Below are positions 1 through 64,000 of a stretch of 64,000 nucleotides of DNA, piece by piece. Each line of letters starts with the position of its first letter. The stretch's first letter is position 1. Location of the stretch: the NCBI GenBank assembly GCA_963664405.1, contig OY761158.1, positions 1,920,001 through 1,984,000 on the forward strand, written 5' to 3'. The stretch is from Thermoanaerobaculia bacterium. Lineage in GTDB: Bacteria > Acidobacteriota > Thermoanaerobaculia > Multivoradales > Multivoraceae. The notes beneath the pieces are model-generated. The model did no database searches, had not been told where the DNA came from, and saw nothing but the letters and a program-made list of their open reading frames with translations. Made by a program: the position numbers and the translations under genes.

Positions 1-775
1 CGAGATCCCGCTCACTCAGAAAGCCACCTTGGCGTTTCATGTAGGCGGCGATGGTGCGAGCGATGTCTCCCTTGTAGAAGGCGTCGCGCCCCCCTTTGGC
101 AATCGCCTCGAGCGTCTTGGCCAGAGCCGGGTTGCGGAAGATCTCTCCCTTCTTCGGAGCCCGCCCACCGGGCATGAAGATCTCGGCGAAACCGTCATAC
201 TTCTGAAGCGATCTGGCGTTCGATGCCCAAGCGTGGGCGATCACCTCGGACACCGGAAAGCCTTCGCTGGCATAGCAGATGGCGGGCGCCAGGTTCTCCT
301 CCATCGACAGCCGACCGAAGCGACCGTGGAGCTCGAACCATCCGTCCACCGCCCCCGGCACCGAGACCGGCAGTGGGCCTTGGGAGGGAATCTTGGTGAG
401 CTTGCGGCGATGAAGCTCCTCCAGGGTCAGATCGAAGGGCGAGCGCCCGCTGGCGTTGAGGCCGTGCAATTTGCCGCTCACGGGGTCCCAGACGATGGCG
501 AAGAGATCTCCGCCGAGGCCGCTGCCGGTGGGCTCCATCAGACCGATGGCCGCATTGGCGGCGATCGCCGCATCGACGGCGCTGCCGCCCTTCTGGAGAA
601 TGTCGACAGCCACCTGCGTCGCCAAGGGCTGGCTGGTTGCCGCCATGCCATGGCGGGCGATCACTTCGGAGCGCGTGGCGAAGCTGCGACCAATGACCCG
701 ATCGGCCGCCAGCGCGGTGGTGGCCAAGGTGAGCATGGTCAAGGAAGTCATGGCTAATCCAAGCGTCTTTCTCAT
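1..775 (-). CDS. ggt: Gamma-glutamyltransferase, N-terminal part (runs off window edge), with signal peptide
   Basis: Manual minus-strand translation from ATG at 775: MRKTLGLAMTSLTMLTLATTALAADRVIGRSFATRSEVIARHGMAATSQPLATQVAVDILQKGGSAVDAAIAANAAIGLMEPTGSGLGGDLFAIVWD, a typical GGT N-terminus. Absent from the ORF track because it is open-ended. Confidence 0.9.
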   Translation of the reverse strand, partial: MRKTLGLAMTSLTMLTLATTALAADRVIGRSFATRSEVIARHGMAATSQPLATQVAVDILQKGGSAVDAAIAANAAIGLMEPTGSGLGGDLFAIVWDPVSGKLHGLNASGRSPFDLTLEELHRRKLTKIPSQGPLPVSVPGAVDGWFELHGRFGRLSMEENLAPAICYASEGFPVSEVIAHAWASNARSLQKYDGFAEIFMPGGRAPKKGEIFRNPALAKTLEAIAKGGRDAFYKGDIARTIAAYMKRQGGFLSERDL

Positions 776-908
776 CGTGACACTACCTCCCACTCGGCAA
801 TTCACAAAGGGACTAAGAGGAGTCTACGATGCCGGCAGCGTGGAAGACGCCCCGAGCGAGCTATGATGCTTCTCACCGAGCACATTTCAACCAACGAAGG
901 AGATCCCA

Positions 909-1122
909 ATGCCGATCACCGGGCTGTACGCGGGCGCTCGCGTGCGCCGCTCCACGGCTTATCCATGGCCTGGGTCTCACTCTGCTCATCGCGCGCATCC
1001 TCCACCCTCTCGGGCTCGAGCCACCTGGCGGCGCCAACCCGGTTCGCGTCGTTGGAGCTCTGGGGACCTGGATCGTCCTCGCCATTGGCGGGCTGAGAGC
1101 GATCCTGAGATTCTTCGGCTGA
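909..1122 (+). pseudogene. MAPEG-family membrane protein remnant (internal deletion plus frameshift)
   Basis: N-terminus MPITGLYAG in one frame joins C-terminus LIHGLGLTLLIARILHPLGL in another. The central RAHGNFAEY-type segment is missing. Confidence 0.65.
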
Positions 1123-1125
1123 CAC

Positions 1126-1968
1126 GTGACCGGTAGCCGCGCGCATCTGATCACCGGTGGCTTTCCGGCTGGGACCAGCGCCGGTCACGATATGGCTTAC
1201 GCCCGCCTCCGGCTTCTCGAGATCCTCTATCAGGACTCTCGATGGTCGACCACGGTAGCGAACGACTTCAGCGACATCGAGCGCTGGCTCGACCGGACCG
1301 ATCTGCTTATCACCTACGTTGCCGGCCCGTACCCGGATGAGACACAGAACGATCAGATCCGCAGCTGGATCGGAGGGGGAGGCCGTTGGCTCGGGCTGCA
1401 CGGGACCAGCGGTGGCAGAGCGGCTCGGATCGAGGGCGATGGGCGACGCCGGACGATGGTCAAGACCGCGCACCACCAGACCCTGGGCTGCTTCTTTCTC
1501 AACCACCCGCCGTTGCGCAGGTTTCGGGTCGAGGTCTGCGACCGGGCCCATCCGCTCACCCGCGGACTCCCTGCCAGCTTCGAGGTCACAGACGAGCTCT
1601 ATCTGGTAGAGCTTCAAGACCCCGCATCGTGCGAGATTCTGTTGACGACCGAGCTGCCCGAAGATCCGTCACCGCCCGGCTTCGGATTCGAGTACGAGCA
1701 AGACACGGCCTTGCAGCCCGACGGCAAGACACGAGTGCTCGGATACACGAGAGCCCTGGGCAATGGTGGTGTGGCGTATATCGCCCTCGGACACTGCCAC
1801 TCTCCGCGCACCAACCTACAACCCCTCGTCGAGGAGAGCGCCGCCGCCGGAGGAGAGGTGCCGCGGCTCTTTCACGGGCCCTGGGAGAACGAGACCTTTG
1901 GGCTTCTGTTACGCAACAGCCTCGAGTGGGGGGCCGGGGCGGACCCAGCGGGAACGGCACTGCCGTAA
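1126..1968 (+). CDS. ThuA-like (trehalose utilisation) domain protein
   Basis: GGRWLGLHG, FLNHPP, HPLTRGLPASFEVTDELY and VAYIALGH motifs. Confidence 0.75.
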   Translation: MTGSRAHLITGGFPAGTSAGHDMAYARLRLLEILYQDSRWSTTVANDFSDIERWLDRTDLLITYVAGPYPDETQNDQIRSWIGGGGRWLGLHGTSGGRAARIEGDGRRRTMVKTAHHQTLGCFFLNHPPLRRFRVEVCDRAHPLTRGLPASFEVTDELYLVELQDPASCEILLTTELPEDPSPPGFGFEYEQDTALQPDGKTRVLGYTRALGNGGVAYIALGHCHSPRTNLQPLVEESAAAGGEVPRLFHGPWENETFGLLLRNSLEWGAGADPAGTALP

Positions 1969-2047
1969 CAGACCGCGAGCGGACCCGAGATGAGATGGGG
2001 TAGAGAGCCTAAGCTGCGTTCACCGACACAAAACGAAAGGGAGAAAG

Positions 2048-2368
2048 ATGTTCTACGAGTTGAGGCAGTACAAGATCTTCGAAGGCAAGATGGACGAGTG
2101 GGTCGAGTTCATGGAAGGCACGATCATCCCCTTCCAAGTCGGGAAGGGAATGGTGATCGCCGGTAGCTTTCGTGGCGAGGAGGACGAGACGGTCTACATC
2201 TGGATCCGAAGATTCGAATCCGAAGAACACAAGGCAGCGCTCTACAAGGCGGTCTATGAGAGCAGTGAGTGGACCCAAAATATCGCGCCGAGGGTCGCCG
2301 AGCTGATGGATCGCCCGGCGATCAACGTCCAGCGCATCGTGCCGACATCGCGCTCGGTCCTCCAGTAG
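2048..2368 (+). CDS. NIPSNAP family protein
   Basis: MFYELRQY start, YIWIRRFESEE, 106 aa, with RBS. Confidence 0.85.
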   Translation: MFYELRQYKIFEGKMDEWVEFMEGTIIPFQVGKGMVIAGSFRGEEDETVYIWIRRFESEEHKAALYKAVYESSEWTQNIAPRVAELMDRPAINVQRIVPTSRSVLQ

Positions 2369-2445
2369 CCGGCCGTCCAGGGCACCCCACCTCGCCGCGA
2401 GCTGATCGCACCTGAGAGCGCGGTCGTCCCTCGGCTCGACGTAGT

Positions 2446-2609
2446 GCCTCCGGAAATGATGGGCTCATTTCCGGAGGCTAGGAGCGTGTCCGAGTATACG
2501 GCCAGAGCCGTCACCCGGAGCGAATAGGAAGCAACGCCTGAGTGCGCCGTCCTCGGCGCCAAAGGGCAACTAGGCGGAGGAAATGATACCGATCATTTCT
2601 GGAGCCTAG
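2446..2609 (-). repeat. Copy of the 128-bp CTAG-punctuated hairpin repeat plus an extra hairpin
   Basis: Reverse complement of the 44960 array unit. CTAG at 2478, 2570 and 2606; GAAATGA/TCATTTC hairpins. Lies between convergent genes. Confidence 0.9.
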
Positions 2610-2630
2610 AAAAAATCGCGCGACGGCACG

Positions 2631-3179
2631 TCACGAGGCTGTTCGTGGAGCCTCGATGTCGATCGACATGATCTGTTGCAGCGGGATGTGACGAGTCTCG
2701 CCGGACATCTCGAAGTGAACCGTCGTTTCGTCTCCACTGACGAACTTTCCCTCGAGTACATCCCCGTTCAATAGACGGATCACATCGACAAGAGGTTGCT
2801 CGAGCGGCGACTCCACTACCAGGTAGGAGCCGGAAGCCTGCTCGTATCGGTAGTAGGTTCCGTAGTAGTAGCAATAGGTGCTTCCGCCGACGAATACGGG
2901 GGTTTGACCGTGAGGTAGCACTCCGACCCTTGCACCGGGCGGCGCCGGGACGACGTCGAAGCCGGACTCTCCCGCGCGATAAAAGACTCCCGCGTGAAAG
3001 TAGTAGGCAACGCCTCCCACGACCAAGGGCTGGTGGCCCGCCGGTAGGTCGGCGACCGAGACCGCTGCCGGGTAGCTTGCCGGCTCGGTCTGATCCGAGC
3101 GCTCGTCATGAGCCTGGGCAGAGGTATTGAAAACAACGCTAGACAGAATGACAACGGCAATACTGAACTTGATAGTCAT
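2631..3179 (-). CDS. Exported protein with DUF6515-like repeats
   Basis: Signal peptide MTIKFSIAVVILSS..AQA and two LPxG..V.VGG.xYY..GxxY repeats. Confidence 0.6.
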   Translation of the reverse strand: MTIKFSIAVVILSSVVFNTSAQAHDERSDQTEPASYPAAVSVADLPAGHQPLVVGGVAYYFHAGVFYRAGESGFDVVPAPPGARVGVLPHGQTPVFVGGSTYCYYYGTYYRYEQASGSYLVVESPLEQPLVDVIRLLNGDVLEGKFVSGDETTVHFEMSGETRHIPLQQIMSIDIEAPRTAS

Positions 3180-3292
3180 GTTGATCTCCTTTGGCTCGGG
3201 CCGCATGGCCCGTTATGCCACCCATTCTCGCGGGCCCCCCGCCTAGAGTCATCAAGGAGACGCAAAGAGACTGTTCAGGATGTAAAACCGTT

Positions 3293-4330
3293 CTAGAAGA
3301 TCGCAAGCGGGTTCAGCGGCGAGCCCGTTCCACCCTGGACCCGCAACGGGCTGCCGACAAAGAGGAACTCCCATCGATCTCTCTCCCGCGCCGCGGCAGC
3401 GACTGCATCGAGATCGAGGTTGTCCAAGATGCGCATACCGAGCCCGACCAGAACGAGCTCGTGGAGTGGGTTTGCCAACCCTTCGACCCCCGAGGGCATC
3501 ACATCGCTGACTCCGTCGCTGCCGATCACAGCTACATCCCGCGCCTTCAGCCACTTGGCGATCGAGGCATGTGACCCCGCCGCCTTCTCGAGGAAGTTCC
3601 ACTGGCCTTTCTCCCGGACTCGCTGCCAGCGCCCCGTCCTGATGAGAAGAACGTCGCCGCTGGTGACCCGAACTCCGGTCTTCTTCTCCCAAGCCTCCAG
3701 GTCTGCGATCGTGATCGCGGTACCAGGCTCCAGAGAATCGACACCTTTGAACCAGGGCATGTCGACCAGCACTCCTCGAGTGACGATGCCGTCGCGGACA
3801 TTGTGAATGCCGAGCTGCTCGGCGCCGCCTTCCTTCAACTGATCGACCGAGACGCCGTTGTACATCTTGCCGTTGTGGGCAAAGTGCGCCAGACCGTCGA
3901 GATGGGAATGGGCGAAGCCGTGGTACTGAATGCTGTATCTGTCTCCGGCAACTTCGTGGCCGCTGAAGGTCGAGACCTCCAAGGTGTGCTCGAAGGGAAA
4001 CTGATTGAGCTCGTCGCCCTTCTTGTTCAAGTCAAGCGCCATCGACACCGACACACCGTCACGCACTAGCCGCGCCGCCGCCTTTCGCTTTTCGTCAGTA
4101 ATCAGGTTGAGCGTACCGAGCTCGTCGTCCGCGCCCCAACGTCCCCAGTTCGAGATCTCGGTCATCCAACGGTCGAACTCCGCCTTGCTGACCGGCGCCG
4201 GCTCCGCAGCGGCTGCACCCGACGTGAGCGAAAGAGAGAGGAGCACCAGACCCAGGAGCCAGGTCGTCTGCCAGCTCGAGTGAAAGAGTCTCCGCCCTGC
4301 CCGCTCTGTGTGCCTATCGCTGCTCTTCAT
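3293..4330 (-). CDS. Cyclase family (kynurenine formamidase-like) metal-dependent hydrolase, exported
   Basis: NWGRWGADDELGTLN, HSHLDGLAH, GDVLLIRTG and GGTGSPLNPLAIF motifs. Confidence 0.85.
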   Translation of the reverse strand: MKSSDRHTERAGRRLFHSSWQTTWLLGLVLLSLSLTSGAAAAEPAPVSKAEFDRWMTEISNWGRWGADDELGTLNLITDEKRKAAARLVRDGVSVSMALDLNKKGDELNQFPFEHTLEVSTFSGHEVAGDRYSIQYHGFAHSHLDGLAHFAHNGKMYNGVSVDQLKEGGAEQLGIHNVRDGIVTRGVLVDMPWFKGVDSLEPGTAITIADLEAWEKKTGVRVTSGDVLLIRTGRWQRVREKGQWNFLEKAAGSHASIAKWLKARDVAVIGSDGVSDVMPSGVEGLANPLHELVLVGLGMRILDNLDLDAVAAAARERDRWEFLFVGSPLRVQGGTGSPLNPLAIF

Positions 4331-4434
4331 TCGTGGTACTCCAGTCAGTTGCGCGGACGGGTGATCTGCGGCGTGCCGTTCTGTCTGTCTCGCGGGGGTC
4401 GTCACGCCAATAGTGACACGGCGTGAGCGCCACG

Positions 4435-6441
4435 TCACGGCGCTAGGGCCGCCATGACCGGCAGCTCCACGTACGAAGCTCGCTCCCCTCCTCGCAGCAC
4501 CCGGATCGTGGGCGCATCCTCGCCCTCTGGATCGGGGTGGAAAGCAAAGTTCGCCGAGTCGGCTCCAGTCAGCGTGACCCGAATACGGTGGCCGGCGTCG
4601 ATCACGATCGCCGTACCCATCAGATCGAAGCTGAGCTCGGTCGGCTCGCCGGGCACCATCGCTGCCAAATCCTCGGGGAAGGAGCGGTGGTAGGGCAAGC
4701 CAAAATTGTCGAAGGGCGCTTCGCTTGTCTTACGATGCGACGCCCGCAGTGCTCCCTCCGACACGTAGTGGGATCGGCCCTCGAGGTCGATCTCTTCGAC
4801 ATAGACAAAAAAGTCGCCGTCGGAGTGTGTCGAGGTCACCCATAGGTGCGCCGTCGGATAGCCGCTGAGGGTGAGCTCCTCGGTCATCGGCTCGGTGGTG
4901 TAGGTCAAGGCCTTCTCGTTCTCGCTGGTGCGCTCGTCGAAGTAGGTCGAGCCGGGCGGAGACTCTCGGCGGGCGCCGTGTCCATTCATCCAGCGCGAGA
5001 ATGATCCCATGCGCGATGAATAGTCGACGGAGTAGGCGTCCGCCCCGGCATCGCCGGGACTACCCGCCATCTGCAGGAGCCCGTCATTCACAGAGCCAAC
5101 GGTCCTCGAGGTCCCGCCGCCAAGCCAGAATCTCCGCATCTGCGCGGCGGGCGGCCAAGCTGAAGCCGCGATCCACGCTTCCCCGTCCTCAGCTCCGGCC
5201 TCGTCCAGCGTCGGCATCACCTCCACTGCGTCCTCTCCCCCGCCCACAGCGGCCGCCTCGCTCGTCGAGGAGCTCGCCGGCACGGTGTGATTTCCCTTCA
5301 TCAAGTAGTAGTGGATGGGCTCTTCCTCCATCACGCCGTTGTCGATCTCCTTCAGCCAGTAGTCGTACCAGCGCAGGATCTCCGCGCGATGCACCTTGCC
5401 CCCATACCCGCCCGAGTGCGTCCATGGGCCGATCATCATCTTTTGAGGCGACGCGCCCTCGAGGGCGGCGTACATCCACGGTTGCTGCGTCGTATAGATG
5501 TCGTACCAGCCCACCAGGTGATAGATGCCGATACCGGACTCGGCAATCGCATCGGCGTCGTCAAGGGTCGCAATCACATCCCACGACCAGTGGCCGCCGT
5601 TATCGAGATCGACCGCGAAGTCGCGGAAGCTCGAGTCGAGCTTGACCAGGTCCTGCACCCACAGATTCTCGGCGTGTTCGGCGATTGCATCATCCCGCGA
5701 CACCCCCTCGACATCGGTATCGACACGAGCGGGGACCCCGGCCTGCCCCAGGTCCTGGGCCTTGGTCCCCTCTCCCCACACCTCTACGAATTGCTTTTTG
5801 TACGTGCCACCGCGAAATGGAAAATCGTAGGCCGACGGCCCCGCCATCTCGGCGAAGATCGCCTTCAACGCCGGAGGTGCTTGGGTCGCCGCCTGGTACT
5901 GGGTCATTCCAGGGTAGGACCGTCCCGACATGCCGACCTTGCCGTTCGACCACCGCTGCGACGCGAGCCATTCGATGATCGCACTCGAATCCGCGGTCTC
6001 CTCCACCGAGAAGGCGCCGTTGTGCACCCCGTAGGACGCCCCGGTTCCTCGAGCGTCAGCAACCGCCACGGCGTAGCCGTGCTTCAGGAGATGCTGCAGC
6101 ACCAGGTCACGGTCTCGCCCCCGCACCTGGCCCTTCTCCTCGACGGCACGGATGTAGCGGGTGTAATGGAGCACTACCGGCACTGGGGCCTCCGCCTCGA
6201 CGCCGTCGCGAGTGGGCAGGAAGACGTCAACGGCGAGCCGGGTGCCGTCCTTCGCCGGAATGTACTGCGAGTACCGATTCCAACCATCGAAGGTTGCGGC
6301 GGAGGGGTTAGTGTAGGTGCCGAACTCAGACACCACCTCAGGCGGTGCCGAGGCGGGGTCGCTAGCGGGCGCACACGCCAGAAAGGCGAGTCCTCCGACC
6401 AAAAGAGCCCAACCTGAAAATCGATCACTGATCCTGCTCAT
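4435..6441 (-). CDS. CocE/NonD family serine hydrolase, probable lipoprotein
   Basis: DGTRLAVDVFLP, DARGTGAS, GMSGRSYPG nucleophile motif, GWYD, GPWTH; lipobox FLAC. Confidence 0.9.
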   Translation of the reverse strand: MSRISDRFSGWALLVGGLAFLACAPASDPASAPPEVVSEFGTYTNPSAATFDGWNRYSQYIPAKDGTRLAVDVFLPTRDGVEAEAPVPVVLHYTRYIRAVEEKGQVRGRDRDLVLQHLLKHGYAVAVADARGTGASYGVHNGAFSVEETADSSAIIEWLASQRWSNGKVGMSGRSYPGMTQYQAATQAPPALKAIFAEMAGPSAYDFPFRGGTYKKQFVEVWGEGTKAQDLGQAGVPARVDTDVEGVSRDDAIAEHAENLWVQDLVKLDSSFRDFAVDLDNGGHWSWDVIATLDDADAIAESGIGIYHLVGWYDIYTTQQPWMYAALEGASPQKMMIGPWTHSGGYGGKVHRAEILRWYDYWLKEIDNGVMEEEPIHYYLMKGNHTVPASSSTSEAAAVGGGEDAVEVMPTLDEAGAEDGEAWIAASAWPPAAQMRRFWLGGGTSRTVGSVNDGLLQMAGSPGDAGADAYSVDYSSRMGSFSRWMNGHGARRESPPGSTYFDERTSENEKALTYTTEPMTEELTLSGYPTAHLWVTSTHSDGDFFVYVEEIDLEGRSHYVSEGALRASHRKTSEAPFDNFGLPYHRSFPEDLAAMVPGEPTELSFDLMGTAIVIDAGHRIRVTLTGADSANFAFHPDPEGEDAPTIRVLRGGERASYVELPVMAALAP

Positions 6442-6531
6442 ACGAGTACCCTCCTCATCGCCTCCGAACCAGAAACATCGACACCGGGCGAGGGCTCTGA
6501 TCGCGGAGTGCGTCTAAGATCACACTACATT

Positions 6532-7524
6532 ATGCGCCAACGTGTAATCCCGTGCGTTCTGGCGCTGGCCGTCGTGATCTTGCTGCCGACGTGGCTTTGC
6601 GCTGACAGTTCGACCTCCCGCTCCGGAAGACTGGACGGGGTTTACGAGCCGTCTGGCGTCGCTCAGCTCAGCGACGGCTCGCTTATCGTTGTCGAAGACG
6701 AGCCTACCCGCCCGTTCTGGCGACTGAGCCCCGAGGCTGAGACCGCCGGCTTCGAGACCGAGCTCCTCAAGCCGGGATCGCCGCAGGTGGCCCTCTCAGC
6801 CCAGATCAATGACCTCGAAGGTATCACTGCCGCCGACGCCGGATCTCTCTATGCGATCACTTCTCACTCGCGCCAGAAGGACGGCAAGAGAGATCCGGCG
6901 AGGGAGAAGCTGGTACGGCTCGAGGTGAAGGGTGACCGAATAGAGCGTCTGAGCACGCGAGTCGATCTCCGTGACAGCCTGGTTCGAGCCTTTCCCAGGC
7001 TCGAGAGGTCGATGGAGGAGAGAAAGGTCAAGCGCAAGGGAGGTTTCAATATCGAGGGACTCGCCTTCGATCCGCCGCGAGGGAGTCTGTGGATCGGCTT
7101 CCGGGCTCCCCTCTTCGATAACGACGCCCTGCTGATCGAAGTGACCAATCCGCAGGGCGCCTTCGAAGACGAAGAAGAGTTCGACTTCGCCGACGACCCG
7201 GTGCTTCTCGATCTCGACGGCGGCGGCATCCGCGACATTGCCTTTTCATCCCGCCTCGAGGGCTATCTGATTCTCAGCCAACGCGAGGGAAAGAAAGAGA
7301 AGCACTTCAAACTCTGGCTCTGGGACGGCGCCCCCTTCTCTTCACCGAGGAGAGTACGCATCGAAGGAGTCGACCACTTCGACCGGGCTGAAGGAATAAC
7401 CCCGGTGAACCTCGACGGAGAGGAGAGGCTCCTACTGGTCAAAGACGACGGCAACCCGGGACAGCAAGAAGGAGCCACGTACCTTCTCATCGACTTCGCT
7501 GATCTCCGAATCAAGAGAGAGTAG
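6532..7524 (+). CDS. DUF3616-like exported beta-propeller protein
   Basis: EPSGV, DLEGI, ITSHS, GFNIEGLA, IGFRAP and GGIRDI motifs; signal peptide. Confidence 0.7.
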   Translation: MRQRVIPCVLALAVVILLPTWLCADSSTSRSGRLDGVYEPSGVAQLSDGSLIVVEDEPTRPFWRLSPEAETAGFETELLKPGSPQVALSAQINDLEGITAADAGSLYAITSHSRQKDGKRDPAREKLVRLEVKGDRIERLSTRVDLRDSLVRAFPRLERSMEERKVKRKGGFNIEGLAFDPPRGSLWIGFRAPLFDNDALLIEVTNPQGAFEDEEEFDFADDPVLLDLDGGGIRDIAFSSRLEGYLILSQREGKKEKHFKLWLWDGAPFSSPRRVRIEGVDHFDRAEGITPVNLDGEERLLLVKDDGNPGQQEGATYLLIDFADLRIKRE

Positions 7525-7636
7525 CGAGCCGCAACGAAGGCTGGCTGCCCCTCCGGGCCCGTCCGCCCATGTTACGGTGCGATCGTCACCGCAAACCGGA
7601 AAAAGACGCACTAGCCTCGGAAGGACCACCGACCCA

Positions 7637-9967
7637 GTGACGTTCGAGATCGGCTTCCTCTTCGCACTGCTCATCGGGATGGTCTACCTGTTCCTGACCG
7701 AAAAGCTGCCAGTTGATCTCACCGCGTTTCTAGGCCTCGTTGTACTCATCTTCGGTGGCTATCTGACGGCCTCGGAGGCCTTCACAGGCTTCTCGTCTCC
7801 AGCCGTCATCACCATGCTCTCGGTCTTTATCATCGGCGCGGCACTCCTCGAGACCGGCGTTGCAGACGCGATCGGCGGGCGCATCCACCGAATCGTCGGT
7901 GACGGCGAGGTCCGACTGATCGTGGTGCTGATGTTGGTCTGCGGCACGCTGTCGGCGTTCATGAACAATATCGCCGCCACCGCGGTGCTGATGCCCGCGG
8001 TCGCCACCATCGCGCGACGCTCCGGGCTGGCGCCGTCGAGACTCTTCATGCCGATGGCCTTCGGCGCCATTCTCGGCGGCACAACCACCCTGGTGGGCAC
8101 GCCACCGAACATCGTAGCGGCCCAGGTGATGGCCGAGCGCGGGCTGGAGCCCTTCACTCTCTTCGACTACACCCCGATCGGCGTGGCTCTGCTCGCGGTC
8201 GGCTGCGTATTCGTCGCCACTATCGGCCGCAAGCTCCTCCCCGTACGCGAGACCCGAGGGCCGGCAGGGACCAAGGCAAGCGATCTGACGCAGGTGTATC
8301 AGCTCGACGAGCGCTTGTTCTCGATTCGCATCCCTCCACAGTCGCCGCTCGACGGGCTCACTCTGTCGGAGACCCGACTCGGCAACACCCTGGGCATCAA
8401 AGCGCTGGCAATCGTGCGCGAAGGCAACGAGCGCCTGGCTCCCGAGGGAGATGCGGTGCTGCGTCAAGGCGACGTGCTCTTTGTCGACGGCTCCGCGGCG
8501 GACCTGGAGGAGCTCTTGCGTCTGCAGAGTCTCGAGGTCGAAGAGGCCGAGCTCAGCGACCTACCGACCCCCGCGGCCGGCGTGACCGGCATGCGAGTCG
8601 AGATCGGATCGGCATCGGCATTGACCGGGCACTCGTTGCGCGATCTGCGTTTCCGTGAGCGCTTCGGTCTGGTGGTGATCGGGATCCGGCACAACGGGCT
8701 CCTGCAGCGCGCCAATCTTGCCAGACATGAGTTTGCCGAGGGCGACGAGATCTTCGCCTTGGCAACCGAGGAGAACGCCGAGAAACTGCACGCGGACCCT
8801 GACTTCGACATCTGCGAGCTGGGGCTGAGCGCGATCCGTGAGCTGAGCGATCAGATTTTCCTGATTCGGATCCCCGACGGCTCGAGTCTGGTTGGTGCGA
8901 CTATGAGCACCAGTCGCCTCGGCAACTTGGTCGGCTTGACCGTGGCCGGGCTTGTACGCGGTGAAGAGACCCGGCTCGCGGTCGACCCCGACGAGGTGCT
9001 TGAGGCGGGCGACCGGCTGATCGTCAATGCGGAGCCTTCGCGAATCCTGACACTGGTGGAGCTTGGCGACGTCCAGATGCAGCGGGAGGTTAGCGCCTCG
9101 CTCGAGTCGCCAGACGTGGGCATGGCCGAGGTCGCGGTGGCACCTCGCTCGAGCCTGGTCGGGAAGACCATGAAGAAGTTGGACTTCCGCGATCGCTACG
9201 GCCTTTTGGTGCTGGCCCTGTGGCGGCAAGGGAAAGCGCTTCATGTCGACTTCAGCGACATGCCCCTGAATTTCGGCGACGCCATCCTCCTGCACGGGTC
9301 TCGCGACAAGATCCGAAAACTGTCGGCCGATCCCGACTTCGTCGTCTTCTCGGCCGATGATCAGGTTCCGCGGAGCACCCGCAAGGCCCCTCACGCCTTT
9401 GCCGGCCTGCTGTTGATGATCGGGCTTGTGGTCACCGGCTTTCAGCCGATTCATGTCGCCGCCTTCACTGCAGCCTCGGTGGTGCTGTTGATGGGGGCCC
9501 TGAGCATGCAGCAGGCCTATCGGGCGATCGAGTGGCGGGCCATTTTTCTTGTTGCGGCGGTGTTACCGGTAGGCATGGCGATGGAGCGCACCGGCGCGGC
9601 GCTTCTGCTCGCCGACAGCGTGACGGCGATCGCCGGCGACGCCGGCAACCACGCGATTCTGGCCGCCCTTGTGATCCTGGCAAGTCTGCTGAGCCAGGGC
9701 CTCGACGGCGCACCCGCGGTCGTACTGCTCGCGCCGGTTGTGATGAGCACCGCCGAGGGCCTCGGCATCAGCCCACGCCCCCTGATGATGGGTGTCAGCC
9801 TGGCCGCCTCCGCCGCCTTCATGACCCCTTTCAGTCACAAAGCCAACCTGCTGGTGATGGGTGCCGGCGGCTACCGCGTCAGTGACTATCTGAAGATGGG
9901 AACGCCGCTCACCGTCGTGGTGATTGGGATGCTTGTGGTCCTCGTTCCAGTGTTCTTTCCTTTCTGA
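7637..9967 (+). CDS. SLC13 family permease with multiple TrkA-C (RCK-C) domains
   Basis: SAFMNNIA, GGTTTLVGTPPN and SAAFMTPFSHKANLLV motifs; repeated TrkA-C-like segments. Confidence 0.9.
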   Translation: MTFEIGFLFALLIGMVYLFLTEKLPVDLTAFLGLVVLIFGGYLTASEAFTGFSSPAVITMLSVFIIGAALLETGVADAIGGRIHRIVGDGEVRLIVVLMLVCGTLSAFMNNIAATAVLMPAVATIARRSGLAPSRLFMPMAFGAILGGTTTLVGTPPNIVAAQVMAERGLEPFTLFDYTPIGVALLAVGCVFVATIGRKLLPVRETRGPAGTKASDLTQVYQLDERLFSIRIPPQSPLDGLTLSETRLGNTLGIKALAIVREGNERLAPEGDAVLRQGDVLFVDGSAADLEELLRLQSLEVEEAELSDLPTPAAGVTGMRVEIGSASALTGHSLRDLRFRERFGLVVIGIRHNGLLQRANLARHEFAEGDEIFALATEENAEKLHADPDFDICELGLSAIRELSDQIFLIRIPDGSSLVGATMSTSRLGNLVGLTVAGLVRGEETRLAVDPDEVLEAGDRLIVNAEPSRILTLVELGDVQMQREVSASLESPDVGMAEVAVAPRSSLVGKTMKKLDFRDRYGLLVLALWRQGKALHVDFSDMPLNFGDAILLHGSRDKIRKLSADPDFVVFSADDQVPRSTRKAPHAFAGLLLMIGLVVTGFQPIHVAAFTAASVVLLMGALSMQQAYRAIEWRAIFLVAAVLPVGMAMERTGAALLLADSVTAIAGDAGNHAILAALVILASLLSQGLDGAPAVVLLAPVVMSTAEGLGISPRPLMMGVSLAASAAFMTPFSHKANLLVMGAGGYRVSDYLKMGTPLTVVVIGMLVVLVPVFFPF

Positions 9968-9993
9968 GAGAAACATCAGCCCGCGGCCCCTAG

Positions 9994-10151
9994 ACCAGCG
10001 TTTCCAAAGTTCGCGCACATATCTCGGCCCCTTCTGCCCGCTGGCTGCGTTTCGCCTCCTCGACATATTGCCCAATATGCCTGCGTCGGCGCGCCTTGCC
10101 AGCGAACAGAATGAGCTCGAGCTATGCAGCACGAACTCTGGAAGCGCTGGT
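9994..10151. mobile_element. ~158-bp MITE flanked by CTAG on both sides
   Basis: Ends ACCAGCGTTTCCAAAGT / ACTCTGGAAGCGCTGGT; CTAG at 9990 and 10152; homologous inverted copy at 38309-38467. Confidence 0.85.
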
Positions 10152-10553
10152 CTAGCCCGTGAGCTCGGGGAGAGATAGAGTGAGTGTCAACTTATGTTGA
10201 TGGCTGCGAGAAAGCGCATCCCGTTGGCTGCGAGCGCAGTTTCCGGGATGGAGTGAGCTGAGGGCTTCGCGACCGCGGGAAAGCTAGGCCTTCTTCAGGA
10301 AGGGCGGCATCATCCCGCCGGAACGGCGGTCCGGGTGCGTGGTCCCGGCGGCGTGTTTGCGGTCGGAAGAGATGCGTGAGTCGGTGTAGGGCTTTGCAGT
10401 GCGGGCTCTGCTCTGATAGAGCAGGCCGACCAGAGACGGCGAGAGCCCGGGAAAGCGAAGTAGAAAACGCCCCGGGCTCTGCCCCAAACCGCAGCATTAG
10501 CTGCGCTTGCAGTATGGCAGAGAGTCGGGGTCGTCGTCGAATGGGAGGCGACG

Positions 10554-10949
10554 ATGCGACCGGACTACCGACTCTTCGACTGTGCTCGATGCCGTCGGCG
10601 TATCTCGCTGTGCTCGCACTGTGACCGTGGCCAGCGTTACTGCCGGGCTTGTGCTCTGGTGGCTCGTCGGGAATCGACTCGGGCGGCCGGCCATCGGTAC
10701 CAGCGAAGCCTCCGAGGTCGGCATTGTCATGCCGCCCGTCAGGCCCGCTACCGTCGGCGCCAGCGCGAGCGGGCAGAGAAAGTGACGCATCAGGGTACCC
10801 CAGGCGGTACTTCGGGGAGGACACTGTGTCGGATCGAGACTCCGAGGCGCGAAGTGCGCTACGACCCGAGGAATCCGCGATGCATGCAGTGTGGAGAGGC
10901 CTGCCGAGAGTTTGTGCGAACGAGCTTTCGTCGTTGCCGACGGAGATAG
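10554..10949 (+). CDS. IS21-associated Cys-rich, Arg-rich (putative zinc-binding) protein
   Basis: GGAGG RBS; CARC, CSHC, CRAC and CMQC motifs; ends 4 bp before istA. Confidence 0.7.
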   Translation: MRPDYRLFDCARCRRRISLCSHCDRGQRYCRACALVARRESTRAAGHRYQRSLRGRHCHAARQARYRRRQRERAEKVTHQGTPGGTSGRTLCRIETPRREVRYDPRNPRCMQCGEACREFVRTSFRRCRRR

Positions 10950-10953
10950 GGGC

Positions 10954-12462
10954 GTGATCGACGCACAGCTGCGCGGGGAGATCCGTCGTCTGTTCCTGGT
11001 CGAGAAGTGGAAAGTCGGCACGATCGCTCGACAGCTACAGCTGCACCCCTCAACCGTGCGCCGGGCGCTGGAGAAGTCCGGCGTGCTACCCCAGCAGCGA
11101 CGAGGGAGGATGATCGATCCTTACCTGCCGTTCATCGAGCAGGTGCTCGGGACCTACCCACGACTGCCGGCGAGCCGTCTCTACACCATGGTGGTGGAGC
11201 GCGGCTATCCAGGAGGCCCGGATCAGTTTCGCCACCTGGTGGCCTCGATGCGACCGAAGCCCCAGCGCGAGGCGTTTCTCTCGCTGCGCATGCTGCCAGG
11301 AGAGCAGGCGCAGGTCGACTGGGGCCACTTCGGTCGGCTCCGCGTCGGCCGGGCACATCGTCGGCTCTATGCCTTCGTCTTCGTGCTGTCGTTCTCGCGC
11401 ACGGTCTTCGTGCACTTCACCCTCGACACTCGTCTCGAAACCTTCTTGCACGCTCACCAGCTGGCCTTCCACTACGTCGACGGCGTCGTCAGGACCGTTC
11501 TGTACGACAACCTGCGAACCGCGGTGATCGAGCGGCAGGGAACCGCGGTGCGCTTCCATCCCGTGCTGCTCGATTTCGCCAGCCACTACGGCTTCCTTCC
11601 CACCGTCGCCGCGGTGGCTCGGGGAAATGAGAAAGGCCGCGTCGAGCGCGCAATCCGCTTCCTGCGAAGCTCGTTCTTCGGCGCCCGAACGGTGAGCGAT
11701 TTGGATCGTCTGAATCGGCAGGTCCTGGAATGGTGCCAGAGGTCGCAGCGCAGACCCTGGCCGCAGGACCGACAGCGAACCGTGAAAAGCGCCCTGGCCC
11801 AGGAACGACCTCGACTGCTTGAGCTTCCCGGAGACGACTTCGAAACCGACCTGCGACTGGAGATCAAGGTCAGAAAGACGCCGATCGTGCGCTTCGACCT
11901 CAACGACTACTCGGTGCCGCACAGTCATGTGCAGAGGACCGTCACGCTCCTCGCCAGCGAGCATCGGGTGCGGATCCTCGATGGCCAGGAGCTCCTCGCC
12001 GAGCACCCTCGCTCGTACTCCCGGGGCGAGCAGATCCTCGATCCTCAACACCTCGAGGAGCTCCTCGCTCACAAACGCAGGGCCCGACGACACCGGGGCT
12101 TCCATCGGCTGTTTTCCGCTGTGCCTCGATGCGAAGAGCTGATGCAGCAGCTCGCCGAGCGAGGCGAGAACCTCGGAACGCAGACCGCCGGCCTGCTCCG
12201 ACTCCTGCGCCAGTACGGCCCCCAGCGACTCGACAAAGCCGTGCGCGAAGCGCTCCTGAACCACGCACCGCGATTCCAGTCCGTCCGGCTCCTACTCGAA
12301 CGGCACCAGCGCGGCCTCGGTCAGCCCCCGGCTTTACCGGTGCCGCTCAGCCAGGAGCTCCAACAGCGAGATCTCTCCGTGAGACCGCACAACCTCGAGG
12401 ACTACGACCAACTTGGAGGCAACGACGATGGCCCGACCCAGGAAGAGTCCAACGATCCCTGA
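10954..12462 (+). CDS. istA: IS21 family DDE transposase
   Basis: N-terminal HTH, PGEQAQVDWG, LYDNLRTAV, KGRVERAI, VRFDLNDYSVP. Confidence 0.95.
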   Translation: MIDAQLRGEIRRLFLVEKWKVGTIARQLQLHPSTVRRALEKSGVLPQQRRGRMIDPYLPFIEQVLGTYPRLPASRLYTMVVERGYPGGPDQFRHLVASMRPKPQREAFLSLRMLPGEQAQVDWGHFGRLRVGRAHRRLYAFVFVLSFSRTVFVHFTLDTRLETFLHAHQLAFHYVDGVVRTVLYDNLRTAVIERQGTAVRFHPVLLDFASHYGFLPTVAAVARGNEKGRVERAIRFLRSSFFGARTVSDLDRLNRQVLEWCQRSQRRPWPQDRQRTVKSALAQERPRLLELPGDDFETDLRLEIKVRKTPIVRFDLNDYSVPHSHVQRTVTLLASEHRVRILDGQELLAEHPRSYSRGEQILDPQHLEELLAHKRRARRHRGFHRLFSAVPRCEELMQQLAERGENLGTQTAGLLRLLRQYGPQRLDKAVREALLNHAPRFQSVRLLLERHQRGLGQPPALPVPLSQELQQRDLSVRPHNLEDYDQLGGNDDGPTQEESNDP

Positions 12463-13222
12463 CGAACCACTACGAGAGCTCGCCCGATCCCTCGGCTTCT
12501 ACGCCCTCGTCGACGACTGGGGCACCTACCGAGAACAGCCCTGGCTCGAACAGCTGCTGCGCAAAGAAGAGGCCGAGCGCAAACGGCGCAGCCTCGAACG
12601 GCGCATCCGCACCAGCCGCGTCGGGCTCTTCAAGAGCATCGCCGACTTCGACTTCTCCTGGCCCCAGCGCATCGACCGCGAGCAGATCCAGGATCTGCTC
12701 ACCCTCCAATTCCTCGACGACATCACCAACGTCATCCTCCTCGGACCCAACGGTGTCGGCAAGACCATGATTGCCAAGAACCTCCTCTACCAGGCGCTGC
12801 AACGAGGGGCCACCGCCAGCTTCGTCACCGCCTCCGACATGCTCAACGATCTCGCCGTCCAGGAAACCCCCTCGGCGCTCCAGAGAAGGCTCTCCAAATA
12901 CACCCGACCCTCGCTTTTGGCAATCGATGAGCTCGGCTATCTCTCCTACGACCACCGCCACGCGGATCTCCTCTTCGAGGTCGTCTCCAGGAGATACGGC
13001 AACAAGCCCATTCTTCTCACCACCAACAAGCCCTTCGCCGAATGGGCCGAGGTCTTTCCCAACGCCTCCTGCGTCGTCACTCTCGTCGATCGACTCACCC
13101 ACCACGCCGAGATCGTCAAGATCGAGGCTAACTCCTATCGCCGCAAGGAGGCCAAGGAGGCTGCTGAAAAAAAGGCCAAGGACCGCGCCAAAAGGCGGAG
13201 CGCAGCACGACGACGCTCATGA
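12428..13222 (+). CDS. istB: IS21 AAA+ helper ATPase
   Basis: Walker A GPNGVGKT, Walker B LLAIDELGY, TTNKPFAEW, DRLTHH. Confidence 0.95.
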   Translation: MARPRKSPTIPDEPLRELARSLGFYALVDDWGTYREQPWLEQLLRKEEAERKRRSLERRIRTSRVGLFKSIADFDFSWPQRIDREQIQDLLTLQFLDDITNVILLGPNGVGKTMIAKNLLYQALQRGATASFVTASDMLNDLAVQETPSALQRRLSKYTRPSLLAIDELGYLSYDHRHADLLFEVVSRRYGNKPILLTTNKPFAEWAEVFPNASCVVTLVDRLTHHAEIVKIEANSYRRKEAKEAAEKKAKDRAKRRSAARRRS

Positions 13223-13575
13223 CCCGAAGCCACTATCGGCGCCAGCTCCTCCGCCTCTATCGACTCCTTCCCGACACCCCGCACCGCTTCCACCACGGCG
13301 ACCGCGTCATCGTCGACCAGCTCTTCGACCAAGACCTGCCTCTCACCGTCCTCCAGGCCGCCCTCCTCCTCGGCTCCGCCCGACGCGCATGCCGAGATCC
13401 GCGCCTACCAAAGCTCCAGCCCATCCGATCCCTCGCCTACTTTCTCCCCATCCTCCGAGAACTCCCCACGACGCCACCCCCCGAGGGGTACCTCGACTAT
13501 CTGCGCCACACCCTGAGTCACGCCTCGCGGGGACAAAAAACCGACTCGCAGCCAACTAAGTGCGCTTTCTCGTAG
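13219..13575 (+). CDS. IS21-associated small helical hypothetical protein
   Basis: ATGA overlap with the istB stop; ends inside IRR; motif PIRSLAYFLPILREL. Confidence 0.7.
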   Translation: MTRSHYRRQLLRLYRLLPDTPHRFHHGDRVIVDQLFDQDLPLTVLQAALLLGSARRACRDPRLPKLQPIRSLAYFLPILRELPTTPPPEGYLDYLRHTLSHASRGQKTDSQPTKCAFS

Positions 13576-13590
13576 CCGGTAACAACTTAC

Positions 13591-14208
13591 GTGACTCGCT
13601 CATCGAGTACAGAGATCAGTGGGGTGCTCGCGGCCATCCGCGCCGGCAACGAGGGTGCGGTGGATCGTCTGGTGCCCCTCGTCTACGACGAGCTGCGCAA
13701 GCTCGCCGGAACCTTCCTGGCCAACGAGCGTCCGGGACACACCCTCCAGCCCACGGCCCTCGTGCATGAGGCCTATCTGCGCCTCCTCGGCGACGGCCGG
13801 CCTCCGTGGAACGACAAAGCCCACTTCTTCCGAGCCGCGGGGCAGGCGATGCGCCGCATTCTCATCGAGCGAGCGAGAGCGCGGGCGCGCCACAAGCGCG
13901 GTGGCGACTGGCAGAGAGTTTCGCTCGACACAGCCATCGAAGGCGATCTTCCGCGGCCGGAGTCGCTCCTCGACCTCGATCGTGCTCTTTCGCGTCTGGC
14001 GAAAATCGACTCTTCCATGGCAGAAGTGGTCGAGTTGCGCTACTTCGCGGGACTGACAGTTGAGCAGATAGGGAACGCACTCGAGGTGTCGCCCCGCTCG
14101 GTACAGCGGCTGTGGACCGCAGCGCGTGCCTGGCTGCACGCCGAGCTCACACCCTCGGTGCGGCGCGACTCCGATGGCGCATCTCTCGCCGTTTCGTCGC
14201 TTGAGTAG
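13591..14208 (+). CDS. ECF sigma factor (TIGR02999/ECF43-like, kinase-associated), copy 1
   Basis: LVPLVYDELRKLA, HTLQPTALVHEAYLRL, AMRRILIERAR, VVELRYFAGLT, W..ARAWL. Confidence 0.93.
   Translation: MTRSSSTEISGVLAAIRAGNEGAVDRLVPLVYDELRKLAGTFLANERPGHTLQPTALVHEAYLRLLGDGRPPWNDKAHFFRAAGQAMRRILIERARARARHKRGGDWQRVSLDTAIEGDLPRPESLLDLDRALSRLAKIDSSMAEVVELRYFAGLTVEQIGNALEVSPRSVQRLWTAARAWLHAELTPSVRRDSDGASLAVSSLE
14175..14205 (+). promoter_or_regulatory. Putative ECF promoter TGGCG-N18-CGCTTGAG upstream of kinase 1
   Basis: Matches the bipartite motif found at five other sites. Confidence 0.55.
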
Positions 14209-14270
14209 ATAAAAGGGAGAGTGGTCACGGCGTAGCTAAGCCGGTCTCACCCACTCTCGACTCGACTCGA

Positions 14271-17200
14271 ATGACCGAGCCCATCGTCGACTGGCCACGG
14301 GTCTGGGAGCTCTTTCACCAGACTCTGGACCTGCCGCCGCAAGAGCGGCGATCTCTTGTCGAAGCGACTCGCGCCAGCGACCCGGGTCTGGCCACCGAGA
14401 TCGAGCGCCTGCTCGATAGCCACGAGACGAGTGGACTGCTCGATCAGCCTCTGCTGGTAGACGACGAGAGCGCGCCGGAGCCCGAAGCGGGTCTCGACCC
14501 AGGCCTGGTCCTCGCCGGCCGCTTCGAGGTCGTACGCGAGATCGCCAGGGGCGGCATCGGACGAGTCTACGAGGCCCGCGACCGCGAGCTCGACGCCCGC
14601 GTCGCGGTCAAGGTGCTGCGACCCTCGATCGCCGGCGACGCGAAATCGCGAGAACGCTTCCGCCGCGAAGTCCAGCTCGCCCGTCAGGTCACCCACCGAA
14701 ACGCCTGCCGGCTCTTCGACCTGGTGCATGACAAAGAGATCACTTTCCTGACCATGGAGTACCTCGATGGCGAGACGCTGGCGGATCGGCTACGCCAGCA
14801 CGGTCCGCTATCGACCCAAGAAGCGCTCTCGATCGCCAAGCAAGTAGCTGCAGCGCTCGATGCGGCTCATGCGGTCGGGGTCGTCCATCGTGACCTCAAA
14901 ACCGGCAACGTGATGTTGGTCGACGAAGCGGACGCAACACGGGCCGTGGTCACCGACTTCGGACTAGCAAAAGTATCTGGCGACCAGCTCGCACCGGCGC
15001 AGGCCGGCGGCGACCCCCACGGGCGCCTAACCGAGGCTGGGCAGGTGGTCGGCACTCCCGCCACCATGGCTCCAGAGCAGCTGGCAGGGGGCGAGATCAC
15101 ACCCGCCACCGACCTCTGGGCGTTCGGCATGCTGCTGCACGAGATTCGCACTGGGAGCCTGCCGGTGCGAACGACACCTGGTCCAGACGGAGGAGAGGGT
15201 ACGCCGCTGCCGTTGCAGGCTGAGCTGGATCGCCCCTGGCGAAATGCGATCGCGGCTTGCTTGGCGGCCGATCCCATCGATCGACCGCAGAGCGCCGGGC
15301 AAGTGCTCGCCATCCTTTCGGGCGAGGAGTTCGCATCGGGGAGAGCTCGCCCCGGCAAACGCTTCAGAGGTTTCCTTGCCACAGCGGCGGCGGCGGTTCT
15401 CCTGGCGACCCTCGGCGTCATGATCCAGAACAAAGTGCTGGCGCCGGGTCGCACGACCGACACGGCCCAGCAGGCTCTGTCTCTCGAACAGCCCGCCTTC
15501 GTCCTCATCGCCGACTTCGACAACAACACCGGCGAGGAGCTCTACGACGGGGCGATTGAAGCGGCACTGCGAGGCGAGCTCGACAGCTCGGGCTATGTGA
15601 ACGTCGCGACACCCTCTCTCGTTGCCGGAGCTCTGCGCCTGATGCGCCGCCCGCTCACAACGCCGATAGATCGCCGGGCAGCGCGGGAGATCTGCCTGCG
15701 CGACGGGGGCATCAAGGCATTTCTCATCGGTGACATTTCCCGGCAGGGCTCGGCCTTCGTCCTCAACGTCGACGTAGTCGAGCCGAACGAGGATGTCTCG
15801 ATCGCAAGTTTCACCGAAGAAGCCACCGAGGCAGAGCTCGAGACGGCGTTGGCCAGGCTATCCAGTCGTGTGAGCGAGGGCATAGGCGAGGAACTCGCCC
15901 AGATCCAGCTCAGCGACGCGAAACTGAGCCGAGTCACGACACCGTCGCTTCGCGCCCTCGGGCTCTACTCCGATGGAGACGCTGCCATGCGACGCGGGGC
16001 ACTCAACGCTGCTCAGCCCCTTCTTCGTGCCGCGATCGACGAGGACCCCGAGTTTGCATCGGCCTACAACCACCTCGCCTGGGCGCTCTTCAATGTGAAT
16101 GTGGGCGCTCACGCGGCTCTTACCACCCAGCTGACGCCCGAGACCCGCGGAGCCTGGGCCGAGACGATGGCCGAAGTGCAAACCTACTCCGATCGAGCTA
16201 TTGCGCTCGCACCTCTAGCAACCGAAGTCGAGCGCTACTTCATCCGCGGTAGCGATCTAAGTCGTCGAATTTCGGGCCTGGGCGCTGGAAGAAACGAGCT
16301 ATACAAAGAAGCAATAGGGCAATACGAAGCGACCCTCGAGCTGGAGCCCGACCACTTCTGGTCGGCCAGAAATCTAGGTGCTCTGGTCGGGGCTCCGATG
16401 ACCCAGGGCGGCTTTTCAGCCTGGACCTGGGGACCACAGGCATGGCGGCATGCGAGCCTCTACCCGAACGACCTAATTGCCAACATATCGGCCGCCAGCA
16501 GTTACGTGCAATTCGGATATCGTTCTCAAGCGCGTAAGCATGTGGCGCGGAGCCTCGAGCTCAGGCGAGAATCGCAATCCGGTCCAATCTTGGTGTGGGC
16601 CCGCTTCTTCTCGGTGCACGAAGCGTGGATGGCAGGTGACCTCGAACAGGTTCGCGCCGAATTGGAGCGCCTCGAGGGCGGTCGAGTGCCACCCGGCAGC
16701 GGGGACATGAAGCGCGACTATTTTGCTAACTGGTACCGAGCTCTGGGAGTGCAATGGAACGACTCGCGTTGGACCTCCGAGCTACTCCCGACCTCTCTCC
16801 GTTGGAGCCGAGGTACGGCTGCCTACTACAGGGGTGACCTGGACGATCTTCAGCTCGCCTTCGACGCCAGCTTCCTGGACTACTCTGGTATGAGTCTCGT
16901 CCTCGAGCCGGTAAGGATCTGCTACCTGGCACAGATCGGGCTGGTATGGGAGGCTCGACAGGCGCTGACGGAGCTTCAAGCGATCGAACACCTGTCCGGG
17001 GATCTGCCACACGGCTTCCCTATGCCGCCGCTCGGGCCCGTGCTCGAGGTCGTGGAGGGGCGGGTGCTGGCTGCTGAGGGAAAGGGAGGGCGGGCAATCT
17101 CGCTACTCGAGAATGCTCTCCCGCGTTTGCTCCAAAACAGCGGCACTTTGCGGGGCTATGGCGGTGCAGTTCCGAGTTACTTCGAGGGGGCGATGGGGCT

Positions 17201-17483
17201 CGCCGAGTCGTTGCGAGCCGAGGGGAGACTCGTAGAGGCTGTTCGCGCCCTGGAGAATGCCAGCGACCTCAGATTCCAGACCTATCCCCTCAGCGCCCCC
17301 GCTTGGATGTTTACCCAGACCGCGCTGGTCCGCGCCTACCGTCAGATGGGGTGGAAGGCGGAGGCCGCGACAGCCGAAGCCCAGCTTCGCGACCTCCTCC
17401 GCCTTGCGGAGCCGGACTTCGTCCTACTGCGCGAATTGGACGATCGCGAAGCCGAGAGCCTCCTCATCCCCAGCTTCGACTAA
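14271..17483 (+). CDS. Membrane Ser/Thr (Hanks) kinase with TolB_N-like and TPR extracytoplasmic region, copy 1
   Basis: ARGGIGRVY, VAVK, HRDLKTGN, DFGLA, GTPATMAPE, one TM helix, then IADFDNNTG and TPR-like repeats. Confidence 0.93.
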   Translation: MTEPIVDWPRVWELFHQTLDLPPQERRSLVEATRASDPGLATEIERLLDSHETSGLLDQPLLVDDESAPEPEAGLDPGLVLAGRFEVVREIARGGIGRVYEARDRELDARVAVKVLRPSIAGDAKSRERFRREVQLARQVTHRNACRLFDLVHDKEITFLTMEYLDGETLADRLRQHGPLSTQEALSIAKQVAAALDAAHAVGVVHRDLKTGNVMLVDEADATRAVVTDFGLAKVSGDQLAPAQAGGDPHGRLTEAGQVVGTPATMAPEQLAGGEITPATDLWAFGMLLHEIRTGSLPVRTTPGPDGGEGTPLPLQAELDRPWRNAIAACLAADPIDRPQSAGQVLAILSGEEFASGRARPGKRFRGFLATAAAAVLLATLGVMIQNKVLAPGRTTDTAQQALSLEQPAFVLIADFDNNTGEELYDGAIEAALRGELDSSGYVNVATPSLVAGALRLMRRPLTTPIDRRAAREICLRDGGIKAFLIGDISRQGSAFVLNVDVVEPNEDVSIASFTEEATEAELETALARLSSRVSEGIGEELAQIQLSDAKLSRVTTPSLRALGLYSDGDAAMRRGALNAAQPLLRAAIDEDPEFASAYNHLAWALFNVNVGAHAALTTQLTPETRGAWAETMAEVQTYSDRAIALAPLATEVERYFIRGSDLSRRISGLGAGRNELYKEAIGQYEATLELEPDHFWSARNLGALVGAPMTQGGFSAWTWGPQAWRHASLYPNDLIANISAASSYVQFGYRSQARKHVARSLELRRESQSGPILVWARFFSVHEAWMAGDLEQVRAELERLEGGRVPPGSGDMKRDYFANWYRALGVQWNDSRWTSELLPTSLRWSRGTAAYYRGDLDDLQLAFDASFLDYSGMSLVLEPVRICYLAQIGLVWEARQALTELQAIEHLSGDLPHGFPMPPLGPVLEVVEGRVLAAEGKGGRAISLLENALPRLLQNSGTLRGYGGAVPSYFEGAMGLAESLRAEGRLVEAVRALENASDLRFQTYPLSAPAWMFTQTALVRAYRQMGWKAEAATAEAQLRDLLRLAEPDFVLLRELDDREAESLLIPSFD

Positions 17484-17494
17484 GGGATGGCGGC

Positions 17495-18349
17495 TTAGGG
17501 CGTGCAAACGCCGTCGTTGTCACAGAGCACCCGCTTCACCCTGAGCTGAACGGGCATGTTGTACTCGCCCAGTTCCACCCCTTGCTTGCGAACGCTGACG
17601 ATACAGGCGTCAAAACAAGTCAGCGTCAGATCGTCGTCGCCGATTTCGGTGTCGGTGACAATCAAAGGCGAGAAGAAGGTCAGTGTCGTGACGATCTGCT
17701 GCCACTCGATCGCGGACTTCTTGCCTTTCTGATTCAGCGACGGGATCATGACCTCGAGCGTGGCCGGCCCGGCTGAGACCCCTTGCGGCAAGTCAAAGAT
17801 GCCTGTGCCGACGCGCAAGAGCGCTTCCACGTTGTCGACGCACGGATCCGGATTGGGCATGGGGACATAACCCACGACCTCGTCAGGGACCGATCCGTAG
17901 AACTCTGTGTCCAAATAGAGGCACGGACCACCTTCCAGGGGTCTGCTGAAGTCGAGCGTGAAGTGGCGGTTGTCTCCTGGTGGCAACCCATCGTTGAGGT
18001 TGGTAGAGCCGTCGTGGGTCTCAAACCAAAGCCCGTCCGGCCCGGTCAGACCGACAAAGACGTTTCCTCCCGGAGTACATTCGGGATCCCCTCCGTCAAG
18101 GGTCGTCCAGTAGTCGAAGAGGCCGTCACAAAGGGAGAGGGCCAGACCATCGCCTCTGATACCGGCTGAGGATCCATCGACCATGTCGCTGAAGACAGCG
18201 CGCTGAAATGCGGTCGACGAATTCCCCCCGCCGCCACGACCCTTTCCGCCTTTGGCGGCCGAAGCCGGCGTGACCGGCGCGAGTATCAGAACGGCCAGTC
18301 CCATTCCGCTGACAACCGCAAAGAGTCTGTTCTTTGCACATCGAGACAT
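17495..18349 (-). CDS. Secreted Cys-containing hypothetical protein, convergent on kinase 1
   Basis: GGAGG RBS, signal peptide ending ASA-A, Gly/Lys linker; blocks shared with 56001-56954. Confidence 0.75.
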   Translation of the reverse strand: MSRCAKNRLFAVVSGMGLAVLILAPVTPASAAKGGKGRGGGGNSSTAFQRAVFSDMVDGSSAGIRGDGLALSLCDGLFDYWTTLDGGDPECTPGGNVFVGLTGPDGLWFETHDGSTNLNDGLPPGDNRHFTLDFSRPLEGGPCLYLDTEFYGSVPDEVVGYVPMPNPDPCVDNVEALLRVGTGIFDLPQGVSAGPATLEVMIPSLNQKGKKSAIEWQQIVTTLTFFSPLIVTDTEIGDDDLTLTCFDACIVSVRKQGVELGEYNMPVQLRVKRVLCDNDGVCTP

Positions 18350-18402
18350 TAGGAACCTCCCTGTCGTCAGGAGGCCGGCGCACAGTCGTCGGTCTCCTTA
18401 TA

Positions 18403-18433
18403 CTAAGGCGACGTTTCTTCTGCTACCGTGCCA
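18403..18433 (-). promoter_or_regulatory. Putative ECF promoter TGGCA-N18-CGCCTTAG
   Basis: About 55-60 bp upstream of the 18349 start; shared motif. Confidence 0.6.
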
Positions 18434-18476
18434 GCTCGATCACACGGCCCGCATGCCGGCCTGCGATCGAAGCGCG

Positions 18477-18574
18477 TCAAGCGAACCGGCTCTCGAGATA
18501 GCGCACGATGTCTTTCGACTCGTAGAGCCACTCGACCGCGCCATCTTCGCCCTCGATACGAAGGCACGGGACCT
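18477..18574 (-). repeat. Displaced duplicate of the glutaredoxin gene 3' end (98 bp)
   Basis: Direct repeat of 19256-19353; encodes VPCLRIEGEDGAVEWLYESKDIVRYLESRFA*. Confidence 0.9.
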
Positions 18575-18678
18575 AGGCATCCCCGCCGGCAAATACTCGG
18601 CTGGCACCTTTTGGTGGATGCACCTTTAGTGGATCTCGGCTTGGATACATAAGGCACACGTTGTGCTAGAATCGGAAC

Positions 18679-18951
18679 GTGAAGTACTTCTCGTGGGATC
18701 CTGAGAAGAACGAATGGTTGAAAGTGCACAGAGGCATCTCGTTCGAAGAGATCATCTTCCACATCCAGCGAGGGGACGTACTCGATCTCTTAGAGCATCA
18801 CAATCAGCAACGCTACCCTGGCCAACGCGTCATGGTAGTTCGCGTAGGTGACTACGCTTATCTAGTACCACTAGAGGAAGACGACAACGAAGTAGTTCTC
18901 AAGACCGTGATTCCGAGCCGGAAGGCCACGAGGGACTACCTCAGGAGCTGA
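18679..18951 (+). CDS. BrnT-like type II toxin
   Basis: FSWDPEKNEWLKVHRGISFEEI..KTVIPSRKATRDY, 90 aa, toxin-first order. Confidence 0.8.
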   Translation: MKYFSWDPEKNEWLKVHRGISFEEIIFHIQRGDVLDLLEHHNQQRYPGQRVMVVRVGDYAYLVPLEEDDNEVVLKTVIPSRKATRDYLRS

Positions 18952-18955
18952 GAGA

Positions 18956-19231
18956 ATGGGCAATCGAGACAAGGAAGAAGCTGAGCTACTCGACTCTTTT
19001 GAGCGCGGAGAGTGGAAGGCCGTCCGCGACAAGGAGCGCGAGATTGCTCGGTATCAAGGCTACGCAGAAGCGACCTTTCGCAAGGACCAGCGCGTCAACA
19101 TCCGGATTTCCGGTAAGGACCTGGATGCGCTCAAGACACGAGCGCTCGAGGAGGGCCTTCCCTACCAGACGCTCATCTCCAGCGTCCTTCACAAGTACGT
19201 GTCAGGGCGCCTCAAGGAGCGGACCACCTAG
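18956..19231 (+). CDS. CopG/RHH (BrnA-like) antitoxin
   Basis: KDQRVNIRIS..EEGLPYQTLISSVLHKYV. Confidence 0.85.
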   Translation: MGNRDKEEAELLDSFERGEWKAVRDKEREIARYQGYAEATFRKDQRVNIRISGKDLDALKTRALEEGLPYQTLISSVLHKYVSGRLKERTT

Positions 19232-19255
19232 GAGGCTAGCCTCGACGGAGGCGGT

Positions 19256-19603
19256 TCAGGCGAAACGACTCTCGAGATAGCTGACGATGTCTTTCGACTC
19301 GTAGAGCCACTCGACCGCGCCATCTTCGCCCTCGATACGAAGGCACGGGACCTGCCGGCTACCTCCCCCTTCGACCAGATCGTCGTAGTGCTCGCGTGAG
19401 CGATGGATGTCGCGTAGCTCGACCTCGAGCCCCAACCGGGTCATGGCGCGCCGTGCGCGCACACAGAAGGGGCAGGTAACAAAGTGGTAGAGAGAGAGCG
19501 TGCCGAGCTCGTCTTCTACTCGCGATTGCTCTTCAGCGCTGCGCTCGACCACCTTCGCCGGCGTGAGGCTGAGCGAGTCCAAGAAGCTTTGAACGATTCC
19601 CAT
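19256..19603 (-). CDS. Glutaredoxin / GST N-terminal domain protein
   Basis: CPFC active site, QVPCL, WLYESKDI. Confidence 0.9.
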   Translation of the reverse strand: MGIVQSFLDSLSLTPAKVVERSAEEQSRVEDELGTLSLYHFVTCPFCVRARRAMTRLGLEVELRDIHRSREHYDDLVEGGGSRQVPCLRIEGEDGAVEWLYESKDIVSYLESRFA

Positions 19604-19743
19604 CGCGAATCCTGTCAAGGATCATAGCTGACGCGAACCGACCGCTGGTGTCGCGACGGGGCGCGTTGGCCCTCGTCGACAAGGGTCTGGTAACTGCGCC
19701 GATACGAGAGCGGGAGTCGATTCGGCGTCCGCGGCTGAGCTGC

Positions 19744-20136
19744 TCAATCCTCCGCGAGGAGACGCTGCGTATCTTCACTGAGGGTGACTCGGCGCTGCTC
19801 GCGGGTATCGAGCCAGACCCAGTGATGCACGAAGCGGGCAATCCGCCGGCCATCGCTCGCGGCTCTGACCTCGAACTCCTGCTCGAAGCCTCGCTCACTC
19901 ACGCTCAGCGTCGTCACCCGAATCGTCGCTCCTTCGTCCCAGATCAAGGGAGCAAAGTAGGTGACTTCGGTCGCCTTCTGCACGGCGTACACATGATCCG
20001 GCTTCGAAATGCCACAATGCCCTTCGAATCCGGCATAGGCCATTTCTGTAAGTGCAAGCAAGACACCAGCATGAACGATGCCCGTCGCACCGAAGGCATC
20101 CGTGTGGCGAGTCGGAAAGGTGATCTCGAAAGCCAT
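19744..20136 (-). CDS. Acyl-CoA thioesterase (hotdog fold, 4HBT/YbgC-like)
   Basis: TDAFGATGIVH motif, 130 aa, divergent from an acyl-CoA ligase. Confidence 0.7.
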   Translation of the reverse strand: MAFEITFPTRHTDAFGATGIVHAGVLLALTEMAYAGFEGHCGISKPDHVYAVQKATEVTYFAPLIWDEGATIRVTTLSVSERGFEQEFEVRAASDGRRIARFVHHWVWLDTREQRRVTLSEDTQRLLAED

Positions 20137-20166
20137 GGTCCGAGTTTACAGAAGGAGTGAAGAGAG

Positions 20167-21633
20167 ATGGGGTTGATGTCAATCGGTCGAATCTTTCAGA
20201 AGCAGGCAGAGGACGACCCGGACCGACCGGCGGTGACCCACGAGTCGAGATCCGTTACCCGTCGCGAGCTCGACCTGCGCACCAACCGACTCGCCCGAGC
20301 CTACGCTGAGTTGGGTGTCAAGCAGGACGATTTCGTCACCATCGCGCTACCCAACGGCGTCGAATTCTACGAAGCGACAATCGCGACCTGGAAGCTGGGC
20401 GCCACCCCACAGCCGGTCTCGGCCCGGATGCCCTTTCTCGAGCGCGACGCCATCATCGATCTCGCGGCACCCTCCCTCATCGTCGGTGTCGAGCCGGGAG
20501 AGCACGGAGACCGGCCCGCTCTGCCGATTGGCTACGAGGCCGACCCCTCGATCTCCGACACTGCGCTGCCCGAGCGCGTCGCCAAGCACTACAAAGCGAT
20601 GACCTCGGGGGGCAGTACCGGCCGGCCCAAGCTGATCGTAGCGGCCGGCCGCGGTGAGATCGACCTCGAGATCGACCACCCGATGCTGATCCTCCCCGAT
20701 CGCACCCATCTGGTGCCGGGACCGCTGTACCACAACGGGCCCTTCGCCTTTTCGATGGGCGCCCTCATACGGGGCAATCACGTTGTCGTCATGACCCGCT
20801 TCGATGCCTTGGAGGCACTGCACCTCATCGAGCACCATGGTGTCGACTATGTCGTTTTCGTGCCGACCATGATGCATCGCATCTTCCGCCTGCCGAAGGA
20901 AGAGCGCGAAGCCATCGACATCTCCTCACTGCGGGTCATGCTGCACGTGGCAGCGCCGTGCCCTGCCTGGCTCAAGGAGGGGTGGATCGAGTGGCTGGGG
21001 GCCGAGCGCATCATCGAGATCTACGGCGGCACCGAAGGCCAGGGAGTGACCTGGATCGATGGCAACGAGTGGCTCGACCATCGAGGCTCGGTGGGCCGTC
21101 CCAAGGAAGGCTGCCGGATGAAGATCCTCGACGAGGAGGGCCGCGAGCTGCCGGCGGGCGAGGTCGGCGAGGTCTTCATGATCCCCGACGAAGGACCGGG
21201 AACTACGTACCACTACCTCGGCGCCGAAGCTCGCGTCAGAGAAGGCTGGGAGTCTTTGGGCGACATCGGCTGGATGGACGAGGACGGATATCTCTATCTC
21301 GCCGACCGGAAATCCGACATGGTGTTGAGTGGCGGCGCCAACATCTACCCCGCCGAAGTCGAGGCCGCTCTCGAAGCGCACCCCCAGGTACGATCGAGCG
21401 CTGTCATCGGCATGCCGGACGACGACCTGGGCCAGCGTGTGCACGCCATCGTCCAGGTCGAAGGCGAGCTCGACGACGAGGAATTGCGCGAACACATGGC
21501 CGAGCGTCTGGTGCGCTACAAGGTGCCTCGCACTTTCGAATACGTCGACGAGCCGCTGCGCGACGATGCCGGCAAAGTGCGGCGATTGGCACTGCGAGCG
21601 GAGCGAATCGCGGCGATCGAGACCTCGGAGTAA
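20167..21633 (+). CDS. AMP-dependent acyl-CoA ligase (BaiB-like)
   Basis: TSGGSTGRPK, PLYHNGP, YGGTEG, GDIGWMDEDGYLYLADRKSDM, NIYPAEVE. Confidence 0.9.
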   Translation: MGLMSIGRIFQKQAEDDPDRPAVTHESRSVTRRELDLRTNRLARAYAELGVKQDDFVTIALPNGVEFYEATIATWKLGATPQPVSARMPFLERDAIIDLAAPSLIVGVEPGEHGDRPALPIGYEADPSISDTALPERVAKHYKAMTSGGSTGRPKLIVAAGRGEIDLEIDHPMLILPDRTHLVPGPLYHNGPFAFSMGALIRGNHVVVMTRFDALEALHLIEHHGVDYVVFVPTMMHRIFRLPKEEREAIDISSLRVMLHVAAPCPAWLKEGWIEWLGAERIIEIYGGTEGQGVTWIDGNEWLDHRGSVGRPKEGCRMKILDEEGRELPAGEVGEVFMIPDEGPGTTYHYLGAEARVREGWESLGDIGWMDEDGYLYLADRKSDMVLSGGANIYPAEVEAALEAHPQVRSSAVIGMPDDDLGQRVHAIVQVEGELDDEELREHMAERLVRYKVPRTFEYVDEPLRDDAGKVRRLALRAERIAAIETSE

Positions 21634-21777
21634 TGGACCAACTTAGCCGCGATACCACCGGAGAGCACGAGGGCCCCGAGGCTCACGTGCGAGAGGGCGG
21701 TGGACACGTAGCTGTAGGAGTTCAAGGGCAGACGGAGTAAGAGAGGGGGAGCTCTCTCTTCTGTTGCCCTACAGGGC

Positions 21778-23811
21778 TCAACCCTGGTCTCCCGCGCTCA
21801 CCGGTTCTACTCCCGCGCCGGCATCTTCCCGCGAAACTACGTGGCCAAGGTACGGGCGCCCTTCTCTGTAGAGCTGAAGCCGCTGCCTGATTCCACGGAC
21901 AACCGGATCCTGCTGTGCGCGCTGAGCGATCTCGAGCGCCTCGCCGGCGATCCTCTGCGCGGCCTCGAAGTCACCCGAGACGGCATGTGCGGCGGCGAGG
22001 GTGTCTAGCGCGAATGAGTCCTCTCGCGAGCTCAGCGCGACACCCTCGGTGGCGAGCCGAACCGCTTCGGTCGGATGCCTTATGGCCTCGTCAGGATGGA
22101 TCGCAAGAACTCTGGCTGCCGCGGTCCAGGGCACAGACCACGAAGGCTCGAGCGCTCTCGCCGCCTCAAAGTGAGCCAGCGCCTCGCCTGGCAGCCCGCT
22201 CGCGAGCCGCGCCCGCGCCAAGCCGTAGTGCGCCTTCGCAAGAGAGGGGCGTGCGTCTTCAAACGAGGGCTGGAGCTCGAGCGCAGCCGAGAAACTCGCG
22301 ATCGCTGCTTCGAGCTCGCCGCTCTCCTCATGGATGCGGGCGAGGTCAAAGTAGAGCCCTGCGCTTTGCGGATTGCGTGTGAGCGCTCGCCGGTAAGGGT
22401 CGAGCGCCCCAGCGCTGTCGCCTCGACTGAGGTGAAAGAAGTAGTAGTAGCGCGTCCGCACACGTAGATCCGGACCGATGAACCGCCGACCCAGTTGCTC
22501 CGATACCGAGTCGAGAAGCGGCCGCTCCTCGGCCCACGCGCTGAGATTTGCCAGTACCGGGCTGACAACGCCCGCCAGACCCGGAGTTGGCGTCTCCGGC
22601 TCGTCGATCGGCGGCCACGGATGGTATGCACCGAGAAGCGCGAGTGGGATCGAGACCACGAGGGCTGCTCCGAACAGCCATTTGCTACGCCGTGTCAGCA
22701 CCCGAGGTGCGAAGAAGAGCAACAACGGCACCAGCGGGATCAAGTAGCGATAGCCGTAGGACCAGCCGCCGAACGAGCGAATGAAGAGTAGGTGACCGGC
22801 AGCTGTAGCGAGGGTGGCGACTCCGAGGGCGCGGCTGACGGGGATCTCGAGCGGACCGCCGCCGCGAGCCGCGGCCACCATACCGAAAGCGCCGAAAAGA
22901 AGCACCGGAGACACCGAGAAGAAGCCATGCCACCCGAGCAGCGCAGCAAAGAGATGGCCAGGACTCGCGGGTCGCAGGCTTATAGGCACGTTGAGTTGAA
23001 GGGCGTCATCACCGTACTCGAAGACGCTACTGTGATCGACGGCCCCAGGCACCATTTTCGGCGGCAGTGGGGAGCCTACGATAGCGAGATTGGCCGAGAG
23101 AAAGAGGATGGCGCCGGCTACGAGGGCAAGAAGGGCGCGCCCAAGATCCGCCCGCTGTCCCTGGCGGCGAACGATGAACAGCACGGCAGGGACGAAAACT
23201 AGCCCGGGCACGAGATCGACACACGCGGTCAGCGCCGTCCAAACACCGGCGGCGAGACCCCGTCCCTCCCATGCGCTCCGGCACGCCAGGAACAGCAGCA
23301 GTGCCGCGACGGGGTGGTTGCTGAAGGTGGTCGTGAAACTAGTGAGAATCGTGCCGGCAGCGACTGCGCAGGTGGTCAAGAAACGCGCCGGTGTGTCGAC
23401 GCGCTCGTAGACCCCGAGCGAAGTCCAGAACACGGCGCTGAGACAGGCGGTGGGAACGGCGATCACAAACAAAGTAAGCAGGTAGACGACGACCCGCTCG
23501 TTGGCCGAGAAGTCGAGGCCGAGAGTCGTCTTTACGACGAAGTAGACGGCCGCTCCGAAGAGGCTGAGCAGGGGAGGTTTATTGCTGTAGTCCTTGCCGT
23601 CAATCGTCACCCGGTCAACGGTCCAGCCATAGCGCGAAGAGTCGATCGACGACTCTCCATAATCCACCAGTGACTCGATCTGGGCGAAGCGGGAAGCATC
23701 GTTGCCTCCGCCGAAGACCCTGCTGTGGACCAACGGCGCCAGACAGACGAGAGTCAGAGCAAACGCGAGAAAGGCACCAGGCCGCGAGCTGACGATCGAT
23801 CTGGAAACCAC
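21778..23811 (-). CDS. Multi-pass membrane GT-C-like protein with C-terminal TPR repeats
   Basis: NDASR, YSNKPP, GFFSVSP and GGWSYGYRYL motifs, many TM helices, TPRs. Confidence 0.65.
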   Translation of the reverse strand: MVSRSIVSSRPGAFLAFALTLVCLAPLVHSRVFGGGNDASRFAQIESLVDYGESSIDSSRYGWTVDRVTIDGKDYSNKPPLLSLFGAAVYFVVKTTLGLDFSANERVVVYLLTLFVIAVPTACLSAVFWTSLGVYERVDTPARFLTTCAVAAGTILTSFTTTFSNHPVAALLLFLACRSAWEGRGLAAGVWTALTACVDLVPGLVFVPAVLFIVRRQGQRADLGRALLALVAGAILFLSANLAIVGSPLPPKMVPGAVDHSSVFEYGDDALQLNVPISLRPASPGHLFAALLGWHGFFSVSPVLLFGAFGMVAAARGGGPLEIPVSRALGVATLATAAGHLLFIRSFGGWSYGYRYLIPLVPLLLFFAPRVLTRRSKWLFGAALVVSIPLALLGAYHPWPPIDEPETPTPGLAGVVSPVLANLSAWAEERPLLDSVSEQLGRRFIGPDLRVRTRYYYFFHLSRGDSAGALDPYRRALTRNPQSAGLYFDLARIHEESGELEAAIASFSAALELQPSFEDARPSLAKAHYGLARARLASGLPGEALAHFEAARALEPSWSVPWTAAARVLAIHPDEAIRHPTEAVRLATEGVALSSREDSFALDTLAAAHAVSGDFEAAQRIAGEALEIAQRAQQDPVVRGIRQRLQLYREGRPYLGHVVSREDAGAGVEPVSAGDQG

Positions 23812-23839
23812 GAAAGGCCTGCACGCGGCGCTGCCGGCG

Positions 23840-24387
23840 CTACATAAATCCGAGTTGGAGGCGCACGGCTTCCGACATCATGTCCGGGTTCCAAGGCGGG
23901 TCGAAAAGCAACTCGATCTGCGCCCGACGCACGTCGGCAAGCTCCTCGAGCTTGCGCCGTACATCTTCTACCAGTACCGGCCCCATCCCGCAGCCCGGCG
24001 CCGTCAGGGTCATCTTGACAGCTATGTCTTGCAGCCCTTCCGAGGTGTCACCGAAGCTGCAGTCGTAGATCAGGCCGAGCTCGACCACATTGGCCGGAAT
24101 CTCCGGATCGTAGACGGTTCGCAGCAGCGCCCATTCGCGCTCTTCGAGAGTACCTTCAGGCGCGCGCTCTGCACTCCCGGCCTTGGCCGTGTCGCTCTCG
24201 TCAACTCCAAGAACATCGGCGTGGCTCGAAGCGATCCTCAACATCTGACCGAAGTCCGTCACACGGTGATGCTGCCGCCGAGGGCCTGGGTGATACGTAC
24301 CGGCGTGCCCTCGTTGAGCAGAACAGGATGACCGTCAGGGATCTGGATGGCCTCGACGTCGCGGTTTACGATGACCTGTTGATGCAT
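23840..24387 (-). pseudogene. sufT: SufT Fe-S cluster assembly protein with one frameshift near 24262 (possibly a sequencing error)
   Basis: MHQQVIVNRDVEAIQIPDG..QALGGSITV, then after the shift VTDFGQMLRI..YDPEIPANVVELGLIY..TLTAPGCGMG..FDPPW. Confidence 0.8.
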
Positions 24388-24773
24388 TTACGCTCGTCTC
24401 CTCGGGAGCGAATGCTAGCACGCGGGTGCGCCCCTCAGCGCGCAGTCACAGGCTCGGCGACCCCGGCCAGTCCCTCGGCAAGGCTCTCCGCCTCGAGCAC
24501 CCGCAGATCGCCATCCCCGAGCAGATTCCCGTCGACGACTTCGTAGAGCATGGGGCTCTCGAGCCCCTTGAGATCCGCCAATCCCAGCTTTCGCAGGCCG
24601 ATCTCCACCTTCTCTCCTGCGTCCTGAATCTCGGTGATGATGAGGGTCCTATCCGTAGTTTCAAAGCTGCGCAGAGGAAGTGGAGGGATCAAGTCGTCGA
24701 GGTTTCGAATCAACGGCGCGGTCGCTACGATGCCATTGTTCAGCAGCTGGCCGGAAGGAGAGAGGGAAACAAG

Positions 24774-25289
24774 AACCCGCTGCAGATTCTCCACGACCGC
24801 GCCCACCTCGTGCCTGGTCCGCTCTACCACAATGCTCCCTTCGCCTTTTCGATGGGCGGCCTCATACGCGGCAACCACGTGATCGTCATGACCCGCTTCG
24901 ATGCCCTCGAGGCCGACATCGGCTGGATGGACGAGGACGGATATCTCTATCTCGCCGACCGGCAATCCGACATGGTGTTGAGTGGCGGCGCCAACATCTA
25001 CCCCGCAGAGATCGAGTCCGCTCTCGATGCTCACCCCCAAGTGAGGTCGAGTGCGGTGATCGGCATGCCCGACGATGACTTGGGCCAGCGCTTGCACGCC
25101 ATCGTCCAGGTTGAGGGTCAGCTCACCGACGACGACCTGCGCGAACACATGGCGGAGCGTCTGGTGCGCTACAAGGTGCCGCGCACTTTCGAGTACGTCG
25201 ACGAGCCGCTGCGTGACGATGCCGGCAAGATGCGACGATCGGAGCTGCTGGCGGAGCGGATCGCAGCGATGGAGAAGACCTCGGAGTAG
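24774..25289 (+). pseudogene. Truncated, internally deleted paralogue of the 20167 acyl-CoA ligase
   Basis: HLVPGPLYHN..TRFDALEA fused directly to DIGWMDEDG..; lacks the N-terminus and 148 internal codons. Confidence 0.85.
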
Positions 25290-25293
25290 GGCT

Positions 25294-26647
25294 CTACCCG
25301 GTCGGAGACGCCCCGCCCGGCTCCGCGGCCATCCACCACGACTCGATCCCGGGGTAGAAGAGAATCGGCCCGGAGGCGGAGAGCTCGACCCCGCGCAGCT
25401 TGTTGCTGAACGCCCACAGCAGGTTGTAGTCGTAGATCCAGGGGGTCGGCTGATCGTCGTAGAGGATATCTTCTGGATCTCCTGGTAGAGCGGACGACGC
25501 TCTTCGCGGTCCAATACGGAGCGGGCCTGCTCGAAGAGCTCGTCGACTCTCGGGTTCGAGTAGCCGCCCCAGTTGTAGCCGCTGTCGTAGCCCTCGGTAG
25601 TCCAATAGATCGACCACTCGTCGGGGTCGCTGGTGACCTCGACCACATTGATGAAGGCATCGAACTCGTGGGAGCGCAGGCTTTCACCCCGAAGCTCCGG
25701 AAACCCTCGTCGTTGGTCTGGGTCGCAAACTGTTGGCCGGAGAGGTTGATCTCGTCGAGCTCCCCCTTCTTGAACAGCAGGAGAGCGACGTTGGTGTCGG
25801 GGATGACTCTGAGCACCTGTCGTTTGAAGCGGGCCTTCTCGAAGGGATAGTCGTCCCAGCGCTCCACCACCACCTTGTCGTTGTTGTGCCACTCGACGAA
25901 ACGGTAGGGGCCGCTGCCGACGATCTTTCGCCGCGCACGGTCGCTGTAAAACGTACTACTGCGCATGCTCGGATCGCTCGCGCGCTCCGCCGGGTTGTCG
26001 AACTCATGCTTGGGGATGACCGGGAACGACATGTCCCGCAATCGGGTCGGCAGCGCATCGTGGTGGCGGTACTCGACGGTGTGGTCGTCGAGGGCCCGCA
26101 CCGAGGCCAGACGCTCGGCGCTGCGCTTGTAAAAGAGCGCAGGGACACTGTCGTCCGAGATCACTTCGAAGCTGAAGGCGATGTCGTGTGCGGTCCAGGG
26201 GGTGCCATCATGCCAACGCGCCTCGGGTCGCAGCTTCAAAGTGAAAGTCCTGTGATTCTCCGACTCCTCCCAGGACTCGACCACCGTCGGATTGATCTCG
26301 GTCACCAGCTCCCTATTGCGCCGAATCGGGTTGAGGAACAACAGGAAGTGCATGTAGTGGTCTTGCCACGGCACGTTGAAGATCGGATTGAGCGTGGTCG
26401 GGTCGCCGCCGATGTGACGCTTCAGCGTCGCGTCGTGGTCGACGAGATCGGGGTTGTCGACCGGATAGGGATCGAAGAGGAAGCTGGGATTGACCAGCTC
26501 ATCCTGGAGTGGGTCGTAGACTGGTGCCGACTCGGCAGGGCGGCGCCCTGGTACCTCAGAGGAGCAGGCTAGAGCCAGCGCGGCAGACCCAAAGATCACC
26601 GACCAAGTGAGCCATGGTCTCTCGCGGGTGGCTCGACCATCGAACAT
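25294..26647 (-). pseudogene. ABC peptide/nickel-type substrate-binding lipoprotein, disrupted (deletion/frameshift near 25680, frameshift near 25470)
   Basis: Lipobox ALAC, WHDGTPWTAHD, GSGPYRF; C-terminal GYSNPRVDEL and ILYDDQP lie in other frames. Confidence 0.8.
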
Positions 26648-26656
26648 CTTCTTAGG

Positions 26657-27046
26657 CTATACCAGCTCCACATCGGCGTCGTGCGGCGCTACGGCCAGTC
26701 GCCGGTCGCGCGTCAGGAGGGTGGCGTCGAGCGTCTCCGCTAAAGCAACGTAGGCCGCGTCGTAGGCCGTCAGATTCGCCCGCAGCTGCCAGATCCGCGG
26801 CAGCAACAACCGATGTGAGTAGCGCTCGACAGCGATGTCGGAGAGATCCCTCAACAAAGCCGCCCCTCGAACTTCATCGAGATCGCCGAGTCGCTCGTAG
26901 CGACGTACGACCTGCGCCACCTCGATGTCGAGCAGCTCCGGAGCGTGCAACGTCTCTTCACCCTCGAAGATCCGCCTGGCTATGTCGACGCCCGAGTCAG
27001 TCAGCATCAGTAGCTCGACCAGAGCGGACGCATCGATGACGATCAC
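26657..27046 (-). CDS. vapC: VapC PIN-domain toxin
   Basis: MIVIDASA..LTAYDAAYVALAE..LLTRDRRL. Confidence 0.9.
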   Translation of the reverse strand: MIVIDASALVELLMLTDSGVDIARRIFEGEETLHAPELLDIEVAQVVRRYERLGDLDEVRGAALLRDLSDIAVERYSHRLLLPRIWQLRANLTAYDAAYVALAETLDATLLTRDRRLAVAPHDADVELV

Positions 27047-27273
27047 CGAGAATCTCTGATCTCGCGCACGATCTCGGCGACGGGAGTGCTGGGTGAGACC
27101 GGCGTGCGAGAGCCGAGGCGCTCCAGGAACTCTTCCGGTGTCGGACGATCTGAAGACTTCCGAATCTCGGCAAGTAGGTAGTCCGAAAGGGTCATCCCCG
27201 CTTGCGCCGCTCGCGCCTTGAGCGTGCGATGAAGAGAATCGGGCACGTTCCTGATCTGAATCATCTTTGACAT
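27043..27273 (-). CDS. FitA-like RHH antitoxin
   Basis: MIQIRNVPDSLHRTLKARAAQAGMTLSDYL; overlaps the vapC start. Confidence 0.85.
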   Translation of the reverse strand: MSKMIQIRNVPDSLHRTLKARAAQAGMTLSDYLLAEIRKSSDRPTPEEFLERLGSRTPVSPSTPVAEIVREIRDSR

Positions 27274-27380
27274 GTAATAACGATATTCACATGTGGTCAA
27301 CATGTCAAAGTCGGTCACCTCACTGAAAAAGGGTCAGGAAGGCCCGCGTTTGATGTAGCCAGCAGTCGAGAAACCGGCTC

Positions 27381-27776
27381 TCAGCCGTCGAAGGGGTTGA
27401 CCACAGGAATCCCGCACCCCTCGAAGTCGGCAATGTTGCGAGTGGCGAGGGCCAGCTGGTGAACCTGCGACGTCGCGGCGATAAGCATGTCGGCCTGGGT
27501 TCGCTGGCGTCCCGCGCTGCGGAACGTGCCTCGCAGTTGGCCGGCGCGACGCGCGATGCCTTCGGTCACGGGCAAAACGACGCAGCCGTCTGCGAGAAAG
27601 CTTGAGAACCAGGCCTCGATCTCGTCATTGGGTCGCCAGGAGAGGCCGTAGCTAACCTCCTCGAGCGTGACTACGCTGATCGAGAGGGGCAACGAAACGG
27701 CTCGGGCCCACCGCACCACACTCGGATCAGGAACCGGACGAGCGAGCTCGCTCAACACATTGGTGTCAACGAGCAT
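27381..27776 (-). CDS. vapC: VapC PIN-domain toxin
   Basis: LVDTNVLSE..ADMLIAAT..LATRNIADF..NPF. Confidence 0.9.
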   Translation of the reverse strand: MLVDTNVLSELARPVPDPSVVRWARAVSLPLSISVVTLEEVSYGLSWRPNDEIEAWFSSFLADGCVVLPVTEGIARRAGQLRGTFRSAGRQRTQADMLIAATSQVHQLALATRNIADFEGCGIPVVNPFDG

Positions 27777-28054
27777 CAGCAATCCTGGTCGTCCCAACCA
27801 ACCCGATCCCGACGTTCCCCGGTGTCGAGCTCGTAGTCGTAACGAGCGCAAAGCTCACGGATCTCGTCGCACGCATCCCCGAGTGTGCGCCGGTGTCTGG
27901 CCTCCTGCCAGCGCAGAAACTCGCAAAAGACGTCAGCGGAGATCACGGCCGCCACCAGCCGATTACGCCGATAGATCTGCTGTGGCTCGGCCTCGCTCCG
28001 TCTCAGCACCTCCGAGAACTGCTGCTTCGCCTCTCCTGTCAGCCATCTGCTCAT
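27776..28054 (-). CDS. Phd/YefM family antitoxin
   Basis: EAKQQFSEVLRR..EPQQI.RRNRLVAAVI; TGATG coupling to vapC. Confidence 0.85.
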   Translation of the reverse strand: MSRWLTGEAKQQFSEVLRRSEAEPQQIYRRNRLVAAVISADVFCEFLRWQEARHRRTLGDACDEIRELCARYDYELDTGERRDRVGWDDQDC

Positions 28055-28086
28055 CTTGTCTATATTAGACTCCTTTTATAGACAAG
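28055..28086. promoter_or_regulatory. Palindromic operator CTTGTCTATA-N12-TATAGACAAG (likely antitoxin autoregulation)
   Basis: Perfect 10-bp inverted repeat abutting the antitoxin start. Confidence 0.6.
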
Positions 28087-28094
28087 TCGAGCAC

Positions 28095-28523
28095 TCAGTC
28101 CGAGACACCAGAAACAGCGCTCACCTGCTCTAGCGGCACCCGAACGAGAACCTCCCCTTCAACCGCGTTTCTCTTGCCGTAGACGTCCGCACGCTCCTCG
28201 CCGACGTATCTCGCAGCGATCCGTCTGGACCAGGGGAAGAGCTCTTCGGGGCTGAGCTCCTCGATCGTTGCGCTTCCCTGAATCAAGACAAACGCATAGG
28301 GAAACGACTCTTCATCGACGCTGATCATGACCCGCGGGTCGCGGCTCATGTTCTTGCCCTTGACCGTGCTCAGCCCGGTCATGAAGACCAGCTCGTCCTG
28401 ATCGACGACAAACCACACCGGTGCCACGTGGGGCCGCCCGTCCGAGCGCACCGTCGCCAGCTTGGCGGTTCGACGGCCTCGATCGAGAAAGGCGCGCCAC
28501 TCTTCAGGCTCCATTTGCTTCAT
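28095..28523 (-). CDS. PPOX-class (F420-dependent type) oxidoreductase
   Basis: TAKLATVRSDGRPHVAPVWF..KGKNMSRDPRV. Confidence 0.85.
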   Translation of the reverse strand: MKQMEPEEWRAFLDRGRRTAKLATVRSDGRPHVAPVWFVVDQDELVFMTGLSTVKGKNMSRDPRVMISVDEESFPYAFVLIQGSATIEELSPEELFPWSRRIAARYVGEERADVYGKRNAVEGEVLVRVPLEQVSAVSGVSD

Positions 28524-28633
28524 GCTCACTCCTTCCTCAAACGATCCAGGTTCCATGCCCCCGACGTAACCCATGGGGGGCGGAGATACAATAGCTCTTC
28601 CCCCTCGCCTCCAAAAGACTCGCTCTAGCTGAT

Positions 28634-29203
28634 ATGGCGACCCCATCTCATCAGATCACTCAGATCCTCGACGCAATGGGTTCCGGCGACTCGGATGCCG
28701 CGGACAGGCTCCTTCCCCTCGTCTACGACGAGCTGCGCGGCATCGCCAGGGCCTTCATGGCGAAGGAGAAGCCCGGCCAGACTCTCCAGCCGACCGCTCT
28801 GGTTCACGAAGCCTACATCCGTCTCTTGGGTAAGGACGCTCCACGCTGGGACAACCGGGCCCACTTCTTCACCGCCGCCGCCGAGGCGATGCGCCGCATC
28901 CTGATCGAGAACGCGCGCCACAAGACGGCCCTCAAAAGGGGCGGCGACCAGCTGCGCATCACCCTCGGTGATGTCGCCGACGGAGAGTCCGCCCGCTTCG
29001 AGGAGTTGCTGGCCCTCGACGAGGCGCTCCAGCGGCTCGAGGAGAGAGACGCGGCGATGGCTCAGGTGGTCAAGCTGCGCTACTTCGCCGGGCTGACCGT
29101 CGAGGAGACGGCGAAAGCACTCGACACTTCCCCGCGTTCGGTCAACCGCCATTGGACGGCGGCGCGGGCCTGGCTGCGGAGAGAGTTGTCGAGCGCGAGC
29201 TAA
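28634..29203 (+). CDS. ECF sigma factor (TIGR02999/ECF43-like), copy 2
   Basis: LLPLVYDELR, QTLQPTALVHEAYIRL, VVKLRYFAGLT, HWTAARAWL. Confidence 0.93.
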   Translation: MATPSHQITQILDAMGSGDSDAADRLLPLVYDELRGIARAFMAKEKPGQTLQPTALVHEAYIRLLGKDAPRWDNRAHFFTAAAEAMRRILIENARHKTALKRGGDQLRITLGDVADGESARFEELLALDEALQRLEERDAAMAQVVKLRYFAGLTVEETAKALDTSPRSVNRHWTAARAWLRRELSSAS

Positions 29204-29225
29204 GACCTCTGCCTCCGGGCAGAGT

Positions 29226-29256
29226 TGGCGTACAACGCGGCAAATCTGCGCATGTA
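29226..29256 (+). promoter_or_regulatory. Putative ECF promoter TGGCG-N18-CGCATG upstream of kinase 2
   Basis: Lies in the sigma-kinase intergenic gap; shared motif. Confidence 0.6.
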
Positions 29257-29298
29257 AGTGTGGAGCGGCCTCAGCAGAGACCCGCTGCTAGACTCGTC

Positions 29299-32200
29299 AT
29301 GTCTTCCATGCCCCCATCGTCTTCACCAGACAGGCGCTGGCACCGCCAGTGGGACCTCTTTCACGAGGCCCTCGAGCTCGACCCCTCCGAGCGCAAAGCC
29401 TTTCTGGCGCAAGCTGGTGGCGACGACCTCGAACTCGTCGCAGAAGTCGTCGCTCTCCTCGAAGCCCACGAGGATGGACCCACGGTTCTCGACCGACCGC
29501 CGCCAGACGCAGTCGCAGCGACGGTGGAAGACGGCGGTGCGACACGGACGACGCAAACTCTTGCGCAGCAGGGGCTTACACCCGGCCAGGTTTTGGCGAA
29601 CCGCTTCGAGATAGGCCGGCTGCTCGGCCGAGGCGGGATGGGAGCGGTCTACGAGGCAACAGACCGAGAGCTCGGTACTCGGGTGGCACTCAAGATCCTG
29701 CGGCCCGAGATCGCTTCGAGCGAGAGGGCTCATGCTCGTTTTCGGCGCGAGATCACGCTCGCCCGCCGAGTCACCCACCCTAACGCCTGCCGGGTCTTCG
29801 ACCTCTTCCAAGCGGATGGGCTCGCCTTCCTCACCATGGAACTGCTCGACGGCGAGACCCTCCACGCGAGGCTTGCCCGGGACGGACGCCTCGACCTCGA
29901 AGAGGCCCGCCTCATCACCGAACAGATCGTGGCGGCACTCGAGGCCGTCCACCGCGAAGGGGTCATCCATCGCGATCTCAAAACTTCGAACGTGATGCTG
30001 GTCGCCGACGGCGAAAGCACTCGAGCCGTCGTCACCGACTTCGGCCTGGCAACCAGCCGTCATCACGACGACAGCGAAGAGACCCAGCTCACGCGGTCGG
30101 GCGAGCTTCTGGGTACGCCCGCCTACATGTCTCCTGAACAGTTGGAAAACGGAGCGATCACCGAGGCCACCGATGTCTACGCGCTCGGGCTGACTCTGTA
30201 CGAGATGGTGACCGGCAAGGCACCGTTCATCGGTGACACTCCCTTCTCGGTGGCGGCACTGCGTCTCGCCGGTACTGCGCCGTCGCCGCGGAGGGAGGTG
30301 CCGGGCCTCGACCGCACCTGGGAACGAACCATCCTCCGCTGTCTCGAGAAAGAACCTGTCGATCGCTTTCAAACCCCGCGCGAAGTGCTCGAAGCTTTGG
30401 AAGGCGACCGACCCCCTGTTGTTTTCTCGAAGAGACGCCACCGGATGCGGCAGCTGGTGTGGGCCTTGCCCGCCGCGATTCTCACCTCGCTGGCGGTGAC
30501 CGGGCTCTGGCTGGCGCTGGTCGCGGATCCTAGAGGCCAGGCCCTGGTCGCTGAGACCCTCTCGTTCGAGGAGCGCGACGCCGTTCTGATTGGAGAGTTC
30601 GAGAACCAGAGCGGCGACCCTGACTTCGACGGCACGCTCGAGGCTGCCTTGACACGCGAGCTCGCCAACTCCACCTTCGTCACCGTCGCTTCGCGCCTGC
30701 GCATCGAGGACACGTTGCTGCTCATGAAGCTACCGGTGGACACGCCGCTGACCGACGAGACTGCCCGCGAGCTTGCCGTTCGCGACGGCGGCGTGCGGGG
30801 CATCTTGTCCGGGACCGTGGACCGGGTGGGTAGCTCCACCATTCTCAGCGCCGATCTGATCGCACCGAGAGATGGAGCCGTAGTGGCAAGTCTGAGCGAG
30901 GAGATTGCCGACGGCGAAGAGCCGATCCACGCCTTGCGCCGCCTCTCCCGAGGCGTGCGTCAGCTGCTCGGCGAAGAGTTGGTCTCCATCGAGAAAAGCG
31001 AGCTCGAGCTGGCGAAGGTATCGACACCTTCGCTGCGTGCACTGAAGCTTTACAGCCAGGCGGACGCGATGCACATCGGCCGTGGGCAATTGGCAGTCAA
31101 GGAGCAGCTCCTACGCGACACGATCGTCGAGGATCCGGACTTCGCTTCGGCCTATCTCGAGCTAGCCCACGTCACCACGCTGAGTGCGATGCGCGGCAAC
31201 GAGACCGGCGGCTGGGCTGAAACCCACGGCCTTGCCAAGCGGGCTATGGAGCTCTCGGACAACACCCCGGATCGCGAGCGCTATTACATTCGCGGCCGTT
31301 TCTACCACCTCTTCTTCGAGGAAGACGGTTGGCCGATGGACCCCAAGCGTCTCGACCGGGCACGGGCGAACTACGAAGCTCTGCTGCGTCTCTACCCCGA
31401 CCACTACGATGCCAATCTCGCCATGGCCGGCATTACTTCGGACGGGGGCGAGAATCGCCTCGCGGGCATCCCCTACACGGTTCGCGCTGCCGCTCAACGA
31501 CCGAACGACTTCGAGAGCAACTTCGATGTGGCCCATCAGCTGGCCTCCTGGGCCAACCGTTTCGACGAAGCCCAGCCCTTCGTCGAGCGCGCCATCCAAA
31601 TAACCGCGGAGGAAGTGCACGAGTGGAAGGGGTATGAAGCCACCTGGGCTCGCTTCTTCGCTGCCCATCGCGCATGGATGAGTGGTGACGTCGGCGGCAT
31701 GCGAGAGGATCTCGAGCGCGCGGCCGAGCGGCTGCAAGAGGCCCCGCCCCACGTCGCCGGTTGGACGCGATCCGCGCTGCAAGACGGATATCGCGGACTC
31801 GGGCTCCGCAGCGAATTGTCGCGGCTCGAGATGGGCGGCGGCTCCTGGCTGGGAGTTGACGCTTACTTCGACGGCGACGACGAGGCCGTACTCAGGCATC
31901 TCGGCGGCGCAGCGCACGAGGACCGCGGCTGGTCGAGCTTCATCCTGCATGACCCGGTCCGTGTCGCCTACCTGGCTCGGTCCGGGTTTACCGACGAGGC
32001 GCGCTCTGTGATGGCCGTCTTCGCGGCGCAGGAAGAGACACCGAAACCCTTCTTCTTGAACGCCGGTAGGTCGCCGAAGCTCATCGCCAAAGAGACGTTG
32101 CTTCCCCTGATGAGAGCAGAGCTGGCGCTTGCCGAAGGGCGCCCCGAGGAAGCCGCCGCGCTCTTCGAAGGCCAGCTACTGCAGGACTGGTACGACGTGC

Positions 32201-32481
32201 AATGGGGCTACTTCGTCAGTCTCCAAGGTCTTGCCATGGCCTACGAGAAGCTCGGGCAGCGCGAAGCCGCCGTCAACATCCTCGAACGGTCGGCTACCGA
32301 GAAGCACCGGGCTCACCCCTTCGGCAAGGAAGTGTGGATGGCCAATCAGGTCGAGCTCGCCAGGCTCTACCGGGAACAGGGCTGGCTCGACGAGGCCGGT
32401 CAGATCGCCGAAGAGCTGGCCGTTCTGATGGCGGCAGCAGACGCCGATTTCTGGCTGGTCCGAAAGCTCGCCAAGCTATAG
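29299..32481 (+). CDS. Membrane Ser/Thr kinase with TPR region, copy 2
   Basis: GRGGMGAVY, VALK, HRDLKTSN, DFGLA, GTPAYMSPE; same architecture as copy 1. Confidence 0.93.
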   Translation: MSSMPPSSSPDRRWHRQWDLFHEALELDPSERKAFLAQAGGDDLELVAEVVALLEAHEDGPTVLDRPPPDAVAATVEDGGATRTTQTLAQQGLTPGQVLANRFEIGRLLGRGGMGAVYEATDRELGTRVALKILRPEIASSERAHARFRREITLARRVTHPNACRVFDLFQADGLAFLTMELLDGETLHARLARDGRLDLEEARLITEQIVAALEAVHREGVIHRDLKTSNVMLVADGESTRAVVTDFGLATSRHHDDSEETQLTRSGELLGTPAYMSPEQLENGAITEATDVYALGLTLYEMVTGKAPFIGDTPFSVAALRLAGTAPSPRREVPGLDRTWERTILRCLEKEPVDRFQTPREVLEALEGDRPPVVFSKRRHRMRQLVWALPAAILTSLAVTGLWLALVADPRGQALVAETLSFEERDAVLIGEFENQSGDPDFDGTLEAALTRELANSTFVTVASRLRIEDTLLLMKLPVDTPLTDETARELAVRDGGVRGILSGTVDRVGSSTILSADLIAPRDGAVVASLSEEIADGEEPIHALRRLSRGVRQLLGEELVSIEKSELELAKVSTPSLRALKLYSQADAMHIGRGQLAVKEQLLRDTIVEDPDFASAYLELAHVTTLSAMRGNETGGWAETHGLAKRAMELSDNTPDRERYYIRGRFYHLFFEEDGWPMDPKRLDRARANYEALLRLYPDHYDANLAMAGITSDGGENRLAGIPYTVRAAAQRPNDFESNFDVAHQLASWANRFDEAQPFVERAIQITAEEVHEWKGYEATWARFFAAHRAWMSGDVGGMREDLERAAERLQEAPPHVAGWTRSALQDGYRGLGLRSELSRLEMGGGSWLGVDAYFDGDDEAVLRHLGGAAHEDRGWSSFILHDPVRVAYLARSGFTDEARSVMAVFAAQEETPKPFFLNAGRSPKLIAKETLLPLMRAELALAEGRPEEAAALFEGQLLQDWYDVQWGYFVSLQGLAMAYEKLGQREAAVNILERSATEKHRAHPFGKEVWMANQVELARLYREQGWLDEAGQIAEELAVLMAAADADFWLVRKLAKL

Positions 32482-32520
32482 CCGGTCACTCGGCCCGACC
32501 CCCCCAAGGGGCGACTCGGA

Positions 32521-32562
32521 GAAAAATGAGGCCCCGTGGCACCGGTGCGGCCACGGGGCCTC
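32521..32562 (-). terminator. Rho-independent terminator for the TonB-dependent receptor (possibly bidirectional)
   Basis: 13-bp stem GAGGCCCCGTGGC/GCCACGGGGCCTC followed on the minus strand by ATTTTTC. Confidence 0.7.
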
Positions 32563-32659
32563 GAGATCGTCGAAGCCGACTCCTACCCCGGCTCGCACAG
32601 AGGATCGAAGGTGCTCGCCGATCTCATCACAACAACTGACTTCGTTGTCAATTTGGCCC

Positions 32660-35600
32660 TCAGAAGCGAACGCCCGCCAACACCCGCATCGTGCGGGGGC
32701 GCTGGAAAGAGCGGCGCGAGCGACGTGGAGCACCGGTCCGGCTGTTGGTCGAGATCTGTTCCTGGCGGTTGATGACGTTGTAGGCCTCGACACGCAGCCA
32801 GCCCTCGAGCCCGGGTCGTCCCAACGGGAAAGCCCACGATCCGCTCAGGTTGATGGACCACCTATCACCGTTCTCGAGCGATCCTCTCGGCTCGAGAAAC
32901 GTGCGCAAGGCCTCGACGCTGTAGACCGTGTCGCTCCGATTCGTCGGAGGTCGAAACACGGTCAGGTCGTGGTTCCAGGGAGCTCCCGTCTGGTAGAAGA
33001 AGTTGCCGCCGATGCTGAGCTCGTGACCCCCACCCACGTCGAAGAGCTTGTACCCGTAGCTCTTGAAGATCAGGTCGCGACTCGTAGGCATGACGCCGTC
33101 ACGATGGATCGTCGAGACCGGCTCACCGACGTGGGGTCGCAGTAGCTCCCGGCAGCTGTCGTCGAGGTCGAGGCGCTCGCAGTCGAAATCATCGACGAGG
33201 TCTTCGGTGAGCAGGAACTCGAGGTTGCGGCCGTAATCGTCGTTGAGGTTGTTGGCGCTGCCGCCAGAAGTCTTGCCCTCGGCGCGGCCGAAGGTCAGAT
33301 TGTTGTAGAGAGCCCACCCCTTGGAGAAGCGCTTGTTGAGCTGGAGCTGAAGCGCACGGTAGCTACGGTTGTCGTCCTCGAAACTATCGAGGATCTCTTC
33401 CGCGCGCTCGCGAGTGCCAATACCGTTGGCGACGAAATTCTCTACCCAACCGAGCTCGCGAAGGATCGGGGCATAGTCGTCGTAGTTCTCGACCAGCTGA
33501 AAGAGCCCGAACTCCTCATTCCTCTGGATGGTCGAGCCGATCAGGTTGTCGAGGCGCCACCAGATTCCCTTGGCGTCGAAGATCCATCTCTTGCCTAGCT
33601 GCCACTCGTAGCCGAGCACGATCTCGTCGCGATGGTAGGGCTCGATGTCGATATCGACATTGAGATTCGGATCGTCGTGGATCTCCCACAGACCCCCGGG
33701 TCGGATCGAGCCGAGGAAGAAGCAGTAGGAGCCGTTGTCGAGATTGGTCGGAAAGCCGAACCCGGCGATTCGCTCGCAGGCCACGTCATCGGGAAAACGC
33801 CGCACGAAGCCCAGGGCGTTGATGTTGAGATAGAGGTCAACTGCGTTGCTCGCGCCGGTCCAGTCCTCCTGCAGGTTGGCGTTGACCAGATTCTGTGGCG
33901 TCTGGGTGAAGAGTCGGCCGACGCTGAGGCTCATCAGCCGACGGCCGTTGCCACCGAAGTCATAGACGACCGACAGTCGCGGAGACAGATCGCCGCTGTC
34001 GATGACGGTGCGACCACGATCGTTGGTCAGCCGCTGATCCTCCCACCGCAGCCCTAGATTGAAGACCCAGTGGTCGCCGACCTCGAAACGATCTCTCAGA
34101 TAGGCGCCGTAGTTGCGACCCCTGCTCGTCGCGCTGCCCTTGCCGGCCGCTACGACATCAGCAGGGTTGTAGTCGTTCAATGTGCAATTGCGTTCACAGC
34201 CGTCCTCGAAGCCGAACTCGGTCATCGCATCGAACTCGAACCCGGAGATGAGGTTGGGCCGCTGCACGTCCTGATCCCAATCCACCTGCTGCAAGTCGAG
34301 GCCATAACGCAGCTCGTGCCGAGCGAGAAACTGGGTCGCCGCGAAATTGACCTGGTCGCGAGGAAACTCGTTGGTTCCGTAGCCGAGTCCTAGACGCCAC
34401 CCGTTGTGCGTAGTGCTGTCGCACCGCTGGATATAGGCGTCATCATTGTTGACCGGCGAGAACTCTCCAAGGGCCGGGTCAGGAGCGAAGGCTGGGTCCT
34501 GCGCCTTCAGCTCGGGCGGGAAGGGGCGACTCCGATCCTCGTTCGAGGTCTGAGTCGCCGCTTTCGCCTCGAGGAAAAGATTCGTCCGCAACGTGCTGTT
34601 CCAGCTCAGCGAGGCGATGTCGCCTGAGAAGCCGAAGAAAGTGGCCGCATAGCGGTCATATGTGCTTGTTTGCACAAAGAGCCTGTCGGAGGGAGAGTCG
34701 ATCCAAGTGAGAGCCAAGGAGTGCCGCGCGGCTGGCTGGAGGTTCACCTTGGCCAAGGTTGTCTTCGTCTCTGTACTGACATCGAGCAAGCTTCCGTCGA
34801 GGATCTTGTCGAGCTGGTCGGTGGTCACGTCGGCCCGAGAGAAAAAGAACCAGGCCCGATCGCGAACGATGGGCCCGCCAAGATAACCCTCGAGGCTGTC
34901 GGAGCCACCGTCTCGCTCGCCTTCACCGAAGACCAGAAAGTCCGCCGCTTCCTGTTCTGGGTCGGTCTTCTCGTCTTCGGGTTGATCCTCGTTCATCTGT
35001 TCGAAAGACTCGACCAGACGCTCGTCCTCCGCCAGGGCGGGTTGGGAGTCGTAGTTCGAGTTCCACTTGTCGCGGGCGAAGACTCCCGTGGCCTCGCCGT
35101 GAAAGCGGTTACTGCCCGACTTCACGATCAGGTTGGTATGCGAGCCGACGTTGCGCCCGTACTCCGAGCCGGAGCCCCCGACCTGCATACTGATCTCTTC
35201 AACGGCCACGGTCGGGAAGAAGACGCGCGTGCCCCCTCCCCGCATCGAATAAGTCGCATCCACCCCATCGATATAGACACTCTGCTCCTGCCACAGTGCG
35301 CCGTTGACCGACGGCCTGATATAGCCGAGGTAGAGACTCTCGTCGTCCTGGGTAACGCCGGGGAGAAGGTCGATCGCGCCTAAGAACGAGCGATTGACTG
35401 CCGACACCTGGCCCGCGGTCTCGGCATCGATGCTCGCTCCCGCCACGATGTTGAACCTGTCTATCATCGGCGACTCGGCAGTCACGATGACGGTCTCGCT
35501 CGCGGTGACCTCTAGCTCCAAGTCGAGCTCTGCCGTGCCTCCGGCGGCAATCGAGATCCGACCCGCGGCAGTCGTGAAAGGCTCCATCGATGCTCGTACA

Positions 35601-35824
35601 ACGTAGCTGCCCGGAGGCAAGAGGCCGAAGCGGAAGAGACCGGTCTCATCTGCTCGCCGCTCATGAGCGCCTCTGTCGCCCTCCAGCACCACCAGTGCAC
35701 CCGCAATCGGGGCTCCCTCCCTCGTCGTAATCCTCCCCGACAGATTTCCTGTCTCAGGTCCATCGGCACGCAGTCCCACGGCCAGAAGACCCAGAAAAAG
35801 TCCCCATGCGAGCCATCCCTTCAT
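32660..35824 (-). CDS. TonB-dependent receptor (Oar-like, N-terminal carboxypeptidase-regulatory-like domain)
   Basis: Signal peptide, GLLPPGSYVV, ETVIVTAE, KSGSNRFHG, LGGPIVRDRAWFF, C-terminal GVRF. Confidence 0.9.
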   Translation of the reverse strand: MKGWLAWGLFLGLLAVGLRADGPETGNLSGRITTREGAPIAGALVVLEGDRGAHERRADETGLFRFGLLPPGSYVVRASMEPFTTAAGRISIAAGGTAELDLELEVTASETVIVTAESPMIDRFNIVAGASIDAETAGQVSAVNRSFLGAIDLLPGVTQDDESLYLGYIRPSVNGALWQEQSVYIDGVDATYSMRGGGTRVFFPTVAVEEISMQVGGSGSEYGRNVGSHTNLIVKSGSNRFHGEATGVFARDKWNSNYDSQPALAEDERLVESFEQMNEDQPEDEKTDPEQEAADFLVFGEGERDGGSDSLEGYLGGPIVRDRAWFFFSRADVTTDQLDKILDGSLLDVSTETKTTLAKVNLQPAARHSLALTWIDSPSDRLFVQTSTYDRYAATFFGFSGDIASLSWNSTLRTNLFLEAKAATQTSNEDRSRPFPPELKAQDPAFAPDPALGEFSPVNNDDAYIQRCDSTTHNGWRLGLGYGTNEFPRDQVNFAATQFLARHELRYGLDLQQVDWDQDVQRPNLISGFEFDAMTEFGFEDGCERNCTLNDYNPADVVAAGKGSATSRGRNYGAYLRDRFEVGDHWVFNLGLRWEDQRLTNDRGRTVIDSGDLSPRLSVVYDFGGNGRRLMSLSVGRLFTQTPQNLVNANLQEDWTGASNAVDLYLNINALGFVRRFPDDVACERIAGFGFPTNLDNGSYCFFLGSIRPGGLWEIHDDPNLNVDIDIEPYHRDEIVLGYEWQLGKRWIFDAKGIWWRLDNLIGSTIQRNEEFGLFQLVENYDDYAPILRELGWVENFVANGIGTRERAEEILDSFEDDNRSYRALQLQLNKRFSKGWALYNNLTFGRAEGKTSGGSANNLNDDYGRNLEFLLTEDLVDDFDCERLDLDDSCRELLRPHVGEPVSTIHRDGVMPTSRDLIFKSYGYKLFDVGGGHELSIGGNFFYQTGAPWNHDLTVFRPPTNRSDTVYSVEALRTFLEPRGSLENGDRWSINLSGSWAFPLGRPGLEGWLRVEAYNVINRQEQISTNSRTGAPRRSRRSFQRPRTMRVLAGVRF

Positions 35825-35985
35825 AACGCCGCTCCTTGTCGCCAAAAGGCGACCACCGGTTAGTCGGCTGCCCACAAAAGCCAGGACAGACCCTCGATTC
35901 GAGGCAGAACCTGCGGGTATTGCCCACATCCTACTAGGGAGGCTCCCACGATCCCATTTGAGGCACTCTTGATGCCCCTTCACTC

Positions 35986-36017
35986 CTACATGCGAAAAAT
36001 CCCGTCCTAGCGCGCCA
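35986..36017 (-). promoter_or_regulatory. Putative ECF promoter TGGCG-N18-CGCATGTAG
   Basis: About 165 bp upstream of the receptor start; shared motif. Confidence 0.6.
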
Positions 36018-36126
36018 AAAGGCGCAGAAGCTCGAGGACCGACGAGACTAGTGCGGGCGGCCGAATCCCCATCGACATGCCAAATGTCATAGATTCAGCT
36101 CTCCACCTGGCAGCAAAGGAGGGGTC

Positions 36127-37470
36127 ATGAGCGGAACGAGACGAGACTTCCTGAAGAAGTCGAGCGCTGTGACGGTCGGCTTGGGCCTGACTTCCTGGTC
36201 TGGGCTCGCCGGAAGAGCACGGGCAGCGGCCCCGAATGACCAGATCCACATCGGAGTCATCGGATGCAACGGGATGGGATTCAGCGATCTCCGCTCGATG
36301 CTCAAGCTCCCTGACACAACCTGTGTGGCGCTCTGCGATGTCGACGCGAATGTTCTCGAGCGTCGCGCGAAGAACACCGAGGATCTCACCGGCTCCAGAC
36401 CCCGCACTTATGGCGACTACCGAGAGCTCCTCGACGACAAAGACGTCGATGTCGTCATCATCGGCACTCCCGACCACTGGCACTGCCTGCAGATGGCCGA
36501 CGCCTGCGACGCCGGAAAAGATGTCTACGTCGAAAAGCCCCTGGCCAACTCGATCGATGAATGTCGCCGCATGGTGCGGGCGGTCGATCGTAACCAGCGG
36601 GTGGTCCAGGTCGGACAGTGGCAACGTAGCGGCCCACACTGGACCGAAGCGGTGGAGTTCGTGCAGTCCGGCCAGCTCGGAGAGATCCGCTCGGTCAAGG
36701 CCTGGGCCTATATGAACTGGATGGACCGAATCAAGCCCGCCGCCGACGGTAAGCCTCCGACGGGCGTGGACTACGACATGTGGCTCGGCCCGGCGAAGAA
36801 GCGGCCCTTCAACGAGAACCGCTTCCACTTCAACTTCCGCTGGTACTGGGACTATGCGGGGGGCCTCATGACCGACTGGGGAGTGCACCTCATCGACATC
36901 GTGGTCTGGGGCATGGAAGCCGACTACCCGAGCCGCGTGCTCTCCGCCGGCGGCAAATACGCCTATCCGGACGGCGCAATGGAAACTCCCGACACCCAAC
37001 AGGCGATCTACGAGTTCGACGGCTTCTCGATGATCTGGGAGCACGCTGTAGGGATCGGCCTCGGTCCCTTTCAGCGTGGGCACGGTGTCGCCTTCATCGG
37101 CAACAACGGCACCCTGGTCGTCGATCGGGAAAAGTGGGAGATCTACCCCGAGACCGAAGTCGACCGCACCAAGCCGGGCCCGGATCGCTACCGGATGGCA
37201 TCCCAGCCCGCACGCAAAGCGAATGCGGACGAGCGGGGCCTCGACCAACACACCGCCAACTTCATCGACTGCGTAAAGACCAGGGCCAAGCCTCGCTGCG
37301 ACGTGGAGACGGCCTCGTTGGCGGCCGTCAACGCGCATCTCGGCAACGTCGCCCTACGCACCGGCGATACCCTCGATTGGAGCGCCAAGAAGGGTCACTT
37401 CGTCGATCACAAAGAGGCGAACACCTACCTCAAACCCAAGTACAGGAAGCCCTGGACGCTGCCGTCCTAG
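36127..37470 (+). CDS. Tat-exported Gfo/Idh/MocA family oxidoreductase
   Basis: TRRDFLK Tat motif, TPDHWH, DVYVEKP, GGLMTDWGVH. Confidence 0.9.
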   Translation: MSGTRRDFLKKSSAVTVGLGLTSWSGLAGRARAAAPNDQIHIGVIGCNGMGFSDLRSMLKLPDTTCVALCDVDANVLERRAKNTEDLTGSRPRTYGDYRELLDDKDVDVVIIGTPDHWHCLQMADACDAGKDVYVEKPLANSIDECRRMVRAVDRNQRVVQVGQWQRSGPHWTEAVEFVQSGQLGEIRSVKAWAYMNWMDRIKPAADGKPPTGVDYDMWLGPAKKRPFNENRFHFNFRWYWDYAGGLMTDWGVHLIDIVVWGMEADYPSRVLSAGGKYAYPDGAMETPDTQQAIYEFDGFSMIWEHAVGIGLGPFQRGHGVAFIGNNGTLVVDREKWEIYPETEVDRTKPGPDRYRMASQPARKANADERGLDQHTANFIDCVKTRAKPRCDVETASLAAVNAHLGNVALRTGDTLDWSAKKGHFVDHKEANTYLKPKYRKPWTLPS

Positions 37471-37516
37471 CCGAGCCTGAGAACGACTCGCCTGCCGCGA
37501 GGCCCCTGGGGACTAA

Positions 37517-38272
37517 ATGAAGATCCAGACTCTTGCTACGTCGATTATCGCGATCCTGACGATCTCCGCCGCACTGGTCACAGCCGCTCTCGGCCAAACC
37601 AGCAATCAAGAGCGAGCCAAGATCAGCGAAATCTGGGAACCGGTGCCGCCGATGGTCACCCCAGGCTCAGCCGGATCGCCGCCCTCGGACGCCATCGTTC
37701 TATTCGACGGTCGCGGCCTGTCGAGCTGGGAGTCGGTGGAGGGAGGGGCCGCCGCGTGGGCGGTCGAGGACGGGGCGATGAAAGTCAACGGCAAAGGTGG
37801 CATCCAGACCAAGCAAGCGTTTGGAGACATTCAACTCCACATCGAGTGGCGGACCCCGTCGAAGGTGGAAGGCACGAGTCAAGGACGCGGCAACAGCGGT
37901 GTCTTTCTGGCCGGTCGCTACGAGGTCCAGGTTCTCGACTCTTACGACAACCCCACCTACTCGAACGGTCAGGCCGGCAGTGTCTACAAGCAGCACATTC
38001 CACTGGTCAACGCGTCCCGAGGGCCCGGCCAGTGGCAGAGCTATGACGTCATCTTCATGGCGCCGCACTTCGGCGACAGTGGCCGTGTGGTTCGGCCGGC
38101 GACAACCACCGTCTTTCACAACGGAGTGCTGGTACTGAATAGCGTTACTATCCAGGGCGCGACGGCTTTCATCGGAGAGCCCCTTTACCAGGCGCACGGC
38201 AAAGCGCCGATCATGCTCCAGGATCACCGCAATCCGGTGAGCTTCCGCAACATCTGGGTGCGAGAGCTCTAG
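37517..38272 (+). CDS. DUF1080 (3-keto-disaccharide hydrolase-like) exported protein
   Basis: [33 protein letters not shown]. Confidence 0.9.
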
Positions 38273-38545
38273 CCAGAGAAAATGATCGATATCATTTCCC
38301 CTGGCTAGACCAGCGTTTCCAAAGTCGCGCTACAATAGCTCGCGGTCATTCTGTTCGCTGGCAAGGCGCGCCGACGTAGGCATATTGGGGAATATGTCGA
38401 GGAGGCGCAACGCCGCCAGCGGGGCAGAACGGGCCGAGATATGTAGCGCTACTTTGGAAACGCTGGTCTAGTTCCTGTCTGGCGCCGAGGACGGCGCACT
38501 CAGGCCATGCTTCCTATTCGCTTCGGGTGACGGGACAGGCCCGAA
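38269..38545 (+). repeat. 128-bp family copy interrupted by a MITE
   Basis: Hairpin CTAGCCAG..CTGGCTAG, then the MITE, then TTCCTGTCTGGCGCCGAGGACGGCGCACTCAGG. The first CTAG includes the upstream gene's stop codon. Confidence 0.85.
38309..38467. mobile_element. 159-bp MITE with perfect 17-bp TIR and CTAG duplication
   Basis: ACCAGCGTTTCCAAAGT / ACTTTGGAAACGCTGGT; CTAG at 38305 and 38468. Confidence 0.9.
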
Positions 38546-38619
38546 CCGAGCAGAGCGCCTTATCCCATAGAATGCTCGCCTCCGGTCGTATTGCGGTTGT
38601 CCTCTAATAGGAGAGAGTT

Positions 38620-39858
38620 ATGTCGGAGAGGGTTATGGCGAGATTGCGTTTCGGTGCCTTCCTAGCTCCCCATCATCCGATCGGAGAGCACCCTGCTCTC
38701 CAGTTGCAGCGCGACCTCGACCTGGTCGAGCTTCTCGATCGAGTGGGCTTCGACGAGTTCTGGTGTGGCGAGCACCACTCGACCGGCTGGGAGGTCATCG
38801 CTTCTCCTGAGCTCTTTCTCGCAGCAGCCGGGGAGCGCACCCATCGAATCAGGCTCGGCACCGGCGTGGTCTCACTTCCCTTTCACCATCCGTTCCACGT
38901 TGCCCAGCGCATGGTCCAGCTCGACCACATGACCGGAGGGCGAGTGATCTTCGGTACCGGGCCTGGCGCACTGCCGTCCGACGCCTTCACCCTCGGCATC
39001 GATCCGATCGTGACCCGGGACCGCCAGGACGAAGCGATCGGAGTCATCCGACGGCTGCTGCGCGGCGAAGATCGTTTCACTCACGAAAGTGAATGGTTCA
39101 CCTTGCGCGACGCCAAGCTTCAGCTGCTGCCGCTCCAGGCAGAGATGCCGATGGCGGTGGCGTCGATGATCAGCCCGTCGGGGATGACTCTGGCCGGCAA
39201 GTACGGCATTGGCGTGCTGTCGGTGGGCTCCATGGTGAGCGCCGGGCTACAAGCGCTTCCAACGCAGTGGAGCTTCGCCGAGGAGGCTGCCGCCGAGAGC
39301 GGGGCGACTGTCGACCGCAAAGACTGGCGCATCGTCATGTCCTGGCACATCGCCGAGACCCGCGAAGAAGCACGGACGCAGGCGGCGAAGGGTTTCTTGC
39401 GATGGAACAACGAGTACGTCGCAGGTACCCTCATGCAGCCAAACTCCACGCAGATCGATTCGACGGAGGCAGCCTTCGACGGGATGGAAGGGACAGCCTC
39501 AGTCGTCGGTACCCCGGACGATCTGATCGAAGCCGTCCGCCGAATGGTCGACGTGACCGGTGGCTTCGGCACCGTGATCGGATTCGTCCACGACTGGGCG
39601 AGCCCCGAGGACACACGGCGTAGCTGGGACATGGTCGCTCGATACGTCATACCCGAGGTCAACGGGCTACTCGACAGCTATCGAGAGTCTCAGCGCTACG
39701 TCATCGAGCACCGTGAGTCGTTCGAACGTGCCGGCGAGGCCATCATGTCGAAAATCACGCAGAACGAGCGCGCCATCAAAGCACTGGAGGAAAGCGGCGG
39801 AGTGGCCAGTCCGGCGTTTCCCGGCGTCGCCGGCGATCCGGAGGAGAAGGCTCGCTAA
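38620..39858 (+). CDS. LLM-class flavin-dependent monooxygenase
   Basis: FDEFWCGEHH, RIRLGTGVVSLP, GTGPGALPSD. Confidence 0.88.
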   Translation: MSERVMARLRFGAFLAPHHPIGEHPALQLQRDLDLVELLDRVGFDEFWCGEHHSTGWEVIASPELFLAAAGERTHRIRLGTGVVSLPFHHPFHVAQRMVQLDHMTGGRVIFGTGPGALPSDAFTLGIDPIVTRDRQDEAIGVIRRLLRGEDRFTHESEWFTLRDAKLQLLPLQAEMPMAVASMISPSGMTLAGKYGIGVLSVGSMVSAGLQALPTQWSFAEEAAAESGATVDRKDWRIVMSWHIAETREEARTQAAKGFLRWNNEYVAGTLMQPNSTQIDSTEAAFDGMEGTASVVGTPDDLIEAVRRMVDVTGGFGTVIGFVHDWASPEDTRRSWDMVARYVIPEVNGLLDSYRESQRYVIEHRESFERAGEAIMSKITQNERAIKALEESGGVASPAFPGVAGDPEEKAR

Positions 39859-39909
39859 AAGACCTAAGGCCGTCTGCGCCTCCGAAGAGGAAGGACGGGA
39901 GCCCACGCG

Positions 39910-41229
39910 ATGCCGAAAGCCGACCAGAAGCGCAGTTTCTACGGCTGGACCGTTGTTGTAGTCGGCTTCTTCGTCTACGGCTTCGGCATCGGCCCGGGGT
40001 ATTACAGCTGGGGCTTCTTCGCTCCGGAAGTGATCGCCGAGCTCGATCTGTCCCGCCAACAGGTCGGCAGCATCTTCGGCGCCTTCACTTTGACCTTCGC
40101 CCTGGCCGGCCCATTGGCTGCCCTCGCCTTCCGTCGCTTCGGAGTCCGCACCACGGTGACCCTTGGCGCGCTGCTTGCCGCACTCGGCTTCGGCCTCGTC
40201 AGCCGCGCCGACTCCGTCGTCGAGCTCTACCTCTGCTACTCCCTGATCGGCGGCATCGGCATTGGCCTCTCCTCCGCGTTCGCGGCCCAGACCCTTGCCG
40301 TTTTTTGGTTCAAGCGCTATCGCGCCCTTGCCATCGCCATCATGATGTTGGGCGCCGCGGTGGTCGGCGGCATGGTGACACCGGTCGACGCCATCATCCT
40401 CCGGCTCTGGGGATGGCGTTTCGCGTGGGTGCTTATCGCGGGTATCTCGGTTCTCGTAGCGCTGATCTCTGCCGTCTTCATTCGCGATCGGCCGGAACAT
40501 TTAGGGCAGCACCCCGACGGTCGGGAGCCGGAGGAAGACGTCTCCGCTCACGCGGAGGGATCCGCCTCCCCCAGCTTGGAGATTGGTGCTGAGGCGAAGA
40601 CCGCCATCGCTCCCAAGTGGACCGCTCTCGAGGCGCTCCGAACGCCCCAATTCGCAATCCTCACCCTCACCTCGATGGCCAATATCGTGCCTTGGCGCGT
40701 CCTCAGCGTACACGGCAGGCTCCACTTTGAGGATCTCGGTTTCACCACCACCGTCGCCGCGGCGATCCTCGGAGTCCGCGTCGGGGTGAGCGCGGTCGGC
40801 CGCCTCAGCGGCTCCCTTGGCGACATCTTCTCCCCCACCAAGGTCATGGCCGTGTCGCTCCTCATCAACGGCATCGGCCTGGGGGGGCTCCTGTTCGCCG
40901 ATACCCCGACACTTGCCTATTCCTGTGTTGTCTTCCTGGGAGTGGGCTACGGCGCCGCCTACATTAGCGAGCCGGTCATGTTCGCCCACTTCTTCGGGCG
41001 CAACGCCTTCGTCGGCACCTCGGGGGTGCGCCTCGTTGTCACCGGCATCGCCGGCTACGCTGCCCCCACTCTCGCCGGCGCCGCGGCCGACCGAACCGGC
41101 ACCTACTCCCACACCATCGCGGTGCTCGCCGTCGCCTGCCTGGTTGCCTCGGCTACGATCTTCTTCTGTCGACGCCCAGACCCTCCCGGAGACTCCTTGC
41201 AGGACCAGCCCCGTGTGATTACAATGTAA
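39910..41229 (+). CDS. MFS transporter
   Basis: FYGWTVV start, about 12 TM helices, EALRTPQF motif. Confidence 0.85.
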   Translation: MPKADQKRSFYGWTVVVVGFFVYGFGIGPGYYSWGFFAPEVIAELDLSRQQVGSIFGAFTLTFALAGPLAALAFRRFGVRTTVTLGALLAALGFGLVSRADSVVELYLCYSLIGGIGIGLSSAFAAQTLAVFWFKRYRALAIAIMMLGAAVVGGMVTPVDAIILRLWGWRFAWVLIAGISVLVALISAVFIRDRPEHLGQHPDGREPEEDVSAHAEGSASPSLEIGAEAKTAIAPKWTALEALRTPQFAILTLTSMANIVPWRVLSVHGRLHFEDLGFTTTVAAAILGVRVGVSAVGRLSGSLGDIFSPTKVMAVSLLINGIGLGGLLFADTPTLAYSCVVFLGVGYGAAYISEPVMFAHFFGRNAFVGTSGVRLVVTGIAGYAAPTLAGAAADRTGTYSHTIAVLAVACLVASATIFFCRRPDPPGDSLQDQPRVITM

Positions 41230-41233
41230 GCAC
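41215..41233. promoter_or_regulatory. Near-palindromic operator GTGATTACA-A-TGTAAGCAC
   Basis: Immediately precedes the mazE-like start. Confidence 0.55.
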
Positions 41234-41488
41234 ATGCCCACAACGACACGCATCGTCAAGATCGGTAACTCCCGAGGATTTCGAGTCCCGAAGGCGCTGT
41301 TGGATCAAGCAGATCTACCTGAGGAAGTCGAGCTGCGGGCCGAGCCAGGGCGCCTCGTGGTCACCGCAGCTCAGCCACCGAGAGCCGGCTGGGCAGACGC
41401 TGCCAAGCAAATGCACTCTTCAGGCGACGACGAGCTACTTGATCCGACGCATTCGAGCCAATTCGATGAACAGGAGTGGGAGTGGTAG
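41234..41488 (+). CDS. mazE: AbrB/MazE family antitoxin
   Basis: IVKIGNSRGFRVPK..PRAGW..FDEQEWEW. Confidence 0.85.
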   Translation: MPTTTRIVKIGNSRGFRVPKALLDQADLPEEVELRAEPGRLVVTAAQPPRAGWADAAKQMHSSGDDELLDPTHSSQFDEQEWEW

Positions 41489-41817
41489 CCCGCGCTGTTG
41501 CGGTGCGTGGCGACGTGCACCTTGTGAGCTTAGACCCGACGACAGGGAGTGAGATACGGAAGACCAGGCCCTGTTTGGTCATCTCGCCAGACGAGCTCAA
41601 TCGGCATCTCAGAACCACCATCGTCGCACCGATGACGACGGGCGGCCGAGCATATCCATGGCGAGTGCAGTGCCGCTTTCAACGCCGTGGCGGGTTCGTG
41701 GCGCTTGACCAGATCCGAACGGTGGACGACGGTCGCCTGAACAGGCGCCTCGGGCGGCTTCCGGCCGAAACAGTGACCGAAGTGCTGCAAGCGCTAAAAG
41801 AGATGTTCGAGGCTTAG
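41476..41817 (+). CDS. mazF: PemK/MazF family toxin
   Basis: LDPTTGSEIRKTRPCLVISPDELN..DQIRTVD. Confidence 0.9.
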   Translation: MGVVARAVAVRGDVHLVSLDPTTGSEIRKTRPCLVISPDELNRHLRTTIVAPMTTGGRAYPWRVQCRFQRRGGFVALDQIRTVDDGRLNRRLGRLPAETVTEVLQALKEMFEA

Positions 41818-44486
41818 GCCTTCGCTTCGTACCAAGTCACGCCGGCACCAGCATCTACTACCAGCGGCACGTCGAGAGTCTCGACCCCTTCCATTTCTTC
41901 TCGCACCATCGCTTCGACCTCGGCAAGGTCGCTCTCCGGCACTTCCAGAACGAGCTCGTCGTGCACGGTCAGCAGAAGGCCCGAGTCAGGAAAGTCGCGG
42001 CGAATACGGTTGTCGACAGAAACCATGGCCTTCTTCAAGAGATCGGCCGCCGTCCCCTGAATGCGGGCGTTGATCGCCATCCGCTTGGCGTTCTCGCGCA
42101 AATTCCAGTTTCTCGACTGGATGTCCGGAAACCACCGCGCTCTGCCGTACAGGGTCTCCACTCGCCCCTCGACTCGCGCGCTCTCGGTAGTGTCCTCGAT
42201 ATAGGCACGCACCGCCGGGAAGCGATCGAAGTAGGCCTCGATGAACTTCTTCGCCTCTTTCTGTTCGATGCCGAGGTTGCGAGCGAGACCGAAGGGAGAC
42301 ATGCCGTAGATGATGCCGAAGTTGATCGTCTTGGCGGCGCGACGCTGATCGGGAGTGACCAGATCTGGGGACCCACCGAAAACCAGCGCGGCGGTGGAAG
42401 AGTGGATGTCCTCGCCGCGACGAAAGGCATCGACGAGGGCACCCTCCTGGGCGATGTGGGCGAGCACCCGTAGCTCGATCTGACTGTAGTCGGCCACCAG
42501 GAGCTGCATCCCTTCGGGAGCCCGGAAAGCCCGGCGAATACGGCGCCCCGCTTCGGTGCGAACGGGAATGTTCTGCAAGTTGGGGTTAGCCGAAGAGAGC
42601 CGCCCGGTGGCGGCGACAGCCTGCTGAAAGCGTGTGTGCAAGCGACCGTCTTCGTGAACCAGCGTCGGCAACGCATCGACGTAGGTGGACTTGAGCTTGG
42701 TCTGTTCTCGAAATCGCAGAATGCGCTCCGGCAAATCGAAGCCCCTTGCCGCCAGCTCCTCCAGAGTGTCGGCGCCGGTGGAATAGCTCTTGGTCTTGCG
42801 GGTGCGGCGCAGTACAGGATAGGAGAGCTTCTCGAACATGATGACACCCAGCTGCTGGGGCGAATTGATGTTGAAGCGCTCGTCGGCGATTCTGTAGATC
42901 TCTTCCTCGAGGGCCTCGAGCTCGGCGGCGAGCTCAGTGGACATCGTGGAGAGGAACTCCACGTCGAGCAGAACACCGCGCTCCTCCATGCCGACCAGAA
43001 CGGGTAGCAGAGGTTCCTCGAATTGCTCGTAGACACGACCCGCGGCCATCGGTGGGCCGGGGTTGGACATCTCCTCTTCCAGGAGATCCAGCAGGCGGCC
43101 ACTCAGGATCACGCGCTGTGCGGCGAAGTCGAGAAGGCCTGCAGCGCCGGGCATCGGCACTTCCCCTTTGTGCCAGCCGGCTTCTCGTGCCTTGATCGGC
43201 TGGACCTGAAGCCGTTCGAGACAGACCTCACCGAAAGAGAAGTCGCGAGTAGCTGAACGCAGCAGATAGCTGAAGAGCATGGTGTCGAGCAGACGAGCCG
43301 CGACGGCGCCCTCGCAACCCGCCACCCGAAGCAGCTCCTTGAGGTCGTGTCCGACGATCTCCTTCTTCTCGTCGGCCAGCCACGACCGCACCTCCGCAAG
43401 TGCTCTTTCCTTCATACCGGGAGTGCGGAAGTCGACGATCGCAACTCCACTGACGCTGCCGTCGACGACCTGGAAGGCAAGTGCCAGGGGAGGCTCACCC
43501 AGGACCCCGACCACAACCCGCCTACCGAAAGCGGCTACCAACGCTTCGAAGTCTTCCAGGCTCTCCACCACTCGCGCCGGCTCGATCTCGATCTCGTTGG
43601 TGATCGAGCCCTCGGCCTCCATCTCCTTGAGCAGCGAGAAAAACTCCAGCTCTCGGAAGAGCTCAGCCAAAGCCTGGGGATCCGGCGCCTCACGAACCAG
43701 CTCCTTCGGTTCGAAGTCCACCGGCAGATCGGTCTCGATCGTCACCAGCTCTTTCGACAGTCGGGCGTCGTCGGCATGTTCCGTCAGGCCCTCGCGATAC
43801 GCCTTGCGCTTGATCTCGCCGGCGCGCTCGAGAAGGGTCTCGAGAGTGCCGTGTTCCCGAATCAAGTTCTTCGCCCCCTTCTCACCGATTCCCCGAACTC
43901 CCGGCACGTTGTCTACCGAGTCGCCCATCAGCGCCAGCACATCGACCACCTGATTCGGGGGGACGCCGAAGTCCTCTTCTACCAGCTTGGCATCGTAGAG
44001 CTTCTCCCGCCCGGTGTGGAGCATGAATGTCTTGGGACCTACAAGCTGCATGAGGTCCTTGTCGGCGCTCACCAAGATCACCTCGTAGCCGGCGCTAGAG
44101 GCCTTGCGCGCCAGAGTACCGAGGACGTCGTCGGCTTCGTACTTCTCGAGCTCGAGAATCGGGATTCTGAAGGCCTCGAGAGCCTTGCGCACCAGGGGTA
44201 GCTGCGAGCGTAGATCATCCGGCATCGGCTTGCGATTAGCCTTGTAGTCTTCGTAGCGCTCTTTGCGGAAGGTCTTGCTCGAGACGTCCCAGGCCACTCC
44301 GACATACTCCGGTGTGTGCTCGCGCAGCAGCTTGCGCAGCATGTTGATGAACCCATAGACGGCGTTGGTGGCCTCGCCACGCGAGTTGGAGAGCCCGGGA
44401 ATGGCGTAGAAGGCCCGAAAGAGGACGGAGTATCCGTCGATGAGAAAGAGGCGTGCGGGGGCCGACGCGGGTTCGCCGCTACTCAT
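41814..44486 (-). CDS. polA: DNA polymerase I
   Basis: 5'-3' exonuclease LIDG/EADD, TGRLSS.NPNLQNIP, ADYSQIELR, KTINFGIIYG, VHDEL. Confidence 0.98.
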   Translation of the reverse strand: MSSGEPASAPARLFLIDGYSVLFRAFYAIPGLSNSRGEATNAVYGFINMLRKLLREHTPEYVGVAWDVSSKTFRKERYEDYKANRKPMPDDLRSQLPLVRKALEAFRIPILELEKYEADDVLGTLARKASSAGYEVILVSADKDLMQLVGPKTFMLHTGREKLYDAKLVEEDFGVPPNQVVDVLALMGDSVDNVPGVRGIGEKGAKNLIREHGTLETLLERAGEIKRKAYREGLTEHADDARLSKELVTIETDLPVDFEPKELVREAPDPQALAELFRELEFFSLLKEMEAEGSITNEIEIEPARVVESLEDFEALVAAFGRRVVVGVLGEPPLALAFQVVDGSVSGVAIVDFRTPGMKERALAEVRSWLADEKKEIVGHDLKELLRVAGCEGAVAARLLDTMLFSYLLRSATRDFSFGEVCLERLQVQPIKAREAGWHKGEVPMPGAAGLLDFAAQRVILSGRLLDLLEEEMSNPGPPMAAGRVYEQFEEPLLPVLVGMEERGVLLDVEFLSTMSTELAAELEALEEEIYRIADERFNINSPQQLGVIMFEKLSYPVLRRTRKTKSYSTGADTLEELAARGFDLPERILRFREQTKLKSTYVDALPTLVHEDGRLHTRFQQAVAATGRLSSANPNLQNIPVRTEAGRRIRRAFRAPEGMQLLVADYSQIELRVLAHIAQEGALVDAFRRGEDIHSSTAALVFGGSPDLVTPDQRRAAKTINFGIIYGMSPFGLARNLGIEQKEAKKFIEAYFDRFPAVRAYIEDTTESARVEGRVETLYGRARWFPDIQSRNWNLRENAKRMAINARIQGTAADLLKKAMVSVDNRIRRDFPDSGLLLTVHDELVLEVPESDLAEVEAMVREEMEGVETLDVPLVVDAGAGVTWYEAKA

Positions 44487-44925
44487 TCTCGTCGGGGCTG
44501 ATGCCCATCTTCGCCATCAGCTCGGCCTCGGTCACTCGCGGCTCATCGCCGGCGAACTGATAGCGAGCCGGCTGCGCGTCGACATAGATATGACGGTCCA
44601 AAACCAGGTCGTCGGCCTCGTCCAGGGCCTCCGAAGAAACCGCCATATCCTGCTCCGGGTGCGCCGCCTGCCGCCAGAAGAGGCTCGTACCACACAGCGA
44701 GCAGAAGCCGCGCTGGGCCCAGGCGGAGCCTTGATACCAGGTCAGGCCCTCTTCGCGGAAAAATCTCAGCTGATCGCCGCGCGTGTGCACAGTCATGAAC
44801 GGCCCAGCGGACCATTTTCGACACATACCGCAGTGACAGATCGCGAACTTCGCCTCGGGAACTGCTACCTCGAATCGGACCGCTCCGCACAGGCATCCTC
44901 CGCTCCGGGTTGTGGGCTCCGTCAT
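44479..44925 (-). CDS. GFA/CENP-V family zinc protein
   Basis: GGCLCGAVRF, CHCGMCRK, FCSLCGT. Confidence 0.9.
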   Translation of the reverse strand: MTEPTTRSGGCLCGAVRFEVAVPEAKFAICHCGMCRKWSAGPFMTVHTRGDQLRFFREEGLTWYQGSAWAQRGFCSLCGTSLFWRQAAHPEQDMAVSSEALDEADDLVLDRHIYVDAQPARYQFAGDEPRVTEAELMAKMGISPDENE

Positions 44926-44959
44926 CTCATCCTCCTTCGGTAGGGAGAGGGTACCAGCC

Positions 44960-45459
44960 CTAGGCTCCAGAAATGATGGCTATCATTTCCTCCGCCTAGT
45001 TGTCTTTTGGCGCCGAGGACGGCGCACTCAGGCGTTGCTTCCTATTCGCTTCGGGAAACGGCTCAGAACGAATACTCGGACACGCTCCTAGGCTCCAGAA
45101 ATGATGGCTATCATTTCCTCCGCCTAGTTGTCTTTTGGCGCCGAGGACGGCGCACTCAGGCGTTGCTTCCTATTCGCTTCGGGAAACGGCTCAGAACGAA
45201 TACTCGGACACGCTCCTAGGCTCCAGAAATGATGGCTATCATTTCCTCCGCCTAGTTGTCTTTTGGCGCCGAGGACGGCGCACTCAGGCGTTGCTTCCTA
45301 TTCGCTCACGGAAACGGCTCAGGACGAATACTCGGACACGCTCCTAGCTTTCGAAAATGATGAATATCATTTCCGAAAGCTAGTTGCCCTCTAGCGCCGA
45401 GGACGGCGCACTTCGCCGATGCTTCCTATTCGCTCCGGGAACCCCTCAGACCGACTCTC
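44960..45459 (+). repeat. Tandem array of 128-bp units (three near-identical, one diverged/partial)
   Basis: Units start at CTAG 44960, 45088, 45216 and 45344; each is a 36-bp hairpin module plus a 92-bp module. Confidence 0.95.
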
Positions 45460-45577
45460 CGCCGGTCGTCGTCGAAGAACCAAGACACGTAGTCCCCAGC
45501 TTCGTTTCCTAGGGCGAAGGCTCCTAGCGCGACTGGAATCCCGAGAACCGCAACGACTTTGCATTCTTCATCAGGCA

Positions 45578-45596
45578 CTTACAAAGATCTTACAAA
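45578..45596 (+). promoter_or_regulatory. Direct repeat CTTACAAA-GAT-CTTACAAA (11-bp period, OmpR/PhoB-family-like box)
   Basis: AT-rich direct repeat about 40 bp upstream of the peroxidase start. Confidence 0.45.
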
Positions 45597-45637
45597 ACCG
45601 GCGAATGTTCAGCGAGTGCCCGCGGTTGCTCGTAACA

Positions 45638-48183
45638 ATGACCAGCACCCAGCGGCGGCTCTTGCACTGCATTCCCGCCTTTCTATACCTAGCCTTCTCA
45701 ACCAACCCTGCGGCGACTCAGTCGCTACCTTCGGTTCCAGTGCCGGCGGAGAACCCCATTACCGAAGAGAAACGCATCCTCGGCAAGATCTTGTTCTGGG
45801 AAGAGCAGCTCTCAAGTGACAACTCCACCGCGTGTGGAAGCTGCCACATCCCGTCGGTGGGAGGCACCGACCCGCGAACGCCTTCGCATCCCGGGCCCGA
45901 CCAGGTCTTCGGCACTGACGATGATGTGATCGGCTCCCGCGGGGTTCGCCGCTCGGACTCGGAGAACGAGCGAACAGAAGACCCGGTTTTCGGCACGGCC
46001 TCCCAGGTCACCCGGCGCGCCGCACCCTCATTCTTTGGCATGTCCGCCTTTGCGCCAGATCTGTTTTGGGACGGCCGCGCCTCCTCGAGGTTCGTCGATC
46101 CGGAAACCGGAGCCGTCAGCATAGCCGCCGGCGGCGCCCTCGAGAGCCAAGCCATCGCACCGATCCTGAGTGACGTCGAGATGGCGAAGGAGGGTCGCGA
46201 CTGGGACGACGTGCGGCTGAAGCTCGAGGAGGCAGTGCCGCTAGCGCTCGCGACGAACCTGCCCGCGGACACGGCCGCTGCTCTAGTGGTCACTGAGACA
46301 TACCCTGAGCTCTTCGACCGGGCGTTCGGAGATTCCAGGATCACCGCCGAGCGTATTGCCTTTGCTATCGCCACCTACGAACGGACCCTGATCCCCGACC
46401 AGACACCCTGGGACCGCTTCGTCGCTGGGGACGAGAGCGCGCTCTCGGAGCAGCAGCAGATTGGGTGGGAGAACATTCAGGAGCATACGGTCTGCCTGAA
46501 CTGTCACCAGCCGCCTCAGTTTACCGACCACCTCTTCCACAACATCGGGCTACCTCCCGCGGGGGAGGACCTCGGACGCCAAGAGGTAACGAACGACGGT
46601 GAGAGTGAGCACGATAATCGATGGCGGTCCGATCACGATAAGTGATGGTCGCGTAGCCTTTTGAAGGACTTAGCCGAAGCTGCGTTTCGCTGCCACTTGC
46701 CTCAGACGGTCTTGTTCACAGTATTTGATGGCGATTCGAGGAAACCCGATCACGTTGTCTGGTGGGAATGGGTGTTCCGTTCAAGGTATCTGAGGGCGCA
46801 ACCAGGGGCCCAAGCGCGATGGAAGCTCGGCGAACCGCCTCGATCGCCCATCAGATAGCGTGCCGTTCATCCCATCGCTGCGTGTCAGCCCTCGTTCAGC
46901 GTGATCAGCGAAAGAACAAGTATGGACTGCGCGTCAGGCCCCGACGGCCCGCCTTCGGCGGGGATGATGCCGACGGACCTAGTCTTGAGCACACTACTTG
47001 AGGGACCAAACACCCTTCCCTCACCTACCGTGCTCAGAATGGCCAACATTCCCATCGATTATCGTGCTCACTCTCAGACGGCAACGACGGTGGGAGGTTC
47101 AAGACCCCCAGCCTTCGCACCAGCGGGCTCAAGCCCGCAATGATGCATGTCGGGTGGATCTTCGACGTCGAAGACTCGATCGCGTTCTACAACGCCGGAT
47201 CCGGCAATGAGGCCACCCGGCACGTCCAGTTCACTGCAGACCAAAGCGGCATTCCAACAGCCAACCCGGGAGTCTTCGCAAATTACGCCCAGCTCTTCAT
47301 GCCGGAACAGACGCAAGGAGGCCAGATCTTTCGTAGCACGGTCGTCGACTTCATCGTCAACGGCTTGACCGATGCTCGGGTGGCCAATGAGGAATTCCCC
47401 TTTGACCGGCCGACCTTGCGTGGCGCCCAGGGGTTGTGTGACGACGGCCTCGACAACGATGAAGACGGCCTGTTCGACTTCCCTGATGACCCCGGCTGCA
47501 ACTCTCCCGAGGACAACGGAGAAGGCCGGGATAGCACCGCGCCACCCGCCATTCCCGAGTCTCCAAGCAACCTACTGGCCGTCGCTACCAGCGTGTCCAC
47601 CATCGAGCTGACCTGGAACGACAACTCCGAAACCGAAGAGAGCTTTGTCATCGACCGCCGGCCTGCCGGCGGCGCCTTCTCCATGAGGGCTACTGTCCTT
47701 GCCAACGTCACCACCTTCTCAGATGCCGGACTTCCCGCGGGATCTAGCTTCGAGTACCGCGTTGCCGCTTCGAGCTCGGCCGGCGACTCGGCGCCCTCCA
47801 ACGTGGCGAGCGCAACGACCCTCGAGCCGTTCGACTGCGCAGAGCATGAGGCCACACTCTGTCTCAACCAGGGGCGCTTCCAGGTCGTAGTGGAGTGGCG
47901 CGATTTCCAAAGCGGCACCGGCAGCGGTCAGGTTGTTCTCAGCTCGTCGGACTCCGGACTGTTCTGGTTCTTCAGTCCCGACAACTGGGAAATGATGGTC
48001 AAGGCCCTGGACGGCTGTGGCCTCAACGATCACTTCTGGGTGTTCGCGAGCGCTACCACCAACGTCGAGTACACCCTGCGTGTCACCGACACCGAAACGG
48101 GGTTGACGAAGGAGTACACCAACCCCCTCGGTACCGCCGCCCCGGCAATCACCGATACAGCCGCATTCGCCACCTGCCCCTGA
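45638..48183 (+). pseudogene. Diheme cytochrome c peroxidase/MauG-family protein with FN3 and C-terminal conserved domain, interrupted by a 477-bp insertion
   Basis: CGSCH and CLNCH heme motifs, FWDGRA. Removing the insert and one TSD restores EVTNDGNDGGRFKTPSLR..MMHVG in frame. Confidence 0.9.
46600..47076. mobile_element. 477-bp non-autonomous element, TG..CA ends, perfect 25-bp TIR, 5-bp TSD
   Basis: TGAGAGTGAGCACGATAATCGATGG at both ends (inverted); GACGG at 46595-46599 and 47077-47081. Confidence 0.95.
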
Positions 48184-48200
48184 GTACGCTGGAGAATACG

Positions 48201-49499
48201 ATGACGAAACGGCCTGCGACGATTCTCTTTGCCTGCCTAGGCTTGCTTCTCCGGCCCGACCTGGCGGACAGCCAGCTCAGCTTCGACGGAATTGACGACC
48301 GCGTGACCGTTCCTTACGACAGTTCCTTTCCGACCGAGGTCTTCACTATCGCGGCGTGGATCAAGCTCGCATCACCTTCGGGAAGGGCCGCAATCATCGC
48401 GAGGGGCGAGGACGACAACTCTTTCAACCTTTCGTGGCATCTCTATGTGCTTGCCGACGGGACCCTCGAGATCATGCTGGAGGACACGGGCGAGGACAAC
48501 CACTGCTACCCCCGGACCTGTATGGGGCAGCCCCAGGCCTCTTGCGTCACGGGAGATCTCTTCGTCGCCGACAACACCTGGCGCCACGTCGCCGCTACGT
48601 GCGACGCCACAGGAGCCCTGGCACTCTACGTAGATGGGCAGTCCCGTACTACTTGCACCGGAACCGGCGTTCCTTCCTCGAACAACTTTCAAGATCTGAC
48701 CATCGGCAGCACCCATGGTTCGATCGGTCCACTTCCACCCGGTGGCACCGAACCGCCGATCTGGTTCTTTCCCGGACTGATCGATGATCCCGCGATGTGG
48801 AGTGTCTCGCTCAGCGCGCCGCAGATCGGCAACGTCCACGCCAATGGCGTCACCTCGACGCCATCTGGCCTCGCCGGCTACTGGAATCTGGACGAAGGCA
48901 CCGCTCAGCTCGTCGCCGACAGCTCGCCGGCGGGCAACTCCGGTTTCCTTGGCGCCGTCAACAGCCCGGACGACGCGGATCCAGCCTGGATCAGCGACTC
49001 GCCAGCCGGGACGCCGACACCGCCGGCAACGCCAACGCCATCACCAACACCGACACCGACACCGACACCGACAGATCCGACTCCAACACCAACCTCGACT
49101 CCACAACCGCCGGATCCGACACCGACACCAACACCGTACGTTCCCGTGGATTGTGCCGCTAGCCAAGAGACTCTCTGTCTCAACCAAGAGCGGTTCCAGG
49201 TCGAGGTCGAGTGGCGGGACTTCAAAGACAGGACAGGCACCGGTCAGGCGGTCGTCAACTCACAAGACTCGGGTCTGTTCTGGTTCTTCAATCCCGACAA
49301 CTGGGAATTGATGGTCAAGGTTCTCGACGGCTGCGGTATCAACGACCGCTACTGGGTCTTCGCCAGCGCGACGACCAACGTCGAGTACACCCTGCGCGTC
49401 ATCGACAGCGACACGGGATTGATGCAGGAGTACTCCAACCCACTCGGTACCGCTGCACGGGCGATCACCGATACAGCCGCCTTCGCCACCTGCCCCTGA
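48201..49499 (+). CDS. Exported LamG/concanavalin-like protein with Pro-Thr linker and conserved C-terminal domain
   Basis: LSFDGIDDRV, FTIAAWIK, WRHVAAT, GLAGYWNLDEG, (PT)n linker. Confidence 0.85.
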   Translation: MTKRPATILFACLGLLLRPDLADSQLSFDGIDDRVTVPYDSSFPTEVFTIAAWIKLASPSGRAAIIARGEDDNSFNLSWHLYVLADGTLEIMLEDTGEDNHCYPRTCMGQPQASCVTGDLFVADNTWRHVAATCDATGALALYVDGQSRTTCTGTGVPSSNNFQDLTIGSTHGSIGPLPPGGTEPPIWFFPGLIDDPAMWSVSLSAPQIGNVHANGVTSTPSGLAGYWNLDEGTAQLVADSSPAGNSGFLGAVNSPDDADPAWISDSPAGTPTPPATPTPSPTPTPTPTPTDPTPTPTSTPQPPDPTPTPTPYVPVDCAASQETLCLNQERFQVEVEWRDFKDRTGTGQAVVNSQDSGLFWFFNPDNWELMVKVLDGCGINDRYWVFASATTNVEYTLRVIDSDTGLMQEYSNPLGTAARAITDTAAFATCP

Positions 49500-49526
49500 G
49501 CGAAATGGGGAAGCGGTCCGGTGGCG

Positions 49527-49991
49527 TCAGCCGGCTCCGCTAGCGGCTTCCTGGGCAGCGGGGACATCGACGACGAGATAAGCGCCCTCCTGCGAGACCG
49601 GATAGGTCTCCGCCTCGTAGGGCCCCTTGACCATACCCGGGGCCGGCGGATCGAGCTCGTCGCCGGCAAGCACAGAGACCTCGTAGCGGCGAACGGCCAG
49701 GCGCTCGGGCGCACACCACGATTGACCGGTGCGAACATGAAACTCCCAGCCATGCCAGGGGCAGGTCAGAATCTCCCGCTTGGGCTCGTACTCGAACTCG
49801 CCAGGAGATTCGGAGCGCAGCGCGCCCCAAAGTCTGCCCTGGCACAAGAGGCCCCCCTGATGCGGACAGCGATTGCGCAGAGCGAAGAATTCACCGGCGA
49901 CGTTGAAGACGCCGATCGAGCGGCCCGCAACACTCACGATCTTGCGCTCCCCCGGCTCGATCTCGTCGACGGCGGCTACGACGAACTTCAA
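49527..49991 (-). CDS. Rieske [2Fe-2S] ferredoxin
   Basis: CPHQG and CPWHGWEF motifs. Confidence 0.92.
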   Translation of the reverse strand: MKFVVAAVDEIEPGERKIVSVAGRSIGVFNVAGEFFALRNRCPHQGGLLCQGRLWGALRSESPGEFEYEPKREILTCPWHGWEFHVRTGQSWCAPERLAVRRYEVSVLAGDELDPPAPGMVKGPYEAETYPVSQEGAYLVVDVPAAQEAASGAG

Positions 49992-50019
49992 CTGGGTCCC
50001 CTATCGCGGCAACCCAAGG

Positions 50020-51111
50020 CTACAGGCCGTACAGCGCACGGGCATTGTCGAAGCGAATTCCGCGCTTGACCTCCTCCGAAAGGACGCTCGGCAGAACCAT
50101 GTCGGGGTTGTCGCCGTCCCAGTGCGGGTAGTCGCTCGCCATCATCAAGTGATCGGCCATGTTGCCGAAGTGCTCGAGCAGGTGCACGAAGTCATCCGTT
50201 CGTGGCGGCTCCTCCACCGGCTGGGTGCTCACGTAAAGGTGCTCTTGGATCAATTCCGATGGCAGCCGGTCGAGATGAGGAGCCTCAGCACGTAAGAGCT
50301 TCCAAGCTGCGTCGAGCCGCCACATCAGCGGCGGTATCCAGCCGAAGCCGTTCTCGACCGAGATCAACTTCAGGTCCGGGAAGCGATCGAAGACCCCTTC
50401 GACCACGAGGCTGGTGACGTTCGCCTGCACCGCCTGCGGCGGCCCGGTGTGGTCTTCGATGTAGTACGACGCGTGTCCGGCACCGGTGATCGGATGGCCG
50501 TAGGCTCCGAAGGCGTGACTGGCGATGTGCAGCCCGCCCTCGGCACAGGCCTCGTAGAGCGGCCAATACTTTCGCCGCCCCATCGGCTCCTGGAGCCGGC
50601 CCATGAACAGCACCTGGACGAAGCGGGGGTCGTTCGAGCGTTGGCGAATCTCTGCCACGGCCGCCTCGGGATTCTCCGGAGTCACCACGACCGAGGCGCG
50701 GAGCCTCGGCTCAGGCTCGAGCCATTCGGCGACCTGCCAATCATTGGCTGCCGTTGCCAGGGCCGCACCGAGCTCGAGGTTGAGGGCCGCCGCCGCCCCC
50801 GTCAGCGGGTTGAGAACTGCATAGGCGACGTTGTAGGGATCGAGGAAGTCCTCGCGCATGAAGCCGACCTCGGACCCGGGGGTGCGACCTGAAGGCGGGC
50901 GCGCCGCCTCACGATGGCCCATAAAGCGCGGGTAGTAGGAGCCGTTCGGAGAGCGCAGGCCGAAGGTGTCGAGGTGACTGCGCCAGCGCTCGGACAGATA
51001 GGGATAAAGGTCTTTGATCGAGTCGAGCTCGTTGTGGAGGTCGCAGTCGATGATCGCAGGGCGAGCCTGCGGAGCGCTCTTCTCGGTGGGGGCAGCTACG
51101 GTCTCGATCAT
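50020..51111 (-). CDS. Amidohydrolase_2-fold protein (AibH-like dimetal oxygenase subunit candidate)
   Basis: IDCDLH, NDWQVAEWL, STQPVEEP, SDYPHWD. Confidence 0.85.
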   Translation of the reverse strand: MIETVAAPTEKSAPQARPAIIDCDLHNELDSIKDLYPYLSERWRSHLDTFGLRSPNGSYYPRFMGHREAARPPSGRTPGSEVGFMREDFLDPYNVAYAVLNPLTGAAAALNLELGAALATAANDWQVAEWLEPEPRLRASVVVTPENPEAAVAEIRQRSNDPRFVQVLFMGRLQEPMGRRKYWPLYEACAEGGLHIASHAFGAYGHPITGAGHASYYIEDHTGPPQAVQANVTSLVVEGVFDRFPDLKLISVENGFGWIPPLMWRLDAAWKLLRAEAPHLDRLPSELIQEHLYVSTQPVEEPPRTDDFVHLLEHFGNMADHLMMASDYPHWDGDNPDMVLPSVLSEEVKRGIRFDNARALYGL

Positions 51112-51153
51112 GCTTTGGCCTCCTGCACCTGCTCACGGGATTCTGCCGACACT

Positions 51154-52197
51154 TCAGAGTTTGTAGAAGGTGCGCGCATTCTCGCTCCTGATCTTATCCT
51201 GCAACGATTGCGGTAGATGATCGAGAAGCGCCTCCTCGACATCGAACGCGTGTACGTGAGGGTAGTCGCTGGTGTAGAGCAGCATCTCTTCACTGCCCAG
51301 CTGGTCGACGACTTCGAGCAGTTGGCTCGCTTGCGGCGGTGGATCGAGCGGCTGGATTCCCACTCGGACATGCTCGCGAACGTACTCCGACGGCGGCCGT
51401 CTCACCCACGGCACCAGACGGCGAAGATTCCGCCACTCTTTGTCCATACGCCACATATGCGTCGGCAGCCAGGTGAACCCCGACTCCAGGAAAGCGACCC
51501 GCAAACCAGGGTGAGCGTCGAACACGCCCTCGACGATCATGCTGGTGAGCTGGGTGGCGAAGACCTGCGCCATCGCCGTGTACTCCTCCAAGAAATAGGT
51601 CGGCCAGCCGGTAGGCGTCGGCGGCATCACCGGCGCACCGCCGAAGTGAATACCCGCGACCAGCCCACTGCGCTCGATCGCCTCCCACAGCGGCCGAAAC
51701 AGCCGGCTTCCCAGCGGATGCTCAGTACGGACGGGCAGGAGCACCTGAACGAACCCCGGGTGCTCGGCGACGCGCTCGATCTCGGCCACCGCGAGCTCGG
51801 GGATCTGGATCGGCACCACGATCGAGCCTCGGAGGCGCGGCTCGGGCTCGAGCCATTCCTGGATCTGCCAATCGTTGACCGCGGTCGCAAGCGCTACCGC
51901 GACATCGGGGTTGTGAACACCGTCGACGGCGTAGAGGCAGCTTGCGATCGCGACTTCGGCGCCGGACCCATCGAGCACGCTTCGCAGCCGATCCAGGCCC
52001 GAGGCGGGGCCGTTGTCCCCGCCCTCATCGCTCCTGCCTCGTCCCGAGATCGGAGCACGAGGAGGGTAATACTGCTGCGACGGCCCGCGGTCCACTGTGT
52101 TGGTGAAGTGCTCGATCCAGTGCCCGGGTAGGTACGGAAAGAGCTCCTTCACCGGCGGGGTGTCGATGTGGATGTCGGCGTCGATGAGAGGTGACAT
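51154..52197 (-). CDS. Amidohydrolase_2-fold protein (AibH-like partner subunit candidate)
   Basis: IDADIH, NDWQIQEWL, IQPLDPP, SDYPH. Confidence 0.85.
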   Translation of the reverse strand: MSPLIDADIHIDTPPVKELFPYLPGHWIEHFTNTVDRGPSQQYYPPRAPISGRGRSDEGGDNGPASGLDRLRSVLDGSGAEVAIASCLYAVDGVHNPDVAVALATAVNDWQIQEWLEPEPRLRGSIVVPIQIPELAVAEIERVAEHPGFVQVLLPVRTEHPLGSRLFRPLWEAIERSGLVAGIHFGGAPVMPPTPTGWPTYFLEEYTAMAQVFATQLTSMIVEGVFDAHPGLRVAFLESGFTWLPTHMWRMDKEWRNLRRLVPWVRRPPSEYVREHVRVGIQPLDPPPQASQLLEVVDQLGSEEMLLYTSDYPHVHAFDVEEALLDHLPQSLQDKIRSENARTFYKL

Positions 52198-52251
52198 GAT
52201 TAATCTTACGCTGCCGTAGAGATTAACCATGCTATCGCCGTCTGCCATCTA

Positions 52252-52836
52252 GTGAGAGATTCCAGCCCCCAGCAGGTCACCCTAATTCTGGAAGCGATCA
52301 ACGCGGGGGACGCAGCCGCAGAGGATCAACTGCTGCCCCTGGTTTACGACGAGCTGCGCAAGATCGCACGATCGCGGATGGCGCGGGAGCGGCCAGGGCA
52401 GACTCTTCAGCCCACCGCCCTGGTGCACGAGGCCTATCTTCGCCTCTTCGGAGGCGAGAAGCCCAGCTGGGAGAGTCGAGCTCACTTCTTCGGCGCCGCC
52501 GGCGAAGCCATGCGTCGCATTCTGATCGAACGAGCACGCAAAAAGGGTCGACTGATGCGAGGCGGCGACCGGCGCCGCGTCGAGCTCGACACTTCGGCGG
52601 GAAGAACCGAGCCGCCTTCGGATGAGGTTCTGGCACTCGACGAATCGCTCAGCGAGCTCGAGTCGATCGACTCCAAGATGGCACAGGTCGTGAAGCTACG
52701 CTACTTCGCCGGTCTTACCGTGGAGGAAACAGCGAGCGCCATGGCCAGCTCGCCGCGAACGGTCCACCGGCAGTCGGTCGCCGCTCGAGCGTGGTTACAG
52801 AGTAAGCTGTACCCCAGCGATCAACAAGGTCAGTAG
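52252..52836 (+). CDS. ECF sigma factor (TIGR02999/ECF43-like), copy 3
   Basis: LLPLVYDELRKIA, QTLQPTALVHEAYLRL, VVKLRYFAGLT. Confidence 0.93.
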   Translation: MRDSSPQQVTLILEAINAGDAAAEDQLLPLVYDELRKIARSRMARERPGQTLQPTALVHEAYLRLFGGEKPSWESRAHFFGAAGEAMRRILIERARKKGRLMRGGDRRRVELDTSAGRTEPPSDEVLALDESLSELESIDSKMAQVVKLRYFAGLTVEETASAMASSPRTVHRQSVAARAWLQSKLYPSDQQGQ

Positions 52837-52843
52837 CAGCGCC

Positions 52844-55800
52844 ATGACAGAGAGATCCGATCCCCCGGGTCACTGGGGGCTAGTATGGGATCTGTTTCAC
52901 CGTGCCCTGGAAACCGGGTCCGAGGAGCGGGCCGCCTTCCTGACAGAAGCCTGTGGAGGGGACAAAGAGCTGCGATCGGAAGTCGAGAAGCTGTTGGCAG
53001 CTCATGAGCACGAGTCGCAGCTGCTTGACCTCCTGACCGAGCTCGCTCCGGAGGGGGACACCTCCAGGCCCACGGAGCTACCCGAGGTTCCCCCGGAGCA
53101 AGAGCTCGCGCCCGGCGCTGTTCTGGCGGATCGTTTCGAGATTGTCGGCCTCGTCGGCAGAGGCGGAATGGGAGCCGTCTACGAAGCTCAAGATCGTGAG
53201 CTGGGTGCGCGAGTGGCCCTAAAAACCCTGCTGGCAGCACTCTCTGGAAGCAGCGCCGCTCTGGACCGATTCCGGCGAGAGATCCAACTCGCCAAGCAGG
53301 TCACCCACCCCAATGTATGCCGGATCTACGATCTCTTTCGCGACCGTGAGGGCCTCTTCTTCCTGAGCATGGAGCTCCTGGAGGGGAAGACCCTGGCGCA
53401 GCACATCGCGGAGTCCGGCCCGCTCGATCTCGACGAAGCCCTGCCAATCGTCGAGCAGCTGGCAGCCGGGCTCGCTGCCGCCCACCAGGCCGGGGTCGTG
53501 CACCGCGATCTCAAGAGCTCGAACATCATGCTGATTCCCGAAGGCGGCGGCACACGGGCGGTGGTAACCGACTTCGGCCTGGCGCGGACAACAGGCTCAG
53601 CAGACGCCGAGACCGGACACCTCACCCGAAGCGGGGAAGTTCTCGGCACCCCGGCCTTCATGGCTCCCGAGCAACTGGAGGGAGGCGAGATCTCGCCGGC
53701 AACCGACGTCTACGCTTTCGGCGTCGTGCTCTTCGAGATGGTTACCGGGCGTCTGCCCTTCAGTGGCGTAACGCCCTATGCGGTGGTGGCGCAGCGCCTT
53801 CGGAACGAGCCACCGTCTCCCCGGGAGCACTCGCCCAATCTGGATCGGCGCTGGGAACGGGTGATCCTCCGCTGCCTGGAGTCTCGCCCCGCAGACCGAT
53901 TTCAGACTCCGGGCGCAATCGTTGCCGCGCTGCTTGGGGCCAAGGCCACCACTATCCCCTCCGATCGACGGCGCTTGGCCCGCCGCTCGGCTGTCGCAGC
54001 GATGGGTATGGCCGTTGTCTTCGGCGGGTTCTTCCTACTCCGTGGAGACGCAGACTCCGACGCTGCCGCCTCGGCCGAGGCCGACCAGGACTCCAGCGCG
54101 GCCCTTCCTTTCGCTGAGCGCGACGCGGTGCTGATCACCGCCTTCGAGAACAGGACCGGCGACGAGATCTTCGACGGCACTCTGGAAGGTGCACTGGCCC
54201 GACAGCTCGCCAACTCGACATTCGTCACCGTGGCGACCCTGCCGCGGATCCGCGACACCCTGGCCCTGATGGGCCTACCCGACAACGCCGAGGTCGATAC
54301 CTCTACCGGACGCGAGATCGCTCTGCGCGATGGCGGCATCCGCGCCTTGATCGGCGGCCGGATCGAGAAGCTCGGGCAAACATGGGTGCTGAGCGCCGAC
54401 TTGATCGACGCAAGCGATGGTCGGGTGGTGGCGAGTCTCGAGGAAGAGGCGCCGCACATGGAGGAGGTTCTCGGTGCAATTCGTCGTCTCGCCAGCGGAA
54501 TGAGAGAGCTCCTCGGCGAAGAGATCGACGAGATTCGCGAAAGCGAAGAAGAGCTGGCAAGGGTCGCCACGCCGTCTCTCAGGGCCCTACGCCTCTATAC
54601 CGAGGCCGACGCGCTCGTCGCCCGCATCGACAACGCCGCCTCAGAAGAGCTTCTTCGCCAGGCCATTGAGCTGGATCCGGACTTTGCATCGGCTCACATT
54701 TTGCTCGCCTATGCCATTGGCAACCAGGGTCGCCCCCAAGAAGAGCTCTTTCCGCATGCGGAGCGGGCCTTCGAGCTCGCCGGGCAAGCACCGGAGCGGG
54801 AGCGCTACTTCATCCGTGCCAGTTATTTCCAAATGTCAGGAGAATGGGAGAAGGCGCGAGCCAACTACGAGGCCCTCTTACGCGTCGACCCCTATCACTT
54901 CTGGGGCAACAGCAACATGGCGCGCTCCTTGTCTCGAGGCCCCCGCCGCGAAGATGCGCCCGCTTACTGGGTTCGCCGGGCGCGTGGGCGACCGAACGAC
55001 CTCGACGCCAACTTCGATGCCGGCTACGCGTTGGAGATGATCGCCGAGAGCCCCGAAGCGGCCCGGCCTTACCTTCGCCGCGTCGTTGACCTCGCCGTCG
55101 ACCCCAATAGCCCGTTGCAGCAGCGCAACGGGTTCGAGATCTCCTGGGCTCGCCTACATCCGGCCCACGAGCACTGGGTTGGCAACGACGCCGAGGGAAT
55201 GCTACGAGAGCTGGATCGCGTGGCGGAGGAGCTGTCGCAGCTATCGCCTGGCCTCGAGGCGGCATTTCTGTCAGCCGTGCTGCGCTCGGGGTATCGCAGC
55301 CTCGGCTTCCGCAACCGTCCCCCGGCGCTTAGACCCATCAGCCGCACCGGGAGCTTCTGGGGCGGAATCGACGCTTATTACCGGGGCGATCTAGCGGAGG
55401 TCAAGAGACAACTCGGCGAAGCTCGAAGCCGCCTCGTCTGGGCCGGCGCCCTCATCCAGGAACCGCCCCGTATCCTCGCCCTGGTGCGTGCCGGCTTCTT
55501 AGCGGAGGCCCGGGCAGGCCTCGCCTCTTTCGAGCTCCGCGAAGAGACTTCGGTCCCCGACGGCTACCCGGCGCGCAACACCGTGACCGATGTCATGAAG
55601 GGCCATGTAGCCCTCGCCGAGGGCCGGGTGCAGGAGGCCCTAGCACTGCTGCAGAGTGCGCTCACCGCGGGGCCAGAACCGGGCGGGACCAGCTACTTTG
55701 TGGCGGCGTCGGGCCTCGCCTCGGCGTGGCTGGAGCTCGGCGAGCCCGCTCGCGCCTTGGCAGCCCTCGAAGAGTCGTCGCGGCAGAAGCGGCGCAGCCA

Positions 55801-55981
55801 TCCCTACGCCAGGGAGACCTGGATGGCCAACCAGCTCCGCCTCGCCTCTCTCTATCGCGAGCTGGGAAGAGCGAGCGACGCGCAGGGCGTCGAAGACGAG
55901 CTGCGCGCGATGCTGGCCTATGCCGATCCCGACTTCTGGCTCGTTCAGCAGCTGGCGGCGAACAGCCAACCCGCCCCCTGA
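52844..55981 (+). CDS. Membrane Ser/Thr kinase with TPR region, copy 3
   Basis: GRGGMGAVY, HRDLKSSN, DFGLA, GTPAFMAPE; same architecture as copies 1 and 2. Confidence 0.93.
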   Translation: MTERSDPPGHWGLVWDLFHRALETGSEERAAFLTEACGGDKELRSEVEKLLAAHEHESQLLDLLTELAPEGDTSRPTELPEVPPEQELAPGAVLADRFEIVGLVGRGGMGAVYEAQDRELGARVALKTLLAALSGSSAALDRFRREIQLAKQVTHPNVCRIYDLFRDREGLFFLSMELLEGKTLAQHIAESGPLDLDEALPIVEQLAAGLAAAHQAGVVHRDLKSSNIMLIPEGGGTRAVVTDFGLARTTGSADAETGHLTRSGEVLGTPAFMAPEQLEGGEISPATDVYAFGVVLFEMVTGRLPFSGVTPYAVVAQRLRNEPPSPREHSPNLDRRWERVILRCLESRPADRFQTPGAIVAALLGAKATTIPSDRRRLARRSAVAAMGMAVVFGGFFLLRGDADSDAAASAEADQDSSAALPFAERDAVLITAFENRTGDEIFDGTLEGALARQLANSTFVTVATLPRIRDTLALMGLPDNAEVDTSTGREIALRDGGIRALIGGRIEKLGQTWVLSADLIDASDGRVVASLEEEAPHMEEVLGAIRRLASGMRELLGEEIDEIRESEEELARVATPSLRALRLYTEADALVARIDNAASEELLRQAIELDPDFASAHILLAYAIGNQGRPQEELFPHAERAFELAGQAPERERYFIRASYFQMSGEWEKARANYEALLRVDPYHFWGNSNMARSLSRGPRREDAPAYWVRRARGRPNDLDANFDAGYALEMIAESPEAARPYLRRVVDLAVDPNSPLQQRNGFEISWARLHPAHEHWVGNDAEGMLRELDRVAEELSQLSPGLEAAFLSAVLRSGYRSLGFRNRPPALRPISRTGSFWGGIDAYYRGDLAEVKRQLGEARSRLVWAGALIQEPPRILALVRAGFLAEARAGLASFELREETSVPDGYPARNTVTDVMKGHVALAEGRVQEALALLQSALTAGPEPGGTSYFVAASGLASAWLELGEPARALAALEESSRQKRRSHPYARETWMANQLRLASLYRELGRASDAQGVEDELRAMLAYADPDFWLVQQLAANSQPAP

Positions 55982-56000
55982 TCTCAAAGACGGACACGGT

Positions 56001-56954
56001 CTAGGCGTCGGGGGTGCCGTCACAATCGTTGTCGAGCCCGTCGCGGCCCCATCTGCCTTTGGAGTCCTGATGGCCCGGATAGATCCGGGAGTTGCCGTCG
56101 TCGCAGTCGTCTCCTCCCGTTGCAATCGAGCAGTGACCGTCGGCATCCGCGTCGGTGCAACCGGCACCTCCGCCGCCGCCATCGCCCCCATCGACCGTGC
56201 TCACTCTCTGTAGCCGGATCGCCATCGGTAGGTACCATCTGCCTATGACCGCGTTATCCGACGCCCGCACCACCTCGGCCTCCGAGACGTCGACTTTTCC
56301 GTCGCACGACTCGGTCTGCAACAGCCGCCAATTGTCGTCATCCGCGTGGAGAGGGTCCTGGCAGATGTAGAGAGGGTTCACATGATCGATGTCGGCCTTG
56401 GGAGTAAAGCCGCCGACCTCGTTCCACAGCTTGAAGCGGCGCAGTGTCTGACGAGTGGCGCCGGCCTTGAAGACGCGATCGGCACTGATATCGACCTGAG
56501 CAAAGCAGTCGGTCGCACAGTTGCAAGTGTCGCCCCCCAGCTCGCCTCCCAAGCTCAGCGCCGCCAGGGCTGAGCAGCCGGCCCCGCCATCGGCGGAGTC
56601 GGAGAAGTCGAATCCAATCGCCCGCATGAACGACTTCGAGAAATATCTGGTAGCGAGCTTCCAACGCCCGCCCCCCGAGACCGTGCTGAAACCGGTGGTC
56701 GAGAGAGTTGGCGTGCAGACGTCGCGGGCGTCGGCGTAGTCGAAGTCGGTGCCTTCGCAGGTGAGAGGGTCGTCGGCACTTACGCTCAGATTGGCATCGG
56801 CGCCGAAGACACCGCCACTGAGCGCGTTTGCCGCTTCGTGCAGAAAATCCACCCTCACCAGCACTGACTCCTGCTGAGCAGCCATCGGTAGGGCGCTCCA
56901 GCCCACGAGCAAACCCAAGTGGATGGCGAGCAAGATCGTTTTTCGCAACGTCAT
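56001..56954 (-). CDS. Secreted Cys-rich hypothetical protein with C-terminal acidic metal-binding (MopE-related-like) repeat, convergent on kinase 3
   Basis: AGGAGG RBS, signal peptide, DADADGH..DCDD..IYPG..DGLDNDCDG. Confidence 0.8.
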   Translation of the reverse strand: MTLRKTILLAIHLGLLVGWSALPMAAQQESVLVRVDFLHEAANALSGGVFGADANLSVSADDPLTCEGTDFDYADARDVCTPTLSTTGFSTVSGGGRWKLATRYFSKSFMRAIGFDFSDSADGGAGCSALAALSLGGELGGDTCNCATDCFAQVDISADRVFKAGATRQTLRRFKLWNEVGGFTPKADIDHVNPLYICQDPLHADDDNWRLLQTESCDGKVDVSEAEVVRASDNAVIGRWYLPMAIRLQRVSTVDGGDGGGGGAGCTDADADGHCSIATGGDDCDDGNSRIYPGHQDSKGRWGRDGLDNDCDGTPDA

Positions 56955-57015
56955 GGAGACCTCCTTGGAAAACTAGACTTCCCTGTGAGTGGGTGAAGTC
57001 TGGTGTGCATGTCTC

Positions 57016-57046
57016 CTAGTGCGCCATCCGATCAAGAATCCTGCCA
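57016..57046 (-). promoter_or_regulatory. Putative ECF promoter TGGCA-N18-CGCACTAG
   Basis: About 65 bp upstream of the 56954 start; closely resembles the 58750 site. Confidence 0.65.
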
Positions 57047-57181
57047 CCGGAACGGCGTATTGACGTGCCGCAGTCAAATCTGGAGAGGATGACAGTCATC
57101 ATCGATGACCTGCGAGGGCTGGGACTTGACCGGCCCTCGGCCTTCGCACGACACTTTTTTCATAGCCCGAGAGGACCCGAG

Positions 57182-58688
57182 CTACTTCTGTTCAAGACAA
57201 GTCGCCCATGCATTCATGATGACGGGCGTGGCGGTGCCGTTGCCGTATCCGAGTTTCGTCGCCTGTATCTGCCAGCCACTACCTAGGGGAGATGAGCCCC
57301 AGATAACGATCGGTGTGAAGAGAGGGAGTGGCGCGGCTATCTGCCCACCGCCTCCGAGGACGGCCGTCCCGCCGGGGCACGCTACTTCGCAATAACCAAA
57401 ACCGAATGGAGCGATGCTCACCCGGCACTCTCTCCTTACACGGCTGATCGTCCCCAGACCGCTGGGGCCCGTCGCCCCTTCAGGGCCCGGCGGGCCTTGA
57501 AGACCGGAGACGCCCTGCAGGCCCTGGGGGCCCTGGGGACCTGATGGCCCGGCTTGCCCCGGTGGACCCTGCAGCCCGCGCGCGGGCCCTCGGGTCCCGA
57601 GGGTCCCACGGGCCCGGAAGGTCCCTGAAGACCGGGTGAGCCTTGAGGCCCGGAGGCTCCCGGAGGGCCGGTGGGTCCCTGCAATCCCTGCGGTCCACGC
57701 GGGGCACTGAACTCCACCCACCGGCCCGATTGGTAAGGCGGCGTCGTCAGAGGATCGACGCCGCCTCCCCGGTAAATCCACATGCTGGCCACGTCGGGGT
57801 CCGTAGTGGAGCGGTCGAATACGTAATCGTTCGGCGCATAGGGCGGGATCGGGCTTGGCTCCCATTCGCCACGATTGTCGAGCCCCGAGCCCGCTGGACC
57901 CTCCGGTCCCGACAGTCCTTGGGGTCCCGGCGGCCCAACCGCACCCAGAGTGCCCTGCAGGCCGGAGTCCCCTGCGGTCCGGGCGGGCCTTGCAGACCAC
58001 GCGTACCTTGCAGGCCGGACGTCCCCTCCGGCCCGGACGGCCCGGGCAGACCCGGCTGACCTTGTAGGCCCTGGGTCCCCTGCGGTCCAGAGGATCCGAT
58101 CGGACCGGGGGGTCCCAGCGGACCTTGCGGGCCCGGCGGTCCTCCAGCCGGGCCCTCCGGCCCCTCGGGCCCCGGCGGCCCTTGCGCACCCTCGGGTCCA
58201 GGTGGTCCCTCCAGCCCCTCTGGGCCGACAGGTCTGACCGCGCCGAGCGTGAGATCGTACTCGTCGTACCCCCTGTGCGAGGCGCTGGTCTCCACCGAGA
58301 ACAGAAAGTCGCCGGTCGGGCAGATCCCGCCGGGGCATGCAGCCACGATCTCGTAGGCCGACGCGAAGCAGACATTCAACGGACCTTGATCGCCCAGGAC
58401 CACCAAGGGCGGGTCGCCGTTGTCGAAGCCGATGCCTGCGATCAGCAAGACCTGGTCGCCAGCCATGCACGGACCGAGCGGCGAAGCCAGGCCGAGGAGG
58501 TCGGTGTGGACCTCGCTGATGAAGAGATCAACCGTGGCGGGGTTGTTGCCGCTGTTCTGGCCGGAGACGGCAGTCGGTGCAGTCAGGCCCAGCCCGACAA
58601 GCAGAGCTGCGCAGGGGATCGATACGCGAACCCTCGCCAAAATCCCTCCTGCTCGGAGAACTGCCAAAACCGCTTTCTGCGACCTCAT
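57182..58688 (-). pseudogene. Exported collagen-like (Gly-X-Y) protein with two apparent frameshifts (near 57965 and 57585)
   Basis: Signal peptide and GPQG/GPPG runs that continue across three frames; C-terminal CPGGTAVLGGG..AWATC domain. Confidence 0.8.
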
Positions 58689-58749
58689 GGTGACCTCCTC
58701 GGATAGGGCAGACCTCCGAAAATATGAGGAGGGCTGGCGCGCATGTCTT

Positions 58750-58779
58750 CTAATGCGCCGTCCGATGAAAAACCTGCCA
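58750..58779 (-). promoter_or_regulatory. Putative ECF promoter TGGCA-N17-CGCATTAG
   Basis: About 65 bp upstream of the collagen-like gene start. Confidence 0.65.
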
Positions 58780-58887
58780 CCACGTCGTGCTATCGAATGA
58801 AGCTCGACTAGCCCGCCAGCGCAAAACGCTCCCCTTCGCCCGCACCCGATCTAGGCTCCTCGCCTTCGCTGGAGAATGACCGACAGC

Positions 58888-59565
58888 CTACGCCGACTGG
58901 CGGCTACCGACGAAGCACAGCAGCTGCATCTCCTCGTCGCGGCCCGACACCGCGCTTCGAGCGATCGACTGGCTCAGGCGAAGAGAAGGTAGGAGAGCCT
59001 CGTAGTCCTCCACCGTGCGGCGCCACGTGGGCGGCTTCGACCGCTTAGATCCTGTGGCCTCGAAGAGCAGCAGCAGGCAATCGTCGCTGAGCACCCGCTG
59101 GAGCTCCTCCGCAGCGGCAGTGATCGACTCATGGGGAATGTGCTGGAGCACGGTCCAGCTGACCGCCAGATCGAAGTGGAAATCGGGGTAGGGCATCTTT
59201 TGTGCCGAGGCGTGCTCGAACTTGACGCCCGGGAACCACTCTCTTGCATCCTTGAGCACGTCGGCATTGGGCTCGAGAGCGTGCGCCTCGGCGCTGTACT
59301 CGGCGATCCAAGGAGTGCGGGCGCCCCAGCCGCAGCCAAGCTCCAAAGAACGCCGGAAGCGGCGCTCACCCACCGCTTGGCGAGTGAGCAAGTAGTTGAA
59401 GTACTGGTAGGCCAGGGTGCGGGGAGGCTGATCAATGCCCCACCCGTAGCCCTGCCAGGTATAGACGCCATCCTTCTTCTGCCAGCTCTTCCTGCGACGG
59501 AGCGAGGTCAGCGTACGAGACCACAGCCGCGCAAAGGGTGCGGGGGATGGCGTAGTTGTCGGCAT
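58888..59565 (-). CDS. Class I SAM-dependent methyltransferase
   Basis: LELGCGWG, FDLAVSWTVLQHIP. Confidence 0.85.
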   Translation of the reverse strand: MPTTTPSPAPFARLWSRTLTSLRRRKSWQKKDGVYTWQGYGWGIDQPPRTLAYQYFNYLLTRQAVGERRFRRSLELGCGWGARTPWIAEYSAEAHALEPNADVLKDAREWFPGVKFEHASAQKMPYPDFHFDLAVSWTVLQHIPHESITAAAEELQRVLSDDCLLLLFEATGSKRSKPPTWRRTVEDYEALLPSLRLSQSIARSAVSGRDEEMQLLCFVGSRQSA

Positions 59566-59659
59566 CTTGCGAGGCTCCTCCTCGAGCCGTTAGTCGGCGC
59601 AATACTACGCGAGACCGCCCTCAGAGTCTCGGCCACGATTCGGCCTTCATCGGAGCAGC

Positions 59660-62384
59660 CTAGATCGCGTCACAGGTCGGGAAGGCCATGGTGTCCTGGA
59701 TGGGCTGGAAGCGAGTCCCCTGATCGTTGTGGTAGGTCCTTATATCGCCGGTGAGAGTGTCCTCCACCACCAGATCGACCTCGACATTGGTCAGCCCGGC
59801 GCCGAAGATCCAGAAGTTGCGCAGCGCGTGTCCCTGGGGCAGACCGCAGCCGCCGAAGAGCGCCTTGACGACCACCTCCACATTGGTATCGTCGAAGAAC
59901 CAGAAGTAGCCGGTGTCGTCGGTGAGCGCGACGGCCTGCCCCGAGCCGGCAGAACCGCCGGCGGTCTCCCACGAGGCGGTGACCTTGAAGCGATCGTTGT
60001 TGAGACAGAGCGTGGTTGCGTCTTCGACGCAGGTACTGCTCGCGCCTCTGCCCACCAGTGAGTCGCCATCCGAGGCCGAGTCGAAACCCAGGAACCGCTT
60101 CGCCGTGTCTACCATCCGGTCGAGGAGATTTCCGACCTCTTCGGCTTCCTGCGGGATGGGCGGATAGGGCAAGTCGTAGCTCGCGACCTGTGCCTCGGGC
60201 TGGGGTAGACCCGGGGCGTCACAGGTAGGGAAGGCGGCCGTATCCTGAATCGGCAGGAACTTGGTCTTCTGGGGGTTGACGTACTCCTGGACCTCGCCGG
60301 TCTCGGTGTCGGTGACGCTCAGGAGCACTTCGACGTCGGTGAGCCCGGCGGCAAAGAGCCAGAAGTTGCGCAGCGGGTGGTTTACGTCTTGGAGACCGCA
60401 GCCGTTGTCGAGGGCCTTGACCAGCATCTCGACGTTGGCGGGGTCGAAAAACCAGAAGTAGCCAGTGTCAGAAGTGAGCTGCACGGCTCGGCCGTGGCCC
60501 TGGTCGCCATTGTTCTTGAGCCACTCCGCTTCGACCCTGAAGCGACCGTTGTTGAGGCAGAGTACGGTGTCGGAGGGCTCGCAGCTCAGAACGTTGAGGG
60601 CTTCGAGCCACTCGTTCATATCGAGGCCGACCCAGCTCGGGATGTCGAGACGGGCCTCTTGGAGCTCGAGAGAGGCGAGGAGCTCAGGTGTCGTCGCGGA
60701 GGCTTTGAGCGACGCTACGTAGTCGATGATGAGCTGGCTGTGGCCGGCAGTGACGATTCGGGTTTCGCCGCGGCCGTCGATGAGTCTGCGGAGCAACGGC
60801 TGCCATCCGAGGATCCAGTCCAGAGCAAGTTGGGGAGCGTCGGAGCTGAGCGCACTGGTATCCGCCATGTCGCCAATGAAACCGAAAAAGAGGTCGATCG
60901 CTCGCCGGCCTCCCGGCGCGTAGCGGAAGATCCGATCGCGCAATTGGTAGAGGAGGAAGGGATCGAGGGCGCCGTCCGCCTCAGGTTCGAGAGTCGAACG
61001 CCCTGCCAGATTTTGCTCTGGTGGCAGGACCGAATTCGCGACATTGCATTCGGTACCGAGGACGAAGAACTCGTAACAGCACCCCCCGAGCGCAGCCAGG
61101 GCTTCGTTGAAGGTAACGCACTTCGGGTCGGAGTGGTTGCAGTATGAAACGCCTGATCCGCCACGTGGAGCGCGGATCTCGTCCCGACCTACAATCGCAC
61201 TTTCAACATCAGGTCGGCCCGCCTCGACGCGAAGCGTTGATCGTGAGTCCGGCCAGAGCACCGCGGACGGTCCGGAGAACGAGTCGACGAAGGCCTCGTT
61301 GAAGACCTCCCAGTCGTCAGGGGTTCCCTCGTCGACCCCGACTGGGAAGTCCACGGTGCTGGAGGCTCCGGGGGCCAGGTCTCCGATATCGAGAGTGCAG
61401 AAGCTGCCCTCTCCGGGGCCCGGTTCGCATACCCAGTTGTCGGAGCTGGCGACAGCCTGATAAGTCGTTCTAATCGGCACGAACTCGCCCAGCCGAACCC
61501 CTTCCGCCAGGACGTCGCTGATGTTGGTGACCGTGATCTCGTAGGGAATGAAGGAGTCGAAGTTCCACAGGTGAAACTGCGGCTGCATCGCCTTCGTCAC
61601 CTCCAACGCAGGCTGTGGAGGAGACGGAGGAGGCGGATCGAGGCAGTTGGGGTTGTCCTCGCTGTAGAGAACGACTCGCAGATCGTCGAAGTCTGGAGAA
61701 ATATCGAATGCGGACTGTGTTGCCGGCGCGAGGAGCTCCCGCTGATAGCCGAACTCGATCGGCCCGCCCGAGGCCGAGAAGTCGGGTCGATTTCCCAGCC
61801 CGTCCCAGAAATCGTCGAAGCGCATGCAGGGCGCCTCGTGGATCTCGAAACCTCCAACGTCGCCCGTCTTGTTGACAATGTTGAAGGTCGATCGATAGAT
61901 GACCCCTCCCTGCCGTATTGCCGCGCGGGTGCTCAGCAACCCGATCGAATTTCTCCTCGCTTCGCTGTAGTCGATACCGGCGAGAGGTCCGAAGACCCCA
62001 GGGTCGTAGAAGGTACCGTCTGAGAGGATGTGGTCGATCGAGACCAGGTGGTTCTTGGCGAAGTTGCTGTCGTTGAAAGGGTTTAGCGCTGGAAAGCTGA
62101 AAGTAGTGCGGCGGAATGCGGTGCCGAACACGCTCGGCACACTTGGCAGCTCGCCTCCTGCCTATATCGAACCGCAGCCGCCGCTGGGCCCGTTCCTAAC
62201 ACTCACCTGACAGCTAGTGTCCCAATCTCCCATCGGAAAACTGCTGCGCTCGATGACCAAACATGTGCCGTCCTGGAAACAGTTCGCCATTGCTGGCGCG
62301 AGCGAAGCCGCTTAGAGCAAATACACATGCGGCTATTGGAGCGGTCTGGCACCGTGGCAGCAGCGCCGCAGCCTGAGAGCCCAT
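59660..62384 (-). pseudogene. Large exported DUF11-like protein with two copies of the conserved C-terminal domain; 5' end disrupted
   Basis: Open 62140-59660. The same frame extends upstream past a TAG at 62162-62164; GGAGG RBS and ATG at 62384 are in a different frame. Confidence 0.65.
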
Positions 62385-62489
62385 ACTTTCCTCCCGGGGT
62401 TTCAAGCATGCTATACCAGACGCGGCCCAGGTCGAGCCTGTCTGGCATGTTTCGATAGGCTTCGAGTCGTGCGGCGGCGAGGCGCGGTC

Positions 62490-62960
62490 ATGGCGAAACT
62501 AGGCCCAGGTGTCCTGATCATGTGCACCGGCAACTCCTGCCGAAGCCAGATGGCCGAGGGCTATCTCCGCGAGCTCGGCGGCGATCGCTTCGACGTCTAT
62601 AGCGCCGGCACGGAGCCCGCCATGGCAATCAGCGCCTTCGCTTGCCAAGTCATGCTCGAAGACGGCGTCGATATCGCCGACCAACGACCGACGGACTATC
62701 GTGCCTATCTCGGGACTCCCTCCATCCGTTACGTGATCCTCGTCTGCGACGGGGCGGCGCAGACTTGTCCGACCTGGCCAGGGCCCGCTGAGCGCCTGGT
62801 CTGGCCCTTTGAAGATCCGGCGATGTTCCGAGGGTCTGACGCGGCGAAGCTCGAGAAGTTCCGCGAGATTCGTGATCAGATCAAGGCCAGACTCGTGGAG
62901 TGGCTCGAGGCGATAGGATCGGAGACACCAAAGACTTCTCACCTCGGAGACTCGTCATGA
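62490..62960 (+). CDS. arsC: Arsenate reductase, thioredoxin-coupled LMW-PTP type
   Basis: CTGNSCRS P-loop, resolving Cys pair VCD..TCP, WPFEDP. Confidence 0.85.
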   Translation: MAKLGPGVLIMCTGNSCRSQMAEGYLRELGGDRFDVYSAGTEPAMAISAFACQVMLEDGVDIADQRPTDYRAYLGTPSIRYVILVCDGAAQTCPTWPGPAERLVWPFEDPAMFRGSDAAKLEKFREIRDQIKARLVEWLEAIGSETPKTSHLGDSS

Positions 62961-64000
62961 AGAGAAACTCGTGGATCCAGCGCGCCGCAGCGCTGTCGGT
63001 ACCTGTCCTCCTTCTTATCGGCACTGCGCCAACGCTGGCGGCGGAAGCGGCGATCGATGTCGTCGACCTACCTTCCGCCTCGCCGGAGTCGGTCGGCATC
63101 TCGAGCGAGCGCCTCGAGCGCATCACCAAGGTGATGAACCGGGCGGTCGAAGACGGCAGGATGGCCGGCGGCATCGGCCTGATCGCACGCAAGGGGAAGG
63201 TCGCCTACTTCGAGACTTACGGTGATCAGGACCGCGAGAACAGGATCCCGATGAAGAAGGACGCGATCTTCCGCATCTACTCGATGTCGAAAGCGGTCAC
63301 CGGAGTCGCGGTAATGATTCTCTATGAGGAGGAGGGTTTCCCGCTCAGTACCCCGGTGAAGCGGTGGCTGCCCGAACTGGGCGACATGCAGGTGGCGGTC
63401 GACCGCACCGATCCCTCGAGCGGCCAGCGACTCTTCCGGCTAGAGCCGACCCATCGCGACATGACGGTGCGCGACCTACTGACCCACACTTCAGGCATCA
63501 GCTATCAGGGGCCGGTCAACGCCCGCGGTCAGCGCTATTACGAGCAGCTCGAGACGCGGGCGGGCGACGTCGACCTAGAAGAGTTCACCAAGCGCCTCGG
63601 CAAAGCACCGCTCCACAACCATCCCGGCACGGTGTGGCAGTACGGGCTGTCGATGGATGTGCTCGGGCGGTTGGTGGAGGTCATCTCGGGGAAGACTTTC
63701 GACGTCTTCCTCGAAGAGCGCATCTTCGAGCCCCTCGGCATGGTCGACACCGCCTTCTTCGTGCCCAGCGACAAGAAGGAGCGCCTCGCAGTTCTCTACT
63801 CTCCCGACAAGGAAGGAGCGATCAAGCGATCGACAGCGGCGCCCCAGGACTCCTACCACACCAAACCGTCGATCTTCTTGGGCGGAGCCGGTCTCGTGTC
63901 GACGACGACGGACTATCTCCGCCTCACCCAGATGCTGCTCAACGGTGGCGAGCTCGACGGCACCCGGATCCTTGGCCGCAAGACCGTGGAGCTGATGTCG
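62957..64000 (+). CDS. Beta-lactamase-fold serine hydrolase (class C-like), partial, exported
   Basis: Manual translation: signal peptide, FRIYSMSK (SxxK), LLTHTSG, PGTVWQYG, IFEPLGM; runs off the window. Confidence 0.9.
   Translation, partial: MKRNSWIQRAAALSVPVLLLIGTAPTLAAEAAIDVVDLPSASPESVGISSERLERITKVMNRAVEDGRMAGGIGLIARKGKVAYFETYGDQDRENRIPMKKDAIFRIYSMSKAVTGVAVMILYEEEGFPLSTPVKRWLPELGDMQVAVDRTDPSSGQRLFRLEPTHRDMTVRDLLTHTSGISYQGPVNARGQRYYEQLETRAGDVDLEEFTKRLGKAPLHNHPGTVWQYGLSMDVLGRLVEVISGKTFDVFLEERIFEPLGMVDTAFFVPSDKKERLAVLYSPDKEGAIKRSTAAPQDSYHTKPSIFLGGAGLVSTTTDYLRLTQMLLNGGELDGTRILGRKTVELMS

What the first reader, a model, noticed from the sequence alone, without database searches (positions are those of the whole stretch)
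13591..58779. Repeated three-part cassette: ECF sigma + TPR receptor kinase + convergent exported target gene, linked by a shared promoter motif
Seen: three cassettes (13591-18349, 28634-35824, 52252-56954) share the layout sigma -> kinase -> <- exported protein. The kinases share N-terminal, kinase and TolB_N-like parts and differ most in the distal TPR region. Known: ECF43-type sigmas (Vibrio EcfP, Xanthomonas EcfK) are activated by kinase phosphorylation of a region-2.2 Thr instead of by anti-sigma release. All three sigmas here carry LQPTALVHEAY and have no anti-sigma neighbour. Inference: each cassette is a sensor-switch-output module whose output gene sits tail-to-tail with the kinase. 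The outputs are swappable (secreted protein, TonB receptor, collagen-like protein). The secreted product could itself be the ligand of the TPR ectodomain.
Basis: partly seen in the sequence, partly recalled or inferred. Interest (0 to 1): 0.85.

Follow-up and report, generated by a model that had tools for sequence, protein, structure and literature searches.

The report
Three ECF43-type sigma/receptor-kinase gene cassettes
Three copies of a known bacterial switch (a sigma factor turned on by a membrane receptor kinase) lie in this window, and two of them sit next to related genes for an unstudied secreted protein that may be their target.

Summary
The three cassettes are real, at the stated coordinates. 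Each has a PF07638/TIGR02999 sigma with the uncharged QPTA motif (TLQPTALVHEAY), then a single-pass Ser/Thr receptor kinase with a TPR ectodomain. This is the published ECF43 architecture (EcfP/PknT, EcfK/PknS). The "third part" is only partly supported. In 58 sigma-kinase pairs from other genomes, the next gene is convergent in 23 (40%; background 35%) and of mixed type. So the layout is not a family property. Locally there is more. The convergent genes of cassettes 1 and 3 are distant homologues in one rare, uncharacterised family of ~300-aa exported proteins. They abut the kinases (gaps of 11 and 19 nt). Both, plus the neighbouring collagen-like gene, carry GGCA[GC]G-N15/16-CGC[AC][CT]TAG 54-62 nt upstream of the start codon. 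The TonB receptor of cassette 2 lacks the motif, lies beyond a strong hairpin, and faces a sugar-oxidation cluster, so it is probably a chance neighbour. No sigma gene carries the motif. An IS21-family element sits 1 nt upstream of sigma 1. Verdict: new members of a known kind, with a plausible, unproven lineage-specific three-gene module.

The parts
13591..14208 (+). Sigma 1, ECF43-type (205 aa), QPTA motif in region 2.2
   Evidence: PF07638 E 5e-61, TIGR02999 212.8 bits against a 126 cut-off; alignment
14271..17483 (+). Receptor Ser/Thr kinase 1 (1070 aa): N-terminal extension, Hanks kinase domain, one hydrophobic segment near residue 367, conserved membrane-proximal domain, TPR region
   Evidence: Pkinase E 1e-41 and TPR hits; alignment; hydrophobic segment
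17495..18349 (-). out1: exported Cys-rich protein (284 aa), tail-to-tail with kinase 1 (11-nt gap); distant member of the out3 family
   Evidence: Translation with a signal-peptide-like N-terminus; no Pfam or NCBIfam hit; homology chain
18403..18432 (-). Candidate promoter motif GGCACG-N16-CGCCTTAG, 54 nt upstream of the out1 ATG
10195..13584 (+). IS21-family element (istA 10891-12462, istB 12413-13222, extra ORF 13219-13575), inserted 1 nt upstream of the sigma 1 GTG. It separates sigma 1 from its original upstream DNA (9968-10194).
   Evidence: Pfam rve/Mu-transpos_C_2 and IstB_IS21; 40-nt terminal inverted repeats; 5-bp target duplication ACTTA at 10190-10194 and 13585-13589
28634..29203 (+). 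Sigma 2, ECF43-type (189 aa)
   Evidence: PF07638 E 5e-64, TIGR02999 221 bits
29308..32481 (+). Receptor Ser/Thr kinase 2 (1057 aa from ATG 29308; ATG 29299 is also possible; the 29152 TTG ORF start overlaps sigma 2)
   Evidence: a 1057-aa form is listed from the same 6.78-Mb contig (P0177)
32528..32562 (.). 14-bp GC-rich hairpin in the 178-nt gap between kinase 2 and the TonB receptor gene; likely terminator, with a U-run on the minus-strand side
   Evidence: Fold (z -2.1; 4 of 200 shuffles fold as well). The simple terminator scan did not list it.
32660..35824 (-). TonB-dependent receptor with CarboxypepD_reg, Plug and barrel domains, convergent to kinase 2. It has no motif. It is divergent from the 36127-41229 cluster of oxidoreductase, 3-keto-disaccharide hydrolase, monooxygenase and MFS transporter genes.
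52252..52836 (+). Sigma 3, ECF43-type (194 aa)
   Evidence: PF07638 E 3e-60, TIGR02999 205 bits
52844..55981 (+). Receptor Ser/Thr kinase 3 (1045 aa)
56001..56954 (-). out3: exported protein (317 aa) of an uncharacterised family with a C-terminal MopE-like Cys/Asp motif; tail-to-tail with kinase 3 (19-nt gap)
57007..57048 (-). Candidate promoter block; the core GGCAGG-N16-CGCACTAG (57016-57045) ends 62 nt upstream of the out3 ATG
57182..58688 (-). Collagen-like exported protein gene, readable only through two frame changes (near 57961 and 57580). It is either a pseudogene or an assembly error.
58750..58778 (-). Candidate promoter motif GGCAGG-N15-CGCATTAG, 62 nt upstream of the collagen-like gene ATG. 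It matches the out3 block at 21 of 24 positions in the best ungapped window.

Best explanation
The window is probably from an Acidobacteriota chromosome of the class Thermoanaerobaculia. It holds three paralogous two-gene signalling units of the known ECF43 kind.

How each unit likely works:
- The sigma factor has lost the acidic region-2.2 patch that binds RNA polymerase (Q-P-T-A instead). By analogy with EcfP it is inferred to be inactive on its own.
- The next gene encodes a single-pass receptor Ser/Thr kinase. Its large periplasmic part, a conserved membrane-proximal domain plus a TPR solenoid, senses an envelope or extracellular signal.
- Inferred sequence of events: the signal activates the kinase, the kinase phosphorylates the sigma on the QPTA threonine (possibly also in the sigma-2/sigma-4 linker), and the sigma then binds core polymerase and transcribes its targets.

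Shown here: the domain architecture, the motif, the gene order and the paralogy.

Inferred targets:
- In units 1 and 3, the targets include the gene lying tail-to-tail with the kinase. These two genes encode distant homologues of one rare, uncharacterised family of exported proteins.
- Together with the adjacent collagen-like gene, they carry the same ECF-like bipartite motif (GGCA[GC]G, 15-16 nt, CGC[AC][CT]TAG) about 55-60 nt upstream of the start codon.
- Units 1 and 3 are therefore copies of a three-gene block that was duplicated long ago.
- The TonB receptor next to unit 2 is most likely an unrelated neighbour that belongs to the divergent sugar-oxidation cluster.

The three-part layout is local to this lineage. 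It is not a feature of ECF43 pairs in general.
For: ECF43 assignment:
- PF07638 and TIGR02999 hits for 3 of 3 sigmas.
- TLQPTALVHEAY is invariant.
- In related loci, 61 of 62 sigmas with a recognisable motif have Thr at the same place and none has D/E; QPTA occurs in 18 of the 62.
- Kinase at +1 in 3 of 3. HRD, DFG and APE/SPE motifs are present in the alignment. One strong hydrophobic segment per kinase. TPR hits.
- Published description of ECF43: kinase at +1, one TM helix in 87.8%, extracytoplasmic TPR, DAED replaced by S/T (supplement passages of PMC7826278). Mechanism passages in PMC8999054 and PMC13147305.

Outputs:
- hhalign of the out3 family against the out1 pair gives 182 columns over nearly the full length, E 9e-5, probability 59%.
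- The out3 profile finds bridge proteins library-wide: P0064 at 8e-18, P0086 at 9.5e-16, P0160 at 2.3e-12.
- With Z set to 1.84e9, the out1 pair hits P0160 at 3.6e-6 and P0064 at 5e-5. The 27-sequence profile hits out1 at 1.1e-5 over residues 17-280.
- Gaps to the kinases are 11 and 19 nt.
- The motif has 3 sites at 14 of 14 defined positions, none at 13 and 18 at 12. All 3 are intergenic, on the correct strand, 54-62 nt from the ATG.
- The out1 site is a 2-mismatch match to the pattern taken from the other two sites. About 1 such match per spacing is expected in the whole window.
- No sigma-70-like promoter was found by the simple scan in 55800-59000 or 17300-18800.

TonB receptor as bystander:
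- No motif, a hairpin in the gap, and a divergent catabolic cluster next door.
Against: - Nothing shows transcription or phosphorylation.
- The motif pattern was defined from the same three sites it counts. The out3 and collagen copies may be one recent duplication. The out1 site alone has a chance probability of roughly 0.005-0.05.
- The motif is absent from 1.25 Mb of related loci. It differs from the promoter predicted for proteobacterial ECF43, which has GTC in -35 and CAG in -10.
- No sigma gene carries the motif, so there is no autoregulation to tie it to these sigmas.
- Sigma 1 and sigma 3 would share one promoter type, which argues against insulated modules.
- The out1-out3 homology is remote. 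The direct out3-clade profile gives out1 only 12.9 bits, and P0023 reaches only E 2.4.
- The shared adjacency may be inherited from a single duplication, so it counts as one observation.
- No family member lies in any of the 80 related loci.
- In the closest outside relative, L003 (sigma 68% identical to sigma 2), the order is kinase then sigma, with a Kelch/FG-GAP gene convergent.
- By identity, cassettes 2 and 3 are the closest pair, so cassette 2 must have lost an out gene under this model.
- For EcfK, T51A is still functional and the linker residue T106 matters, so the QPTA threonine may not be the only switch.
Confidence: 0.5

Rival explanations
1. There are two-gene ECF43 units only. All three convergent genes are unrelated neighbours, the sigma regulons lie elsewhere in the genome, and the upstream motif is a leftover of local duplication or a coincidence.
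For: The family-wide survey shows no preference for a convergent or exported next gene. 23 of 58 next genes are convergent against a 35% background. Signal-peptide-like N-termini occur in 8 of 19 convergent and 10 of 30 co-directional next genes, against a 36% background. The Pfam types of the next genes are heterogeneous. The motif is absent from related loci and from the sigma genes. The closest relative, L003, has a different arrangement.
Against: Two members of a very rare family, with only a few dozen core matches among 1.84e9 representatives, both abut paralogous kinases at 11 and 19 nt. Non-coding similarity would not survive the divergence seen in the proteins (about 22-25% identity) unless it were under selection.
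Confidence: 0.3
2. The shared upstream block is the site of another factor, not of these ECF sigmas. Candidates are a sigma-54 promoter (the GGCA[CG]G part resembles a -24 element) or an operator for a transcription factor that co-regulates secreted proteins.
For: The out3 site fits TGGCANG-N4-TTGCW with 1 mismatch (the consensus is recalled, not taken from a tool). The out3 and collagen conservation runs about 45-50 nt, which is longer than a minimal promoter.
Against: The out1 and collagen sites do not fit the sigma-54 pattern within 2 mismatches, and the pattern is not enriched (12 found, 21 expected). No Sigma54_activat protein appears among the window's ORFs scanned. The spacing (hexamer, 15-16 nt, CGC...) and the distance to the ATG fit ECF-type promoter geometry, which is established knowledge of ECF promoters.
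Confidence: 0.1
3. All three cassettes are insulated sensor-switch-output modules with swappable outputs, and the secreted output binds the TPR ectodomain of its own kinase as a feedback ligand.
For: The layout holds for 3 of 3 cassettes. The distal TPR is among the most divergent parts of the kinases. The outputs are exported.
Against: Outputs 1 and 3 are homologous rather than swapped. The TonB receptor lacks the motif and sits behind a hairpin. One motif type serves cassettes 1 and 3, so the modules are not insulated at the promoter level. There is no family-wide layout.
Confidence: 0.07

Closest known systems
EcfK/PknS of Xanthomonas citri (ECF43 sigma plus Hanks-type receptor kinase)
   Same: The sigma is followed by a transmembrane kinase with an N-terminal extension of about 80 aa, a kinase domain, one TM helix and periplasmic TPRs. 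The sigma-2.2 acidic motif is replaced by a Q-x-T-A type motif. There is no anti-sigma. (Passages of PMC13147305.)
   Different: The ectodomain here is about 640 aa (a conserved membrane-proximal domain plus a long TPR solenoid), against three TPRs in the 833-aa PknS. The known EcfK target is a T6SS cluster. Here there is no T6SS and the candidate targets are small secreted proteins. The phylum is different. There are three paralogous pairs within 45 kb.
EcfP/PknT of Vibrio parahaemolyticus
   Same: It is an intrinsically inactive ECF43 sigma activated by threonine phosphorylation in region 2.2. EcfP has STTA and the sigmas here have QPTA, with Thr at the same place. (Passages of the review PMC8999054. 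The original paper, Iyer et al. 2020, was not in the library and was not read.)
   Different: Its signal (polymyxin stress) and regulon are unrelated to anything seen here. Phosphorylation was not tested here.
TIGR04510 'putative peptide modification system cyclase' and TPR sensor proteins of Acidobacteriota
   Same: The ectodomain of all three kinases matches TIGR04510 over 200-520 residues (E 8e-37 to 1e-47, below its cut-off). The same ectodomain recurs at 35-47% identity fused to Trans_reg_C, to BTAD or to no recognised domain.
   Different: Here it is fused to a Hanks kinase that is paired with a sigma. There is no cyclase domain.

Membership tests
ECF43 sigma factors | Single Pfam Sigma70_ECF (PF07638) / TIGR02999 domain | tested here: met
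   3 of 3; E 3e-60 to 5e-64; TIGR02999 scores of 205-221 bits against a 126 cut-off. In the supplement of PMC7826278 only ECF43 is described with this Pfam domain.
ECF43 sigma factors | Acidic DAED/DxxD patch of region 2.2 replaced by an uncharged S/T motif with a conserved Thr (QTTA consensus) | tested here: met
   QPTA in 3 of 3. The same position is Thr in 61 of 62 related sigmas.
ECF43 sigma factors | Ser/Thr protein kinase gene at +1 and no anti-sigma factor | tested here: met
   3 of 3. No anti-sigma Pfam family appears among the neighbouring ORFs.
ECF43 sigma factors | Activity depends on phosphorylation by the cognate kinase | not testable with these tools
   This needs kinase assays or phosphomimetic reporters.
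ECF43 sigma factors | Assignment by the ECF classification HMMs (ECF Hub) | not tested
   No such library is on hand. Casas-Pastor et al. list their ECF43 as Proteobacteria only, with a later expansion to more than 900 members.
Hanks-type receptor kinases of the PknS type | Catalytic motifs (VAxK lysine, HRD, DFG, APE), one TM helix, extracytoplasmic TPRs, N-terminal extension | tested here: met
   Alignment, Pfam Pkinase and TPR hits, hydrophobic segments. The N-terminal extension is shared by 55 of 60 sigma-adjacent kinases in related loci.
   No TolB_N hit at E<=10 for 3 of 3 segments.
Sigma-54 promoter | GG at -24 and GC at -12 with fixed spacing (TGGCAC-N5-TTGCW, recalled) | tested here: not met
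   Only 1 of the 3 motif sites fits within 2 mismatches.
IS21 family insertion sequence | istA (rve) and istB (IstB_IS21) genes, terminal inverted repeats, short target duplication | tested here: met
TonB-dependent receptor | Plug domain plus a 22-strand barrel; here with a CarboxypepD_reg N-terminal domain | tested here: met
   OMP_b-brl_4 at 9e-19, CarboxypepD_reg at 2e-14, TonB_dep_Rec_b-barrel at 5e-10, Plug at 0.0016 (below its cut-off).

The most novel reading that the evidence does not exclude
Cassettes 1 and 3 are copies of a lineage-specific three-gene circuit. An ECF43-type sigma and its TPR receptor kinase are paired with a convergently encoded secreted protein of a new family. That protein is both the transcriptional output, through the shared GGCA[GC]G-N16-CGCxxTAG promoter, and a ligand or modulator of the kinase's TPR ectodomain. 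The result would be an autocrine feedback loop that also controls a collagen-like surface protein.
Probability: 0.07. Interest if true: 0.75.

Novelty: new member of a known kind. Interest (0 to 1): 0.35.

Why it matters
The targets and signals of kinase-activated ECF43 sigmas are known for only two or three proteobacterial cases. For the large expansions of this family in Acidobacteriota and Planctomycetota, nothing on signals or regulons came up in my searches. If the out1/out3 genes and the motif are real targets, they would give a first candidate promoter and regulon for an acidobacterial member. They would also give a defined reporter for finding what the TPR ectodomain senses. If they are not, the finding is three ordinary paralogues of a described system.

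Tried and rejected
- Motif discovery upstream of the sigma genes in related loci: exact 5-mer pairs occurred in at most 4 of 67 sequences, so no conserved autoregulatory promoter was found. The reverse-strand control in that script was meaningless.
- Pairwise 24-nt comparisons of the window's upstream regions: only out3 against collagen stood out, at 21 of 24.
- Search for the motif in the 80 related loci: 0 strict hits.
- Sigma-54 reading of the motif: rejected.
- Rfam scan of the whole window at gathering thresholds: 0 matches.
- Sigma-70 and terminator scans around the sigma starts and the junctions: uninformative.
- Direct BLASTP of out1 against out3: not significant, E 0.18.
- PDB sequence search and Pfam scan with the out family: no core match.
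- Matching contig lengths of out3 homologues to those of ectodomain relatives, to infer co-location: no match among the 120 listed of 248 hits. This is weak evidence.
- L002, an Acidobacteriota chromosome: its kinase is split over several frames and its downstream genes differ (PQQ_2 propeller, another kinase).
The neighbours of the out-family homologues therefore stayed unchecked.
- The original paper of Iyer et al. 2020 was not in the library.

Full report
**What is there**

ORF listing and a GC3 filter with Pfam and NCBIfam scans give a clear map. Three sigma genes (13591-14208, 28634-29203, 52252-52836) match PF07638 (E 3e-60 to 5e-64) and TIGR02999 above its cut-off.

Each sigma is followed on the same strand by a 1045-1070 aa protein. 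These proteins have a Hanks kinase domain, one strongly hydrophobic segment and TPR hits: 14271-17483, 29308-32481 and 52844-55981. For kinase 2, the TTG at 29152 overlaps sigma 2; ATGs at 29299 and 29308 fit the alignment, and a 1057-aa form is on record from the same contig.

Each kinase is followed by a convergent gene with a signal-peptide-like N-terminus:
- out1, 284 aa, no family hit.
- A CarboxypepD_reg/Plug/barrel TonB-dependent receptor, starting at ATG 35824.
- out3, 317 aa, with only a C-terminal MopE-like motif.

**Sigmas and kinases**

The sigmas are 57-61% identical, and TLQPTALVHEAY is invariant. The kinases align end to end at 38-48% identity. By region, identity is:
- 50-60% in the kinase domain
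- 41-55% in the membrane-proximal ectodomain part
- 35-41% in the proximal TPR
- 29-41% in the distal TPR
- 28-40% in the linker/TM region
- 36-43% in the N-terminal extension

The statement 'differ most distally' is therefore roughly right. The label TolB_N-like is not supported by Pfam, although the region matches TIGR04510.

The same ectodomain occurs at 35-47% identity in proteins named from Thermoanaerobaculia and Acidobacteriota. There it is fused to a kinase, to Trans_reg_C, to BTAD or to nothing recognised. One further paralogue comes from the window's own 6.78-Mb contig.

**Comparison with what is known**

The supplement of Casas-Pastor et al. (PMC7826278; passages only) describes ECF43 as follows:
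- It is the group with the Sigma70_ECF Pfam domain.
- A kinase lies at +1, with one TM helix (87.8%) and extracytoplasmic TPRs.
- DAED is replaced by S/T.

Passages of PMC8999054 and PMC13147305 describe the activation of EcfP and EcfK by phosphorylation. They report a QTTA consensus with Thr conserved in 88% of members, an 83-aa N-terminal extension in PknS, and a second important phosphosite in the EcfK linker.

The window's pairs meet every sequence-level criterion (see the membership table). In the related loci, 61 of 62 sigmas with a recognisable motif have the Thr, and QPTA occurs in 18 of the 62. Also, 55 of 60 adjacent kinases share the N-terminal extension.

**Is the third part a family property?**

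One scan of genome contigs with the sigma alignment returned 590 relatives, of which the best 80 loci were kept. Their best-segment identity to the query (sigma 1) in the scan table is 46-57%; by BLASTP the L003 sigma is 68% identical to sigma 2. They come from Acidobacteriota, Planctomycetota, Verrucomicrobiota and other phyla.

I called genes with my own simple caller, so some calls are wrong. L002, for example, has a kinase split over several frames.

First tally:
- A sigma ORF was recognised in 66 of the 80 loci.
- 49 sigma-kinase pairs had a next ORF of at least 120 aa, and 19 of these were convergent (39%), against a background of 36% in the same loci.
- Signal-peptide-like N-termini were found in 8 of 19 convergent and 10 of 30 co-directional next genes, against a background of 319 of 892.

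Second tally, homology-guided:
- 76 of the 80 loci were covered. L003, L031, L040 and L079 dropped out because the sigma ORF was not selected.
- 58 pairs had a next gene, and 23 of these were convergent (40%), against a background of 35%.
- With the kinase at least 700 aa and the next gene at least 150 aa, 15 of 34 were convergent.
- In 2 loci the kinase itself is convergent to the sigma. In 4 loci no kinase was found.

A Pfam scan of the 49 next genes gave no family for 19. The rest were a mixture: DapB, PanB, pyruvate carboxylase, acyl-CoA dehydrogenase, methyltransferase, histidine kinases, flagellin, MFS, WD40, CDP-alcohol phosphatidyltransferase, one CarboxypepD_reg TonB receptor (L037) and others.

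**What is special locally**

- out3 has five full-length homologues at 40-57% identity. out1 has one, at 56%.
- A profile of the out3 group searched against 1.84 billion representatives found about a dozen full-length relatives and a further dozen core-only relatives. Most of the 1079 hits match only the C-terminal MopE-like motif.
- Three of the core-only hits (P0064, P0086, P0160) also match out1.
- With E-values scaled to the whole library, the out3 clade reaches these bridges at 1e-13 to 1e-19. The out1 pair reaches P0160 at 3.6e-6 and P0064 at 5e-5. The 27-sequence profile reaches out1 at 1.1e-5 over residues 17-280.
- The direct out3-clade profile does not reach out1 (12.9 bits), and P0023 scores only E 2.4.
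- hhalign aligns the two groups over 182 columns (E 9e-5, probability 59%).

I conclude that out1 and out3 are distant members of one rare, uncharacterised family of exported proteins (no Pfam or PDB match to the core). Both abut their kinases, at 11 and 19 nt.

No other member lies in the window or in the 80 loci.

**The motif**

- Upstream of out3 and of the collagen-like gene there is a block of about 45 nt that is nearly identical: 21 of 24 in the best ungapped window, at the same distance from the ATG.
- Its core, GGCAGG-N15/16-CGCA[CT]TAG, recurs with two changes upstream of out1 as GGCACG-N16-CGCCTTAG.
- The combined pattern has 3 hits in the window against 0.14 expected. This count is circular, because the pattern came from these sites.
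- With the pattern taken from out3 and collagen only, at up to 2 mismatches, about 1 hit per spacing is expected in the whole window. That makes the out1 site a chance event of roughly 0.5-5%.
- In a position count, the three sites score 14 of 14, none scores 13 and 18 score 12.
- The three sites end 54, 62 and 62 nt before the ATG.
- The geometry (a hexamer, 15-16 nt, then a CG-rich -10) is that of ECF promoters, which is established knowledge.
- The motif is absent upstream of the TonB receptor and of the three sigma genes, and absent from 1.25 Mb of related loci.
- It differs from the proteobacterial ECF43 prediction, which has GTC in -35 and CAG in -10.
- A sigma-54 reading fits only one of the three sites.

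**Cassette 2**

The 178-nt gap between kinase 2 and the TonB receptor holds a 14-bp GC hairpin (z -2.1). The junctions of cassettes 1 and 3 show no notable structure.

The receptor shares its upstream region with a divergent cluster of a GFO/IDH/MocA oxidoreductase, a 3-keto-disaccharide hydrolase, a luciferase-like monooxygenase and an MFS transporter. It fits better as the uptake component of that cluster.

**Relations among the cassettes**

In a tree of 67 sigmas, the window's three fall in one small clade with L001, L002 and L004 (support 93/96). The order within the clade is not resolved.

By identity, sigmas 2 and 3 and kinases 2 and 3 are the closest pairs. If the ancestor had an out gene, cassette 2 lost it.

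L003, from a Thermoanaerobaculia MAG, holds the closest outside pair: its sigma is 68% and 65% identical to sigmas 2 and 3, and its kinase is 46% identical to kinase 3. There the kinase precedes the sigma, and a Kelch/FG-GAP gene is convergent. The arrangement is therefore not fixed even among near relatives.

**Other points bearing on function**

An IS21-family element (10195-13584) has terminal inverted repeats and a 5-bp duplication, ACTTA. It ends 6 nt before the sigma 1 GTG, and only 1 nt lies between the duplicated target and the start codon. Sigma 1 has thus lost its native upstream region (9968-10194). It can now only be transcribed from within or through the element, whose genes point the same way.

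The collagen-like gene needs two frame changes, near 57961 and 57580. This may be decay or an assembly error.

**Verdict**

The core of the finding is three new members of the described ECF43 sigma/receptor-kinase system. The proposed three-part module is not general. A local version, covering cassettes 1 and 3 with out-family genes and a shared candidate promoter, is plausible and testable but unproven. The ligand-feedback idea remains pure speculation, because the tools that could have probed it were unavailable.

Noticed in passing
window 10195-13584: A complete IS21-family element with istA, istB and a third 118-aa ORF, 40-nt imperfect terminal inverted repeats and the 5-bp target duplication ACTTA. 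It is inserted 1 nt upstream of the sigma 1 start codon and is co-directional with sigma 1.
   Followed up: yes
window 57182-58688 (-): A collagen-like (GXY repeat) exported protein gene that reads through only with two frame changes, near 57961 and 57580. It is either a pseudogene or carries indel errors in a GC-rich repeat.
   Followed up: partly
kinase residues 1-85 (window 14271-14525, 29308-29560, 52844-53100) and related loci: The N-terminal extension before the kinase domain (consensus about W..W.LF..AL.L...ER..FL....GD..L..EVE.LL..HE) is shared by 55 of 60 sigma-adjacent kinases from several phyla. It has no Pfam family. It could be the part that docks the sigma.
   Followed up: partly
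window 9990-10016 and 10129-10155: A 27-nt inverted repeat (89% complementary, arms 112 nt apart) in the original upstream region of sigma 1, just left of the IS21 element.
   Followed up: no
window 20678-21557 versus 24775-25210: A degenerate partial second copy (85-89% identity over 139 and 300 nt) of the 3' part of the AMP-binding enzyme gene 20167-21633. The two copies flank a 677-aa membrane/TPR protein gene (21778-23811, -).
   Followed up: partly
window 18679-19231, 26657-27318, 27381-28054: Probable toxin-antitoxin pairs: a BrnA/CopG-like antitoxin at 18956-19231 with a small upstream ORF, and two PIN-domain genes, one of them with a Phd/YefM-like antitoxin.
   Followed up: no
window 38534-38563 (+): A weaker motif-like site, GACAGG-N16-CGCCTTAT (12 of 14 positions). 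It is intergenic and lies 57 nt upstream of the luciferase-like monooxygenase gene (38620), in the cluster next to cassette 2. It is within chance expectation.
   Followed up: no
L003 1-6456: The closest outside relative has the order kinase then sigma, the reverse of the usual order. A Cys-rich ORF lies upstream and a convergent Kelch/FG-GAP repeat protein lies downstream.
   Followed up: partly
window 47140-49499 (+): An fn3-containing ORF (47140-48183) and a Laminin_G_3 ORF (47895-49499) overlap by about 290 nt in different frames. This may be one gene split by a frameshift.
   Followed up: no

Follow-up and report, generated by a model that had tools for sequence, protein, structure and literature searches.

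A conserved promoter-like box associated with ECF sigma factor-kinase modules of three bacterial phyla precedes kinase genes and genes next to them, and is almost always missing before the sigma factor genes

The window, by which we mean the whole 64-kb stretch of acidobacterial DNA that was analysed, contains three modules in which a gene for an ECF sigma factor is directly followed by a gene for a Ser/Thr protein kinase (Table 1). By their sequences, the three sigma factors belong to the PF07638/TIGR02999 family. The original prediction placed six copies of a bipartite motif, TGGCR-N17-18-CGC, around these modules, and all six are present, with positions and strands as described (boxes 1 to 6). 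It also placed every copy 50-170 bp ahead of a start codon, which is correct for five of them (73-96 nt), whereas the site at 36017 lies 193 nt from the ATG of the TonB-receptor-like gene. The start of this gene is the ATG at 35824 and not the GTG at 35983. Between box 4 and this gene there is a leader of some 157 nt, with a hairpin ahead of the Shine-Dalgarno sequence. The site at 14175 overlaps the last 34 nt of the sigma 1 open reading frame, and the spacer of box 6 is one base shorter than that of the other five.

Table 1. Genes and boxes of the three modules; distances run from TGGCR to the start codon, and scores refer to the 44-nt matrix built from other genomes
Feature	Coordinates	Strand	Description or sequence elements	Gene preceded (distance)	Full-matrix bits	Residual score
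Sigma 1	13591..14208	+	ECF sigma factor, PF07638/TIGR02999; LQPTALV in region 2.2
Kinase 1	14271..17483	+	Ser/Thr protein kinase, TPR repeats
Putative target 1	17495..18349	-	284 aa, matches no known family; signal-peptide-like N-terminus; convergent with kinase 1
Sigma 2	28634..29203	+	ECF sigma factor, PF07638/TIGR02999
Kinase 2	29299..32481	+	Ser/Thr protein kinase, TPR repeats
Putative target 2	32660..35824	-	TonB-dependent-receptor-like outer-membrane protein, CarboxypepD_reg domain; convergent with kinase 2
Sigma 3	52252..52836	+	ECF sigma factor, PF07638/TIGR02999
Kinase 3	52844..55981	+	Ser/Thr kinase, TPR repeats; starts 8 nt past sigma 3; no box of its own
Putative target 3a	56001..56954	-	317 aa, secreted-looking; weak MopE-type metal-binding motif; convergent with kinase 3
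Putative target 3b	57747..58688	-	Collagen-triple-helix-repeat protein; no homology to target 3a
Box 1	14172..14215	+	TGGCG 14175-14179, CGCTTGAG from 14198	Kinase 1, ATG 14271 (96 nt)	12.1	+0.8
Box 2	18393..18436	-	TGGCA 18433-18429, CGCCTTAG from 18410	17495-18349(-) (84 nt)	below 8	-0.9 (rank 7/29)
Box 3	29223..29266	+	TGGCG 29226, CGCATGTA from 29249	Kinase 2, ATG 29299 (73 nt)	11.1	+9.0 (rank 1)
Box 4	35977..36020	-	TGGCG 36017, CGCATGTA from 35994	TonB-receptor-like gene, ATG 35824 (193 nt)	13.6	+5.5
Box 5	57006..57049	-	TGGCA 57046, CGCACTAG from 57023	56001-56954(-) (92 nt)	14.0
Box 6	58740..58782	-	TGGCA 58779, CGCATTAG from 58757	Collagen-repeat gene 57747-58688(-) (91 nt)	17.4
Doubtful seventh box	52239..52282	-	CTCACTAG in place of the CGC common to all 47 aligned sites; divergent from sigma 3	Faces amidohydrolase gene (likely ATG near 52196)	13.1

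The short motif taken literally is not commoner than in shuffled DNA: the window has 29 matches, while 100 shuffles averaged 23.3 (sd 5.3) and 17 of them contained at least 29. About 7 of the 29 matches are intergenic, in a window of which 16% is intergenic, and the excess is not significant. The earlier caveat that the motif is short and GC-rich was right, and its CGC turned out to be the core of a longer box. This box was obtained from 33 sigma-to-kinase spacers of at least 55 nt taken from other genomes, with the window left out. A Gibbs sampler run on these spacers returned nnnnCGCAYTG, and after refinement to a 44-nt matrix 26 of the 33 matched at 15-37 bits. The same box was found de novo in spacers from Planctomycetota, Verrucomicrobiota and Acidobacteriota. 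It consists of TGR at -35, a T-rich tract, A-N-K-K-CGCAYTG at -10 and TRRA near the expected transcription start, with about 12 nt between the -35/T-rich part and the -10 part. Counted from the C of CGC, TG occupies -23/-22, CGCAYTG 0 to +6 and TRRA +12 to +15; if transcription starts near +13, these blocks would lie at about -36/-35, -13 to -7 and +1. Columns outside the anchor are conserved as well (T at -23 in 25/29 sites, G at -22 in 22/29, T at -15 in 20/29, A at -4 in 22/29 and A at +15 in 20/30), and conservation fades some 15-25 nt past CGC. The -35 part is TGGCR in all six boxes of the window, and the -10 part in the source organism reads CGCATGTA, CGCAYTAG or CGTCGCYTKAG. The predicted ECF-like -35/-10 spacing is borne out, in that two blocks at promoter spacing are accompanied by TRRA at the expected start, a geometry that fits a promoter of the sigma-70 family, including the ECF type.

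The distribution of the box was determined in 80 related loci, each chosen because it holds a TIGR02999/PF07638-type sigma factor. At 15 bits or more there were 65 matches, 39 of them outside the training set, compared with 5-6 in shuffles, and at 21 bits or more there were 35 compared with none. No match of at least 15 bits was present in 34 of the 80 loci, including most of those from Acidobacteriota, in which the sigma and kinase genes are separated by about 9 nt.

Whether the six window sites belong to this box was judged by a residual test, in which the matrix built from other genomes only was applied to all columns except those of TGGCR and CGC. Among the 29 loose matches, the six sites take ranks 1, 2, 4, 5, 6 and 7, with scores of -0.9 to +9.0, and 22 of the 23 other matches score -11.7 to -34. 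The view that the sites match a short GC-rich pattern by chance has some points in its favour, namely the unenriched literal motif, the fact that mainly upstream regions had been searched and the single-site scores of the full matrix, which fall short of significance in a sequence of 64 kb, where shuffles reach a maximum of 13.6 bits on average. We nevertheless give it very little credence, as the residual test parts the six sites from nearly all other matches by more than 10 bits, a residual of at least -0.9 is reached at only 1.6% of intergenic positions, the training of the model used other genomes alone, and the sites are located at kinase genes and module neighbours. An artefact of shared base composition is unlikely, because residual means are alike in intergenic (-17.0) and coding (-17.5) DNA. 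When the full matrix is used, the 11 best matches of the window include five of these six sites (11.1-17.4 bits), box 6 being the top match and box 2 the poorest fit to the external model. On these comparisons the six sites are real copies of a conserved promoter-like box, even though the literal short motif is not enriched.

The box lies ahead of the kinase gene in 27 of the 33 longer spacers (55 nt or more), in 3 of 29 shorter spacers and in 30 of 62 sigma-kinase pairs overall. The proposal that the motif is tied to ECF-kinase modules is therefore supported, across three phyla. A sense match of at least 15 bits upstream of the sigma gene was found in one of the 80 related loci, and a motif sampler run on these sigma-upstream regions yielded no coherent motif. 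In line with the original observation, no match reaching 4 bits is present on the plus strand upstream of any of the three sigma genes of the window. Each of the four window boxes that do not precede a kinase gene is found at a gene coming right after kinase 1, 2 or 3; by a hand calculation, the probability that four sites scattered at random among the 35 other genes include the neighbours of all three kinases is P ~6e-4. In related loci, non-kinase matches are weakly concentrated near the module (9 vs 5, 6 vs 4 and 5 vs 2 at rising thresholds). The genes downstream of boxes in other genomes mostly encode secreted or envelope proteins (CsgG, BNR/sortilin, PATR, PEP-CTERM, GH16, MacB/FtsX, TAtT).

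The interpretation that we favour, and consider probable, is that the six sites represent a single conserved class of promoter, which belongs to the kinase-controlled ECF43-like (TIGR02999/PF07638) sigma factors. The adjacent phospho-activated sigma factors would then be the readers of the box. A genuine promoter read by something else, such as a shared master sigma factor, another ECF or interchangeable paralogues whose regulon includes the kinase and some secreted-protein genes, is the less likely but still credible alternative. As all six boxes have TGGCR in common, they could be read by a single sigma factor or by any of the three in turn. The -35 flavour is also constant per organism (TGATCC four times in locus L051, TGATAG in L028 and L021), and in addition to the weak enrichment near modules in related loci there are strong matches several kb away from any module, for example at 5924 and 17775 in L051. 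Against this, the main position of the box is directly ahead of the kinase in a sigma-kinase pair, every non-kinase box of the window adjoins a module, and the genome of L012 has modules of different flavours. In addition, modules 2 and 3 each have a distinct -10-proximal sequence common to their own two boxes. Pairwise box identity is 0.52 within and 0.38 between loci, a difference reached in 0 of 5000 permutations. In the window, identity within modules 2 and 3 is 16/22 and 17/22, respectively, compared with 3-11/22 across modules; the boxes of module 1, at 10/22, are no more alike than that. The block common to boxes 5 and 6 starts sharply at -35 and extends to about +25, despite the proteins being non-homologous.

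A role as operator, bound by a repressor or activator instead of being recognised by the polymerase, is improbable for the box. The conservation over about 44 nt, which includes the spacer (the T-rich tract at -15 and the A at -4) and exceeds that of most promoters, would suit an operator, but the box has neither dyad nor direct-repeat symmetry and is strictly strand-specific, always being directed at the downstream gene. Its two blocks at promoter spacing and the purine-rich patch at the would-be start also argue against an operator, as does the finding that no sigma-70-type consensus, which an operator could control, is present in 12400-18700 and 28000-36300 around boxes 1-4. The conserved sequence might also work at the RNA level, for instance in the leader or in the processing of the kinase mRNA, as the box between co-oriented and possibly co-transcribed genes could be part of a sigma-kinase transcript. 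This seems most unlikely: the 47 aligned sites reveal no consensus structure or covarying pair, no Rfam family matches, conservation ends shortly beyond CGC, and the box is also present ahead of unrelated genes without a co-oriented gene upstream.

Under the favoured reading of promoters served by the neighbouring sigma factors, the sigma factor would be inactive as made, because region 2.2 has LQPTALV in place of its acidic core-binding patch. The neighbouring Ser/Thr kinase would phosphorylate the threonine of this stretch, and the phosphorylated form would bind core RNA polymerase and transcribe from the boxes, probably starting about 13 nt past the C of CGC, such that box activity would depend on phosphorylation. 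Transcription would yield more kinase in modules 1 and 2, and more of the secreted or outer-membrane protein encoded convergently to each kinase. The placement of the box before kinase genes and not before sigma genes points to feedback that targets the sensor kinase instead of the sigma factor, as was originally proposed from the sites before kinases 1 and 2. The box thus offers a testable handle on what a large and little-studied family of regulators switches on.

Classical autoregulated ECF promoters of the sigma-W/sigma-E type have GGAAC or TGAAAC-N-TTT, a spacer of about 16 nt and CGT, and in the sigma-W consensus 24 nt separate the first T of the -35 from the C of the -10. The box resembles them in being a two-block element of fixed and similar spacing (23 nt by the same measure, 22 in one window site), in the TGA-type -35 followed by a T-rich tract seen in many genomes, in its C-G-rich -10 core and in its putative envelope-protein targets. 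It differs in having no AAC in the -35 and CGCAYTG instead of CGT(C/A) in the -10, and in its absence before the sigma gene, with the proposed feedback on the activating kinase replacing sigma autoregulation. The TGGCA/TGGCG pentamer recalls the -24 element of sigma-54 promoters (TGGCAC-N5-TTGC), in which the second block is 5 nt away and not 18 as in the box; none of the six sites has GC 10 nt past GG, and no sigma-54 consensus is present.

The planctomycetal groups ECF59, ECF61, ECF62 and ECF217 are, according to the supplement of PMC7826278, also associated with a protein kinase, at +1, and lack an anti-sigma factor, as here. For these groups the same source lists either no promoter conservation or just "a conserved TC in -35". 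Its search, which assumed autoregulation, covered the region upstream of the ECF gene, whereas the box lies downstream of the sigma gene, and this may be why the box is unreported for these groups. The closest counterparts are ECF43-type sigma factors that a Ser/Thr kinase encoded next to them activates, namely EcfP/PknT of Vibrio parahaemolyticus and EcfK/PknS of Xanthomonas citri, which share the PF07638/TIGR02999 domain and have the kinase gene directly 3' of the sigma gene. In both cases an uncharged stretch with a threonine takes the place of the acidic region 2.2 patch, LQPTALV here and the QTTA consensus with its conserved Thr in PMC13147305, and the kinases carry TPR repeats, as those of ECF43 do according to the PMC7826278 supplement. 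The promoter predicted there for proteobacterial ECF43, "GTC in -35, CAG in -10", is unlike the box of the window. The system described here further differs from the EcfP and EcfK systems in belonging to Acidobacteriota, with three modules in 64 kb, and from ECF43 in that its box lies ahead of the kinase and not ahead of the sigma gene.

The window, with a G+C content of ~63%, holds three sigma-kinase gene pairs (modules 1 to 3), whose coordinates are compiled in the table together with the six TGGCR-N17-18-CGC sites (boxes 1 to 6) and the neighbouring genes that they precede. The three sigma factors score 204-216 bits against PF07638 (Sigma70_ECF; cut-off 21.1) and 205-221 bits against TIGR02999 (cut-off 126), and share 58-61% identity in pairwise comparison. 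In 3/3, an invariant TLQPTALVHEAY replaces the acidic region-2.2 core-binding patch (DAED) of ordinary sigma factors; by eye, and not by structural alignment, it corresponds to the QTTA consensus presented in the available part of PMC13147305, both being uncharged stretches with a conserved Thr. The Pkinase ORF begins 62, 95 and ~7-8 nt past the stop codon of sigma 1, 2 and 3, respectively, all three kinases contain TPR repeats, and no anti-sigma domain was found among the neighbours of the three sigma genes. By their domain, the downstream Hanks-type Ser/Thr kinase and the region-2.2 replacement, all three are predicted to be kinase-activated (ECF43-like) ECF sigma factors, and the make-up of the modules matches that of ECF43-type kinase-activated sigma factors in the accessible portions of PMC13147305, PMC8999054 and the PMC7826278 supplement. 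Their closest relatives in the genome collection come from Thermoanaerobaculia and other Acidobacteriota assemblies and are at most 67% identical.

Coordinates of the sigma-kinase modules, the boxes and the box-bearing neighbouring genes in the window
Feature	Position	Strand	Remark
sigma 1	13591-14208	+	tandem pair with kinase 1
kinase 1	14271-17483	+	tandem pair with sigma 1
target 1	17495-18349		convergent with kinase 1; box upstream
box 1	14175	+	module 1
box 2	18433	-	module 1
sigma 2	28634-29203	+	tandem pair with kinase 2
kinase 2	29299-32481	+	tandem pair with sigma 2
TonB-receptor-like gene	32660-35824		convergent with kinase 2; box upstream
box 3	29226	+	module 2
box 4	36017	-	module 2
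sigma 3	52252-52836	+	tandem pair with kinase 3
kinase 3	52844-55981	+	tandem pair with sigma 3
target 3a	56001-56954		convergent with kinase 3; box upstream
target 3b	57747-58688		gene after target 3a; box upstream
box 5	57046	-	module 3
box 6	58779	-	module 3

A Mu-type transposase gene (rve + Mu-transpos_C) and a 262-aa ORF without known family, at 10891-13559(+), lie upstream of sigma 1 in the same orientation, the gap between this region and the sigma 1 gene being 31 nt only. At 28634-28646, the annotated starts of sigma 2(+) and of a divergent pyridoxamine-phosphate-oxidase-like gene(-) overlap by 13 nt; one start is probably wrong, or else the promoters lie within each other's coding regions.

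All six sites that the original prediction proposed as a candidate promoter are present in the window as described, with a start codon 73-193 nt downstream of TGGCR at each of them. The literal motif itself did not pass the enrichment check: the 29 window matches to TGGCR-N17-18-CGC (the loose matches), compared with 23.3±5.3 in shuffles, have no statistical weight, and the motif was hence dropped as evidence.

The case for the element is built on a model obtained from other genomes. Eighty loci around relatives of the window sigma factors (related loci, numbered with the prefix L) were fetched, within which 62 sigma-then-kinase pairs were found; the 33 pairs with a spacer of at least 55 nt served as input for a Gibbs sampler, the window being left out. 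The sampler converged on nnnnCGCAYTG. Counting from the C of CGC as position 0, the columns that are conserved without being forced by the anchoring on CGCAYTG are T at -23 (25/29), G at -22 (22/29), R at -21, G at -19, T at -15 (20/29), A at -4 (22/29), K at -1 and a T-R-R-A patch at +12 to +15. After refinement, the matrix spans 44 nt and fits 26 of the 33 spacers with scores of 15-37 bits. T4, G28 and C29 occur without exception in the 47 aligned sites, G5 and C27 in at least 90% of them, and the distance separating the two conserved blocks changes by no more than 1 nt. TGGCR-N17-18-CGC corresponds to the framework of this 44-nt box, with TG at -23/-22 and CGC at 0 to +2.

In a scan of the window with all matrix columns, five of the six sites come out among the 11 best matches, and 10 matches reach at least 12 bits versus 1.4 in shuffles, four of the 10 belonging to an unrelated repeat; the scores of single sites do not rise above the shuffle maxima. 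A cleaner test uses the residual score, i.e., the matrix columns outside TGGCR and CGC: the six sites score between -0.9 and +9.0 and take ranks 1, 2, 4, 5, 6 and 7 among the 29 loose matches, while the scores of 22 others are -11.7 or lower. A residual score of -0.9 is reached at 1.6% of the intergenic positions in the window, intergenic and coding means being alike. Since this result would arise by chance with a probability of ~1e-9 (a hand calculation in which the near-identical boxes 5 and 6 are counted once), the six sites are taken as real members of the external motif. One further loose match, at 40314-40339(-), has a residual score of +2.1 but lies antisense inside an MFS transporter gene and was treated as chance.

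A possible seventh box (52239-52282(-), 13.1 bits) points away from sigma 3 and towards amidohydrolase genes, a position that is also occupied by a box in five related loci (L031, L032, L036, L056 and L067). It is doubtful because it has CTCACTAG where all 47 aligned sites have CGC. The amidohydrolase start is probably the ATG near 52196 and not 52248.

In the related loci, the matrix finds 65 matches of at least 15 bits versus 5-6 in shuffles, and 39 of the 65 are not training sites. A box precedes the kinase in 27/33 long spacers and in 3/29 short ones, and the matches are oriented towards the downstream ORF in all cases in which that ORF lies within the contig. Positions before kinases 1 and 2, which the original prediction took as a sign of feedback on the kinase, were confirmed in the window, and its observation that the sigma genes have no such site also stood, as the matrix scan gave no match upstream of the three window sigma genes. 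Kinase 3, which starts ~7-8 nt past sigma 3, has no box of its own. A sense match in the sigma-upstream region occurs in 1/80 related loci and an antisense match in 5/80, each of the latter facing the divergent neighbour, and the sampler found no coherent motif in the sigma-upstream regions. Exceptions are L007 and L035, in which the box precedes the sigma gene; L003 and L005 have it before a co-oriented gene that ends up directly upstream of the sigma gene. Matches of at least 15 bits are absent in 34/80 related loci, and L002 and several Vicinamibacterales loci gave no match at all in the matrix scan. The closest relative, L001, gave no orthologous footprint: its sigma factor is 67% identical, but the kinase gene comes before the sigma gene and has no box upstream.

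The four non-kinase boxes of the window belong to the neighbours that directly follow kinases 1, 2 and 3 and converge with them; for four sites placed at random among 35 other genes, the probability of hitting all three neighbours is ~6e-4 (hand calculation). In the related loci, the other downstream genes encode mostly secreted or envelope proteins (CsgG-like, BNR/sortilin, PATR, PEP-CTERM/dockerin, GH16, MacB/FtsX and TAtT). Non-kinase matches near the module are weakly concentrated in the 37 full-length related loci (9 vs 5, 6 vs 4 and 5 vs 2), and this proximity enrichment was set aside as support.

Several observations concern the regions next to the boxes. The TonB-receptor-like gene has an unusually long predicted leader of ~157 nt (35824-35990, -), with a hairpin (GTCGCC-TTTT-GGCGAC) just 5' of its AAGGAG ribosome-binding site. 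In L011, L017, L024, L033 and L041, a small ORF of ~70-170 aa lies between sigma and kinase, with the box before that ORF, and in the three verrucomicrobial loci among them the N-terminus of the small ORF looks hydrophobic. Tandem repeats occur in spacers as well: a ~50-nt unit is present three times in L012 (10560-10760), and AAAACTG-like and GTGACAG-like repeats fill the spacers of L032 (10546-10668) and L073 (10534-10673), both of which are without a box.

As to the kind of element, the box shows strand specificity and lacks dyad symmetry. Its -35 part reads TGR-N4-TTC or TGR-N4-TTT(C), its -10 part CGCAYTG, and CGTCGC is found in a subset of sites only. If transcription starts near +13, the blocks would lie at -36/-35, -13 to -7 and +1, which would be the geometry of a sigma-70-family promoter; the conserved T-R-R-A patch at +12 to +15 speaks indirectly for a start at this place, 6-10 nt past the -10 block. 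The sigma-70 consensus TTGACA-16-18 nt-TATAAT has no match in 12400-18700 and 28000-36300, the regions of boxes 1 to 4. Sigma-54 promoters have the consensus GG-N10-GC (TGGCAC-N5-TTGC), and a sigma-54 reading of TGGCA was rejected by eye, since in none of the six sites does GC lie 10 nt after GG. Searches for RNA elements gave no Rfam match in the window and no predicted pair upon consensus folding of the 47-site alignment. Terminator-like hairpins around modules 1 and 2 are at or below shuffle level, and the hairpin just past the sigma-2 stop codon has no T-run.

The box comes in flavours. Its -35 part varies between organisms and is uniform within one (TGGCR six times in the window, TGATCC four times in L051, TGATAG in L028 and L021), and the identity between boxes is 0.52 within a locus versus 0.38 between loci, 0/5000 permutations attaining the observed value. 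The two boxes of module 2 agree at 16/22 positions around the -10 and those of module 3 at 17/22, versus 3-11 for cross-module pairs; in the same ungapped comparison, the boxes of module 1 share 10/22, which does not stand out from the cross-module level, and a module-specific flavour is unsupported there. The similarity between boxes 5 and 6 starts exactly at the -35 and ends ~25 nt past CGC, as a promoter under constraint would show and a duplicated gene would not; that these boxes are by-products of gene duplication was rejected, the encoded proteins not being homologous. In the collagen-repeat region, two long ORFs in different frames, 57182-58375 and 57747-58688(-), overlap, which reflects either a GXY-repeat frame artefact or a frameshift.

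For EcfP, it is established that the kinase phosphorylates a Thr and that the sigma factor can then bind core polymerase (cited in the available parts of PMC8999054 and PMC8103513). In the window modules, the neighbouring kinase would phosphorylate the Thr of LQPTALV, enabling the sigma factor to bind core polymerase, and from the position and conservation of the boxes we infer that this holoenzyme would read them and upregulate the kinase gene together with the adjacent envelope-protein gene, leaving the sigma gene outside its own regulon. In the main rival reading, the box is recognised by another sigma factor or by all paralogues interchangeably. This reading is kept alive by the -35 common to all six window boxes; the module-wise resemblance around the -10 in modules 2 and 3 speaks against it.

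A wider view, which we put forward tentatively and consider rather unlikely, is that kinase-level positive feedback, with the promoter between sigma and kinase, is ancestral to the whole TIGR02999/ECF43-like family in Planctomycetota, Verrucomicrobiota and Acidobacteriota. Dozens of paralogous modules per genome would then share one promoter architecture, and slight changes in the -10-proximal bases, specific to each module, would keep them separate; in the window, these bases take the forms CGCATGTA, CGCAYTAG and CGTCGCYTKAG. The variable loop of sigma region 2 would recognise such changes, in keeping with its role in ECF structures; this loop is the most divergent part between the three window sigma paralogues. 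If true, the regulon of each such module would be predictable from sequence.

Other features of the window were noted as well. A 128-bp unit is present in 3.8 tandem copies at 44959-45441(+), reaching into the annotated start of a cytochrome c peroxidase gene (45419), with a further copy near 2546(-) (~2440-2600(-)). The unit contains a palindrome, GAAATGAT-N4-ATCATTTC, whose longer arms change compensatorily between copies, followed by GGACGGCGCACTC, a stretch similar to the -10 part of the box that scores 12-14.5 bits; the last copy has the ATG ~12 nt past CGC. A solute-binding-protein ORF at 25169-26647(-) matches the first half of SBP_bac_5 only and overlaps a 485-aa ORF without family, and the gene (24435-26647(-)) is possibly frameshifted. 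Two PIN-domain genes located close together (26657-27046 and 27381-27851(-)) are likely toxin-antitoxin modules.

Few regulators have expanded as much in Planctomycetota, Verrucomicrobiota and Acidobacteriota as the kinase-linked ECF sigma factors, and, to our knowledge, almost nothing is known about the genes that they control. The box would supply a concrete sequence for regulon prediction in genomes and metagenomes, and would be a hint that, in this circuit, it is the sensor kinase rather than the transcription factor that the signal amplifies. We found no description of it in the literature searched; Iyer et al. 2020 and Jogler et al. 2012, which may bear on it, were outside that search. 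In its available part, the PMC7826278 supplement predicts 'GTC in -35 and CAG in -10' for proteobacterial ECF43, and gives no motif or a minimal one only for the planctomycetal kinase-linked groups. As far as the accessible text of PMC7826278 tells, target promoters were sought upstream of the ECF gene, autoregulation being assumed. A box located after the sigma gene and before the kinase gene would explain why the large ECF classifications report no motif or a different one for the kinase-linked groups.

In the ECF consensus, the -35 contains AAC and the -10 contains CGT. Compared with classical ECF promoters, the box is alike in the TGR-N4-TTT(C) form of its -35 and in the 23 nt to the C of the -10, but it is without the usual AAC and CGT. 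The ECF-type spacing seen in the original prediction held, with two gene-oriented blocks at a fixed distance and, for a start near +13, a sigma-70-family geometry. The box also differs from classical ECF autoregulation, as it is upstream of the sigma factor's own gene neither in the window nor, with a match in 1/80, in the related regions. Judged from sequence, we rate the box as a putative ECF-type promoter whose -10 and whose position in the circuit are both unusual.
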